64,000 bases of DNA from Mobula hypostoma (GCF_963921235.1 NC_086097.1:74588001-74652000); one strand, 5' to 3'; shown: positions 1 to 64,000, counted from the stretch's first letter. Program-made: numbers and translations. The notes: generated by a model from the letters alone, not told the origin.

Positions 1-37
1 ATGCTGATAGTTATTCGAGAGAATATGCTCCCTTTCT

Positions 38-1986
38 TGTCAGGCCACCCGATCTCCACCTAGCTAACAGGAGTCACAAGCCATTCGTTTCCAATTCATC
101 ATGTGCAGCCTATTTAAATCCAAATCTCAATCACAATCCTTTGTTCATCCATTGAACCAGCTAGCCTAAACCAGTTGCTCCTAGCCTTCAGTTATCATGT
201 TGGCTTGTTGTGTCAAGTAGCTGTTCTCTCTTGTTTTGTGGCCCCCTCGTGGCTTATTGTTTTGCATTATATTAGTAAACATTGCTTATTGCAACACTGT
301 CTCCACTACTTTGCTTTTGGGTCAAGTTTCCTCTACATTTCCTGGCAGGATAGCTGAACCCACAATTGATCCGACAGAGTACATTCACCTAAAGGAAGTC
401 ATCCGTCATCCGGAGCACACGATCCCGAGGCAGCAGGAAACGAATAACCATCTGCTCAGCACTCAACCAACTCTCTGCACCAGTCAACCTTCTCCATCTC
501 AGCCTTGGATTCCGGTGCCTGAATGCTTTGGTGGATCCCTAACACGACACCACAACCCTCTGTCCCTGCACTTCTTACACTTCAAGTTCCAGCCATCTCT
601 GTATTCTATGAACGGAGCCATGACTGTCATTGACATCTCTCCTGACTGGGCGAGCTCTGACCTGAGCAGCCATGAACTGGGGGAATAAAACCATCGTTTC
701 AAGAAAATATGAGGAATACCCCACTGAGATACGTCAGGTCTTTGCCCATCAGGAAGCGGAACAAATGTGATCACCCACCTCATCTTCTCCAAGGACCTCC
801 TAAGACCATGTCTATCTCATCCGTTCAGTCCTTCAGCTTCTCCTCGAAAACTAACTTTACTGCAAGTTAGAGAAATGCCAGTTCCACATCCCATTCATTA
901 CCCTCCCGGGCTACATCCTTTCACCCCAAGGCATAACCTGAGATCCAGAGAAAGTGTGCACTGTTGTTGAATGGCCCAACTGCACTCCCTCAATAGCTAC
1001 AGTGCTTCTTGGGCTTCTTCAGCTTCTTCTGTCAGTTCATCAGGAACTATAGCTAAATTACCACTCCTCTCACCTCCCTCACCAAATCACCTACTTCATG
1101 GATAACCTGGTCTGCTATCATGCAGCAAACTTTTGAGAAGTCCTGGTTCACTGATGCTGGAATGCTTGGAATAGGGTACAGAGGGCCATTCTAGCTGATA
1201 ACCATGCCTACTGCTGCCAGGCTAACCTCAGTTGGCATCCAGCAGAAGACTCCAGCCTGGGGACCGTATCTGGCTGTCCACCTAAGATCTGCCCCTGCGC
1301 GTCAACTCCCACAAGCTCTTGCCCTGGTTCATCCGTTCCTTTAAAATTACCCATCACATCATCCCAGTCACTTACGGTCTCCAGCTGCCACCATCCCTCA
1401 GGATGGCACCTACCTTCCAGATGTCCTGCCTCAAACCTGTTGTCCTTGGACCACTCAACCCGCCTGAGCCTGCACCTCCAGAACCAAAGATGTGGAAGGT
1501 ATGGCTCACTGGTTGATGGATTCATGTGATCGTGCATAGGGTGTGCAGTATCTGGTTGACTGGGATGTGTACTGACATACTGTCCAGTTTCATCTTGGAT
1601 CAATCGTTCATCAAGGAGTTTTACTAGGCTCATTTGGATCATCCTATCACCCAGGGCCATCGGGTGCTGGCCGTTGTGTGGGGTGGGGGGGGGTTGGTCA
1701 TGCCAGGTAGGTACCACCCAGTCTCCACCAAGCTAATGGGACTCACTCATTTCCAACCTATCACCTGCACTCTATTTAAACCCAGCTCTCATTCACGATC
1801 CTTTGTTCACCAACCTCAACCAGTTACTCCTAGCCTTCAGTTACCTTGTCATATTAAGTAATTGTTCTCTTTTTGTTTTGTGGCCTCTTGTGGCTTGTTA
1901 TTTTGCAATTTATTAGTAAAATATCATTTACTGCAAAATCTTCTTCGCTGCTTAGCTTTTGGGTCAATCTTCTACATTTTGTGACA
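38..1986 (+). mobile_element. Heavily deleted chromoviral Ty3/Gypsy LTR retrotransposon (Sushi/Amn-like)
   Basis: Two diverged direct repeats (~38-347 and ~1696-1986) share ctatttaaa..., ctcctagccttcagtta, ttgttttgtggcc and gcttttgggtcaa; the unit starts TGTCA and ends TGACA. A G-rich polypurine tract lies at ~1678-1693. Internal remnants: gag-like IPVPECFGGS, pol-like GFFSFFCQFIRNYS (~1010-1052), integrase C-terminal KLLPWFIRSFKITHHIIPVTYGLQLPPSLRMAPTFQMSCLKP, and chromodomain-like GVQYLVDW (~1540-1563). Confidence 0.85.
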
Positions 1987-4900
1987 ATCCTGGCCACTGA
2001 GGTTGGTGATTTTATTTTTCACTTTGGTTGCTCCTTTGGTGCCTAATTCACAATTAGGTTTTCTGAGGCTTAAAGAAATTCTTTCTCCCGAAAGTTTTGG
2101 TATGAAATCACATTGTGGGAGGCTCAAAATGATGTTACTTACGTGAATGTGATTTGGATAACATGAATAATAAAGTATATTTAAGGTTCAAGTCAATCTT
2201 GCTGTTGAACTTTGTGATATTATCTTCTTAAACCATACTTTGGTGACAGATCTGGAACTTTCAACAACAGTATTTAATTATATGCATCAAGAATACTGTG
2301 CATACTAACTGTGAATTTAAAAATGTGAACTCTGCATTCTGTTCTTTAGGTTCCGAAAGGATACTTGTGATAAATCATTAGACTTTGTGCAAAGCTTTCT
2401 TTAAGAAGTGCAGCGTCTCCACTAAACTTTGGGAATTTCTGGTCCATGACTGCTCAAGATACAGAAGGAGCATTTGGGGTAAAACTGAAAACCTTGAAAA
2501 TACTCATCAGAAGCACAAAGATACCTTGCAAAAGTAGTAAAGGAGCACAACACCCACCTGTCCTGACAGCTGCCATCTGCCTCACCTGTAAAAGAATACG
2601 TGGTTCCCTTGTTGGCTTCATTAGTCATTTCAAAACCTGTTAAGCAAGTAAAACCTGGAGTAAATAGAGTTATAAACTTCTCTACTTGAGATACTTACAT
2701 ACCATCATAAAATGTGCCTCTATATTATTCATCCAATTTTTATTTTAGACTATACTCGGCATAATATTTTTCTGCATACTCAATGCTCTTTGGAAATGTT
2801 AAAATACTACATGACGATAAGGGTGAGCATCTGCAAAAGTAACTTTTATAATGTTAGGTACTATACATAAAAGTACAGAGTTATAAAAATCGTTTGATGG
2901 TGCTTTTAATAACACAACAAATCGTGGTATAATAGTATGCCTTATCTATGGTAATTATCATGGTTTGATTGTCCAAAAAGTAATAACTGTGGTGGTATTA
3001 AGTTAACTAAAAATGCAGCCAAACATGGTAGTACGTGAACTGTATGTGATTTTTGTTTCAAAAAGCAGGGGTGTAGGGGAATACTTGGGGGGGCGGGGGG
3101 GAGCTAATGATCTAAAGTGTCTTTGAAGGCCTCTGATTGTCAAAAAGAGAACACTAATTGCTACATTTGTCTCCTTTAAAATGAAAGCCCATACACAGTT
3201 CTGGTCTAAATGGCACGCCAGCTTCCTTCCAACTTATCGAATTGTAAATTGCCCATTGGAGTGCCCTGGCAACTCACTCAATTACATCTAACTATAAAGA
3301 AGTTTTGTGATTTAAGAAGACCCTTCACAATCTGGAGACTGGAATTAGCTGTCTGAATTCTTCAAACACCCTGAACAATGGAGCATATATATTGGATCAT
3401 ATTTTCTACATTTTTTCTGTGATACTGGGTTTTCTTTCAACTTGAATTTATTTTGAACCTTTTTTGATATTAATCATCTTCTTTCAAATTTAATTCAAGA
3501 CAATTGTCTCTGGAATTAAGAAATGTATGGCCATTATTTTGTTTTATTTTTGCCAATTAGCTATTTCATTGTCTTCTGTCTCAGCTAAAAATTAACCAGA
3601 CTAAGTAGGGCACATTACCATTTTCACAGTGCATGTTTTATTTGGTCTGGGTAGGTTGTCAAAATTTAAAACTGACATGGAAGTACACTGACAGAGAAGT
3701 ACACTGGGCTACATCATACAAATAAAATGAAAATTAGAAAGGAGTGCAGTATCTAATCTCTGATGCCCTTCTTCTTTTGTGTCAACTTCCAACTTAATTT
3801 CAAACTTGATTAAATAGGCTCAAATCCAGATGCCATATCTGTCTTGCAGTTCTTTCTGTTTGGTGTAAAAGTAACTCTTTCCTTGTAAAGAAAATAAGTA
3901 ATATCAAAATACAGAGGAGGGTTTCTCACATGTAATACATCTACAATATATCTGAATATTGTTTTGTGATTTGTTTAATGTTTTATTTCTGTGCTTGATG
4001 GACATCATGATTCTTGGTTCATCTGTTTCAACCAAGAGGGAAGATAAAAAGTTCTGGTATGACATTGTATAGAAGAGAGTATTGTGTAATCTTCTGCATT
4101 TTATTTGGATTACACAACACCATGCACAAATTTACATTAGATAAGCCTATCTGAAAATCTCAACATACCACAAACACATTTTAAATGTATTATTTAGCTG
4201 TACTGCTATCACTTTTCAAGTGACTTACACTGCCAGATTTCCAAAGTTCAATAATGTGAAGCATTTAAGTCGCCCTGAAATTCTTCAAGGGTAGGGCAAC
4301 AGTGACCCAGGGTACTCTTGGACGTATTTTAAAATAGATCGTATTTTAAAATTTCCAGCATGTCTCAAAGCCTTTTGTTGCTAATGAATTACTTTACAAA
4401 GCCTACTCAATGCTGCACTGCTGGCATTGGCAGCCAATTTTCATATTGTAAAGCCCCAGAAGCAGCAAGTTAGAAGAATAACCAGTCAATTTGCTTATGG
4501 TGTTCTTTGTGCAGAAAGAAATACAAGTCAAAACATCAAGGGAACTAGATGCTTTTTCTTAAGTTCCTTGAATAGTGCCACAGGATCTTTTATTTTCATC
4601 TCTGCAAGTAAATAGGGCTCTTCTTTGACATCTGATCATAAAGAAAGTATTTCCAACTATTGAAAAATCCCACGGTGCAGCATTTTTGTCTTGACCATAT
4701 TACTTGCTTATGTCCTGATTCTAATGGCCAATTTATACTCTCTATCTTATAGATTGCCTTAGATTAACATCATGAGATTCAATTTCATAGTGGATGGAGA
4801 CATTTCAAGCTAACTTGCACTTCTTAAGACAATTGGAACCTAGGAAAGGAGTGCTTCACTGTGGCTGAAGAATTTGGTGCAAATCAGTCTAGAAGAAACT

Positions 4901-5599
4901 GCTGTCTGCTCAAAGTAATATCATAACATGCTTTAAATATCCACCTCCCACACCAAAACACCATGATTTGCCTTCGACAATTTCTATTAATCCTATTTGG
5001 ACCAATATTTCCATTTCCCTTGCTTCAAATGGTGACATGCATCCAAACCTCATAACCTTATGCATATTATTATTAATTCAAACATGAGAGACGTATCATC
5101 CAAGTGCATTCAATGAACTCAAATCACATTTCCCCCACTGGCATTCATTCAGTGCCAGCAGCAACTGACTGCTGGAGGTTCTATCTAATCTTGATATTGG
5201 AAAGAATACAAGCTACAATAAGCAATCTCATTTGAGTAACCAGAATTACTGCTGAAATGATAGAATAGGAGGGTAAGGTCATGCTGGAGCTTCCTTTGCA
5301 CATTCTTCTTCTCCATTCTCTTAAAATCAACTCTGATTTACAAGTGAATAATGGCATTTGCTTCTTATTTCAAGATACATCCATCCTTGCCACAATCTTC
5401 ATATTTTTGCTCTTCTTTTTTCAGGTACTCAGAACTGTCAAGTTGATCAACTAATTGTTGAACAAAAAGCAAATGAAGATGAAGGATGCTGTCACTTAGT
5501 CTGACACTACCACCAGGCCACATACATACAGTATATTTTGATATAAAAACTAAAGGAAATACAAACAACCTCCCAAAAATGTTAGGAAATTAAGGATCT

Positions 5600-6110
5600 T
5601 GTGAAAGGAAGAAATGAAGGCATTAGTATTAACAGCAAAATATTTGGGACCATGAAGGCCGATAAATCCCTAGAGCCCAATAATATGCTTCATGAAGTAA
5701 TTAAGGAGGAAAGTCAAAGTATGGAGGCATTGATAATCATCTTCCTACACTGTTTAGTCTCTGCATCAATTCCTGTGGATTAGAGGTTGGTTAATGTAAT
5801 TATGGTATTTTAAAAGGGGAGCAAAAATGCAGAATTATAGACAGATTCACGGAAAAATTCTGGAGTCCAGTTTAAAGATGTAAAAGTAGAGCATTGAAAA
5901 GTATGTGACAGATCGATGAAAAAGAGGTCATGCTTGACAAATTTAACATTTGTTTTTGAAGATGTATGTAAATGTTGGAGAACTAGAGGATGGGAGATAT
6001 TTGGACTATTAGAAAGATTTTAGCAAGGCATAAGAGGTTAGTCTGCAAAATTTCAAGACATGGGAGAGGAGATAATGTACTGACATGGATAAGGAACTGG
6101 AATAATTGAG
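5600..6110 (+). mobile_element. Degenerate CR1 LINE ORF2 fragment
   Basis: Decayed CR1 RT-region motifs (gataaatccctagagcc; attcctgtggattagaggttggttaatgta; aggtcatgcttgacaaat). Confidence 0.65.
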
Positions 6111-6111
6111 T

Positions 6112-6235
6112 CACAAGAGACTGTAGATGCTGAAATCTGGAATGAAAGACAACCTGCTAGATGAACTCAACAGGTCAAACAGCATCTGTGAGAAGAAAGG
6201 AATTGCTGACATTTGGGTTGAAACACTTTTTCAGC
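6112..6235 (-). repeat. Degenerate Penelope-like pseudo-LTR fragment
   Basis: ctgtagatgctgaaatctgg...tgctagatgaactcaacaggtcaaacagcatctgtg is the reverse complement of the PLE terminal repeat found elsewhere in the window. Confidence 0.6.
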
Positions 6236-6319
6236 ATTCTTCATTATGAATCCATCTTTATTCCATCATGAATAATTGACTAGCAGGCAGTGACTAATTA
6301 GGATTCAGTTAGAGTCATT

Positions 6320-9300
6320 GAATCATATGTAAGATGACGACTTGGTCCAGCATATCCACCATTCTCTGAGTAAAAAACATACCTCTCACATCCCCTTTGA
6401 GCCTACTCCCTCTCATCTTCAATGCATGCCCTCTGGTATTAGACATCTCTACCCTGAGGAAAGGATTCTTTATGTCTACTCTTAACTATGCCTCTCATAA
6501 TCTTATCAACATCTATCAGATCTCCCCTCAGTCTCCACCGCTCCAAAGAAAACAGCCCAAATTTGTCCAGCTTCTCATGATAGCACATGCCCTCTGAAGT
6601 GGGCAGTATCCTGGTAAACTTCTTCTGCATCCTCTCCAAAGCCTCATTAATCTTCCTATAGTGGGGCGACCAGAACCGTATGCAATATTCCGGATGTGGC
6701 CTACCTAGAGTTTTATAAATTTGCAACATAACCTCTTGACTTTTCAACTCAATATCTCAGTTAATAAAAACAAGTATTCCATAATCCTTAACCACCCTTT
6801 CAACCTGTGCAGCCACTTTCGTGGAGCTATGAACTTGGACCCCAAGATTTCTCTGTTCAGCAACACTGTTAAGGATCTTGCCCTTAAAAGTCTTCTGTCT
6901 CCTTGCATTTGCACTATCAAGATGTAACACGTCACATTTATCTGGGTTAAAATCCATCTGCCATTTCCCTGCCCATATCTGCAACTGATCTATGTGTTCT
7001 TTACCTATATTATCCACAACTCCATCAATCTTGATATCATCTGCAAACTTTCTAACCCACCCATCTACATTTTCATCCAGGTCATTTATATGCATCACAA
7101 ACAGCAGAAGTCCCAACACAGATGCCTGCGGAACACCACTAATTATAGACTTACAGCTCAAATAAGTCCTTTGGAGCACTATCCTCTGTCTTCTCTGTGC
7201 AAGCCAGTTTTGAATCGAAACCTCCTATTTGCCACGGACCTCATGCATCTTAATCTTCTGGATTAGCCTCTATTGAGGGATTTTGTCAAAAGCATTACTA
7301 AAATCCATGTAGACAACATTCACTGCCCTACTTTCATCAATCTCTCTCATCACCTTGTCAACAAACTCTTTCTTTTTCAATCTTTTTATTAGGTTTCAAA
7401 ATTAAACATAACAATAATAACAATGATACACAGAGATCGGGATTACAATAATGACAGTTAACATGTACAAGCACAAATTCCAAGTAGCAAATATAGTTGA
7501 GCCTCCCAATCTTATAGTAATTGACTGTAAAAAAGATATTAATAAAGAGAGAAAAATAAAACCCCCTAAACTAAAAAGAAACTAAACGAAAAAAAAACAA
7601 ACAAAGTTTGGGCTGTCATATTACCTCAGCTAAAATTATTTGTCATTAACTCCGCTCCTCTATACATGGAAAAAAAATTATCACAGAGGATTCAGAAAGG
7701 GTCAACTTACATCATATGAAAATATTGAATAAATAGCCTCCAATTTTCTTCAGATTTAACCGAAGGATCCATAGTACCACTCCTAATTTTTTCCAAGTTT
7801 AGGGATGCTATCGTTTGGGAAAACCATTGAAATGTAGTAGGGAAATTAGAATCTTTCCATTTAAATAAAATGGATCTTCTGGCTGTTAATGTAACAAATG
7901 CAATTAGATGACAAGCTGACTTGAATAAATGACTAGAGTCTATCACTGGTAGTCCAAAAATTGCAGTAATAGGATGAGGTTGTAAATCAATAAGCAGAAC
8001 TACTGAAATAATATCAAAAATATCTTTCCAATATTTTTCTAAAAGAGGACAAGACCAGAACATATGAGTCAAGGAAGTAACCTCAGAATTACATCTATCA
8101 CAAACAGGATTTATATGGCAATAGAAACGAGCTGACTTATCCTTGGATATAAGAGCCCTGTGAGCCACCTTAAACTGTATCAAGGCGTGTCTAGCACACA
8201 TTGAAGAAGTATTGACCAATTGAAGAAGTTTTTCCCATTTCTCTGTAAGATAAAGATGTTTGAAGTTCTCTTTCCCACTCATACTTAATTTTTCGTAATC
8301 AGATCATAAATAATTGCTATTAAACTCTTCTGAAAGGGGTTTAAACCTAAATTTTTTTCTGTAACTTCCATTTGATGTGATATCTGAAAGGTAGATAAAG
8401 TAGTGTTCAAAAAGTTTCTAATCTGTAAATATCTGAAAAAGTGTGATCTAGGCAAATTATACTTATTAGACAACTATTCAAAAGACATAAACAGTCATCC
8501 ATGAATAAATCACGAAAACATGTTATTCCCTTTGTTTTCCATAGAAAAAAAGCTTGGTCAATTCTAGATGGTTGAAAGAAAAAATTAGATATAATAGAAC
8601 TTGACAGGATAAATTTGTTCAATCCAAAAAATTTATGAAATTGAAACCATATTTGTATTGTATGTTTAATCATTGGATTTATTATTTGTTTATTTAATTT
8701 AGTAAGTGCAAAGGGAAGTGCAGCTCCTAGAATAGAAGTCAGCGAAAAACCTTGTACAGACTCCCGCTCGAGGTTCATCCATCGTGGACTTTGAGTTTCA
8801 TCCAACTCTTGTGTCCAAAATGTTAAATATCGAATGTTAATTTCCCAGTAGTAAAAGCTAAGATTCGGCAAAGCCAAACCACCTTCTTTTTTTGATTTCT
8901 GTAAATATTTCTTACTTAACCTGGGATTTCTATTCTGCCATATTTATGAAGAAATTTTAGAATCAATAATATCAAAAAAAAAGATTTAGGGATAAAAATT
9001 GATACCTCCTGAAACAGATACAAAAATTTAGGTAAAATAATCATCTTAATAGTATTAATTCGACCAATCAAAGATAAAGACAAAGGGGACCATTTAGTAA
9101 ACAGTTGTATAACATGATCGATTAAGGTTAAAAAATTAATTTTAAATAGATCCTTCTGCTTCTTAGTAAGTTTAACACCCAAATAAGTAAAATAATCAGT
9201 AACTAATCTAAATGGTGATTGTCTATAAATTGGAACTTGCATATTTAATGGGAAAAGCACACTCTTATTAAGATTCAATTTATAACCAGAAAAACTACTA

Positions 9301-11760
9301 AACTGAGCAAATAATGTTATTACTGCAGGGATGGATTTCTTTGGGTTAGAGATATATAGTAACAGAATATCTGCATATAGTGATACTTTATGCGTCCCAT
9401 TCCCACGAATAATGCCAAATATATTACCTTGTCAACAAACTCAATCAAGTCGGCAAGACACGACCTGTCCTGCACAAAGTCATGGTGGCTCTCCCTAACT
9501 AAGCCATGCTCATACATCCTATCCCTAAGAATTTTCTCCAGCAATTTCCCTACAACTGATGTGAGACTCACCAGTCTGAAGTACCCAGGACTTTCCCTTG
9601 TTCCATTCTTAAATAGAGGTACAACATTAGCCATCTGCCAGTCCTCCGGAACCTCACCTGTACACCGAGAGTGGTCAAGGCTCCAGCAATTTTGTCTCTT
9701 GCCTCCTTCCATAACCTGGGATAAATCCCACCAGGCCCTGTGGACATACCCACCTTAATACTCATTAGGAGACCCAACACTTCCTCCTCCATGACTTCTA
9801 AACACCAGAACAAAATTATATACTCAGCACTAATATTCTGGTCCTCCATGTCCTTTTTCTTAGTGAATACTGAAGCAAAGTACTCATTAAGTACCTCACT
9901 CACATTCTTCTCATGCAAGAGAATGTTTCCCTCTATATTCTTGAGTGGTTCTACCCTCTCCCTAGTTATCCTCTTGCTCTTGATAGAATGTCTTGGGATT
10001 CAGCTTAATCCTACTTGCTAAGGACTTTCCGTGGCCCCTCCTGACTTTCCTACTTTCCTTCTTTAGTTCTTTTCTGGCTTCCTTATAATCCTTGTGTGCT
10101 CTGTTTGATCCTAACTTCCTAAACTGTACATACTTTTCATTTTTCTACTTGACTAAATTCATCACATCTCTGGACATCCAAGGTTCTCTTATCTTCCATC
10201 CCCATTCTTCTTTCTAAGAGGAATGTGCTTTTCCAGTACTCTGTACAATTGATATTTAACCACCCTCCACATGTTTGATGTGGACTTGCCAAAAAGAAGG
10301 TGTTCCCAATTAACTCTTCTTAGTTCCTGTCTTATGCCCTCGAAATTGCCCTACTCCAATTTAAAACTCTCTTGCAAGGACCATACCTATCCTTAGCTGT
10401 AACTATCCTGAAAGTTAAGGAGTTGTGGTCACTGGTCCCTAACTGCTCAGCAATTGAAAGATCAGTAGTTACCTGACCAGGCTTATTACCCAACACCAGG
10501 TCCGGTACAGCCCCTCCTCTCATTAGACCGTCTACCTATTAATTTAATAAACCCTCCTGGATACACTTAACAAATTCTGCCTCATCTAAATCCTTTGCAC
10601 TAAGAATATCCCAGTTTATATTAGAAAAATTGAAATCCCCCATGATAACAACCCTATTATTTTTACACATTTCCTAATCTCTTTACATACCTGTTCCTCA
10701 ATGTCCCAGTTGCTATTGGGGGAGGGGGTTGAAGTACAATCCCATCAGTGTGATTACACTCTTCCTGTTCCTGAGCTGGACCCAAATGGACTCAGTGTCT
10801 GACCCTACCGCTACGTCTCCCCTGAGTGCAGCTGTGATATTATCCCTGATTAGTCATGCAAATTCCACCTATTGTTTCTAAAATTTTGAAGATCTGGTAC
10901 ATTAATCACCCATTCTCTCTCAACCAATAAATATTCTGTAATGGCCACAACATCATAGTTCCATGCACTGATCTATGCTCTAAGTTCATCATCTTTACCC
11001 ATAATACTCCTAACATTAAAATACATACACTTCAATCTATCCAACCCAGCCTAACTGTTATTTCAATATTGCTTTTCAATACCTTCCCTGACATCTACCT
11101 TCCTGTCTGATCCTTCAATTACTGACCAGGTGGTCCGGTTCCAAAGCCCCCTAGAAAACCAGTTTAAACCCTCCCAAGTAGCAACAGCAAACCTCCTGGC
11201 CAAGATATTGGTTCCCCTTTATTTCAGGTGCAACCTGTCCCTCTTGTACAGGTCACACATTCCCCATACGTTCCAATGATCCAAGAACTTGAAGCCCTGA
11301 CCCCCTGCACCATCTCCTCGGCCATTCTATCTGTGCTATCATCCCATTCCTACCTGCACTAGCCCATTGTACCAAGAGTATTCCGGACATTACTACCTTG
11401 GAGGTCCTTCTCTTCATCCTCTTTCCTAACTCTATTTACTCATGGCATAGGACCTCTTCTCCTTTTCATTGCTGCCACTATGCACCACAACCTCAGGCTA
11501 TTCACCCTCCCCCTTGAGAATATCCTGCAGCCACCCCGATACATCCTGGAACCTAGCAGCTGGGAGGCAAGATGATCTCGGTATCTCTTTTGCAGCTGCA
11601 TAATTCCTGTCTGTCCCCTAACTATCAAGTCCCCTATCTCTGCTGCATGGCTGACTTTACCCTTCCCTGCAAGATAGGCCACAGTGCCACTAACCTGGCT
11701 GCTGCTGCTGTTCCCTGATGGGTCATCTCCCCCAGCAGTATCCAAAGAGATATACTTGAT
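6320..11760 (-). mobile_element. Near full-length degenerate CR1 LINE, split by an L1 insertion
   Basis: Minus-strand ORF remnants: YKTLGRPHPEYCIRFWSPHY, SGVPQASVLGLLLF...KFADDIKI, GEVPEDWQMANVVPLFK...RSCLADLIEFVDKV, endonuclease end GTSDHNSL, and ORF1 esterase-like GDLIVRG near 11630. Confidence 0.9.
7369..9425 (-). mobile_element. 5'-truncated L1-clade LINE (3' part of ORF2)
   Basis: Perfect 17-bp TSD accttgtcaacaaactc at 7352-7368 and 9426-9442. ORF remnants LSLIGRINTIKMIILPKFLYLFQ, MALPNL and zinc knuckle CDRCNSEVTSLTHMFWSC. AATAAA and an A-rich tail lie at the left end. Confidence 0.92.
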
Positions 11761-12832
11761 TCAGTTTGCTATGGATCTTATGAGCCGTAATCTTTTGTAT
11801 CATTCTCCCATATGGAGCTTTTTCAAAGTATTTACTGCAGTCTGTGAAATTCTGAATTCCCTTCACCTGCTACCAATTTCAATGCTTCTGCACTGTAGAA
11901 TTTTGAGACAAAGTCTGTTCATTTCTCTGGCCATCAGTCGTGTGGAGGTAGGATAGGGAAAAGAATAATCCAGGTGCCAGTCTGTCAGAGGGCAAAGGTC
12001 ATGAGTGAGCTCTGTCAAAGAGGCCTTGATGGAAGGTATACTAGAGGAGAAGGTTGATGAGAACGCAGTGAAATGTTTGTGAATCGTCAGGTTAACCAGA
12101 AGCATGCCAGGTGGGTACAAAGGAATTCAGCAACAAATTTGCACAAGGGTTTTCATTGAGACTGGAGTTCATCATGATCAACGGGTCAATTTCAATACTG
12201 ACCAGGGCAACCAAAATATAACATTTGATGACCAACAGCTAAATTTCCATTTTCAGGACAAACAGATGCCTTGGAGTGACTGTGCTGCAGCAAATGCTTA
12301 GACTTACAGCAATGCAAGCTCAGACTATTGACTGGTGCCTCTGGATACCAGTCATCAAAGGGGTATACAGTAGTCTGTCTTCCTAGATTAGTAAGATTGC
12401 AGAAGTTCTGTCATCTCTTAGAATGGTGGAGATGTGATTGCACCATTTCTGTTAAAGGTAACTGACTAATCACTCACTAAAGATGGCCATCATTTTTTCT
12501 TATTCACCAGAGAATAATCATTGTGCTTTATCTTGCCACTGTTGTAGCATTACGAATATTAGGAATATTAACAATTACACCAATCTATTGCATAGATCTC
12601 CATCTTTATGGCATCAAAAGCATTGTACTATCTTAACAGTTTCATGTCCTTTTAGAAGATATTAAAATTTCTTTTAATTTAGTTGCTACGTAGGCCATTT
12701 TCTGCCATAATATTTAGTAATTATGAATAGATAATGGTCACTGGAAGAATGCTCAAAAGACAAATGATCATCATTACTGCAAATCAACAGGGACCATACT
12801 ACTTAAACTCAGGCAGTATATTGGTGTATTGT

Positions 12833-13040
12833 AAACACAAAATAATCTGCAGATGCTAGGGTCGAAGCAACACTCACAGCACGCTGGAGAATCTCAGCAG
12901 GTCGGGCAGCATCCTTGGAAAAGATTGATCGACGTTTCAGGCCAGAATCCTGACGAAGGGTTCCGGCCCGAAACGTCGACCAATCTTTTCCACGGATGCT
13001 ACCTGACCTGCTGAATTCCTCCAGTGTGTTGTGAGCGTTG
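12833..13040. mobile_element. Palindromic Penelope-like pseudo-LTR insertion with hammerhead motif
   Basis: TSD atattggtgtattgt (12818-12832) / atactggtgtattgt (13041-13055). Inverted arms of ~80 bp at 12868-12947 and 12961-13040. Confidence 0.85.
12946..12982 (+). ncRNA. Minimal type I hammerhead ribozyme motif (core intact, stem I shortened)
   Basis: CTGACGA (12950-12956), A, GGG-ttccgg-CCC, GAAA (12970-12973), CGTC, then gac. All core nucleotides are present and stem III is the self-complementary ACGT. Confidence 0.7.
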
Positions 13041-13792
13041 ATACTGGTGTATTGTTGTACATGGTACTTGACATTACTTTCTCTTGATTTTGCTGGAAAT
13101 TTGACAAGCGGTAAAATGAATTGCCAGCTCAGACCTGCAGGTTAACAACAAGCAAGCTGTCTTAAAGTTGCCTTCTAACAATTAATATGGGGAATTTTAA
13201 CTACCATACCTTGCTCTTGTTATATTGTTTAAAGTGATATTTCAGGCTGATGCTGTTATTTGGTGTGATAGGATATACGTGTGTAACTACTCAATAGCTC
13301 GAGCACCATCTGTAGAGAGAGAAACAATGTTTCAGTACAGTTAATTTTTCACAAAACTGGGGGGAATCAAGCAGTGTAATTTATCAAGGGCTGCCATGGA
13401 AGGACAGGGAGAACCAAAGATCAAGTTCCATAATTGGCTAAAAGTCAGAAAAGTCTAAATGATACAGGAAAATATAGTAAAGTGGAAATGAGTATTGAAA
13501 TGGGACAAGAAGATGGGTTCAGAATTAGAAATAGAAATGGCATAAATTATACCTATCTAAATGTATGAATATCGGAAATTATCTTAGGTTATTGTATGAA
13601 CATTCAGTTGAGATTATTATGTGTCTAATTAAGTTAAGATGTGCTAAGTTACTAACTTGAGCTATTCGGCTCCACTGGGAAAATAAAAGGCTCAGAATGA
13701 GAAATTGGCTTGTAGGCGCTGTTAGGGCATATTCTGGGGTTAGGGTATATACCAAATATTAACTTCACCAGCAGTCAATTTTCGGACATGAA

Positions 13793-13896
13793 CCTTGCTG
13801 AATCCTGCTGAAGGGTCTTGGCCCAAAACATCGACTACTGCTTTCCATAGATGCTGCCTGGCCTGCTGAGTTCCTCCAGCATTTTGTATGTTTTGC
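13793..13896 (+). mobile_element. Penelope-like pseudo-LTR fragment inserted in the ERV 5' LTR (hammerhead core mutated)
   Basis: Absent from the 3' LTR. TSD ttcggacatgaa (13781-13792) / ttcgggtatgaa (13897-13908). Core reads ctgctgaagggtcttggcccaaaacatcgac. Confidence 0.85.
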
Positions 13897-14286
13897 TTCG
13901 GGTATGAATGTGGATTGTAAATTTAAAATGTAGCCCAAAACAATAGATTTTTTTTCCTGGAGCTGTGGACTGAAGTTGAATGCAAACCAGACAAGGCTGA
14001 TTAACATTCATTTTGGGTGTCTGGAGTCCAGGCGCAAAGAAGGAGGTGAATGAAAACTGTGTGCAATTCCAAAGGAAGCACTGTAGAAGCATTTCAACTA
14101 TAGAATTGTCCTGCTGTTACCTTTGATCTTTAGCATATAAAAATGTCATGTAATATTGGGTTGGGAGGCCTCTTCCTCCAAGAGTGTCTCAATGTGATGC
14201 CTGCTGCTCACTTTTGTGAATAAAACACACTTTTCTATTCACTAGTTTCAGTGGCTCTCCGGTGACTTTGATCACGTTACAACATT

Positions 14287-14304
14287 TGGGGGCTTATCCA
14301 GGAT
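14287..14304 (+). promoter_or_regulatory. tRNA-Pro primer-binding site
   Basis: 15/18 match to the MLV-type PBS TGGGGGCTCGTCCGGGAT; all three mismatches are transitions at CpG sites. Located 2 nt after the LTR end. Confidence 0.85.
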
Positions 14305-14587
14305 ATCTTCGTAACTTATCCTGTGGACAGTAATCTCAGCAGCTTAAGTGGGTTTTAAAATTAGCACTCACACTCTGACCTGTTCAGGTCAGTGACTACA
14401 GGACCATGAGGTACAAAACCACAGTGGAGAACTGTGCTGGCAGATATAAAAGTAGGGTGGTGTGTGTGCATGTATGTATGTTTATGGAAGAGACGAGACA
14501 TTTTTGTGCGACCTGGGCGAGACAGGGCCTCCAGTTGCAAAGGGTGGCTACTGACCGTTCAGAATGCCAGTGTGTACTTGTTTGGGG

Positions 14588-14903
14588 GTGTGGGCACGTG
14601 GCCAAGTGGTTAAGGCATTCGACTAGCAATATGAAGGTTGTGAGTTTGAGCCCCAGCCGAGGCAGCGTGTTGTGTCCTTGAGCAAGGCACTTAATCACAC
14701 AGTGCTCTGCGGCGATACTAGTGCCAAGCTGTATGGGTCCTAATGCCCTTCCCTTGGACAACATTGGTGTCGTGGAGAGGAGAGACTTGCAGCATGGACA
14801 ACTGTCGGTCTTCCATACAACCTTGCCCAGGCCTGTGCCCTGGAGAGTGAAGACTTTCCAGGCGCAGATCCATGGTCTTGCCAGACTGATGGATGCCTTT
14901 ATT
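14588..14903 (+). mobile_element. tRNA-derived SINE with RTE-related body and tail
   Basis: Perfect 13-bp TSD tacttgtttgggg at 14575-14587 and 14904-14916. A box tggccaagtgg, B-box-like gagtttgagccc, short (ttta) tail. Confidence 0.88.
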
Positions 14904-17900
14904 TACTTGTTTGGGGAAACTGTATAGCAGCAGACTCATTTGCAAATGTGGTTGTGTGTCTAAGAATAAGTCTGTAACTTTGGTGCAATGCCTTTTAAAT
15001 GCAAAGGAATACAACAGGCACACATAAGTGACAGATTGCAGAGTGCATACTCTGCGGTTTTAAATATATACTGTTTAATTTTTATCCTATGTTTATATTT
15101 TGTGTGTGAAAAATATGGTGGAACTTAGTGGGGAGATATATGATGGAGAGGTTATACCCTGATATATCTGTTGGGATGGCACTGATTGAGGTTAGACAAT
15201 GTCAGGTTGAGAACCCTGACGACATGAGCCAGCCCTTGACTTTGAATACGACCATCAGCAAGTCCTTCTCCTCTGGGGAGAAGCAGAGCATTTTGTCAGA
15301 GTTGCCTTCACTTAAAGTCATCAGCCAGAATGTAGAATTCTGGTGTAAGCTCAAGGAAATGATTGAAATTCACCAGCTGCACCCTAAAGATATACTGTGC
15401 ATGTGTTGGCAAAAGTGAAGTGCCCGAGGAATATGTGGGACAGTATGGCCTGGGGGTGAAGGATGGTATATGGGCAACTACTGGGAATGCCAGCAATGAA
15501 GAGAGATATCATTTCTTTCAGGGGGAGGTGAGGCAGTGACTGGGGAGAGGTGAGAGTAACTGGGGAACAATAATGTAAGTGGTTTAGAGATCTAATGAGC
15601 TGCCCTTGAATCATGCAGAACGTAAATATCAAACATATGAGGAGTATTCAGGGTTGGATAATCCAAGGAGGGATGACCCAGATTTCCTGAAAATGCTGAA
15701 GGAAGGCTTGAGGTCAGCCCACCAGGAAGTTTTAGTTTTGGGGATAGCAGTGCGATCGATCTACTCCGTGATAGTATCATGGGCTGGTGAGATCGATCAG
15801 GGAGGGGGAAGAGAAGTCATAAAGTGGCTGTAGTGATTGTAGCTGTTGTGATGTCAGAGAACTTGCTTTTTGTGCCAGCAACTGGGGCATATAGCAAGGA
15901 ACTGCTGGAGTAGATGTGGGAAGGTAAAGGAGATGATTTGTTACCACTGCGGTTTCTCAGGCTATGGTTAGAGGCAGTGTCCTGAAATGAGAGCCAAGTA
16001 TGACGATCACTCGCCAAAGCATGCGGAATCCACAGCAGTGCCCTTTGTTTCTGATTTGACCACTGACCAGATTATGGAGCTGGTGAGGTCAGACAAACAG
16101 TTGACATCACCCTCTATTGCCTGTGGTACGCATTCACAGATATACACAAGAGGTTTATTTGGGGGGGCCAGCAATGTGAAGTGTTAGTAGACGTGGTATT
16201 GTCAGTATTGATAACTGATCTACTCTTGCCCACGACTGGAGAGGCGACTTACATTACCACTGCAGAAGGTGAAATAATGAGGGTGGAGAGAAGTCAGCCC
16301 CAGGTACTTGAGATTGAGAATTGCAGCTTCCTGTCAATTTTTGGGTGTGCCCAAACAATGAAGGCACTGTCCTGCGGATAGACAGACTGAGTAAGACAGG
16401 TGCTATCATAGACTCAGGAAAAGGAGAAATAACATGGACACAACAGGGACAGCGAACATGTGTGACCACAAAGTAGCTAACATGGCCCACAGAGAGACAG
16501 TAGCCCCAAGCAGGGAGGAGAGACAGGACGATGTGTGGAAATCATGTCAAGCGGGCAGGAGGTCCCAAGGAGAGGGACCAAGCAGAGTCAGGAGCTGTTA
16601 AAAGTAGTGCTGCTCCCTGAAGAGGTAGAAGTGATTGAAATAAAGGCTCACCAGAAAGGGGATAGTAAGGAACAGAAAGGGAATGAGAGGGCAGATATCA
16701 GTGCGAGGAGGACAACGGAAGAAGAGGAAGCAACAGAAATTACAAGTGTACAGGAAGAAACTACAGCTGCCAATTTAGCAAGATTAAATGGAGATGTGAA
16801 GGACCGCTGGGACTAGGGTAACACAGCAGCAGTGATATATTGCGGATCAGAGTGAGCCCGAGGGAGAAGATAGCTCTCCCAAGCCAGGTGACCAAGTCAT
16901 AGTAAGGGAGCTGGCTGAAAAGACAGGCTTTGGTCCCAGATGGATAGAACCACAGGTGATGCTTTGGACAAATGACGCCTGTGTTGGTGTGTAGTCCTGG
17001 CAAGGCAGCCAGTAGCAAAACTGGACTCAGGTTAAACCGCATGACTCTCCTTCTTGTCACCCTGCCCCCAACAAAGCGAGGGGTCAAGTGTACCCCATAA
17101 CAGTCTCTTTGCAGAAAACCTAAGTGACGAACAGCAGCCGGCTGCATCCGATCTGACCACACCTGATGGCAGCAGGCCCACAACAAACACAAATGCAGAA
17201 GACACCAAGAGTGTGCCAACAAGTGTGAACAGCATGTTAAAGTATAATGGTAACTGTACTCTGTAATGAAGACCGGTTGCTGAAACTAGATGACTAGTTG
17301 TACAGTTCAGAATAGAAAAAGTATTGGGGAATAGAGCTGGGAAGGGATCTGAGTAACAGTAGAGTCATCAGGTTCTACAACTTCAGTGGTGTGGCAGACT
17401 GAGAAAGAAAATACACACAGCATCTGAAAGCAGTCACACCAGCCTGAATGGGGAGTGAATACAAATGAGCTGAACCCTTTTAGTGGTTGGGCCAGTGATC
17501 GAATGGACAGTTTGGAAGGGGATGCCTCTAGGGTGACGTCCTTGTAGTCATTCTAATAGAAACCCCTCATGTACATCAATGAGAGGGCCTGTGAGTCTGA
17601 TACATTTACCATGCTGGTACCCCTGACCAATAAGCAACCTCTGATAGCCACTGCAGAATTTTAGCTGTCAGAGAATGAAAGGGTGAAGATAAATAATGTG
17701 ATGAAACTACAATTAGCCATCAGGGAAGGAGGTGATGGGCATACAAATGACGAAGATGCATTTTAAGGATTGTTGGTCAAATTTCTGGAATAATCTTTGC
17801 TTAGAGTCTTGTAGATAGCTATTAGGGATGATAGCGTAAATGTAGATGCACATAGGGTAATTGGGAAGGGGTTCCAAAGTACAGGGTATTTTTGCTGCCT

Positions 17901-19051
17901 TATTTGATTAGATCCTCTTGAAAGTTTGGTCTCCCCTGGAACAAATTTATTTTTGTCCAGGAGGGACATGAGGAGGGGCTGTTAGGGCATATTCTGAAGT
18001 TAGGGTACATAGCAAATATTAACTTCATCAGCAGCCAATCTTCAGACTCAAATGTGGATAGTAGATTTAATTTAAAATGTAGCCCCGAACAATAGTTTTC
18101 CTGGAGCTGTGGACAGGCGTTAATTACAAACCAGACAATGCTGATTAACATTAATTTTGGGTGTCTGGGCTGTGAGTGCAAAAGAGGTGTGTGGAAACTC
18201 TATGTAATTCAAAGGAAGCATTGTAAGTACATTGTAAATAAAGAATTGTCTTGCTGTTACCTTTGATCATTAGCATATAAAAATGTTATGTAATATTGGG
18301 CCGGGAGGCTTCTTCCTCCAAGAGTGTCTCATTAAGATGCCTGGTGCTTGTTTTCGTTGAATGAAACACACTTCTATATCCATTAGCTTCAGTGTCTCTC
18401 CCTTGTTCATGTTACAACAGGTACAATGGAGGATTATAATACTTGTAAAGCTATCGTCCACTCTATTTGTGGTTTCCCCAGTCTATGGTGAATGGCAAGT
18501 GTATTTAAGTGCTGTTGGCGCATGGTCAGTGGGAACGGAAGAATTAAGGGAAAATACTTGGGAAGAGATGAGAGTGTTGGATAAGTAGATCACCTGCAAT
18601 GCTAAAAGCTGTGGAAATAAACTTGTGTGGTGCTTGCATTGTGCTGTCAGTGATAGAGCATCATAGTTAGAGAGGAAGGGAACGATGAGGATTTTATCAT
18701 TATTCCAGTTATGAACAGAGTGAATAAAGAGTGAAAAATGGAACAGACACAGCTGAGCGCTCTCTCAAGTACAGCGGAGGGGAATAGTCCTCAAATTAAA
18801 GGAAAGAAAAATAGCTCAGGAGAATTGTTGTGGAAAGAGGAATTGCCAGAACATATGAAAAGGTCAAGAGTATCTAGAAAAAAGTTAATAAATATAGAAG
18901 TGACATAGCTGAGGAGTTGATGGTTAATAATATATAATAGTTAAAAGTCTCTCCTAAAGATCATCTAATGGCACGAGAGGATTGAAAATTGGAATAAAAT
19001 TTCTTCAATCTTTTGAGAACAGGTCAAATGTGGAAAGCAGCATCAATCAAT

Positions 19052-19750
19052 TGGTAGAGTGGAGGAGCAGAGGGATCTCGGGTACATGTCCACAGATCCC
19101 TGAAAGTTGCCTCACAGGTAGATAGGGTAGTTAAGAAAGCTTATGGGATGTTAGCTTTCATAAGTCGAGGGACAGAGTTTATGAGTCGCGATGTAATGAT
19201 GCAGCTCTATAAAACTCTGGTTAGGCCACACTTGGAGTACTGTGTCCAGTTCTGGTCACCTCACTATAGGAAAGATGTGGAAGCATGGGAAAGGGTACAG
19301 AGGAAATTTACCAGGATGCTGCCTGGTTTAGAAAGTATGCATTATGATCAGAGATTAAGGGAGCTAGGGCTTTACTCTTTGGAGAGAAGAAGAATGAGAG
19401 GAGACATGATAGAGGTGTACAAGATAATAAGAGGAATAGATAGAGTGGATAGCCAGTGCCTCTTCCCCAGGGCACCACTGCTCAATACAAGAGGACATGG
19501 CTTTAAGGTAAGGGGTGGGAAGTTCAAGGGGGATATTAGAGGAAGGTTTTTCACTCAGAGAGTGGTTGGTGCGTGGAACGCACTGCCTGAGTCAGTGGTG
19601 GAGGCAGATACACTAGTGAAGTTTAAGAGACTACTAGACAGGTATATGGAGGAATCTAAGGTGGGGGCTTATATGGGAGGCAGGGTTTGAGGGTCGGCAC
19701 AACATTGTGGGCCAAAGGGCCTGTACTGTGCTGTACTATTCTATGATCTA
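19052..19750 (+). mobile_element. Well-preserved 3' end of a CR1 LINE
   Basis: Open ORF 19148-19690 (LYKTLVRPHLEYCVQFWSPHY...RGDMIEVYKI...TRGHGFK...FFTQRVVGAWNALP) followed by a CR1-type 3' UTR ending ctattctatgatcta. Confidence 0.92.
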
Positions 19751-20759
19751 ATCCATCAACATATATAACAAGGACAAGAAAGAGGTCCTAAACAAAAAAT
19801 AAAAACTCTACATATTCTGCCAAAATATTTGTAGAAATATGTGGCAACTAATAAAAAGTTGTTCAATATCAAAACAAGATCAGAAGCAGTTTTTAAACTT
19901 TCTCTCCAATGGCATTATTTGGGCTTTTACATCCATTATTTATGTTCACACTTTATCTCCAGTAAGCACTTCTCTGGTATTCCTTGGACAAGGCTTTGTT
20001 TTTCCCATAGCTGTTTTAGTTCCTCAGTCCCCACTTCAATACTGTGCTGCCAAGTCTGGGCAAAATTCTGTAGCCTTGTGCATTAATATGGGTACTATCA
20101 TTAACACGAATAAAGAATCTAAGTAAAGGAATCCAGAATATGACACTAATCCAGTTATTCCTTCTGCCTTTCAGCAGGAGTTTGAGTTTACCTTTCTACT
20201 CCTTGAATAACCAAACATTCCCTTTGTACTTTATATAGTAAACAAAAGTTATTTCCTTCTCCAACATACATGTGTTGAATTCAACTTCCAGCTTTTACAG
20301 TAGTCGCATTTCCCTGTAAAATAATTTTAAAGCGGGAACTGAATCAAAATATTGCATTAACTTCTTTGGCAATGCAAATACTCAGCATACCTCCGATTGT
20401 ATTAGTACACAACTATGTTGAAACTAGATAAGAATCGAAAATAGAAATCAGGCTAAATATATGTTTGTTCGCTTCCTTAAAAATAACAAACGTGCATTCT
20501 GGAAATCTGAAACGAAACAAAAAATACTGGAAACGTTCAAAAGATGAGGCAACATTCTCTGGAGGGAGAAACAAGAGTTACTGTGCCAGAACTCCGGTTT
20601 TCAGCTGCTATGTTTGACTGATCCAGCCCACGGATTCAACATTTTCATTTAATGCTTCACAAACTCACTGGCTATGAAAAAAAAAGTCCCGAGATCGGAA
20701 AAGGAACATTATAATTCTACATTTTTAACATCCACAAGGTATATCGTTTTTAAATTTTC

Positions 20760-21009
20760 TCCTCGTATCCGTCGACTGCTTATTACCATGGACGTTTGCT
20801 AGCGCGTCTCCAGGGCTACTGCGTGATTGACCAATGATAGCGCTGTTTGCTTTTTAGTGCTTGTGGTTAGCTGCGATTTTGTAGCCAATCAGAAGTTGTG
20901 TTGCTGTTGTCCCGTGGAAGATTCGGTCTTCCGCGGCGGGAAAGTTTTGAGCCGAAGCCGGGCCTGTGTTGGTTTGGTAGATTCAAACGGTGTTAGGTTC
21001 GCTGCTGGG
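20760..21009 (+). promoter_or_regulatory. CpG-rich promoter and 5' UTR of CDIN1
   Basis: Local CpG enrichment. CCAAT boxes at 20831-20835 and 20885-20889, E2F-type GGCGGGAAA at 20935-20943, X-box-like gtctccagggctac at 20806-20819. Lies directly upstream of the start codon. Confidence 0.7.
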
Positions 21010-21110
21010 ATGATCCTTAGTAAGGCGGAGTATGCTGAGATAGCCAAGTATCTGGAACGGCTGCGGCCCAACAGGCAGAGCTTGAAAATGTTGACGAAAC
21101 AGTTCCCCAG
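21010..21110 (+). CDS. CDIN1: First coding exon of CDAN1-interacting nuclease 1 (C15orf41)
   Basis: Translates MILSKAEYAEIAKYLERLRPNRQSLKMLTKQFP, which matches the N-terminus of human CDIN1 as recalled ([33 protein letters not shown]). Ends at a strong donor CAG|GTAAGA after 101 nt (phase 2). Confidence 0.93.
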
Positions 21111-21238
21111 GTAAGAGGTAGAGACAAGTAACATAACTGAAAGCTCGGAGAAAAGGGCTTAGAATTCTCATAGATGCATCACATTGCAACGGGGTGTCTA
21201 TGAATACGATCAGTTTCTACACACAGCAAACTACATTA

Positions 21239-21873
21239 CAGGTTGAGTACCCCTTATCCGAAATGCTTTGGGCTGGAGGTATTTTGGATTTTGGAATGTA
21301 GTATAGACAGCGTAGGATCACCATAATTTCCGACTTTGAATTTACATGCTACTGGTCAACAATCTTTGTCTTACTCTTTTTCATGTATTGATGTAGCTGT
21401 TCATTTGTGTTGGATTTACAGCAGTGACGACCTTGGACCTCATTCCACATTTCTCTGCTGCTTCGTGATCAGATTCTATATCACCATAAATCTTTAAAAC
21501 AATGCCATGCCTTTTCTTAAATTTTTGTAACAGATCTGCTAAATATTCACAATCACTTTCAATTTTCAGTTTGTTGTGATAGATCTTTACTTGTTTCATG
21601 ATCAGTGTACCAGTAAGTGGCATGTATTCACCTGGATGCTGATGAACCCACTTTTTCAAGATATGATTGAGATCTTCATTCTTTTGCTTTATGAAATGTT
21701 TTTCTATTTTTCATTAACTTCCATTCAATACGTATGTGAGGTCACTTCTCAGAACTGTCTGCTGCGCAGAGAACTGTGCATCGCTTTGAAAGTTTCCCGG
21801 TGCCTTGTGGAATTTTTCATTTGTGATGTCATGTCAGTTCTCAAAACATTTCATATAAAGGGTACTCAACCTG
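21239..21873 (-). mobile_element. Non-autonomous Tigger/pogo DNA transposon
   Basis: Terminal inverted repeats CAGGTTGAGTACCC / GGGTACTCAACCTG with TA on both sides. CENP-B-type HTH remnant LQKFKKRHGI (ORF 21381-21659). Confidence 0.9.
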
Positions 21874-21888
21874 TATGAGCAAAGGGGT

Positions 21889-22180
21889 AACGCACAAAAA
21901 TACTGGAAGAACTCAGCAATTCAGCTAGCATCTATGGACAGGAGTAAACAGTCAACATTGTGAGCTGAGACCTTTCTTCAGGACTGTAAAGGAAGGAGTC
22001 AGAGCCCTTGAAAGAATAAAAGCTAAGCAAATGTAATCCTTTCCTCCCCCACATTCTTGTTCTGGCTTCTGCTCCCATCCTTTCCAGTCCCGATGAAGGG
22101 TCTCAGCCCAAAATGTCACTATTTACTCCTTCAGCATGTTATGCATGCTGCTCAAGAGTTCTAGCATCTACAGAATTTCT
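21889..22180. repeat. Degenerate inverted pair of Penelope-like pseudo-LTRs
   Basis: Left arm ...cagtcaacattgtgagctgagacctttcttcaggactg is inverted relative to right arm ccagtcccgatgaagggtctcagcccaaaatgtcact; both hammerhead cores are mutated. Confidence 0.75.
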
Positions 22181-22694
22181 GGTGATTATGATACACATAG
22201 AGATGATCTCTTTTAGGTTATTGAGCTGAATTTCTACTTTTCTTCAGTGAAGGAAGAGCGGAATCCTTTAACTTCTCTCTGACAGTTCAGAATTCCATCA
22301 GTCCTGCACTGGTAGACTTAGCAGAAGAGAGAAGTAGAAAGGAAATGGAGAAAATCTTAGCAGAACAAACAGTTAATGACGAAAAAGTTAGTGAAAGCTA
22401 GCACACTAAAGTGCTTGGAAGACACCTCTGGCCCAGGGAATAGGTTTTTTTAAAAAAAGGAATAATTCACTTGAAATGGAGAAGAAACAATTTTGCCAGG
22501 TAGTTGATAGGTGTAACCAGATTGGGGGAGAGGGGTGTAGAATGGAGGAGAGATGGAACCACACAGAGGAGAGGTGAACAAAAGAAGAATAAACATTTGA
22601 GGATAAATGACTCCGCGTTTGAGGAGAACACCAGTGGTGTCGTTTTATTCAAATTTTTGTTCCAAGCACATACCTCCATGCCATTCCACCCTCC

Positions 22695-25600
22695 CCCCCC
22701 ACACTGAATTCTTTCTCTACTATATCAATAACTGCATAAGTTCTGCTTTCTCCACTTGTGGAACAAATCAGCTTAACACTTTTATTACTAATGTAACTCT
22801 CAGTTTGGCTAGAGGCTTAATCTAGTGGAAGACAGCCCTCGGCCTGGCCAAACTTAAGAAATCTTGTTTTGGTGGATGCTGCGTGATGTGTCCCCTGTTA
22901 CAAATCAGTACCCCAAAATAACAAACAGTACACAATATGTGATTAAACTATTTAGCTTTATATGGTTAGTAAAGAAACAAAAACAAGAAAAGGGCCCATT
23001 CTCATGAAACAGTCTAATGCGCAATGTTGGAGCTCATGGTTCAGTCCACAGGTTTCCCGTCGACCTCCTCCGAGCGTTGCCGACCCTCGGACTCTCGCTC
23101 CAAGTCCACTCTGTCCAGCAGTCTACCAACTCTCTCCATTCCCGTCTTCTCTCCTCATCTCTCCCTGACAAAAGATGTGAAATCCCTGCTCCCAGATCCA
23201 CAAGAAAGAACAATAACCCTCTCACTGGATAGCCGCACATTCCAAAACCCCATTATATCTCGTCATAACCCAAACATAGCTGCTACAAAGAAACCATTAC
23301 GTTAGCAGTGAAACCTTACAGCGTGTTACACTCTTCCCCCATCAAATTTATTCATGTCCTCATGACATTGAGCTAATTTGCCAACCCTTCCTGCAAAACA
23401 TAAAGTCCAATCCAGGTGTAAAAGACAGTAACGTAGCTCCCCAACATGGTAGGGGTCACACTCTGTTCCCCTGGTGCTACGTAGACCTTCCTATCCGGTG
23501 GTCTCCCAATTCTCTGAGACCTCCGTACCCCCTCACCTAACTCTTCAGGTTCAGACACTACTGGGGATACTTCCGGTCTACCTGGCGAGGCCTCCCCCAA
23601 CCTATCACTCGTGCCCACCTGCAACTCGGACCTCTTGGTCCCGTGGCCAAGCCCCCCCCCGCCGTTTCATCCCTTGCAGGGTCCCACTGCAAACAACACT
23701 GTCCACGTATAGCCCCCTCCCTTCACCTGACTCTGCGGGAGAAGGGCTGGAAGTCTCTTCCTCAATCAATGGGGAGTTAGCAAAAGGCAGCATATACCAC
23801 CCATCCTCCGAATCAGTATCCCTCACAGGGGTGGGGGCTGGCCTAACCTCTCCTGCTGTGGGCCCTGCAGTTGCCCTGCATTTCTGCAGAGTCCTCGGAC
23901 TAGGTGTAGTCTCCAAGTTGGGCTCTGGGTCTATCTGCACCTCTTGTCCCAGGGGCAGCTGGTGATTCTGGTGGAGAATCTTGACAGGTCCATTCCCATC
24001 CTCTGGTTTCACCCAGAAAACTTGTAGGTTTGGCATTTGACTCTCCACCACATAGGGCTTAGCAGCCCAATGGTCCACCAACGTATGTTTCCTAGGTAGC
24101 CCCAAATTCCTTATGAGGACAAGGTCTCCTAGCAGGAGTTGGGAGAACATCATCTTTTGATCATACCTCCTCTTATTTCCTTGATTCTGCTTGGCAGCCG
24201 CAACCCCAACTAATTCATAAGCCCTTTACAGCTCTCTACTCATGTCAGACACATACTTCAGATAAGTCTTCGGTGGTAAGTTGCCCTCGTCAGTTCCAAA
24301 GCAAAGGTCAATGGGTAACCTCACGCCTAACCATCAGATAGTATGGCGAGTACCTGATAGCTTCATTTCAGGTACAGTTGTAACTGTGGACCAGATGTCA
24401 AATGTGTTGACTCCACCTGCTCTTCTTGCTGATCTCCAAGGTCCTGAGCATGTCTAGCAAAGTCCGATTAAACCTCTCAGGCTGGAGGTCACCCTGCGGA
24501 TGATAGGGCGTGGTCCTCGACTCCAAGCACGTCCAGTAACTCATTGTTGAGTCTGTTCTCGAAATCCCATCCCTGACTATGTATCCGCCTGGGAAGGCCG
24601 TAATAAATGAAATACTTCTCCCATAACACTTTGGCCACCGTGGACGCCCTCTGGTCCTTGGTAGGAAAAGCCTGTTCATATCTGGGGTGGTAGTCCGTGA
24701 TGACTGGCATCGGGTTCTATTGACAGGAAATCCATACACACCAGGTCCAGGGACCCTGCACTCTGTAAGTGGGACAAGGGAGCTGCCGGCATAGGCAGTG
24801 TCTTCCGTCGTATGCATCAAATGCATGACTTGCGGTATTCTTCGACCTTCGACTTCATTCAGGGCCAGTAAAATCATCATGAAGTGACTTCAGCACAATT
24901 CTCCGATACTTCTCCGGCAGAACCAGATGGTAGCGCTGAGGTCGGTCCGGGGATGACGTGACCCAGTATAGGATCTGGTTTCGCAACTCCAACCGAGGTC
25001 ATTCTCTCAGTAATGGAGGCATCGCCATGTGTTTCGTCTTCTCTACCTGACCAATGTCTTTTCAACCGCTGACCAAATGATACTGATGCCTGGGTCATCT
25101 CGCTGAGCAGCTGCCACTTCCCCAGACCTCAATTCTGGCAGCTGATTTGTCTTCCGAGCAGTCAGGTTACAGTAAACTTGGGGAATGGCGTCATCAGAAG
25201 CTCCCAGTTGATCCACAGCTCGATCCTGCCCCTCCTTTCCCTCTGCCTTCATGGTGATGGCAAACTGACAGATGGCTTTTACCCCTGGGGCAGGAACACT
25301 TTCCCACTCCTCGTCCCTGTCTAGTCTCTCATGCGCCCGTCGGGACAAAGCATCTGCATCGATGTTCCTGCTTCCTGGCTGGTACCTCAGGCTGAAATCA
25401 TAGGCAGACAACGCTGCCAACCACCGATGGCCTGTGGCATCCAGTTTTGCTGAGGTCAGGATATAAGTTAAGGGGTTGTTGTCCGTTCTCACCTCAAACT
25501 TGGCCCTGTAGAGGTAGTTACTCAGCTTATACACCACTGCCCATTTCAATGCCAGAAATTTCAACTTGTGCGTGGGATAGTTTTTCACAGAGGGCGACAG

Positions 25601-26950
25601 ACTCTGGCTGACAGAAGCAACGGGCCTCAACCCGGTGCCCTGATCCTGATACAGGACGCCCCCAAGCCCTCTCAGCTGGCATCTGTGTGCAGTATATACG
25701 GCAATTGGGGGTCCACAAGAGCCAGCACCGACAACTCTGTCAGCGATTGAAAGGCCTCCTCACATTTTTCATCCCACCTTGGTCCAAAGGGCCGAATATT
25801 TCTAGTGGCTTATTCTAGGGGAAGACAGCCTTGGCCTGGCCAACCTTAAGAAATCTTGTTTGGGTGGATGCTGCACGATGTGTCCCCCAATCAGTACCCC
25901 AAAATAACAAACATTACACAATATGCGATTAAACAATTTAGCTTTATAATTCTTAATTTGACTATATGGTTAGTAAAGAAACAATAAAAAAAGAAAAGGG
26001 ACCATTCTCATGAAACAGCCTAACGTGCAACTTTGGAGCTCACGGTTTAGTCCACTGGTTTCCTGTTGACTTCCTCCGAGCATAGCCGACCCTCAGACCC
26101 TTGCTCCAAGTCCACTCTGGAGTTGGCGGTCTACCAACTCTCTCCATTCGCGTCTTGTCTCATCTCTCCCCGGCAAAAGAACGTGAAATCCCTGCTCTCA
26201 GACACACAAGAAAGAAAAATGTCCCTCTCATTGGATCGCTCCACATTCCAAAGCCCAGTTATCTCTAGTCATAACCCAAATTTTGCTGTGACAGATAAAC
26301 CATTACATCAGCAGTGAAACCTTACAGCGCATTACACTAACTAACAATCTATTCTCTAATTTATCTGGACTATCTCTGACACTTCTTTTTCTGTAAAGAC
26401 AGACTAGCCACTGACATCTTCTGCAAACCCACTGACTCCCACAGCTAATCTCATCCTGCCTCCTGAAAGGATACCAATATTTTTTTCCCAATTCTTTTTC
26501 TCAGTTCTGCATCTGTTCTTAAGATTTTGACTTCTGAAATGTCCTGCTTCCTCTTTATACATGGCTTCTCTGCCACAAATGACGGAACCCTCGCATGCGT
26601 TTCCTTCATTCCTCACACATCAGTTCTCATCTCACCCCACTTCCCTGGACAGAACTGTGACAGACTTTCCTTGCTTCTACTCTCACCACACCAGCCTCTG
26701 CATCCAACATATCATTCTTTGCTATATCTGTCAGCTACAATATGATCATACCAGTCTGTAACTTCTCTCTCGCCCGCTTTCTGGTGACTCCACTTTCTTC
26801 TAGTTGCATGTCATTTTACTCTCCAACATGAACCTGCTGTCCTCAAACTTTGTCCATTGCTGTGGTGATTATTACAATATCTCATATTCTGCACCGATAA
26901 CTTCCAACTCAGTGGTGTGAACATTGAATTTTCCAATTTGACATTTTAAG
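22695..26950 (+). mobile_element. Degenerate Penelope-like element RT region (22695-22791 and 26337-26950), split by a Gypsy insertion
   Basis: EFFLYYINNCISSA (a decayed LFLRYIDDCIGA-type motif) precedes the insertion. After it come DRLATDIFCKPTDSHS and HHTSLCIQHIILCYICQLQYD, typical of the PLE RT C-terminal region. Confidence 0.7.
22792..26336 (-). mobile_element. Internally deleted Ty3/Gypsy LTR retrotransposon
   Basis: LTRs 22792-23330 and ~25802-26336. Perfect 4-bp TSD CTAA (22788-22791, 26337-26340). Polypurine tract on the minus strand (ctcttccccc, 23331-23340). RNase H-like NYPTHKLKFLALKWAV...VRTDNNPLTY and integrase [25 protein letters not shown] remnants. Confidence 0.92.
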
Positions 26951-27099
26951 GAAAGGATACGAAAGTGAAGAGACTGACAGTGTCAGATGTGGGTTCACTG
27001 AAGTACGTTAGGAAAAGCAGCTGAACCAAATGATGCTCCAAAATGTTAATAGTTATCTCAGACAAATATACACAGTTTGAAGAAACTGGTTATGATGAG

Positions 27100-27460
27100 G
27101 TGTAGGCCCTCTGTTGATCGGGGTCTACCATGGATGTTGGTTATTCGCTGTCTCTGCAAGCCAGTAAAGTACAATATGAAGAGCCCAGACAGCAGGCTTC
27201 TCTCCACACAGCTGATGAATCCAAAGGAACAGTAGAGACTGATGCAGTTGACACCCATGGCATCGCAGGAATTGCCAGTCATCATTGAACTCAATGTAGA
27301 GCTGCCTTAGGGACTCCAGCTCTGGATTTTTTCCTCAGGTTTATTCTCGAAACTTTCCCAATGAATGGATACAGCCACAAGGCAGCAGAGGTTTGAGATC
27401 AGAATTTCCTTCTCCAGATGGGCTGCCAACTATGGCTGACAAGCCCCATCTGCCTGATGA
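27100..27460 (-). mobile_element. RTE-related non-autonomous retroposon fragment
   Basis: Homologous to 50560-51050 and, as reverse complement, to the 3' half of the SINE at 14588-14903. RTE assignment is from recalled family sequence and is tentative. Confidence 0.6.
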
Positions 27461-27504
27461 GGAGACCTGCCTAGATATGCATGGGAACAATGGGAATACG
27501 TATA

Positions 27505-28100
27505 TTAGAACATAAAAAATAGAAGCCGAAATAAATCATTTGATCCCTTTTGCCTGCTGTACCATTCAATAAAATTGGAGCTAAATTACTTACGTCATTT
27601 TTTCCACTTACCCCCTAGCTCTTGATTCTATTAATATTCAAAATTCTAATAATCTGTTATGAATATCCTCATCCCTCTTGAGAGATTTGTAATTCTTTGG
27701 GTGAAGAAGTTTGTTCTCATTTCTATCCTGAATGGCTGATACTTTATTTTGAGACTGGCACCTGGTTTTAGACAATCTAGGCAGGGTAAGCATCATCCCT
27801 GTTTATGTTGAGCCTTGTGCAAATGTTGTATGTTATAATGAGATCACCTCTTGTTTTCTGAACTCAAGAGTGTAGGCTAAGTCTGTTTAATCTCTTAGGC
27901 TCTCAGGAACATAGGAATAAGCATAAATAAAGCATTTGGGCCCAGGGCCTATTCCTTGTGAGGCAAACTATTCACCCCCTCACCTGTCCCTCTCCATCCT
28001 AAAAATAAATATAGTGAACTTCTGTTGCCCTCCCTCTGTCACCTGCATATCCTTCCTAAGGCAGGGACCAAAACTGCACACAATATATCTGGTGTATGTT
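27505..28100 (-). mobile_element. Old CR1 3' fragment
   Basis: tagaacataaaa..., tgggtgaagaagtttgttctcatttc, gagatcacctct and gaccaaaactgcacacaata are antisense CR1 3' motifs. Confidence 0.6.
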
Positions 28101-28474
28101 CAGTAAGAAATTTTTGCTCTTGTAAAGCAAGTCACACAGATGGGCAACAAAAACAGTAAACCTATCACTAAATAGATGGAAGAAGTCGAAAGGTGGAAAG
28201 AATCTATCAAACACTTAAAAAAAAACTTTGAGCCAATGAATGGAAAGCAAATAAGATAGCAGTGGGGAAAAAGGTAACAATGTAAAAAGGAGGAAGACAA
28301 AATAGAACAAATGAGAGATGTCAAATAGAATGAAGAGACCATGCCGGATAAAAATAGGTCACTTCTCTGTTTGTAGAATTTGGCCAGTGAAAATAGCCCA
28401 GTTATGCCACATAATAAAATACATTGCTGTAGAAGTGACAAGATATATATGGAAATTAAATCAGTCACTATTTA

Positions 28475-28584
28475 CTTAGCAGAATCAGGTTTAATATCAC
28501 TAGCATATGTTGGAAAATCGTTTTGCTTCACTCAGCAGTACGTTAAAAAAACTAAATTACTGTGTGTTTGTGTGTGTGTGTGTG

Positions 28585-28620
<36 letters not shown>

Positions 28621-29110
28621 AAGTGGTACAAAAAGAGAGGAAGAATAGTGGTGTTCATGGGTTCACTGTCCATGCAGAGGGGAAGAAGCTGTTCCTGAAA
28701 CATTGAGTGTGTGTCTTCAGACTCCTGTACCACCTTGATGGTGGCAGTGAGAGGAGGGCATGTCCTGGGCATTAGGGTCTTTAATGATGGATGCTGCCTT
28801 TTCCAAACATTGTGTTTTGAAGGTGTTCTCGATGCTGGGGAGGCTAGTGCCTATGATGGAGCTGGCTGAGTTTACAACTTTCTGCAGCTTTTTCTGATCT
28901 TGTGCCATGGCCCCTCCATACCAGACAGTGATGCAACCAGTAAGAATGCTCTCCACAGTACATTTGTCGAAATCTGTGAGTGTCATTGGTGACATACTAA
29001 GTCTCCTCAAACTCCTAATGAATTATAACCGTTGTTGTGCCTTCTTTCTAATTCATCAATATGCTGGGCCTAGGTTAGATCTTCAGAGATGCTGACATAC
29101 CAACATCTTC
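28475..29110 (-). mobile_element. Rex/Babar-like LINE 3' fragment
   Basis: ORF 28717-29010 (KCTVESILTGCITVWYGG...LQKVVNSASSIIGTSLPSIE) is homologous to the plus-strand copy at 29600-31025. Confidence 0.8.
28561..28616. repeat. (TG)n-TA-(CA)n compound microsatellite
   Basis: Read directly from the sequence. Confidence 0.95.
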
Positions 29111-29594
29111 AGAGATGTTGATTGTGGAGTTCAGCTCCTCAAGTGCCTGCCTGCCTGACGTTGGTCTGTGGTGGAATGTGCACTGCTACCAAGATGATGG
29201 CGGAAAACTCTCCAGGTGAAAAAAAGGACGATGTTTAACTGCTAGGTGTTCCAGATTGGGTGCGCAGGGTTGAGACCAAATCGTCAAGTCTATGAACCAT
29301 GTTCATCATAAACATACTCCAACTCCTCTGACTTTAAAAGAGTGAGCAGTCGTGTCTTTGCAGAGAATGGTGAAGTCATCGAGTTGCAGTGCTGTGTCCG
29401 AAGTGGTGAGGGATAGCCATATTTCTGTGAAGCAAAATGGACAGCAGCACAGAATTCATTGTGAAAAGCTGTTTCTCCCCCCTCCTGCCATCAATTTAAA
29501 GTACGAGTTGGAAGAATGCTACATCTGCTTCACATTAGACATACACAATTAAAACTGAGTGGATAAACTGAACTAGAATTTCAAGTATTGTACA

Positions 29595-31025
29595 TCCAGT
29601 AGCATTTAAATCCACAGTGATGAAGTGTTTTGAGAGGTTGGTGATGAAACATATCAACTCCTCCCTGAGAAGTGACTTGGATCCACTCTACAATTTGCCT
29701 ACTGGCACAACAGGTCTACAGCGAATGCCATAACATTGGCTCTTCACTCAACCCTGGAACAGCTGGATAGTAAAGATGCATACATCAGTATAGTTGTTGT
29801 AGACTGTAGATCAGCATTCAATCCTATCATTCCCTCAAAACTAATCAGTAAGCTTCAAGATCTTGGCCTCATTTTCTCCTTGTGCAGTTGGGTCCTCGAC
29901 TTCTTCACTTGCAGACCCCAGTCAATTTGGATTGGCAACAACATCTCCTCCACAATCTCCCATCAGTACAGATGCAGCTCAAGATTATGTGCTGAACCCG
30001 CTGCTCTATTCGCTTTACATTGATGACTGTGTGGCTCAGCATAGCGCCAATGCCATATTTAAGTTTGCTGATGGCACCACAGTTGTAGGCTGAATCAAAG
30101 GTAGTTACAAATCAGCATATGGGAGGAAGATTGAAAATCTGGCTGAGTGGTGCCACAACAACCACCCTCTTACTCAATATCAGCAATGATCAGCTGCCTG
30201 GTCTTGACTTCAGAAAGAGGAAACCAGAGGTCCATGAGCTGGTCTTCATTGGGAGACTAGAGATGGAAAGGGACAGCAACTTTAAATTCCTTGGTGTTAT
30301 TATTTTGACGGACTTGTCCTGAGCCCAGCACAAAAGTGCAATTACGAGGAAAGCATGGCAGCACTTCTGACTCTCTTAGAAGTTTGTGAAGATTTGGCAT
30401 GACGTCTAAAACTTTGACAACCTTCTATAGATGTGTGGTGGAGAGTATATTGACTGGCTACATCACAGCCTGCTATGGAAACACCAATACCCTTAAATGG
30501 AAAACCTACAAAAAATAGTGGATAGAGCCCCGTCCATCTTGGATGAAGCCCTCCCAACTATTGAGCACGTCTACACGAAGCGTTGTCCCAGGAAAGCAGC
30601 ATCCATGATTAGTGACCCCCATCACCCAGGACATGCGCTCTTCTAGCTGCATCAGGACTTGCAGCACCAGGTTCAGGAACAGTTAGTACCCCTCAGCCAT
30701 CAGGCTCTTCAACCAGAGAGGATAATTTCACTCAACCTCACTCGCTCCATCACTGAACTGTTCCCACAAACTTTCAAGGACTCTTCATCTTGTGTTCTTG
30801 ATATTTATTGCTTATTTATTATTATATTATTATTTATTCATTTTCTTTCTTGTTGTATTTGCAGTTTGTTGTCTTTTGCACGTTGGTTGTCTGCCCTGTT
30901 GATTTGGTCTTTCATTGATTCTTTTATGGTTGTTGGATTCATTGAGTATGCCTGCAATTAAATGAATCTCAGGCTTCTATATGGTGACATATATGTATTT
31001 TGATAATGAAATTGCTTTGAACTTT
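29595..31025 (+). mobile_element. Rex/Babar-like LINE, RT and 3' end, degenerate
   Basis: STVMKCFERLVMKHINS...DPL, ALHSTLEQLD...SAFNPIIPSKLISKL, KFADGTTVVG, CVVESILTGYITACYG; tail tttgaacttt. Confidence 0.85.
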
Positions 31026-31093
31026 ATATTACAAAATTGTGAAGAGCTTCAATAACCAATCTGGACTCGTGCACTAACATTTATACAGTCATT

Positions 31094-31231
31094 CCATCCT
31101 GAAGAAGGGTCTCGGCCTGAAACGTCGACTGCACCTCTTCCTACAGATGCTGCTTGGCCTGCTGCGTTCACCAGCAACTTTGATGTATGTTGCTTGAATT
31201 TCCAGCATCTGCAGAATTCCTGTTGTTTGCG
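31094..31231 (+). mobile_element. Short Penelope-like pseudo-LTR insertion with hammerhead motif
   Basis: TSD tttatacagtcatt (31080-31093) / tttatacattcatt (31232-31245). Core CTGAAGA-A-GGGtctcggCCT-GAAA-CGTC-gactg starts at 31099. Confidence 0.85.
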
Positions 31232-32162
31232 TTTATACATTCATTGTTTGCTTTTAAAACCAGAGAGCTAGAGTTGTATTTGTTCTGTTTAGTACTTTTT
31301 CAGTGTGAAGAAGACTAGCCAAAAATAAAACTTAAAATCTTTTTTTCAGATTTATATACTTTTATACCAAAGTTATGTGTGTCTGGATTGTAGTTGGACA
31401 ACACAATAGGAGGTCTCAGGTTCAGATTCACTTACTATCACGTGTACAATAAAACACGCAACAAAATGTTTCGTTTATGTTAACAACCAACGCAACCTAA
31501 GGATATGCTGAGAGCAGCCCACAAGTGTCAACACACGTTCTGGTGCCAACATAGCAAGCCCACAATGTTCAGCAAATCAACAGCAACAGAATAAGTCCCT
31601 TGACTCCACCAGCAGATTCACACAGACAGGCCTCCAACCCCAGGAAAGGCCGCCACCAGGCCTTGCACCTCCAGTCTCTCGCCTCCAGTCTCACAGATGT
31701 TGAGCCGGTTACTTCCAGACCCACCAGTTTGGGTCAATTCACCAACCTGGCTGAGGGAGAGGGGTCATCCCGGTTCATACTGGAAAACTCACAGATGTCA
31801 GGCTTCTTGACTTAAAGAAGACATACCGACCCAGGTGCTTTGAACATAGGGCCTCAACTTCTGGACTCACCAACTTAGGTCTTTGACCTTTGGCATTGAG
31901 CTGGGGACTTGCTGATCACATGACTTAGAAATCCAGGCGTCGAACTCTGGACTTGTGTGGACCTCCAACTCTGGGACTCAGCAACCTGAGGAGTCACCAG
32001 TCTTCATCCAATGGGCCCGCTGACCTGGCATCTGTCCATGGAATCACTGGCCTTCTACCACGGAGCACTCCGACCTGTACTCTAGCTCATGCCCTTGTCT
32101 TTTCATTTACTGACCCTGATCCTTTAACCTCTAATTCCCTTCATCCATGTCCCTAAAACCTA

Positions 32163-32265
32163 GGTTTGAGTCAGTCCTGACGAAGGGTTCTGGCCCGAAA
32201 CGTTAAGTGATCATTTCCACGGATGCTGCCCGACCTGGTGAGTTCCTCCAGCGTGTTGTGAGTGT
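32163..32265 (+). mobile_element. Short Penelope-like pseudo-LTR insertion with hammerhead motif
   Basis: Perfect 13-bp TSD tccctaaaaccta (32150-32162, 32266-32278). Sequence tcagtc-CTGACGA-A-GGGttctggCCC-GAAA-CGTT-aagtga at 32171-32210. Confidence 0.88.
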
Positions 32266-33221
32266 TCCCTAAAACCTAACTCAAACCTAAAAAAAACTAC
32301 TGTTTGCGCCACAGACTAGACGGACAATGCAGCTCAGCACTATCTTGATGGTTCCTGTACTGGTGTTTCGAAAAGGCTTTCCATCAGTTGTAGAGATGTA
32401 CAGCACAGAAACGGGTCCTTGGGCTCTTGTGTCCACTCCCAATCTTTTACCTTCCCCCCCCTTTGTGCCAAGATTCAGTGAAAAGTGTGTTTTGCACACT
32501 GTTTATGCAGATTATATCATTGCACAGCACATTGAGCTAGAAGAAAGTAAAACAATAACAATGCTAAATAATGTGTAAAAGCTACCAAAAAAGTGCAGTG
32601 CAGGTAAACGAAAAGTGCAAGATCATTATAAAGTAGATTGTGAGGCAAACAGTTCATCTGATCATGCAAGAAGTCCATTCAAGAGTCTGATAATGGTGGT
32701 ATAGAAGCTGTCCCTGAGCCTGGTGGTACATGCTTTCAGACTTTAGTATCTACCCGATGGGAGAAGAGAGTATGTCTGGGGTGGGTGGGGTCTTTGATTA
32801 TGCTGGCTGTTTTACTGAGGCAATGAGAAATATAGACAGAGTCCATAAAGGGGAGGTTGATCCTCATGGCAGTTAACTCCTCCTTCTTAATACTGACTTT
32901 TACCTCTCCATGAAATCACTGTCTTCCATATTCACCTTGGTCAATACTGATGGTAAGGTCATTTAGGACCTTCCCATATAGTCTAATTTTACTCATAGAT
33001 TACCTGTTTGGTATTCAAGGGAACCACTCTTTCCCTGGGTAACCTCTTTCTCCTGATATACCTACAGAATTTATTGGGATTCTCCTTACTGTAGGTTATC
33101 AAGGATATTTCATGGCTCATTTTTGCTGCCTTTTTTATGTTCTCCCCTGTAAGCAGATTCTTCAAAAGACTTTCTGGGATCCATTTTCCTTTTCTTGTCA
33201 TATGTTTCCCATTTCATGATC

Positions 33222-33990
33222 ATATCTGAAGAAGATGGTGCCAGCAAACAATGCTACCGCGGGCAGCATTGTCTAGATAGTCCATGAAACTTTTCCTTTC
33301 ACTTCTTTTACTTGTTTTTCTTTTAAATGTGGTTCTGGTATTGTTGGAGCCTGTGATCGTGTTTTTGAGCTGACTGAGCAAACTGGTGTTTTGCTGTCTC
33401 TGAGAAGGTTCCAGGATGCAAGCGGCCTCAAGGCCAAGAAGCGAGCCCATGATCGAATCCATTTCTTGCCAATCTCACTGATAAAAGCATCGCAGAAAAT
33501 TGAAAACATCAAGGCAGTTGTGCACGGTGAACAAGTGTTCAGTGCAGTCTACTAGCTTCTCGCTTGCTGCTGCCAGAGGAAGATGTCTGTGTGTGACGAT
33601 CTATCTCTTTCCCTCGATGCTGTCTGAGGATTTTACCAAAGTTCTGGGTCTGTCCTTTGGAGTTTGGTCTGTAGTTCCTGGTTGCTCTTTTTTCTGTTGC
33701 TATTTTGAGCGACTTTGAATCAGGGCAGCAAGCAGATAATGAACACTGAGCTGAACTGAATATAGATGCTTTCGATTTTGTGTTTTATTTTCTGCGTTTT
33801 TGCTTGTTCTCTCTTGTTGCCATTTGCGCGATTTGTGTTTTTTTTTGCGGATGGGGAGGGGGTGATGCTTTTTTTTCTTTGAAGAGGGTCCAAGCTTTTC
33901 ATTGTTTCCTGGCTGTCTGTGGAGGAGGCGAATTTCAGGGTTGTATACTGCATGCATACTTTGGTAATAATGCACTTTGAATCCTTTGGA
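33222..33990 (+). mobile_element. Probable non-autonomous retroposon with Rex/Babar-type tail, inserted in an antisense CR1 remnant
   Basis: Ends gtatactgcatgcatactttggtaataatgcactttgaatcctttg, resembling the tail at ~30975-31025. CR1-like antisense sequence flanks it at 32870-33220 and 33995-34110. Confidence 0.5.
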
Positions 33991-35924
33991 TTTTAAACAT
34001 CCTTTGTCATCCAAGGTTCCCTAATTGTGCCAGCTTTGCCTTTCACTCTTACCAGAATGCACTGGTAGTAAACTCTTACTAATTCACTTCTTAAAAAATC
34101 TCCCACAGAGAGTAATCCTGACATCATGACCCTTGGTGCTTTTTAACCTGCTGCCTAATTTTCTGAACTCACTTTGCAGGACATCATTCATCTTTCCAAC
34201 TGCAAAATTTTCCTTTTCAATATGCATCCTCACATTTAAAGCTGCTAATGTTTTTCATAATCCTTTCAAACAGAGTACTCAGGATAACAGCTGCATAATA
34301 TTTTGTGGGGAAAATCATTTTTCTGCTTCTGATCTTAAATCTGAGTCAAGTTATTATCAACCTTCATAGCAGTGAAAGCCAATTTTCCTAATTTACTAAT
34401 CAAATCACTTTTATTCTTAATACTTAATCCCTCTGCAACTTTCCCTAGGAACAATCTTACTTTCCTCACCATATATGTGAAGTTCTTCTTCATCCAAAAT
34501 CCTTATGAATTGTTGTGCACTGTCAACTTGAAATGATGCCCAATTGTCGATCTATTGCTTGGAAGGAAATGAAGCCTTTAAAGAGAGAGCAGTTGTGATT
34601 TCTCTGACACTGAGTCTGGTGCTGTGGCTGAGAAGAGCAGAGAGCTGAAGAGGAGTGCGTTGTTGATAAACTCTTTAGTCAGAGGAACAGAGATGAGGTT
34701 CTGCGGGCGTGATAAAGAACCCGGATGGTATGTTTGCTCCCTGGTGCCAGGATCGAGGATGTCTCAGATTGTGTACATGGCATTCTTAAGGGTGTGGGTG
34801 AGCAGCTGGAAGTCTTGGTACATATTGGCACTGATGACATAGGTAGACAAGGTAAGGGGGTGCTGAAGAGTGATTGTAGGGAGCTAGATAGAAAGCTGAG
34901 AAACAAGATCTCCAGGGCAGTAATCTCTGGATTACTGCCTGTGCCATGTACCATGAGAATTGGATGACTTGGCAGATGAATGCGTGGCTGGGCAACTGAT
35001 GCAGGGGGCAGGAGTTCAGATTTATGGATCGTTTGGATGTCTTCTGGGGAAGGTATTGCCAATGCAAAAGGGATGTGTTACACCTGAACCCAGAGGGGTC
35101 CAATATCCTTTCAAGCAGGTTGGCTGAGTTGCTCAGGTGGGATTAAGCTTATTTGGCAGGGGGCTGGGAACTGGAGTGATAGTGCTGAAGATGAAATAGT
35201 TGGTTTACAAACAGAGGCAATGTGTAGTAAGACTCCTAGCAAGAGAGGCTGATGGCTGGGCAAAATTGCAGCACCAGGATGAGTTGCAATGGAAAAGGTG
35301 GACAAAATCACAAAAGGTGAATACAGGCCTAAAGGTGTTGTATTTGAATGTGCGCAGTATTCGGAATAAGATTGATGAACTTGTAATAAGATTGGCATGT
35401 TCGATGTTGTAGGCATCAGTGAATCATGGCTGAAAAATGTAATAGCTGGGAGTTTAATGTCCAAGGATACGCATTGTATCAAAAGGATAGGCAGGAAAGC
35501 AGAGGGGGTGCCATGGCTCTGTTGGTAAAAATGAAATTAAATCTTTAGAAAGAGGTGACATAGGGTCAAAAAGTGTTGAATCATTGTGAATAGAGCTAAG
35601 GAACTGCAAGGGTAAAAAGACCCTGATGGGAGTTGTATACAAACCCCCAAACAGTAGTAAGAATGTGATTTACAAGATACAATAGGAAATAGTAAATGCA
35701 TGCCAAAAGGGTAATGTTACAGTAGTCACGGGGGATTTCAATATGCAGGTAGATCGGGAAAATCAAGTTGGTGCGGGATTTCAAGAGAGAGAATTTCTAG
35801 GATGCCTATGTGATGGCTTGTTAGAGCAGCTCGTGGTTGACACCACTTGGGGATCAGCTATTCTGGATTGACTATCGTGCAATGAAGAGGAATTGATTAG
35901 ACAGCTTAAGATAAAAGAATCCTA

Positions 35925-38900
35925 TCCTGAAAATTCGAAGACCTGATAGAACCGAAATGGTAGATCCTTGTGAAATTAATAAGGTATTTATGGATTTCTG
36001 CTCTAACCTTTCTAAACCTGAATTTTCAGACAATATTACTTTTATGAATAGATTTTTGCAAATATTGAATATACAGGTGTCCCCGGCTTTTCGAACGTTC
36101 GTTTTACGAAACCTCACTGTTACGAAAGACCTACATTAGTTCCCTGTTTTTGCTAACAGAAGGTGTTTTCACTGTTATGAAAAAAATCAGTGAGCAATAA
36201 AAAATTAGTGCGCGAAAAAATCAGCATGTGATAAAAGGCAGTGTGCGCTCCGAACAGCCGCTCTCCCCCGGATTTGGAACGGCGTTCTCGCCGGCATTGC
36301 TTAAACAAGTACCTGTGAGCAGCCGTTTGCAAGATGAGTTCTAAGGTATCGGCAAAGCCTAAAAGAGCTCGTAAGGGTGTTACACATAGCATAAAACTAG
36401 ACGTAATTAAGCGTTTCGATCGTGGTGAATGAATTAAGGACAACGTGAGTTTGGCTTGTGGAAGCTGACGAAGATAATGTTGAAGAGGTTTTGGCATCTC
36501 ATGACCAAGAACTGATAGATGAAGAGCTGATGCAATTGGAAGAGGAAAGGATAACAATCGAAACCGAATGCAGTAGCAAACTGAACGTGAAGCAACTGCG
36601 TGAGATTTTCGCTGCAATGATAAAGTACGACTTTAATTTTGAAAGGGTACGTATGTTTGGGGGATATTTGCAGGATGGTTTGAGTCCTTACAAAGAACTG
36701 TATGATAGAAAAATGCGCGAGGCTCAGCAGTCAAGCAAGCCTTCCACATCAGCCACAGCAGACGACGAACCTCGACCTTCGACATCGAGGCGGGCAGTCA
36801 TAGGAGAAGATGACCTGCCTGCCCTAATGGAAACAGATGACGACGAGATGACACCCCAGTGTCCCACCACCCCAACCCCCAGGCCGTGGACAGATACCGA
36901 TTCGCGGAGAATGCAGCGGTAGCCGGGAGGCCCACAGCACATCTTATAAGAAAAAAGCCGAAATAAACATGCTAATTAATTAGGTGCTGACCGAACATAA
37001 CTGTCGGCCCAGATCAGAGGCGATGCAATCTGCAATCCCCTCTGATCTGGGCCGACAGTTACGTGCCAGGCGGCACCTAATTAATTAGCATGTTTATTTT
37101 GGCTTTTTTCTTAAAGACGTGCTGTGTGCCTCCCGACTACTGCTGTACCGCTGCGTTCTTCGTGGATTGGTATCGGTTCACTGCCCGGAGGATGGGGACC
37201 ACTGCACCACCCAAACTCCAACAACTCAGTCCAACACACTATCATCAGTGTGCTCGGCAGGCTGTCTCCCGATTCCCATAAGTGATACTACACTGTACAT
37301 ACATTATTTCTACTTTATATAGGCTGTGTATTTTTACGTGTTATTTGGTATGATTTGGCAGCTTCATAGCTTAAAGGTTACTGGAGAGAGTGTTTTTGCC
37401 AACAGCGCTTGCGTGAGATTTTCTGCCGAGAGCGCTTGCGCCGTGTTTTTACCGACGGCGCTTGTGTCAGATTTTTGCTACAGACAACAGTGCAGGTAAT
37501 GATTGTGGAAAAGTATTTCTACTTTATATAGGCTCTGTATTTATAATATCATTCCTGCTCTTACTATATGTTACTGTTATTTTAGGTTTTATGTGTTATT
37601 TGGCATGATTTGGTTGGTTATTTTTGGGGTCTGCAAACGCTCACAAAATTTTCCCATATAAGTAAATGGTAATTGCTTCTTCGCTTTACGACATTCTGGC
37701 TTACAAACCGTTTCATAGGAATGCTCTACCTTCAGATGGCGGGGGAAACCTGTACCTAAAATTTCTATGCAAGATATGAACACATTAGACACGCCTTTTA
37801 AATAAGAGGAAATAGCAAGGGCTATATCCTCTTCCCAACCAGTTAAGGCTCCGGGACCGGTTGGATATACAGTGGGATTTTATAAGACTTTCACTGAAAT
37901 ACTTACACCTTATTTATGTCAAATTTTCACTGATTCTATATCCTCTGGCAATCTCCCGAAAACTTTTTATGAAGCATCAATCTCACTAATTCCTAAAAAA
38001 GAAAAAAGATGTATCTGAATGTGCTTCCTATAGGCCAATCTCTTAAGTGAATGTGGATTTTAAAATTCTTTCTAAGATTTTGGCGAATAGACTTGGAAGT
38101 ATCTTACCTAGTGTTATTTCCAATGATCAAACTGGATTTATTAAAAATAGGTATTCACATTTTAACATTTGAAGATTATTAAACATTATTCACTCCTCTC
38201 CATCTAAAGAATCTGAATGTGTTGTTTCTCTTGATGCGGAGAAAGCTTTTGATAGGGTGGAGTGGTTTTACTTTTTTGAGGTTCTGGAAAGATTTAATTT
38301 TGGTCTCCGATTTAGTTCCTGGATCAAATTAATCTATCAAGCAACTATGGCTGCGGTTATAACTAATAATCAAAAGTCTCCTTACTTTAGATTATACAGA
38401 GATATTCGGCAGGGATGTCCTCTTAGCCTTTTATTATTTAACTTGGCTTTAGAACCCCTTGCTATTGCTCTTAGCGATTCCAATACTGTTCAGGGTATTA
38501 AGAGAGGGGACAAAGTGTTTGTACACAAGGTTTCATTGTATGCAGATGACCTGTTAGTTTATATTTCAGATCCTAGGAAATCTATTCCTTCTATGCTATC
38601 TGCATTTCCTGAATTTAGTAGTTTTTCTGGATATAAATTAAATTTATATAAAAGTGAGTTATTTCCCATTAATAATTACTCGGATCAATATCAACAAATA
38701 GCTTTTAGTATTGCTAAAAATTACTTTACTTATCTTGGTATCAAAATTACTAAAAATTAAGGACCTGTATCAATATAATTTTTTCCATTAATTGATTACA
38801 CCCAACAAATGCTTTCTAAATGGTCACCTATGACGTTATCATTAATAGGTCAAATTAATGCCATTAAAATGATAGTTTTACCAAAATTCTTATATACATT

Positions 38901-40578
38901 TCAGGCAGTTCCTACCTTTGTTCCTAAGACGTTTTTTGATAGAATAAATTCTATAATCTTATCTTATATTTGGAATAATGAAAATCCTAGATTGAGTAAA
39001 ACTTTATTACAGAAATTAAGAAAGAATGGTGGTATGGCATTGCCAAATTTTAAAATGTATTATTGGGCAATTAATATTCGATATATTACTTTTTGGACTC
39101 ATTACTCAGACATAAATGAATGTCCTTCATGGTTGGATTTGGAGGAAAACTCGGTGAAGGGGTTCTTTTTGGCCTCTTTACTGGGAGCTCCTCTTCCTTT
39201 TTTGTTCTCTAAGATTAGTAGACAAGACTTTAATCCTATTAATAAACACACTTTAAGAATTTGGTTTCAGTTTTGTAGATTTTTTGAGTTAAATAATTTT
39301 GTTCTTTCTAGTAACATCCATTTTAATTATTTTTTTAAACCATCAATTTTGGATACGACCTTTTTAATTTGGAAAACCAAGGGAATAACAACTTTTTCAG
39401 ATTTGTTTTTGCGGGACTGTTTAATGTCTTTTTCTCAGTGAATAAATATGGTTTACCTAATGTATATTTCTTCAGATATTTACAAATTAGGAATTTTTGA
39501 CGTGGTTTGCTGCCAAATTACCCTTCTGCTTATCCACCTAATATGACAGATGCTCTTTTTCAGCTTAAACCACTTCAAAAAGGGTTGATAGCTATAATTT
39601 ATAAACGGATATTGAACTTACGAATGATATCTAACGATAAAATTAAATGTGCTTGGGAATTGGAAGTTCAAGAGTCATTTTCAGATAGTCAATAGAGTGA
39701 AATTCTTCATTTGGTTAATAACTCATCTATTTGTGCCCGTCATTCCTTGATACAGTTCAAGGTAGTGCGTCGGGCACATATGTCAAAGGATAAACTAGCA
39801 CGTATTTTTTCCAACATCAATCCTATTTGTGACAGATGTAATAATGAAGTGGCCACTTTAACTCATGTGTTTTGGTCTTGTATAAAGCTAGACAATTTTT
39901 AGAGAGATGTTTTTAAAACATTATCAAAAGTCTTGGATCTGGACCTACAACCTAATTTACTTCCAGCAATATTTGGGATTACCCCATCAAAACCAGGAAA
40001 TATTCCTGTTTCTGCTCAACGTATGATAGCCTTTTTAACTTTATTGGCTAGGAGAGCCATCTTACTGAAGTGGAAGGATTCTAATCCACCTACTGTCTTT
40101 TATTGGCTTTCCTCCATTAAGTCCTGTTTAAGTTTAGAGAAAATAAGTCGGACATTTGATACATCCTTTAAATTTGAGCAAATCTGGCGACCTTTTGTTC
40201 AATATTTTCATTTGATGTGATTTATTACTCTAACAATTTTTTTTGAAGTTTTAGATTTGATCAGAAAGTCTTTCTTTTTTTTGGTCGTATCCTCAGAATG
40301 GACTGCCCAGTCCCCCTTTTTTTTTGTATAGTGTAGTGGGTTTTTTTTTTCTTCATTTAAAATTCAGAGTTTTTTCTTTCCTCTTCATGAACTGATAAGA
40401 GGAGAATTAGCTGTTTTCTTTTTTATTGTATATTACATACTAGTTTAACACTATGTTTGATTTTGATAATGTCTATTTCAATCTCTGTATTGTTATTGAT
40501 ATATATTTGAGATAATTCTCCTCTTGTTTGTATTTATGTTCCTTCCAAATCAATCAATAAAAAGATTAATAAAGAAAG
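35925..40578 (+). mobile_element. 5'-truncated L1-clade LINE ORF2, nested in CR1
   Basis: Perfect 13-bp TSD taaaagaatccta (35912-35924, 40579-40591). Motifs SLDAEKAFDRVEW, RQGCPLS, LYADDLL, CDRCNNEVATLTHVFWSC; tail aataaaaagatt. Same family as 7369-9425. Confidence 0.93.
36074..37752 (+). mobile_element. Internally deleted Tigger/pogo DNA transposon, nested in L1
   Basis: Termini CAGGTGTCCCC / GGGGAAACCTG flanked by TA. N-terminal MSSKVSAKPKRARKGVTHSIKLDVIKRFDRGE (from 36334) is followed by acidic C-terminal EDNVEEVLASHDQELIDEELMQL. The L1 frame QILNI|PKIS rejoins across the insertion. Confidence 0.92.
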
Positions 40579-41470
40579 TAAAAGAATCCTAAAGTAAGAG
40601 TGATCATAATACGATTGAATTCGCCCTGATTTGGAGAAGGAGAAGCTAAAATCAAATGTATCAGTATTACAGTAGAGTAAAGGAAATTACAGAGGTATGA
40701 GAGTTACAGTAATTGGAAAAGGAACACTGGCAGGGATGATAGCAGAGCAGCAATGGCTGGAATTTCTGGAAGTAATTTGGCTGACACAGGATATACGTAT
40801 ATCCCACAGAGGAGGAAGTATTCCAAAGGCAAGATGACATGAGCATGGCTAACAAGAGAAGTCAAAGTCAACATAAAAACCAAAGGGAGAGCATATAATA
40901 GAGCAAAATTTAGTGGGAAGTTAGAGGATAAGGAAGCTTTTAAAAACCAATAGAAGGCAATTTTAAAAAAGTCATCAAGAAGGTAAAGGTGGAATATGAA
41001 AGTAAGCTAGCCAATAATATTAAACGAGATACCAAAAGTTTCTTCAGATACATAAAAGTGTAAAAGAGAGGCGGGAGTGGATATTGGACTGCTGGAAAAT
41101 GATGCTGGAGTGGTAGTAATGAGGAACAAAAAATGGTGGACGAACTAAAAAAGTACTTTGCATCAGCCTTCACCATGGAAGACACTAGCAGGAAGTGGAA
41201 GTTCCAGGTGTCAGGGGCCGTGAAGTGTGTGAAGTTACCATTACTTGAGAGAAGGTTTTTGGAAAACTGAAACGTCTGAAGATAGATAAGTCACCTGGAC
41301 GGGATGGTGTATAACCCAGAGTTCTGAAAGATGTGGCTGGAGAGATTGTTGAGGCATTAGTAATGATCTTTCAAAATCACTAGATTCTGGAATGGTTCCA
41401 GAATACTGGAAAATTGCAAATATCAGTCCATTCTTCAAGAAGGGACAGAGGCAGAAGAAAGGAAATTATA

Positions 41471-41824
41471 TTAAGGGATTGGACACACTAGAGGTAGGAA
41501 GCATGTTCCCGCTGATGGGTGAGTCCAGAACCAGAGGGCACAGTTTAAGAATAAGGGGTAGGCCATTTAGAACGGAGTTGAGGAAAAACTTTTTCACCCA
41601 GAGAGTGGTGGATATATGGAATGCTCTGCCCCAGAAGGCTGTGGAGGCCAAGTCTCTGGCTGCTTTCAAGAAAGAGATGGATAGAGCTCTTAAAGACAGT
41701 GGAATCAAAGGTTATGGGGATAAGGCAGGAACTGGATACTGATTGTGGATGATCAGCCATGATCACAGTGAATGGCGGTGCTGGCTCGAAGGGCCGAATG
41801 GCCTACTCCTGCACCTATTGTCTA
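41471..41824 (+). mobile_element. Short CR1 3' fragment inserted in the RT region of the host CR1
   Basis: Host ggaaattata|ggccagttagtc (GNYRPVS) is interrupted by KGLDTLE...TRGHSLRI...FFTQRVVDIWNALP and a 3' UTR. Confidence 0.85.
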
Positions 41825-44136
41825 TATAGGCCAGTTAGTCTCTCTGACCTCAGTGGTGGTAGATGTTGGAGACAATTGTTAAGGATGTGGTTTTGTGGTA
41901 CTTGGAGGCATCATGATAAAATAGGCCATAGCCAGCATGGTTTCTTTAAGGGAAAATCTTGCCTGACAAATCTGTTGGAATTCTTTGAAGAGATAACAAA
42001 CAGGATAGACAAAGGAGAATCAGTTGATGTTGTGTATTTGGATTTTCAGAAGGCCTTTGACAAAGTGCCACATATGAGGCTGTTTAACAAGCAATGAGCC
42101 CATGGTATTACAGGAAAGATTCTAGCATGGCTCGTTGGCTGGAGGCAAAGAGCAGGAATAAAGGGTGCATTTTCTGGCTGATTGCTGGTGATTTCTGGTG
42201 TTACACAGAGGGCTGTGTGAGGACTGATTCTTTTTGAGTTATATGCCAATGATTTAATTGATGGAATTGATGGCTTTGTTCTAAAGTTTGCAGACGATAC
42301 AAAGATAGGTGGGAGGTCAGGTAGTTTTGAGGACATGGAGAGGCTACAGTAGGACTTAGATTAGGAGAATGGGCAAAGGAGTGGCATATGAAATGTATAG
42401 TGTCTGTACACTTTGGTACAAGAAATGAAAAGGTTGACTATTTTCTAAATGGAGAGAAAATACAAAAATCTGAGGCACAAGGGGACGGGAGAATTCTTGT
42501 GCAGGGTTCCCTAAAAGTTAATTTGCAGATTAAGGCCGTGGTGAGGAATGCAAATGTGATGCTAGTATTCATTTCAAGAGGTTTAGAATGTTGAGATTCT
42601 GTAAAACACTGGTCAGGCCTCACTTTGAGCATTATGAACAGTTTTGGGTCCCTTGCCTTAGAAAGGATGTGCTGAAATGGGTTCAGAAGAGGTTAACAAA
42701 AATAATTCCAGGATTAAGCGGCTTGTCCTATGAAGAGCATTTGATGGCTCTTGCCTGTATTCCCTAGAATTCAGAAGAATGAGTGGTGACATAATTGAGA
42801 CCTATTGAATGGTGAAAGGCCTTGGTACAGTGGATGTGGAAAGATGTTTCCTAATTTGTGAGAGTCAAAGACCAGATGGCACAGCCTCAGAATACAGGGA
42901 CGACCTTCTAGAATGGAGGAATTTCTTTAGCCAACGAGTAGTGAATTTGTGGAATTCTTTGCCGCAGGAAACTGTAGAGGCCAAGTCTTTATGTATATTT
43001 AAGGCAAAGGTTGATGGGTTTTGATTGGTCAGGGGGTGGGGGGAGGCAGGAGATTGGGGCAGAGAGAAAAATTGATTAGCCCTGATGGAATGGTGGAAAT
43101 GGTGGGCCAAGTAGCCTAATTCTGCTCCTGTATCTTATGGTCTTTTGGTCTTGGAATGAAATGTCCCACATTTCACATCAGAATTGTCGTAACTTGAATG
43201 GAGATAATATTTATGTTTATTGATTAGTTGAAAAAAGTACCTGGTTGTATATAATTCTAGTCTTAATGTGCAAATTGTGGCAAAATAATTAAAATTAATT
43301 TATTTAAAACTTTAGGAAAGAATGAAATCCACTACTGAACAAGAATCTATTTGTTGATGATACAATTTAGCAGCCAGTCAATTGGGTTTGAATGTTTATG
43401 TTAATCCAATCTGTTAGATCCTTTCGATTAATCTTATTCAAAATATTCATCCGTTTCTATCTCTATATCAGTATGTTGTCTACTTGCAGTGAATTTGGTT
43501 TACTATGCAAATAATCTGAAGCTAGAATCTCCCCCTCCCCCATTTAATTTCTGTCCCTCTGCCTTGGAACTGCAGACGCCCATTCTTTTGTGTATTTTTG
43601 TGTGTCACCTCACTACCAAAATTTTCCTGTAAATTGCTCCTATGCAAGCCCCTCCCATTTCTAATTGATGCTTAATTCACTTTTTCCACTCAAGATGCTG
43701 CTTAACATTGTTCAGGCAGATATGGTTATCCTAATGCATTTTATTCTGTAAAGCTTTTCTGAAAAGATCATTTTCAGACAATTGTGATCACTGAATGATG
43801 GACAAAACAACAGCTTTCTAACAGCTTGGGGACAGCAGTTAGTAAATTTATTGTACCATGGAGATTCAGGCAATGCATTCCATCTAGATACCCAACTAAC
43901 CAATATTTAAATTATTATTTTTTAGCATATTGCTAGACTTGTTAAGAATACTGTGATAGCATAATGCTGCACTCATTATTTCTGGGAACTTCACTGAGTA
44001 GCTGAACTAAAGTATGAACATTTTCAATCTGTGTAAATCTCTTACCTGTTCATTTACAACCAAGATTGAGACTTCACTTCTGCTTAGGACATAATGTATT
44101 AAAAAATATATAAAATGAGTGTTTTCTTATACAGTA

Positions 44137-45464
44137 TAGTAAATTCCGGTTAATTGGGTCACATCCGGACCAGTATTATTTGGCCCAATTAACCCAACTG
44201 CCCCAATTATCTGAAGTTTCATGGAAATAGTTAAACAGGTAGAAAAGAAAGACTAACTATAATTTAACTGAGTAACAAATTATGTATTTAAGTAAAATAC
44301 GGAACAAATTAGAACACTACCAATATTACTGCAGTACCTAAAAAAAAACAGTGCATTAGTTTGTAATGGTTACTGACGGAGGAATTCATTTAGCGTACGC
44401 TGGCACAGTTTACTTGGTAAACTATCCATTCTTAGCCCCTTAAAGCATTGAGGTTTAACACTTTTCCCAATAACCAACAATTTCATTTTATTAGATCATG
44501 ACATATTTGAACAAAACAACAGTTAATGTGATCCATTGCTTTCTTTGAACCTGGTAGTATTGTATAAAGTAAAGTATAAAGTATTGTTTGTGTTGTCGCA
44601 AAAGGAACTATCCAGCATAGCTCAATAAAAAAGGCCTGTTTCATTAACATTGTAGATAAATTCTGCATGAATTTTTGAAGCAAATTTGGGAGTTTTGTAG
44701 ATTTCTATGCTTCTCCCCTTCAGCATCAGCGTTACCTTTCTGGCCATCTGCATTCTTGAATTTAATGTGGTGTCTACATTTCCATTGAGACAACCAACCA
44801 TCTGCTGCTTTAAAACCTTCTTGACACAGCTTCTTAGCTTGCTCATTTGGCTTTTTTTTTACATTGATCCACTAGCACACACGCCTCATCCAGTTACAAT
44901 GGAAATCCATTGATTGAGGGTCTCTTAAATCTGGATCCTTGCCTTCATGCTTTTGTTTTTGGGAAGTTTCTTGTTGATCTCACGTAATGCCCATTCTTCT
45001 TGCAGATGTATCAAGTGTGGAATTGTAGATTTCAGCATTCCGGTTATCTCTGTCAGCTGACAATGTGTAGTGTTAGGTGGAAGCCTTTTTAATTTGGTCC
45101 AGTAGGATGATTTTTTTCAACTAGTGTCAAATCTTTTTGTGGCAAGGGTCTCAAAATACTTTTCAAGTTTAAAAAAAATTATCCAAGGTCTCTGCTTTTT
45201 GAATTGGTGTCTGCTGGCACAAGTATATAACGGAACTCAAACACACACAACTACTCACTCTAAGCCCGGTGTAGTGTCTAATGGACACACAAGTGCACGT
45301 GACTAGCCAGCTCCTACCCCAATAAAACTGCATTAAAACTGCATAATGTCCCAAATAAACAAAGTGGATCCCAGCTATTTTCTCAATTTTGTTTTTGTTC
45401 TTTAAGAGTTGTACCAAATAAGTGGCTGCCCTAATTAACTGGCACAATTAACTGGAATCCACTG
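44137..45464 (-). mobile_element. Degenerate Tigger/pogo DNA transposon
   Basis: Imperfect terminal inverted repeats tagtaaattccggttaattg / caattaactggaatccactg with TA flanks. Transposase remnants FKAADGWLSQWKCRHHI and IYNVNETGLFY on the minus strand. Confidence 0.82.
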
Positions 45465-48400
45465 TATGTAGATTGACTTTCTTGCTTTGTCAATTATACC
45501 CCTAGACTTAAAAACACTTTCTATTAATGAGTATTAATTTAAACATGAATATATTTATAGATATTTGTTAATTCTATGTCCGCCTGGTTTAGTAGAAAAT
45601 AGAAGAGAATTCCACTTCCTGATGTTGCAGAGACACATTATATAACCTATGTATCTTTCATGAAAAGGCTTCCTGGAATGCAGTCACCCTATCATGAAAG
45701 TAATGGGCTGGTTCCATGAGAATATGTAAAATATTCCCTTTTCTACCTTTGTCTCCGTTAAGCCAAGCCTCTACTCCGGTTTAAGCTAAGTTTTTACTTC
45801 CAAGTATACATGGAACAAAAACAGCTAATGCCCAATGGAATGCATCAATGACATTGAGACTGTAATGAAGCCTCTTGTGTTCTACACAGAATAGTTTGGA
45901 AACTTTCATTGGGAAAAAATAGTATGAGAGGAAAGTTGTTCTATATGACAAATTCACCAATGCCAAAGTTTGCTTATAATATTTTTGTTTGCCCCAATGT
46001 ACTAGACTGCTGAATTGCTGAATGATCTTTTACCATTACACGCTATATTGAATGTATGTTTACAACTCTTATTTATACCCCATAGGAGCTTCCTCCTGTT
46101 TTTTCATCTAACCTCCATCAGAGTCTGTTTCTCATTCATGCTAATTCAGCAATGCAGCTCTGCAGTTCAGCACAACTGCTTCTTGCGGTAGACAATTACT
46201 CATTCTCATAAGGAAAGGTGTTTCTCTTGAATTAAGTAAGCAATCCATTAAGACCGAATATTGTTTTATTTCCCTTCCCAGCATTTAATCTCCTTAACTG
46301 CCTTTCAAAATGTATCGGTGAACTACTTTCTTGTACTGCTTTTGTTCTTCTCGCTATTTTCTGGCAAAGATAGTCCCACAGTGTTATTGAGTAGGGAGTT
46401 GATGGATTTAGATTAGTTGTCAATGACAAATGACATATATTTCCAAGTCAGAATGGTGTGTAACCTATTGGGAGCTAGCAGTTGATGATATTCCTAATTA
46501 TTTGCTTTTCTGAATCATTTTTGATGATAGGGTCACAGATCAGGGTGGTGTTGCTGGTAGTAGTTCAGGTGAGTAACTGTTGTGTATTTTGTAGATGACA
46601 CACATAGCAACAATGATGTGCTGCTGATAAGTAAATAGTGATATTTTTAAGGTACCAATTAAGAGGGCTGCTTTTCTCGGGGTGGTGTTAAGCTTTAGTG
46701 TTGAAGCTTTATAAGACTTCTTTTGAAGTCTTTGAAGTATTTTGAGCAGTTATGGACCCCAGGAAGGATGTGTTAGCATTGGAGCGTGTCCAGAGGAGGT
46801 GAGCAAGAATGATCCTGGGAATGAAGGGCTATGAGGAATGTTTGATGGGTATACTCTAGGCAAATAGTCTGTGTTCTATCACACCTCTGACACCTTGTAG
46901 CAATGGTAGTTTTGGAATGTGGGAAACCATCACTTACCACAGGGTGCCCAACTCCTGACCAACTGTTGCAGACACAGTATCGATACAGGTTGTTCAATTG
47001 AAGTGCAGGTCCGTGATGATCATTGGGTATTGACTGTGGGCTAAAGCCATTGACTATAAAGGTTTTCTCTTGCTGATTGTTGCTTGGCAACTTTGCCACC
47101 CTTCTGAATAACAGTTGCCACCTATTGATCCATGCCGTCATGATGACTAGATCTTTCTAAGTGTAGACATTTGCTGAGGAGTTGCAAATTTAATCCAGTC
47201 TTACACATTGAATTCACTTCTGACATGACGGAAGAGATCCATTTATGCGACTGAAGATGGGCAGACTAAGGATATTGCCCAGAGAAACTCCTACTTTAGT
47301 GATTGACTTTCAGCATTCATAACCAATTTCTGAAGATGAAAAAGATGCCAAAATGTAGAACAAAAATCAGAATGCTGTAAGAACTCAGTGGGTGAAGCAG
47401 CATTTACGTAAGCAAGAAGTGTAAAAATATTTTGCATTGAGACGTTGCATCAGGAAAGAGGGAATGGGAAAGGTAGCCAGCATGCAACGAAATAAAGTTG
47501 AAGGGTAGAATAAAAGGACAGGTGACCGGAGACCACTGGGCTGTGAGTACTGAAACTAGAAAATACAGTGTTCAGACAATTTGATTGTAAGCTAGGCAAG
47601 TGAAATATGAGGTGTTGTTAAGAAAGGCCGTCCTGGTGGGATGGACGAGTATAAAGTCTGGGGATTCATGCGTATAGATGAGCTGGTTGGCATCAGGGAA
47701 CTGGAAGATCTCAAAATGCTGAGAAATATGAGAATCATTCTGGAGGTAAGTGAGAAGGGACTGGACAAGGCGAGATAGAATATAGCCCGGATATGAAAAA
47801 AATGAATTCAGTCGGCAAGAGCAGACAGAAACAATAAGTCTATCGGGGCACCACTGTTTGAGGATTCTGGGTAAACAGACATTTTAGGTTGGGACTCTAT
47901 AAGGTTGGAGGCTGTGAATGTGAGATCTTGATCTTTCCTGATTGGTAACATCTGGGAGATAATGGCCTGGGTTTCCATGATAGGCTCATGGTCCAGAGCA
48001 CGTGACCTGTTGTTCATTGGTAGGATCATGGTCCAGATGAAGGTATGAAGAGGTGCTAGAAAACTGACATCTGGCCATTGCAAAGTTAAGTGGTACTGGT
48101 AAAGTGAATATTGAGTAATAGTGTATGGATCATTAGAGAGTAAGTGCTGCTTGATTTGCTGTTTAATATATGTACCTTTCATTTTTTGGTGACGATTGGG
48201 AGAGTAACTGCGAGAAGTAATAAGTAAGATTAGATATGTCTTGTTTTAGTGAACAGGACATACTTGTCCAATTTTTCCACAATGTTAGGTAAATGCGAAT
48301 AATGCAACTGTAATAGAACAGCTTGAGTTAAGATGTGGTTCATTCTGAAAACAAGTTTCAAGTGTTATAGCCAAGATATTTACTGATTCCATAACTTATG

Positions 48401-49564
48401 TTGCTGTATTCATTATTCTCAGTATTTTCTTGATATAACTGTGAAACAAGTTGGCTGAAAATTGGCTTCTGTAGCGATGGGGATCTCAGGAGGATGCTAT
48501 TGTGCATCAACCAGTCAGAACTTCTGACTGAACATGATGAAGAATGCTTCTGTCTTTTCTCTAACATTCAAATACATTGCCTAACAGGAGTGTGAAAGAA
48601 TAGATGTTCTTTTATTTTGGTAACATGATTTCTGCAGAAGCATGGAAAGTGAGACAGGTTCTCACAGGTAGGGGTAGGAGTGAAATATTGTCTTGATGTT
48701 TGATTGCTGCTGTTAGTTAATAATAAGTGTAAGCGAATTATAATTATCAGTAAATCATAGATAATTGGAGTTTTCAAATTTGCCAATATGCTTATTTTGA
48801 AAACTATGAGGAAAGACACTGTCCTGAGAACTCTTGTTTACCAATTGTTTTACGAATTACAATGTTGGTGCTCAGAAGGAAGAAAAATAAATTAAAGTTC
48901 AAGCAATGTTGTTACATGAATAAATAAATCAGTTGGAGAAAATCTATTGTTATCTATCATCAGGAAAAGATTGAGTATAATCAAGGATCAAAAGTCGACT
49001 CGGGTTTTGTGAAAGGTAGATCATATATAACTATAATGATGTAGTCCTTTACTAGAAGCATTGAGGTGGTGGATGGATGGGGATCAATGAATTTTGCTAA
49101 TTTTTGATATTTCATCGGACCCACAAAAGAGATGATAACGTGAATAGATAATTGGTTTGCAGATACGAGGCAGAGAGTTGTACTAATACATGTATATTCA
49201 TGTTTTTGAAATCATTGATGTGATATTTTCTGAAAATGTTGCAGTGACATCAATTGATAACTAATGCCAGCTTTGAAAATATGGAAGCAAAAAAATAGTC
49301 TGAGGTTTCTGAATTATGTAAGGAAATTTGCAAGGTTGATGAGAAGTATCTCTTCTGGGAAGACATCCCAAAGCAAAGCACTTATGATTAGGTAAGTGAT
49401 CTATGCCATATCCAGGAAAAATCTTTCAAGTGAATGTAGAATATGTGTCCATCACATGTAAATTTATTTGAGACGTCCAAAGGAAAGTAGAATTTCAGAT
49501 TTTTAAAAAAGGGGAGCTAGTATGCAAATAAAGAACTGATATTAAAAGACAGGGTTGCATGGCT

Positions 49565-49885
49565 AATGCAATATCAGAAGAGCTGATAGAGCTACTGCTT
49601 CACAGCCCCAGCAACCTGGGTTCAATCCTCATTTTCAGTTTGAATGGAGTTTCAATGTTTTCTCCTATTGCTGTGGTTTCCTTGCACTTTACAAAAATGT
49701 GTGGGTTGATAAGTGAATTGGCCAATGTAAATTACCCCTAATTTTGTAGGTGGTTAGAATCCAGAGAGGGCAGGGGTTTCAGGGAGTTGGAGTTGATGGA
49801 AATGTGTGACAAATAAAATGGCATAGGTAGGTTTAGTATAAAATTGGGTGCACCAAGGTTGAAGTTATCTTAATGGATCAAAGGC
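49565..49885 (+). mobile_element. V-SINE/HE1-like tRNA SINE, degenerate
   Basis: ctgcttcacagccccagcaacctgggttcaatcc (B box), tggagttt...ggtttcc core, attggccaatgtaaattacccct. Confidence 0.7.
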
Positions 49886-50559
49886 TGTGTGACTGAACAT
49901 AGCCAAAATTCTCCAACTTCTACAATGGACATGCCTTTAAGAATAATCTTCTAAAAGTGATTTAGAGAATGTGAAGTCAAAATCTGTCGTACAATTAGTC
50001 TCTTTTGGTTTTGACAAGCAGTAGGCAGCCAAGCATTCTTTACACAGTTCTGTTTTTACGTCTTTTCACAAGAACAGAAATTATTGTGAATATTATTGTC
50101 CACAACAAGCTAATACTGAAGCTTTTTCCAGCTATACATCCTAATTTGGTTTAATTTTGTCTTTAATTTTAAAGTTCAGTTGAATATTTGTGCTGAAGAG
50201 ATTGGCATCCTTTTGCAAGTTTTGCCTCATGTTGTCAATTTTAAGTATTCACAAATCAAGTATTATAGCCAATTACCATGAGGACCTTCATTATTCTCCC
50301 CAGAAGTATCATTCAGCTTTAAAGTGTCAAATAATTTTGTGTTCAACATCAGTATGAGAAAGCTACAGGCTCACACCAAGCTGAAGATGTAGACTGAAAT
50401 ATCTCAAATTTATTTTGCGTGAGCCAGAACAAATGTGTATTAACTGACTTCAGTTGATCAGAGATAATTTGAGTCATTGCAACAGCCTAATGACCCCTTG
50501 GACTATACGAAATGGCGTATCTGATGGGAAAGCTAGGAAAAACAGGACATTTTATTTAA

Positions 50560-51050
50560 GGCCCTCCATTGGTCAGGATCGCCCATGGATGTTGTGTCTT
50601 AGCTCTCTGCGTCGAAGTTGAAATGCAAGCCAGGGCAGTACGATATGGAGAGCAAGCAGTACTCATGCAGCATCCTCCCCCTTTCCACGCAGCTGAAGAA
50701 TCCAAAGGAACGGCAGAGACTGATACAGTTTGACACCAACAGCATCAGAGGAGTGGCCAGTCAGCGTTGAACTTAGGGACTCCACCACTAGATGTTTACT
50801 CCCAAAGCCTTCCCCGTGAGTGGGTATAGCCGCAAGGCAGCATAGGTTTGAGATCAAAGTTTTCCCTCTAGATGAGCTGTCAACTCTGCTGGATGAGCCT
50901 GATCTGCCTGAAGCGACTGGTTTTAAATCCTAAGGTGCTAGTAACTCACCTTTGTGAAGACTAGGAGCAGAACTTGGTGTCAGAAGCTATTTGAGTAGCA
51001 CACCATAGGGAGCATTTAATAGGCAGTGGGAGCTTCTCCCCAGTACACCG
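50560..51050 (-). mobile_element. RTE-related non-autonomous retroposon
   Basis: Shares ccacgcagctgaagaatccaaaggaacggcagagactgatacagtt and gaggtttgagatca-like blocks with 27100-27460. Confidence 0.6.
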
Positions 51051-51601
51051 CCCTCCCACCCCGTTCCCACTTAGGAACTGTATAGCATATGACTAGAAAT
51101 TGATTAATATTGTGAATTTAGAAGTTAAATCTCTGCATAATCATTTCTAAATAGGAATAGAGACAAACAGTTTGAATTTACTGACTTGTGTAGATTATAG
51201 TTCCTCCTTCCACTTGAATTATCAGCTGAAAATAGTTGAAGTAGTCATAGACTTTTTATTGTATATAATTATCTCTGCAATTAGTGTCTAAGCCAAAGGA
51301 ACAACTTGTAATGATATTGAAATTGAGAGATCTTGATAAAAATTGCGAGAGAATGTAATGGGTGGCATATGAGCTGGTGATCGAAGAAACACTTCATACT
51401 TGAGGTTAAGATTTGGGATGTAAATCTGCAGGAGTGGGGACATTGGCTTCCACAGGAGCTGTTAATTGTAGCAATAGTGGGAAAAGAAAGAGAGTGTGGG
51501 GACCAATTTGCCCTTTTGAATATGTGCCTGCATTGTGACCAGCCTAATGATGGCAATTCATTGCATTAGATACTATGAATGTGTGCTACATTAGCAAAAT
51601 T

Positions 51602-54490
51602 TAAGACATAAGAGCAAAATTAGGCCAGTTGGCCCATCGTGTTTGATCCACCATTCAATCAGGCTGATTCTATTTTCATTCTCAGCCCCATTCTCTAGCC
51701 TTCTTCCAGTAAGCTTTGACCCCCTTACGAATCAAGAACTTATCATCTCCATTTTGAACATATCCAGTGACTTGGCCTCCACAGCCTTCCGTGGGAATGA
51801 AATCCACAGATTCACCAACCTCTGGCTAAAGAAGCTCTTCCTCGTTTCTATTCGAGATGGAAGTCCTTCTTTTCTGAGGATATTCCCTCTCACTATTGGA
51901 AACCATCCTTTCCATGTTCATTCTACCAGGCCTTTCAATACTCAGCAGGATTCAGTGAGATTTTGCTCTCATTCGTCTAAATTTCAGCAAGTACAGGCCC
52001 AGAACAATCAAATGCTTGCTCCTCATATCCCTTCATTCCTGTGGTTATGTTTGTCAACCTCCTCTGTTCACCTCCCCTCTCCAATGCCAACACATCCTTC
52101 CTTGGATCCGGGGACCCAAAGCTGCTGACAATGCTCCAAAAGTGATCTGAACAATGCCTTTTAAAACTTCAGCAGTACATTCTTGCCTCTATATTTCAAT
52201 CTTCTCGAAATGAATGCTAACATTGCATTTGGTTTCCTTACTTTTACTTAACTGCAAGGTAACTTCTAGGGAATCCTGCACTAGGACTCGCAAATCCCTT
52301 TGTACCTCTAATTTTTGAATTTGCACCCAGTTTAGAAAATAGTCCACGCTTTTATTCCTTCTAGTAAAGTGCATGACCATTCAGTTTCCTTCACTGCATT
52401 GCATATGCCACTTCTTTGTCCATTCTCTTAATCTGTCGTTCATTCTGCAGACTTCCTCCTCAACCCTACCTGATTCTCCACCTACCTTTATATCATCCGT
52501 ACACTTATCCACAAAGCCATCAGTTCCATCATTCAGATGATTAACATATGATATGAAAAGTAGTGGACCCAACATCAGCCACTGTGGAACATCACTAGAC
52601 ACTGGCAAAAAATCAGGAAATGATCCCTTTATTTCCATTCTTTGCCATTTACTAGTCACCCAGTCTTCTTTCCACGCTAACACCTTTCCTGTAATGTCAT
52701 GGGCTCCTATCTTGTTTAGCAGCCTTGTGTGGCACTTTGTCTGAGGCCTTCTGAAAATCCAAGTAAGTAACATCCACTGACTCTTGTTTGTCTATCTTAC
52801 CTGTTATTTCCCCAAAGAATTCCAGCAGATTTGTTGGGTTAGATTTCCTCTTAAGAAAACCATGCTGACTTTGACGTGTTTTAACATGTGCCTCCAAGTA
52901 CAGTCAGCCCTCCTTATCCGCGAGTTCCACATGCGCAAATTCAACCAACCGCGAAACAAGAAAACCTGGAAGTGCTCTTCCAGCACTTGCTGTTGGAGCA
53001 TGCACAGACTTTTTTTTTCTTGTCATTATTCCCTAAGCAATGCAGTATAACAACTATTTTACATAGCATTTACATTGTATTAGGTATTATAAGTAATCTA
53101 GAGATGATTTAAAGTATACGGGAGGATGTGCGTAGGTTATCATGGATCGGGATTGAAAAAAAACCGGATGTTCTCTTACTAAGTAAGTAGGAACAGGTAC
53201 ATCTGGTATTATTTAGCGTCAGTTAGTCAAACGGTTGTCTTAGTGTATAGTATATATTTTACCTTTCTATACATATAAAATACTTAAGAAACGCATGTTT
53301 CAGCGCCGGGCTCGGGAACAGAAGTTCCCGAGTTCAATCCAGTGACAGATCGCTCTCGAACACACTTTTCATCCGTGCTGGGTTGATGTGGAGGATCAAA
53401 AACCCAATAATTAAACCATTGCGTTGCTTAGTAATAATTGTAGCTTTAATCAGGCAGGGCCTTTCTCATCTTATCCTTTAAAATTGTTCCGATCATTGAC
53501 CGACTGTAGCCTACCGCTTTTCCAATGACCGATAGCGTTTCACATCTTTCTGATTGCTTTATTATTTCCACTTTATTTTAAATGGCGATCGTGATCATTT
53601 TCGTGAAAGAAACACTGCGGATTCAGAGCTCCGCCGCCAGGTCCTAATGCCCACCGCACTAAGACAGGTTAAATAGGGTTTGGGGTTCCGCTGGGTCCTA
53701 AGGTCCACCACATTGAGACAGGTTGAATAAGGGACTTGAGCATCCGCGTTTTTTGGCATCCGCGAGAGGTCCCAGAACTAGTCCCTTGCGGATAAGGAGG
53801 GCCGACTGTACTCTGAGATCTCATTCTTAATAATGGACTCTAAAATCTGAAGTCAAGGCTAACTGGCCTATTATTTCTTGTTTTTTGGCTTCCCTCCCTT
53901 CTTAACGAGTGGAGTGACATTTGTGATATTTCTAGTCCTCTGAAACTATTCCAGAATCAAGTTCTTCTTGAAGTATCATCACTAATGCCTCCACAATCTG
54001 TTCAGCTACCTCCTTCAGAAACCTAGACAGTAGTCCATTTGGTCCAGGTGACTTAACCACCTTCAGACCTTTCAGCTTCCCAAGCACCTTCTGCTTTGTA
54101 ATGGAAACTGCACTTACTTATGCATACTGTCTCTCTCAATTTTTTGGCTTGTTGCTGGTGTCTTCCACAGTGAAGTTTGATACAAAATACTTAGTTTGTC
54201 CACCGTTTTTTTCCCCATTACTGTACTAGATCTCTGGTGTCATTTTCCAGTGGACAAATGTCTACTGTTGCTTCTCTTTTATTCTTGTATATCTGAAAAA
54301 ACTTTTACATTATTGCCCAGTTTACTTTCATATTTCATCTTTACTCTCCTTTTTGTTTTTTTTTTAAGTTACCTTCTGCTGGTTTTTAAAAGCATCCCAA
54401 TCCTCTAGCTTCCCACTAATTTTTCTTAAATGCCCTCTTTTTTGCTTTTATGCTGTCTTGACTTTCCTTGTCTGTCATGGCTACCTTCGT
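51602..54490 (-). mobile_element. Degenerate CR1 LINE ORF2 and 3' end, split by a Tigger-like element
   Basis: RQSQHGFLKRKSNPTNLLEFF...TYLDFQKASDKVPH and SDVPQWLMLGPLLF remnants; 3' terminus taagacataagagc. Confidence 0.88.
52901..53808. mobile_element. Non-autonomous Tigger-like (MER2-group-like) DNA transposon
   Basis: Terminal inverted repeats cagtcagccctccttatccgc / gcggataaggagggccgactg (20/21) with TA duplication at 52899-52900 and 53809-53810. Confidence 0.9.
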
Positions 54491-54559
54491 TGAAAACTTA
54501 GCACAATCATTGCTAATTTTCTGCTAGAAGTGATATTTCTCTGCAGTTTTTTAATTGAA

Positions 54560-54860
54560 AAGATTAACTTTGTCACTTGTATATTGAAACATACAGTGAA
54601 GTATGAAGTCTTTGATCCCAATGACTAATAGTCTGAGTATGTACTGGTGGCTCCCCGCCAGTGTTGCCATGCTTCCTGTGTCAACGTAGCATGTTCACAA
54701 TTTACTAATCCTAACCTGTACTACTTTTGAATATGGGAGGAAGCTGTAGCACTTGGAAGAAACCCACATGGTCACAAAGAGGATGTACAAGCTCCAGCAA
54801 TGGGAATCGAACCCTGATTACTGCTGCTGTAATAGTACCATGCTAACCGCAATGATACCC
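54560..54860 (-). mobile_element. V-SINE-like tRNA SINE
   Basis: Antisense head tgctaaccgc and gggaatcgaaccc (B box); core ggaagctgtagcacttggaagaaacccacatggtcac. Confidence 0.7.
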
Positions 54861-57800
54861 TATTGCCCTCTAGCTCTATCATACACATTTAAGGTATCTT
54901 AACATCTACTCAAACTAATACTTTAATATTTTTTTTAAATCTCTGTCATGTCCTTATAAGTGGCTCTGCCAGTTTTCTCCATTTGAGGTCTACTAACTGG
55001 CTTTCACTGCACCATCTGTCAAACCTCAGCGTCGATGACCACTTGCTGCAAACAAAACTAGTTGCTTTGCTATGGCTGATCCAAATATTTTCATGAAACA
55101 AATGCTCATAGTTGTGTACTTCATTGAGCTAACAATATTATTAACGAATCTTTATGAATTGTTTTAAGTTTTTGGCTGCCTATTTGAGTGGCCAGTAACT
55201 ATTGGCATGCTCCTATTTTTCATGGTAACTGTGCGGGAGAAGACTTGGCTACAATTTGCCAAAACCCACACCTACATTAAACTTGTTTATATTCTGCTGA
55301 ATTTTAAAACTCTTAAGTTTATAAATTTTTGTTTCATGGTCTTTTAGCATGAACTGTTTCCAATTATGTTTTTTTTCTGGAATTTTCCTTTTACTTGTCC
55401 AAATAGTTTCTTCTACTTGTTCATCTCTGCCTTTCAAAACCACTATGAATGTCAGGCTATCAGAAATTATATTTCCAAATACTGCCTGAAACTTCTGTTT
55501 TAGTTGCATTTCTGTTGTGGTAATGTTTGCTTGTCATGCATCGTGCATTTCTTCCCAGTGGAGAATGTAACATGGCATAAGTTTTAATGCAGATTATTCA
55601 GGAGTGTTAGAAGTATTTCATTGTTTCAATACCATTATGAATAAAGAACAGATTATTTTCTGAAAAGTGATAGGAATTGAACAAAAATATTCAAAAATCT
55701 CAAAGGGCAGAGGTGAAATAAAAAGTTGAATAAGATCCAGTTTAAAGTATTGACCTCTTTCCCTTTTGGTTACTGACCAATGTGCCATCAGTTTTAGCAA
55801 TTCCTGTTTTATTTCATCTTTTATTTGTTACCTTTCCAATTGGAATATGGTGTGAGGTTGATTTCTCCAAACCTTACTTGGCAACAAGCAATTGAACGAA
55901 GTTTCCAATCTCTCTTTTAAAAAAAAAAATCTCCTAATTTAGCAAACATGTATTATAATGGAATGAATCTTTTTCAAATCCTCCTGAAATTATAGCATTA
56001 AACATTTGGTTTATGTTGCTGAGAGGAAAATTCATCTGTATTTGCTGAATTTTGAAAATACTCTATTGTCACTTAATCTTTTAAATCCATTTCTATTGAG
56101 GGGATATATGTATATTGACTACATACTTGATGTTGGATATTGGTGTAGTTTTATTTTGTGCTAAAATGTTCTTGCTCTTAACAGTAGATTTGTAACACTT
56201 ACCAAAAATTGCAAATTGTGCCCGACTTTTTGCAGTTGACCAAAAGGGTTTGCGCATTCATTATTTTTTAATTAATGATTTTCTCTGTTATGTATAATTA
56301 ATGTCTTGTGTACATCTTAGCATTTCTTTTATTACTTTATCAGGTTTCTGGAACCTCACAAAAACTAATACAGTTTTAAGGCCCTGATGGGAAGAACTCC
56401 TGCCACTCTTTACAGTGCCTGCAAAATATATTTTCTGTGTCCGATCAGTGTGCTATACTCTGGGGGCTTTGTGATAGGAATGGCAGGAAATCACGCTTCA
56501 AGACATAACGGATTGACTAGGCCATCCATCATTTGTTAGCATGCGTTGAGCTGCTTGGTTTCTGTGCAGGGGCTTGTGATTTAGTAAATACTTCAGAGAT
56601 GAATAGAGCTGCTCACATGGGAAGCTATCACTGTCCTTCAGTGGGCTAAGACACAGATTCATGCTGAGAAGGACGTCCAGCGGCAGCTCATCAGTAACTG
56701 GTCTGTCACAGTTGGTGGTGCCCACCGACCATTCACAGTATATTAAATGCATCTTTAATATCTGCTTGAGTAGATTTAATGAAGAAAATTCTGTTTCTAT
56801 ACACTAACTACAGTTTCCCCTTGTGTTTTATGCATGGAAATGCAGTTAGCATTGTGGCACTGCAACACAAATGCATTGCAGTAGCTTCAGGACAAAAATA
56901 TATTTTTATGGTTCTATCTTCCATACAGGAATAGCTCTGTCATGCTAAATATTTCCATGGGTAATTTGAAGATTTTTTTTTGTTTTCTGGAATAAGAAAA
57001 TTGGAAATTCAGAAGTAAATTGCATTATATGATATGCGCAATGGCCAATAATTGTATCATCTTAAGTGATAATTTGTGTGTCTGAAATACTCTTGCAAAT
57101 CTTTTCCACTGCATTTTATTTTGGTGAAATAAAGCTTTTTTATTATTTAGTGACATCTAAATCATTGAAAAATTAACATTGATCCTTGAAAGCTTGGCTT
57201 TTTGGAAACTGATTAATTTCTTTGTGAATTGATATGTTTGCCACTTTACTGTTTTTTGTCAACGATAAATTTTAAAGTCTATGTTAAATGAATAATGTAC
57301 TTCAAGATTAATCTGAATGCGTGATCTCAATAGGTCAGATTAATTCTGCAAAGTTACATTTGGAGGCTAGTTTGTGTATATTTTTGTTTATTGCGATATT
57401 TAGAAATAAACAATACTTGACGTAATAATATTTTCCAAAACTGAGAACTCAACACTTTATACTCAATTATGTATATGATCTAATTTTTAAAACAGTGAAC
57501 TCCAATGTAAAGTACTTTACAATCAATTTAAAATAGGAAGAGCATTTATAGAGATAATGGTGTATTAAAAGTGAACCTTGAAATGCAAATAATTTTCCAT
57601 ACTTCAATAGCTTTGTCTAGTTTTTCCAGAATAACTTATGAAATGTAAATTTATTTCTACCATATAATTTTAGGTAAGGTCATGTGCCAGCACATACAAC
57701 TGAAAGCCAATGTTCCTCAGCTGTGAAGTATACGTAACACAGATGTTGGGGTGTCATCTGTCAACTATGCTACCCTACGGAGTTAAAAGTTCCAGAGGGA

Positions 57801-60800
57801 AAAGAATTCGACACAGTGCTGTCACTGTTACCCTTTTGCATTTCGACAGCATGCAAATTGTGCACCTCCTGCTTAGCTGCACCATCCTGTCTAGTGTCTA
57901 CAGAGCTGGAATGGAAAGAGCGCATCTAGGACTCTGAGTAGTGACAAGGGTACTGATATACTGGAGATTTGAATTGGAGATTGTCTGTAGTCAGATTTGG
58001 TAAAGCTCCCAGTGGTGTTGCACAAATTCCCGCAGGTTTCTGTCCCAGGCGAGGCCTGTTCAGTCCTTTTCAGCCCCTTGAATGAAGTTTGATCTGAAGA
58101 TACCCTGCCTGTAAAACTGCATTCAGTTCATTTTGCATACATCCCCTGAGTCCAACTGGCAGATGCTTTACTCTTCGAAATATTTAAAAGAAAGTGTGGA
58201 GCAAGAGATAGCAGGAGCTCTGTGTACAGTCCCAGAACGTTTTGGAAATGGCTAATATGCAGTTTTCATCAGTGCTTAGGCGGGGCACAATATGGTACCT
58301 GTGGTTCACTGGGGAATATGAATGTTGATTAAGCATGCTTTCAGGCTTTGAAATTCTGAAGTAGTGTCAGAATAATGGATGTTGAGCAAATGTCAAGCAT
58401 TTGTTAATTTCTCTGTTATTTGGGGTTTATCTACCATGATCAATCAAATAAACTAGTGCTTTTCTGTTGTGGCATGTGCCATTGATATGGTGATCAGCTA
58501 GCTGTAAAGGCCATTGTTTTCCTTGCTGCAGGAAAGGCAATGTATATTCAGACTGAAGATGATAACATTTTTTTGAAGCAGAAATAGTCTATTAATGCAT
58601 TTAATTTTCAGTGCAGTGAAGCTATTTGCAAAAGTGTTCTTTCAAATTTTTACCATGTAATTTCATTTATATTTTTTAAACAATTCAGCAATTCGTAATT
58701 TGTGTTTAATTTCAAATGTGTTATTTCACAGTAATCTTTAGAAATTAATGTGAAATGTTAAATGAACAATTTAATCATACAGATAAAATATAACCACTGT
58801 GTTGAAGAAGTCTTGGATTTTACTTTTGACTTGAACATTCAAGCTTGTATTTCTCTATATCCATGCCCATTTGTGGTTTAACCATCAATTTAAAATATTT
58901 TCCCTTCAAATTCAAAGCAAATTTGAAAGAAGCATGAAGATAATTTTCAATGAAATGTGAACCCAGTTATCTTTATTAGACCCTTTGTTGTTCAGTTAGT
59001 CATGATAGGGCACTCACAGTTTGTGGCTGGGATATCAAAAGGAGTGAAAGCCTTTCTTCGTGATGAAGAGGCTCATGTATTTTTTGTGGATATTTATTAT
59101 TAGTCATTTTGACTAATAGCCTGCCTAATTAAGAACTGAATCTTAAAGACCTAGGAGCTACATTCCCTGTTCCGTAGTGATTTAGTTGGACTCAGCCCAT
59201 TCATTGATAACAGTTCTTTGGGAAAGACGATAAATCAATCAGGAATTCCATTATTCATTGACTTTTGTTAGAAACACCCAGTTTTAGGTGTAAGTATGGA
59301 TATTCTTTCTGGGCATATTGCAATTCTTGGGATACACTGAATTGAATAATTTCAGTTAGCCACCTTCTTGATCCCTTCTTTTGCTTTATCTCCGCATATG
59401 TGGTTGTTCCTCTATATTTTCCTGTCTTTCACTGTTCCCTGACAGTTTTGGTCTTTATCCTATCATAAGCATCCTCTCTGGTCCCTCTGCCACTTCCTCT
59501 CCCTGCAACAGCTAGTTTTCTCAATTTCCAATTTTGGTGAGGGTTCCTGATATGAAACATTGGAACTATTTCTTTTCTCAGCAATTACTACTGGACCTGA
59601 AGAATGCTGTCAGCACCACCTGTTTTGTTTTAGATTTCCAACATCTCTGTTGCAAGGATCAGGATGCCGGATGCAGATACATTTGGACGAGAATAAAATT
59701 AATTTCACACATAGCCCCATTCAACTATCTCCATTGGAATAGTTTGTATATGTGTGAGGAAAGGATGCAAATAGGCTGCAGGGAAGTGTATGGGGTAGGT
59801 AATGTGTCCTGTAGTGAACTTGTGCTTTTACAAAGGAAAGAAAAACATTGAGGTAGGAGATCAATGCAATGTGAGCACAACTATAAATATTTTATAATCC
59901 TAACTGATTGTCTTGCATGTAATATAATCTTTAAGAAAATCTTCAGACAATGAGAACTCCTAATATTGGCGTATAAAACATGTCTCTGTAGAACCTGAAA
60001 GGGAACAAAAGGGAAATTTTAACTTTGTAGTCGCTTCAGGTGAATAAACTTATCGCTGTCTTCAAGAATTACTATTTTTATGTTATGTGAGATGACAATA
60101 GTTTCCAATCTTTGCATTATTGAGATCAAGAAGGTAAAGTGGTTCCTTGGTAACATTACTGCAGATATGTATTAGAGCCATCTCTGAATCAATTCATAAT
60201 TTCCCCTTCAAGAGCATAGTTAAGCACAGCCATTTGCATTAAATGCACCCAAATGCAAAATGCATACTTAGAGTAGCAGCAGGAGCCTCATTTTCTCAGC
60301 AATAATTTACTCCATGTAGATAGCCCAGTGGTGTTTTCATAATAAATTGCTTGTGAGTCATAGAGTTTTCAATGAAGCAGGTTTTAAGTACAGGAAAGCT
60401 GCTATTAACCTTCCTTTTGGGTGAAGCATCATTTATAAATTTTAGTTTAACTTTTACAAATGCATTTATGGAGTACATGTAATTGAAGTAAATTTGTTTT
60501 TTAAATTATTTGCAAATATTTCTCTTGTTTTGCATTATTTGCAGATCCGAATCTCTTGTACATTAAAGCTGCAAACACTACCATAGTATGAAATAGGCTT
60601 TAAGGAATGGAGCAATATAATTATTTGGGGTGAAGTATATTTATGCCATTAAACTAGTGATCGTTTCTTGGCTTGAGTTTTACTACATGATTTTACTTTA
60701 TGTTGCAGAACATTAAATAGAAGGGTGCAACTTTTATATCCCAGAAATAATATAGTAACTTAAATTGCATTCAGTATAGTGGGTGGAGAGCTTTGTTCCA

Positions 60801-62628
60801 AACCGGCAAGCATTGATTTTACAATTGTTAATTCTCTTGTGTGACCACTGCCGTTAGTAAGAAAATAGAACTTATAAAAAGTGGTTGAACTAAACCCATC
60901 TCTAATGTCTTTGTTCTCTTCATTATATTTAGGATTAGGCCTAGGTGTCTCAGCCCTTCAAATGTATTCTGTTATTCAATGATATCTTGGCTTAACTGCA
61001 TCCACCTTCTTTTGTTCCCAACCTTTTCCCTTGCAAAGTATGTGGATCTGATTATGAAATGACTCAGCAACTGCTTTTTGGAGGGTATGACTTCAACACA
61101 AATGCCATTCCTTGCAAGAAGATACGTATTTGAAATTCTCTTCTGGATGGCCTAACTTTGATAAAAAGTTTGCTTTTTTTGTATTTGTACAGTGTATTCC
61201 ATTCAAAATTTTAGAAGCTTTAATCAAATTATTTCTTAGAGAACAGAATCTCTTTTAACTTATTTTAAAATCTGAAAGGGCCTACATGGAGGAAGGAAAT
61301 ATATTTTCACTAATAAAATCCAGTTTTGCAATTACCAAATGTTAATTAGTGTGTTTATTACTGAAATTCTGATCAAACAAGTTAATTAAAAGTAGCGGGG
61401 CAGGGGATGTTGTGAAATTAGGCCTAAACAAAAAAAAATCAGTTTTTGCTGGAGATCAATTTAACCTGTAAACATAATGAGTAGTGATTTTCAAAAATGT
61501 TTGTATTGGTCAAATGGAAACTGGATGTGCCACACCCCTAAGCTTGCAAACTGTCAAACAGTTAGAGTGTATTCAAGCACTTCAGGTGAACATGTTATTT
61601 AAAAAAACTGTAAAGGTTAGAATTTAAAGAAAACACTCAAGCACTTGGAAGTACTTAAAATGATTAAATTGCTTTAAATTTACCTCTTTACCTTACACCC
61701 ATTCATCTTCATTGAAACGAACAGAATGACTGAATCTGCGTTAGGTCAAACCTGGCACAGGTTCAATAGATATATTACGCAACGTAATTGCTGGGAAACT
61801 GCAGGAAGCTGGCACTTAATGTCAAAATGGTTGGGAGAATAGGAGTGAAAACTTGTTGGGCAGTTAGAAAGCCGGCACTTCCACTTCATCTTCTGGCATT
61901 TTTCAGAAAAACTTAGACCATTGTATGCAAACTTCTAGATTATTTCACAAATTAAAAATAGTGGAACATAATTTTTAATACCGAGAATAACCTGCCTCTA
62001 TCAAAGTTCTGAGAAACAAAAATGTACATGAATGTCGGTAAAATAAGAGATTTCTAAAGCAATGAAGTATCAAGATTAATGTTGTGACCCACTTTACATC
62101 AGAAATTGTGTTGAGCTACACTAGTAGAATGGTGATTTATCTTTGTAGTCATTTGTGGTATGATGCTCAAACATTAATCCTCTAATTTAGTCAGCTAGGG
62201 CACAGCATCTTTGTTAATAATGTTTTGAAACCAAATAGTGACGCATCATCTGAACACAAGACAAAACTGCAGATGCTAGAAAAGCAAAATAAAAATGCTG
62301 GAAAATCTCTGCATATCAGACAATATCTGTGGAAAGAGGTGCTTATATTTTCCACCATTTTCTGGTTTTATTTATCATCGAAACACCAGTTTATCCAGGG
62401 ACGTCTCAGCCGATAATGATATGTTTGAGTACTTGCAAAAACAGAGGTGAACTGTGGCAGCACTTTCTTTAACAAATATATTATAGAATATGATGCTAGA
62501 TAAAACCTGAATATTGGCTGAATTATTGTTGCTGGCATTATGGTCCCTGAAGATTTAAATTGCAGGATAGGCATTCTTGGAAGTAACCCTCTCTCACTAC
62601 TCCCCCTCTGTGCCTCATCTTTTTTTTC

Positions 62629-62722
62629 TCCAGTCCTGCTGAATGATCTCGGTCTGAAATGTCGACTGAGTCCATAGATGCTGCCTGGCCTGCTGAGTTC
62701 CTCCAGCATTTTGTGTTTGTTA
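62629..62722 (+). repeat. Penelope-like pseudo-LTR copy, hammerhead core mutated
   Basis: cagtc-ctgctga-atgatctcggtct-gaaatgtc-gactg followed by tccatagatgctgcctggcctgctgagttcctccagca; stem I (cagtc/gactg) is intact. Confidence 0.8.
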
Positions 62723-63045
62723 TTTTTGGTTAAAACTTATCTGGTGCATTGATGCCCTTCAAAGAAGCAAAATCAATCATTCTTGCCCAGTCTGGTTGTG
62801 CATGCTTCCATTCCTGCTGAAGTGTTTCATTCTCATTTGCCTCATTTCAAATTGCAAGAGATGTCCTCATCACATGAGGTAATGTGTATTAAATAATAGT
62901 TTTTATAGTTGCAGCCTTGGCCAACTAACACAGTTACCTGAAGATTTTTTTCTCAGAGAGTATTTACCAAGCAGCAGAAAATTGCTGGAAGTGCTCAATG
63001 GGTCAACCAGCATCTGTGAAGCTTAAAGGGACATGTCAATATTTT

Positions 63046-63410
63046 CTTCTTCTTCTCTGTCTTGTTTTACGGCAGTTGGCACCCAGCTTAACGGTGCATT
63101 ACTGCCACCTTCTGCTCCGGCGTCTGCAATAGACTTGCACTCTAAATCCCTTTACCCAATCACACATACACACATATCCTAACCTACACTTTATTCTCCC
63201 ATCTTTGGCCATCCTAGTACCCTATTCCTGCTTATCCATCATATCCTATAAAAAAAACCCCTGTACCCCTTAAGAAAGCTAAAAATACCCTGACCTGTGC
63301 TCTCTCACCCATGCCCAGCAACCCTTTTAATGGGAATTCCTGCACCCCATTTCCCTTAGATTAATTCTCATCATCTTTGTCATATCCCATATGTCCTGCA
63401 ACTCCGAACT
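63046..63410 (-). mobile_element. 3' fragment of an I-group (Nimb-like) LINE
   Basis: Perfect 15-bp TSD acatgtcaatatttt (63031-63045, 63411-63425). Minus strand ends ggtggcagtaatgcacc...tgccaactgcc...(gaa)n. Clade assignment is from recalled 3' end style. Confidence 0.7.
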
Positions 63411-63499
63411 ACATGTCAATATTTTGATCTTGGTATTGGTTTATGATTATACCAAAATACAGTGAACAGCTTTTGTTTATCATGCCATATATATCTACA

Positions 63500-63740
63500 C
63501 TTAAGTAATAAAAGACAAGCAGAATGTAGAATATGGTATCGAAGTTGGAGAAAATGCATTGCAGGTAGATAAAGTGCAAAGGCCATGATGTGGTAAATTG
63601 GGAGATCAAGCATTTATCTTTAAGCATATGGAAAGTCCATTCAAGAGCCTGATAACAGCAGGCTAAAGCTGCCGTTGAGCTTTTCCATCTCTCACCTGAT
63701 GGGATAGAGAAAAGAGACAATGACCAGGGTGGAAAGTGCA
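63500..63740 (-). mobile_element. Old Rex/Babar-like 3' fragment
   Basis: aagtgcaaaggccatg...gtccattcaagagcctgataacagc is homologous to 32570-32830. Confidence 0.55.
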
Positions 63741-64000
63741 TCAAAGGCTATTGCAGATGGCATCATTTCATTAGCTTCTGTTCAAAGCATACATTCAGGA
63801 CAAGGTCCTGTATCTGAGTGTTTTTTTCCTGCTTAGTCTACCCAGCATCATTGGAGCAAACCACAATTAATTTAATATTGGTCTAATAGTTACCACATTC
63901 ACAACAGCCTCAGGCACAGACAAAGATGCAACCAAAACCACACTCTTGTTGAGGATTCTTATTGGGCACCAGTAACATGTCACAAAAGTTGAATGATGCT

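Follow-up and report, generated by a model that had tools for sequence, protein, structure and literature searches.

Minimal hammerhead ribozymes have been known in the pseudo-LTRs of metazoan Penelope-like elements (PLEs) since 2014, and the account of Cervera and De la Pena (PMC4209133) gives 4,000-9,000 copies for the coelacanth and Xenopus. Their role is called unclear in the sections of Craig et al. 2021 (PMC8557442) that deal with them; the same source gives a CX2-5CxxC linker as the mark of the Neptune clade, and Nematis has it too. For the Anolis Poseidon protein PAc, the report of Frangieh et al. 2024 (PMC11167929) describes extension of both target strands, a predicted dimer, and cleavage that is dispensable for insertion in vitro. 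According to a recent preprint on animal retrozymes (Li, Clavereau and Pollet 2026, 10.64898/2026.07.22.740005), whose survey included one chondrichthyan, most PLE insertions are 5'-truncated and keep one terminal repeat. Here, we analyze a 64,000-nucleotide stretch of the Mobula hypostoma genome, NC_086097.1:74,588,001-74,652,000 (the window), together with related copies elsewhere in that genome. The motifs in the window are very probably minimal hammerheads at the 3' end (pseudo-LTR) of an autonomous PLE, and the short units that carry them 5'-truncated copies, likely produced by reverse transcriptase (RT) stopping inside the motif. In kind, this is an ordinary and already known object, another hammerhead-bearing PLE, and what is added is the statistics of where its copies end.

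The preliminary description of the window reported six hammerhead cores, and all six are present, at 12950, 13805, 22090, 31099, 32177 and 62636, in the layout claimed for them (stem I, CTGANGA, an extra A, stem II, GAAA, CGTC, stem I). Three of the six have an exact core (12950, 31099 and 32177) and, as had been pointed out, none combines an exact core with an intact stem I. Intact copies have CUGANGA, GAAA, UH, an extra base at 9/10.1, stems I and II, and a palindromic 15.2-16.2; with the layout, they identify the motif, at the level of sequence, as a putative minimal type I hammerhead. Folding predicts stems I and II for an RNA that starts at -33, in which positions, here and below, are counted from the predicted cut and +1 is the first base 3' of it. 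The core together with stem II and three stem I pairs has 13,173 exact matches genome-wide, compared with 0 for a reversed-pattern control, which excludes chance as the source of the motif, and, as a measure of copy number, one 22-mer has 81,860 exact matches. The genome measures 3.48 Gb, and a blind 400-kb sample of it contained 82 related segments (approximately 200 per Mb). An Rfam scan of the window and one intact copy returned no hammerhead, giving only microsatellite-type miRNA matches and noise; the miss is likely due to models that expect a stem III.

Conservation of the core relative to its flanks had been proposed as a check on the hammerhead, and it is seen across subfamilies: among four subfamily representatives (one natural copy each) the ribozyme region is 86-95% identical, compared with 49-65% for the upstream 97 nt and 29-71% for the spacer after the ribozyme. 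The higher identity of the ribozyme region between subfamilies points to selection in the parent lineages. A second proposed check, covariation in stems I and II, gave nothing above shuffles (62 distinct rows, including one mis-cut stray). Energy folding did not favour a catalytic dimer and gave an extended duplex as the best dimer, but these energies are uninformative because the core is held by non-standard pairs. The suggestion that most copies may be inactive holds for the window, in which most copies are decayed and possibly inactive, but not for the young subfamily C, in which 78 of 86 sampled copies have an intact core.

The proposed PLE origin, high copy number and repeated independent insertion are all confirmed. 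Most of the closest 30 relatives of the copy at 32177 extend upstream into a common pyrimidine-rich stretch, and the longer ones reach GIY-YIG and RT coding sequence; a genome search with part of the PLE protein gave 79,165 first-look candidates. One locus (L192) has a hammerhead on each side of a long coding region, and three others (L311, L312 and L313) have three hammerheads each, approximately 3.5 kb apart save for one 513-bp step in L313. Unbroken frames of 1,043 codons are found in L312 and L313, with matches to RVT_1 and GIY-YIG that score below Pfam cut-offs (in L312, E values of 6e-5 and 1e-3, respectively) and a Cys linker between them. The window copy at 31097-31235 is 97% identical to the intact L312 over 139 nt. 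From 5' to 3', the element consists of RT, Cys linker, GIY-YIG, a pyrimidine-rich UTR, the hammerhead and two alternative 3' ends, which lie approximately 35 nt apart, a distance that agrees with the 30-40-bp tail found at one end of EN+ PLEs. Other characters of EN+ PLEs are found as well, namely a single ORF with RT and C-terminal GIY-YIG (matches below Pfam cut-offs), tandem or partial-tandem copies that form pseudo-LTRs, and inverted truncated neighbours. A CX2-5CxxC linker can be read between RT and EN in the translation, and by this motif the element would be a Neptune-type EN+ PLE.

At least four subfamilies are present, rather than the two recognized earlier. The emphasis on sense-direction copies was likewise misplaced, as it arose from listing plus-strand cores only; copies lie on both strands, and minus-strand arms are about as numerous in the window (6145, 12833, 21888, 47359, 62282 and 62983). 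The target-site duplications (TSDs) attributed to four short units do exist (15, 14, 13-14 and a decayed 12 bp), those of 12833-13040, 31094-31231 and 32163-32265 with at most one mismatch each, and three solo units begin 5, 12 and 14 nt 5' of the core, as described. The 208-bp unit at 12833-13040 is a head-to-head (inverted) pair flanked by a 15-bp TSD (left copy 12818-12832, right copy 13041-13055, 1 mismatch). Its left arm (12833-12951, minus strand) is a PLE 3' end of the long, tail-bearing type with its 5' end inside ribozyme stem II, and its right arm (12948-13040, plus strand), of subfamily A, combines the short 3' end with a start at the ribozyme's 5' border and carries the core at 12950-12977, exact with a broken stem I. 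In an older head-to-head pair, a minus-strand arm with a decayed ribozyme (21888-21996), missing from the preliminary description, is joined to a plus-strand arm (21997-22187) with approximately 80 nt of pyrimidine-rich 3' UTR and the decayed core at 22090; no TSD was found around the pair (21888-22187).

The remaining plus-strand copies are solo or old stubs. A young solo stub of subfamily C (31094-31231) has the long 3' end, the exact core at 31099 and a 14-bp TSD (31080-31093 and 31232-31245), and begins at the edge of stem I. A solo stub of subfamily A (32163-32265) has the short 3' end, the exact core at 32177, a mutated 3' strand of stem I and a 13-14-bp TSD (32150-32162 and 32266-32278). 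Subfamily B is represented by an old solo stub (13793-13896) with a decayed core at 13805 and a decayed 12-bp TSD (13781-13792 and 13897-13908, 10/12 matching), for which the duplicated segment at 17974-18187 is the empty site without the insert, and by an old stub (62627-62725) with a decayed core at 62636 and no convincing TSD around it. On the minus strand there is an old decayed copy (6112-6269), also missing from the preliminary description, with a 12-bp TSD (6100-6111 and 6270-6281), and decayed fragments of the region 3' of the ribozyme lie at 47359-47406 and 62282-62336, with another at 62983-63019.

To count ends, copies were collected with anchors that lie entirely downstream of the cut and have 4,594 and 38,974 exact matches in the genome, in a sample of 1.37 Mb, of which 0.4 Mb was blind and the remainder lay around anchors; this gave 275 arms (105 of subfamily A and 170 of C; 48 censored). 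The 3' ends are bimodal, at approximately +55 to +72 and +94 to +110 (first 196 arms). The 5' ends fall within the 36-base ribozyme (-3 to -38) in 107 of the 275 sampled arms, and there they peak at the 5' edge of the motif and stem I, not at the cut. Expressed as ends per kb at risk in the 275 arms, the rate is 26.7 at -28 to -38, 13.5 at -15 to -27, 3.0 around the cut (4 ends) and 1.1-2.2 at -71 to -630. The peak at -31 to -33 is found in long- and short-tail arms alike. In 129 partner arms, which are anchor-free, ends occur at 0.4-1.8 per kb over +11 to +95; early abortive synthesis was rejected on these baseline rates between the start sites and the ribozyme. For a minor cluster of ends at -51 to -62, a hairpin was considered as the cause and is unsupported (3/16 versus 5/38).

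A TSD scoring at least 9, mostly of 12-15 bp, flanks 35 of the 95 uncensored solos, and 14 of these 35 begin at -25 to -38, where 0.8 would be expected if starts were uniform. The 5' ends are thus placed non-randomly relative to the motif, as the earlier reading demanded. A few old-subfamily strays in the subfamily A sample give false ends near -33, and the TSD-validated set is independent of them; divergence of the subfamilies upstream of -33 was rejected as an artefactual source of the peak because it affects a few old copies and the TSD-validated solos retain the peak. Genome-wide pattern counts gave an apparent cut at -31 in 3,139 of 81,860 matches (two-base filter), with 445 of 68,274 (0.65%) at +1, 226 of 76,384 (0.30%) at +5 and 102 of 49,992 (0.20%) at -4 (three-base filters). 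A particular junction within the core was counted 505 times, and perfect palindromes centred on the cut site are found at 71 loci.

RT that copies through the ORF meets a second, upstream ribozyme, at which few copies end. The first ribozyme ends 111 of 265 copies and the second 3 of 41 (1/23 in subfamily C and 2/18 in A/D; p of approximately 7e-6, computed with 266). The C and A/D sets scored at the second ribozyme were chosen for sequence beyond the tail and are the best-scoring, the youngest and partly non-independent, the A/D set of 18 including six near-duplicate loci in two groups. This rarity of stops at the second ribozyme indicates that folding by itself does not account for the stop. 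The contrast fits either a block special to the region that protein binds close to the start sites, or two kinds of event that differ in processivity, and it also argues against all RNAs starting at -32.

An inverted partner adjoins 132 of 227 uncensored arms. Wherever both arms were sampled, the pair combines one long-tail and one short-tail arm in all but one case (54/55; 27.5 expected, p = 1.5e-15). A single TSD scoring at least 9 encloses 49 of the 55 pairs, and the junction has an overlap of 1-5 nt in 20. Both arms end in the ribozyme in 28 pairs, one arm in 9 and neither in 18, and the two arm ends of a pair correlate (rho 0.61). The further-reaching arm is the short one in 29 pairs and the long one in 24; fold-back synthesis was rejected as the source of pairs because the short arm reaches further about as often as the long. 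Most simply, each pair would be a single event primed on both strands, with one start site per strand.

A mechanism can be proposed along these lines. Taken with what is published on PAc biochemistry, the 12-15-bp TSDs suggest that the endonuclease of the element would cut both target strands with a stagger. RT would start approximately 65 or 100 bases 3' of the motif and stop inside it. Both cut ends would prime cDNA, one per start site, which would explain the combination of one long and one short end in nearly every pair. The two cDNAs would then stall together in the ribozyme region nearest the start sites and be joined through microhomologies of 1-5 nt, to each other to give pairs or to the target to give solos. 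The short stubs would be dead ends, and in the parent RNA the ribozyme would need to dimerize or be helped by protein in order to cleave. An observation against an RT stall comes from PAc, whose products in vitro are described as shortening with 5' truncation of the template and as unchanged by ribozyme mutants (PMC11167929).

The pile-up of 5' ends would also be expected if some parent RNAs began at approximately -32, either from an internal promoter or through processing at a 3'-splice-site-like tract, and RT from the first pseudo-LTR ran off their ends. We regard this as unlikely, although several observations agree with it. The peak is sharp and fixed to a site, an RNA start there would explain the difference between the first and second ribozymes, and a pyrimidine tract with YAG is found at approximately -32 in all four subfamily representatives. 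The same tract and YAG could presumably also be read as an initiator-like YCAGT. In Drosophila Penelope, an intron is described as ending at the 5' end of helix I (PMC4209133) and as overlapping the internal promoter (PMC8557442). However, RNAs starting at -32 would stop ORF-reaching copies at that position, so the fact that such copies mostly run upstream past it (22/23 in subfamily C and 16/18 in A/D, near-duplicate loci included) counts against an early start. In addition, the 95 solos showed no common upstream exon or splice-type join to -30 (none among 8 same-strand joins), and pair arms end throughout -5 to -38.

The preliminary description took the short units for a self-standing, retrozyme-like family. 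We find this unsupported, the units being best read as truncated derivatives of an intact autonomous element or as arms of head-to-head pairs, and it is very unlikely that they form a non-autonomous family of their own, retrozyme- or SINE-like, that is transcribed and then moved again by the PLE protein. Such a family would account for a near-identical 5' start common to thousands of copies (the 3,139 at -31) and for the 14 of 35 TSD-validated solos that begin at -25 to -38, and animal retrozymes are argued to derive from PLE pLTRs in the preprint cited above (10.64898/2026.07.22.740005). Yet the starts scatter over 14 nt, both 3' ends occur, and identical 5' ends are also found in pair arms. 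A lineage test in subfamily C, restricted to the 136 of 140 copies that had no indels and comparing 20 short solos with 62 long copies, gave no overall separation of the two groups (permutation p = 0.13, with power limited by the 81 bp and 20 short solos). Other classes appear in the nearest-neighbour sets of 17 of 20 short solos, although one of 15 columns, +7, does differ between the two groups at p = 0.02 before correction. Retrozymes are defined as tandem units, and the 1.37 Mb sampled contained no short units in tandem arrays; one 513-bp partial tandem is found in L313. Truncation at -29 to -31 moreover often destroys stem I, as in the copy at 31099.

Ribozyme cleavage offers another possible origin of the short units, with RT running off an RNA cut after GUC, but it is refuted as the main source and we give it hardly any weight. 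Window solo units start approximately 30-40 nt 5' of the cut, ends at -31 are approximately six times as frequent as at +1, and no reads ending at the cut were reportedly found for PAc (PMC11167929). The 71 perfect palindromes on the cut site are what blunt joining of two cut templates would give, but annealing at the 6-bp palindrome fits them equally well. Ends at +1 are two to three times as frequent as at +5 or -4, but this excess is confounded by GAC/GACT microhomologies in many of the listed flanks and cannot be credited to cleavage. That the pile-up arose secondarily, by central deletion that collapsed long inverted pairs after insertion and left short arms, is most improbable: long palindromes are unstable and arm lengths within pairs are correlated, but the peak is sharpest in solos with clean TSDs and set by sequence position rather than arm length, and long pairs persist (18/55 with neither end in the ribozyme).

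The copies had also been placed inside a CDIN1 intron, which could not be confirmed, as no exon was located in the window by a weak four-motif test. Exons of PF14811, which we take to be the CDIN1 family, lie on the plus strand at 54-100 kb beyond the window end, and given these downstream exons an intronic location of the window copies is plausible. It would be unremarkable, given approximately 200 segments per Mb and insertions on both strands of the window. Four contig sets presumed to be RNA, from four organisms, contain the family in 771-2,556 records each; these contigs are uninformative on ends, strand and level.

The value of the family is as a test bed, in which tens of thousands of young copies and intact parents make the starts and stops of insertion countable. 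The counts imply that paired insertions likely use both RT start sites once each, and that copying ends within the ribozyme, mostly away from the cut; both implications are directly testable in the existing in vitro assay. Beyond RT stopping inside the motif, we tentatively raise the doubtful but consequential idea that the PLE minimal hammerhead is mainly a stop-and-join site for paired cDNAs and not a cutter. If so, a dimer of the PLE protein would hold the template, perhaps as two RNAs paired through the palindromic stem III, both strands would be primed from the two start sites, and the RTs would stop in concert at the ribozyme with its bound protein, the cDNAs being joined there. The hundred-thousand-copy record, with its one long and one short arm per pair, its correlated stops and its restriction to the first ribozyme, would in that case report directly on the PLE integration complex, and there would be a reason why barely active ribozymes stay conserved.

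In twin priming by LINE-1, two target-primed cDNAs are joined by microhomology and an inversion results; the second primer anneals upstream at variable places, and the arms do not overlap. Here, in contrast, both arms hold the identical 3' region and start at two fixed sites. No published account of the rule of one long and one short arm, or of the pile-up of 5' ends in the ribozyme, was found in a search that covered few subscription papers and left earlier PLE-structure papers outside its scope. Compared with the minimal hammerheads described in PMC4209133, the copy number is higher (81,860 matches to one 22-mer), the host is of cartilaginous-fish type and outside the animals named there, stem II has 4 bp, and stem covariation is absent within the present genome. 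Relative to the Neptune-type EN+ PLEs of Craig et al. 2021 (PMC8557442), the TSDs here are clear, at 12-15 bp, and end statistics are added to structures that are described without them in the relevant sections of that paper. The units resemble the animal non-LTR retrozymes of Li, Clavereau and Pollet 2026 (10.64898/2026.07.22.740005) in being short, non-coding, hammerhead-bearing and related to PLE pLTRs, but the retrozymes presented there are tandem units with a hammerhead each, whereas those here are dispersed solos or head-to-head pairs for which no lineage of their own was found. From PAc, as reported in PMC11167929, the element differs in the start of the ORF (inside the ribozyme in PAc and approximately 60 nt after the cut here), in the use of start sites (the same for both strands in vitro and one of each per pair here, in 54/55) and in the ends that pile up in the ribozyme, no ribozyme stop being mentioned in the available part of that report. 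The two systems agree in having two RT start sites that bound the tail 3' of the hammerhead and in that genomic copies do not mainly end at the ribozyme cut, and the both-strand extension and predicted dimer of PAc (PMC11167929) fit the paired insertions seen here.

Judged by its sequences (loci L281-L310, copies that continue into the element body, and L311-L313, tandem loci), subfamily C of the Penelope-like element (PLE) is very young, because the best 40 matches to a 161-bp stretch beyond its tail are 99-100% identical, and unbroken 1,043-codon frames and triple tandems are present. The earliest in-frame ATG of this frame sits close to the short 3' end; the tail therefore appears to encode the N-terminus of the PLE protein.

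The window itself holds further remains of such elements. A reverse transcriptase fragment on the minus strand at 47665-48090, which aligns with the intact protein at 38% identity (E 2e-15), comes from an older, distant PLE. A 28-bp match to the PLE 5' region (62585-62612; 96% to L192, one of the four subfamily representatives) lies a short way upstream of the ribozyme copy at 62636 and may reflect an old copy that has been rearranged. Positions 13714-14217 and 17974-18357 form a local duplication of approximately 80-88% identity, in which only the former carries the insert at 13793-13896.

Other repeats also occur in the window. Decayed LINE fragments, presumably L1/Tx1-like and CR1/L2-like given the motifs we recognize in the ORF list, occupy 7707-9431 (minus strand) and 38173-39441 (plus strand), together with 6757-7224, 9320-9999, 19058-19690, 41353-41742 and 52381-52791. 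At 22837-26338 there is a decayed LTR element, which we take to be Gypsy-like; its repeats, approximately 3.0 kb apart, enclose minus-strand reading frames that resemble RNase H and integrase. Inverted-repeat pairs of 33-41 bp (21237-21875, 36947-37113 and 52892-53817) are likely DNA-transposon or MITE termini.

Among 60 copies that run into the PLE body (L211-L240 and L281-L310), 19 start at +6 to +110 relative to the predicted ribozyme cut, perhaps about twice the background rate. Such starts could mark the 5' end of a cleaved RNA or a block at start-site hairpins. In all four subfamily representatives (L312, L192, L026 and L150), the GAAGGG of the core and stem II is predicted to be able to pair with the pyrimidine tract upstream of the ribozyme, giving within -50 to -15 an alternative hairpin centred at approximately -31, with its loop at the position of the 5'-end peak. 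Predictions have this hairpin prevail over stem I in subfamilies C and D, where stem I forms with probability 0.02 and 0.00, respectively, and not in A and B (0.95 and 0.82). It may act as an off-switch.

In all four subfamilies the pyrimidine tract is followed by a YAG immediately 5' of stem I, and this arrangement at -45 to -30 looks like a 3' splice site. A search for genomic copies in spliced form among 95 solo copies found none. For Drosophila Penelope, the published account (PMC4209133) describes helix I as the place where an intron ends, which resembles the placement of the splice-site-like motif before stem I of the Mobula hypostoma PLE.
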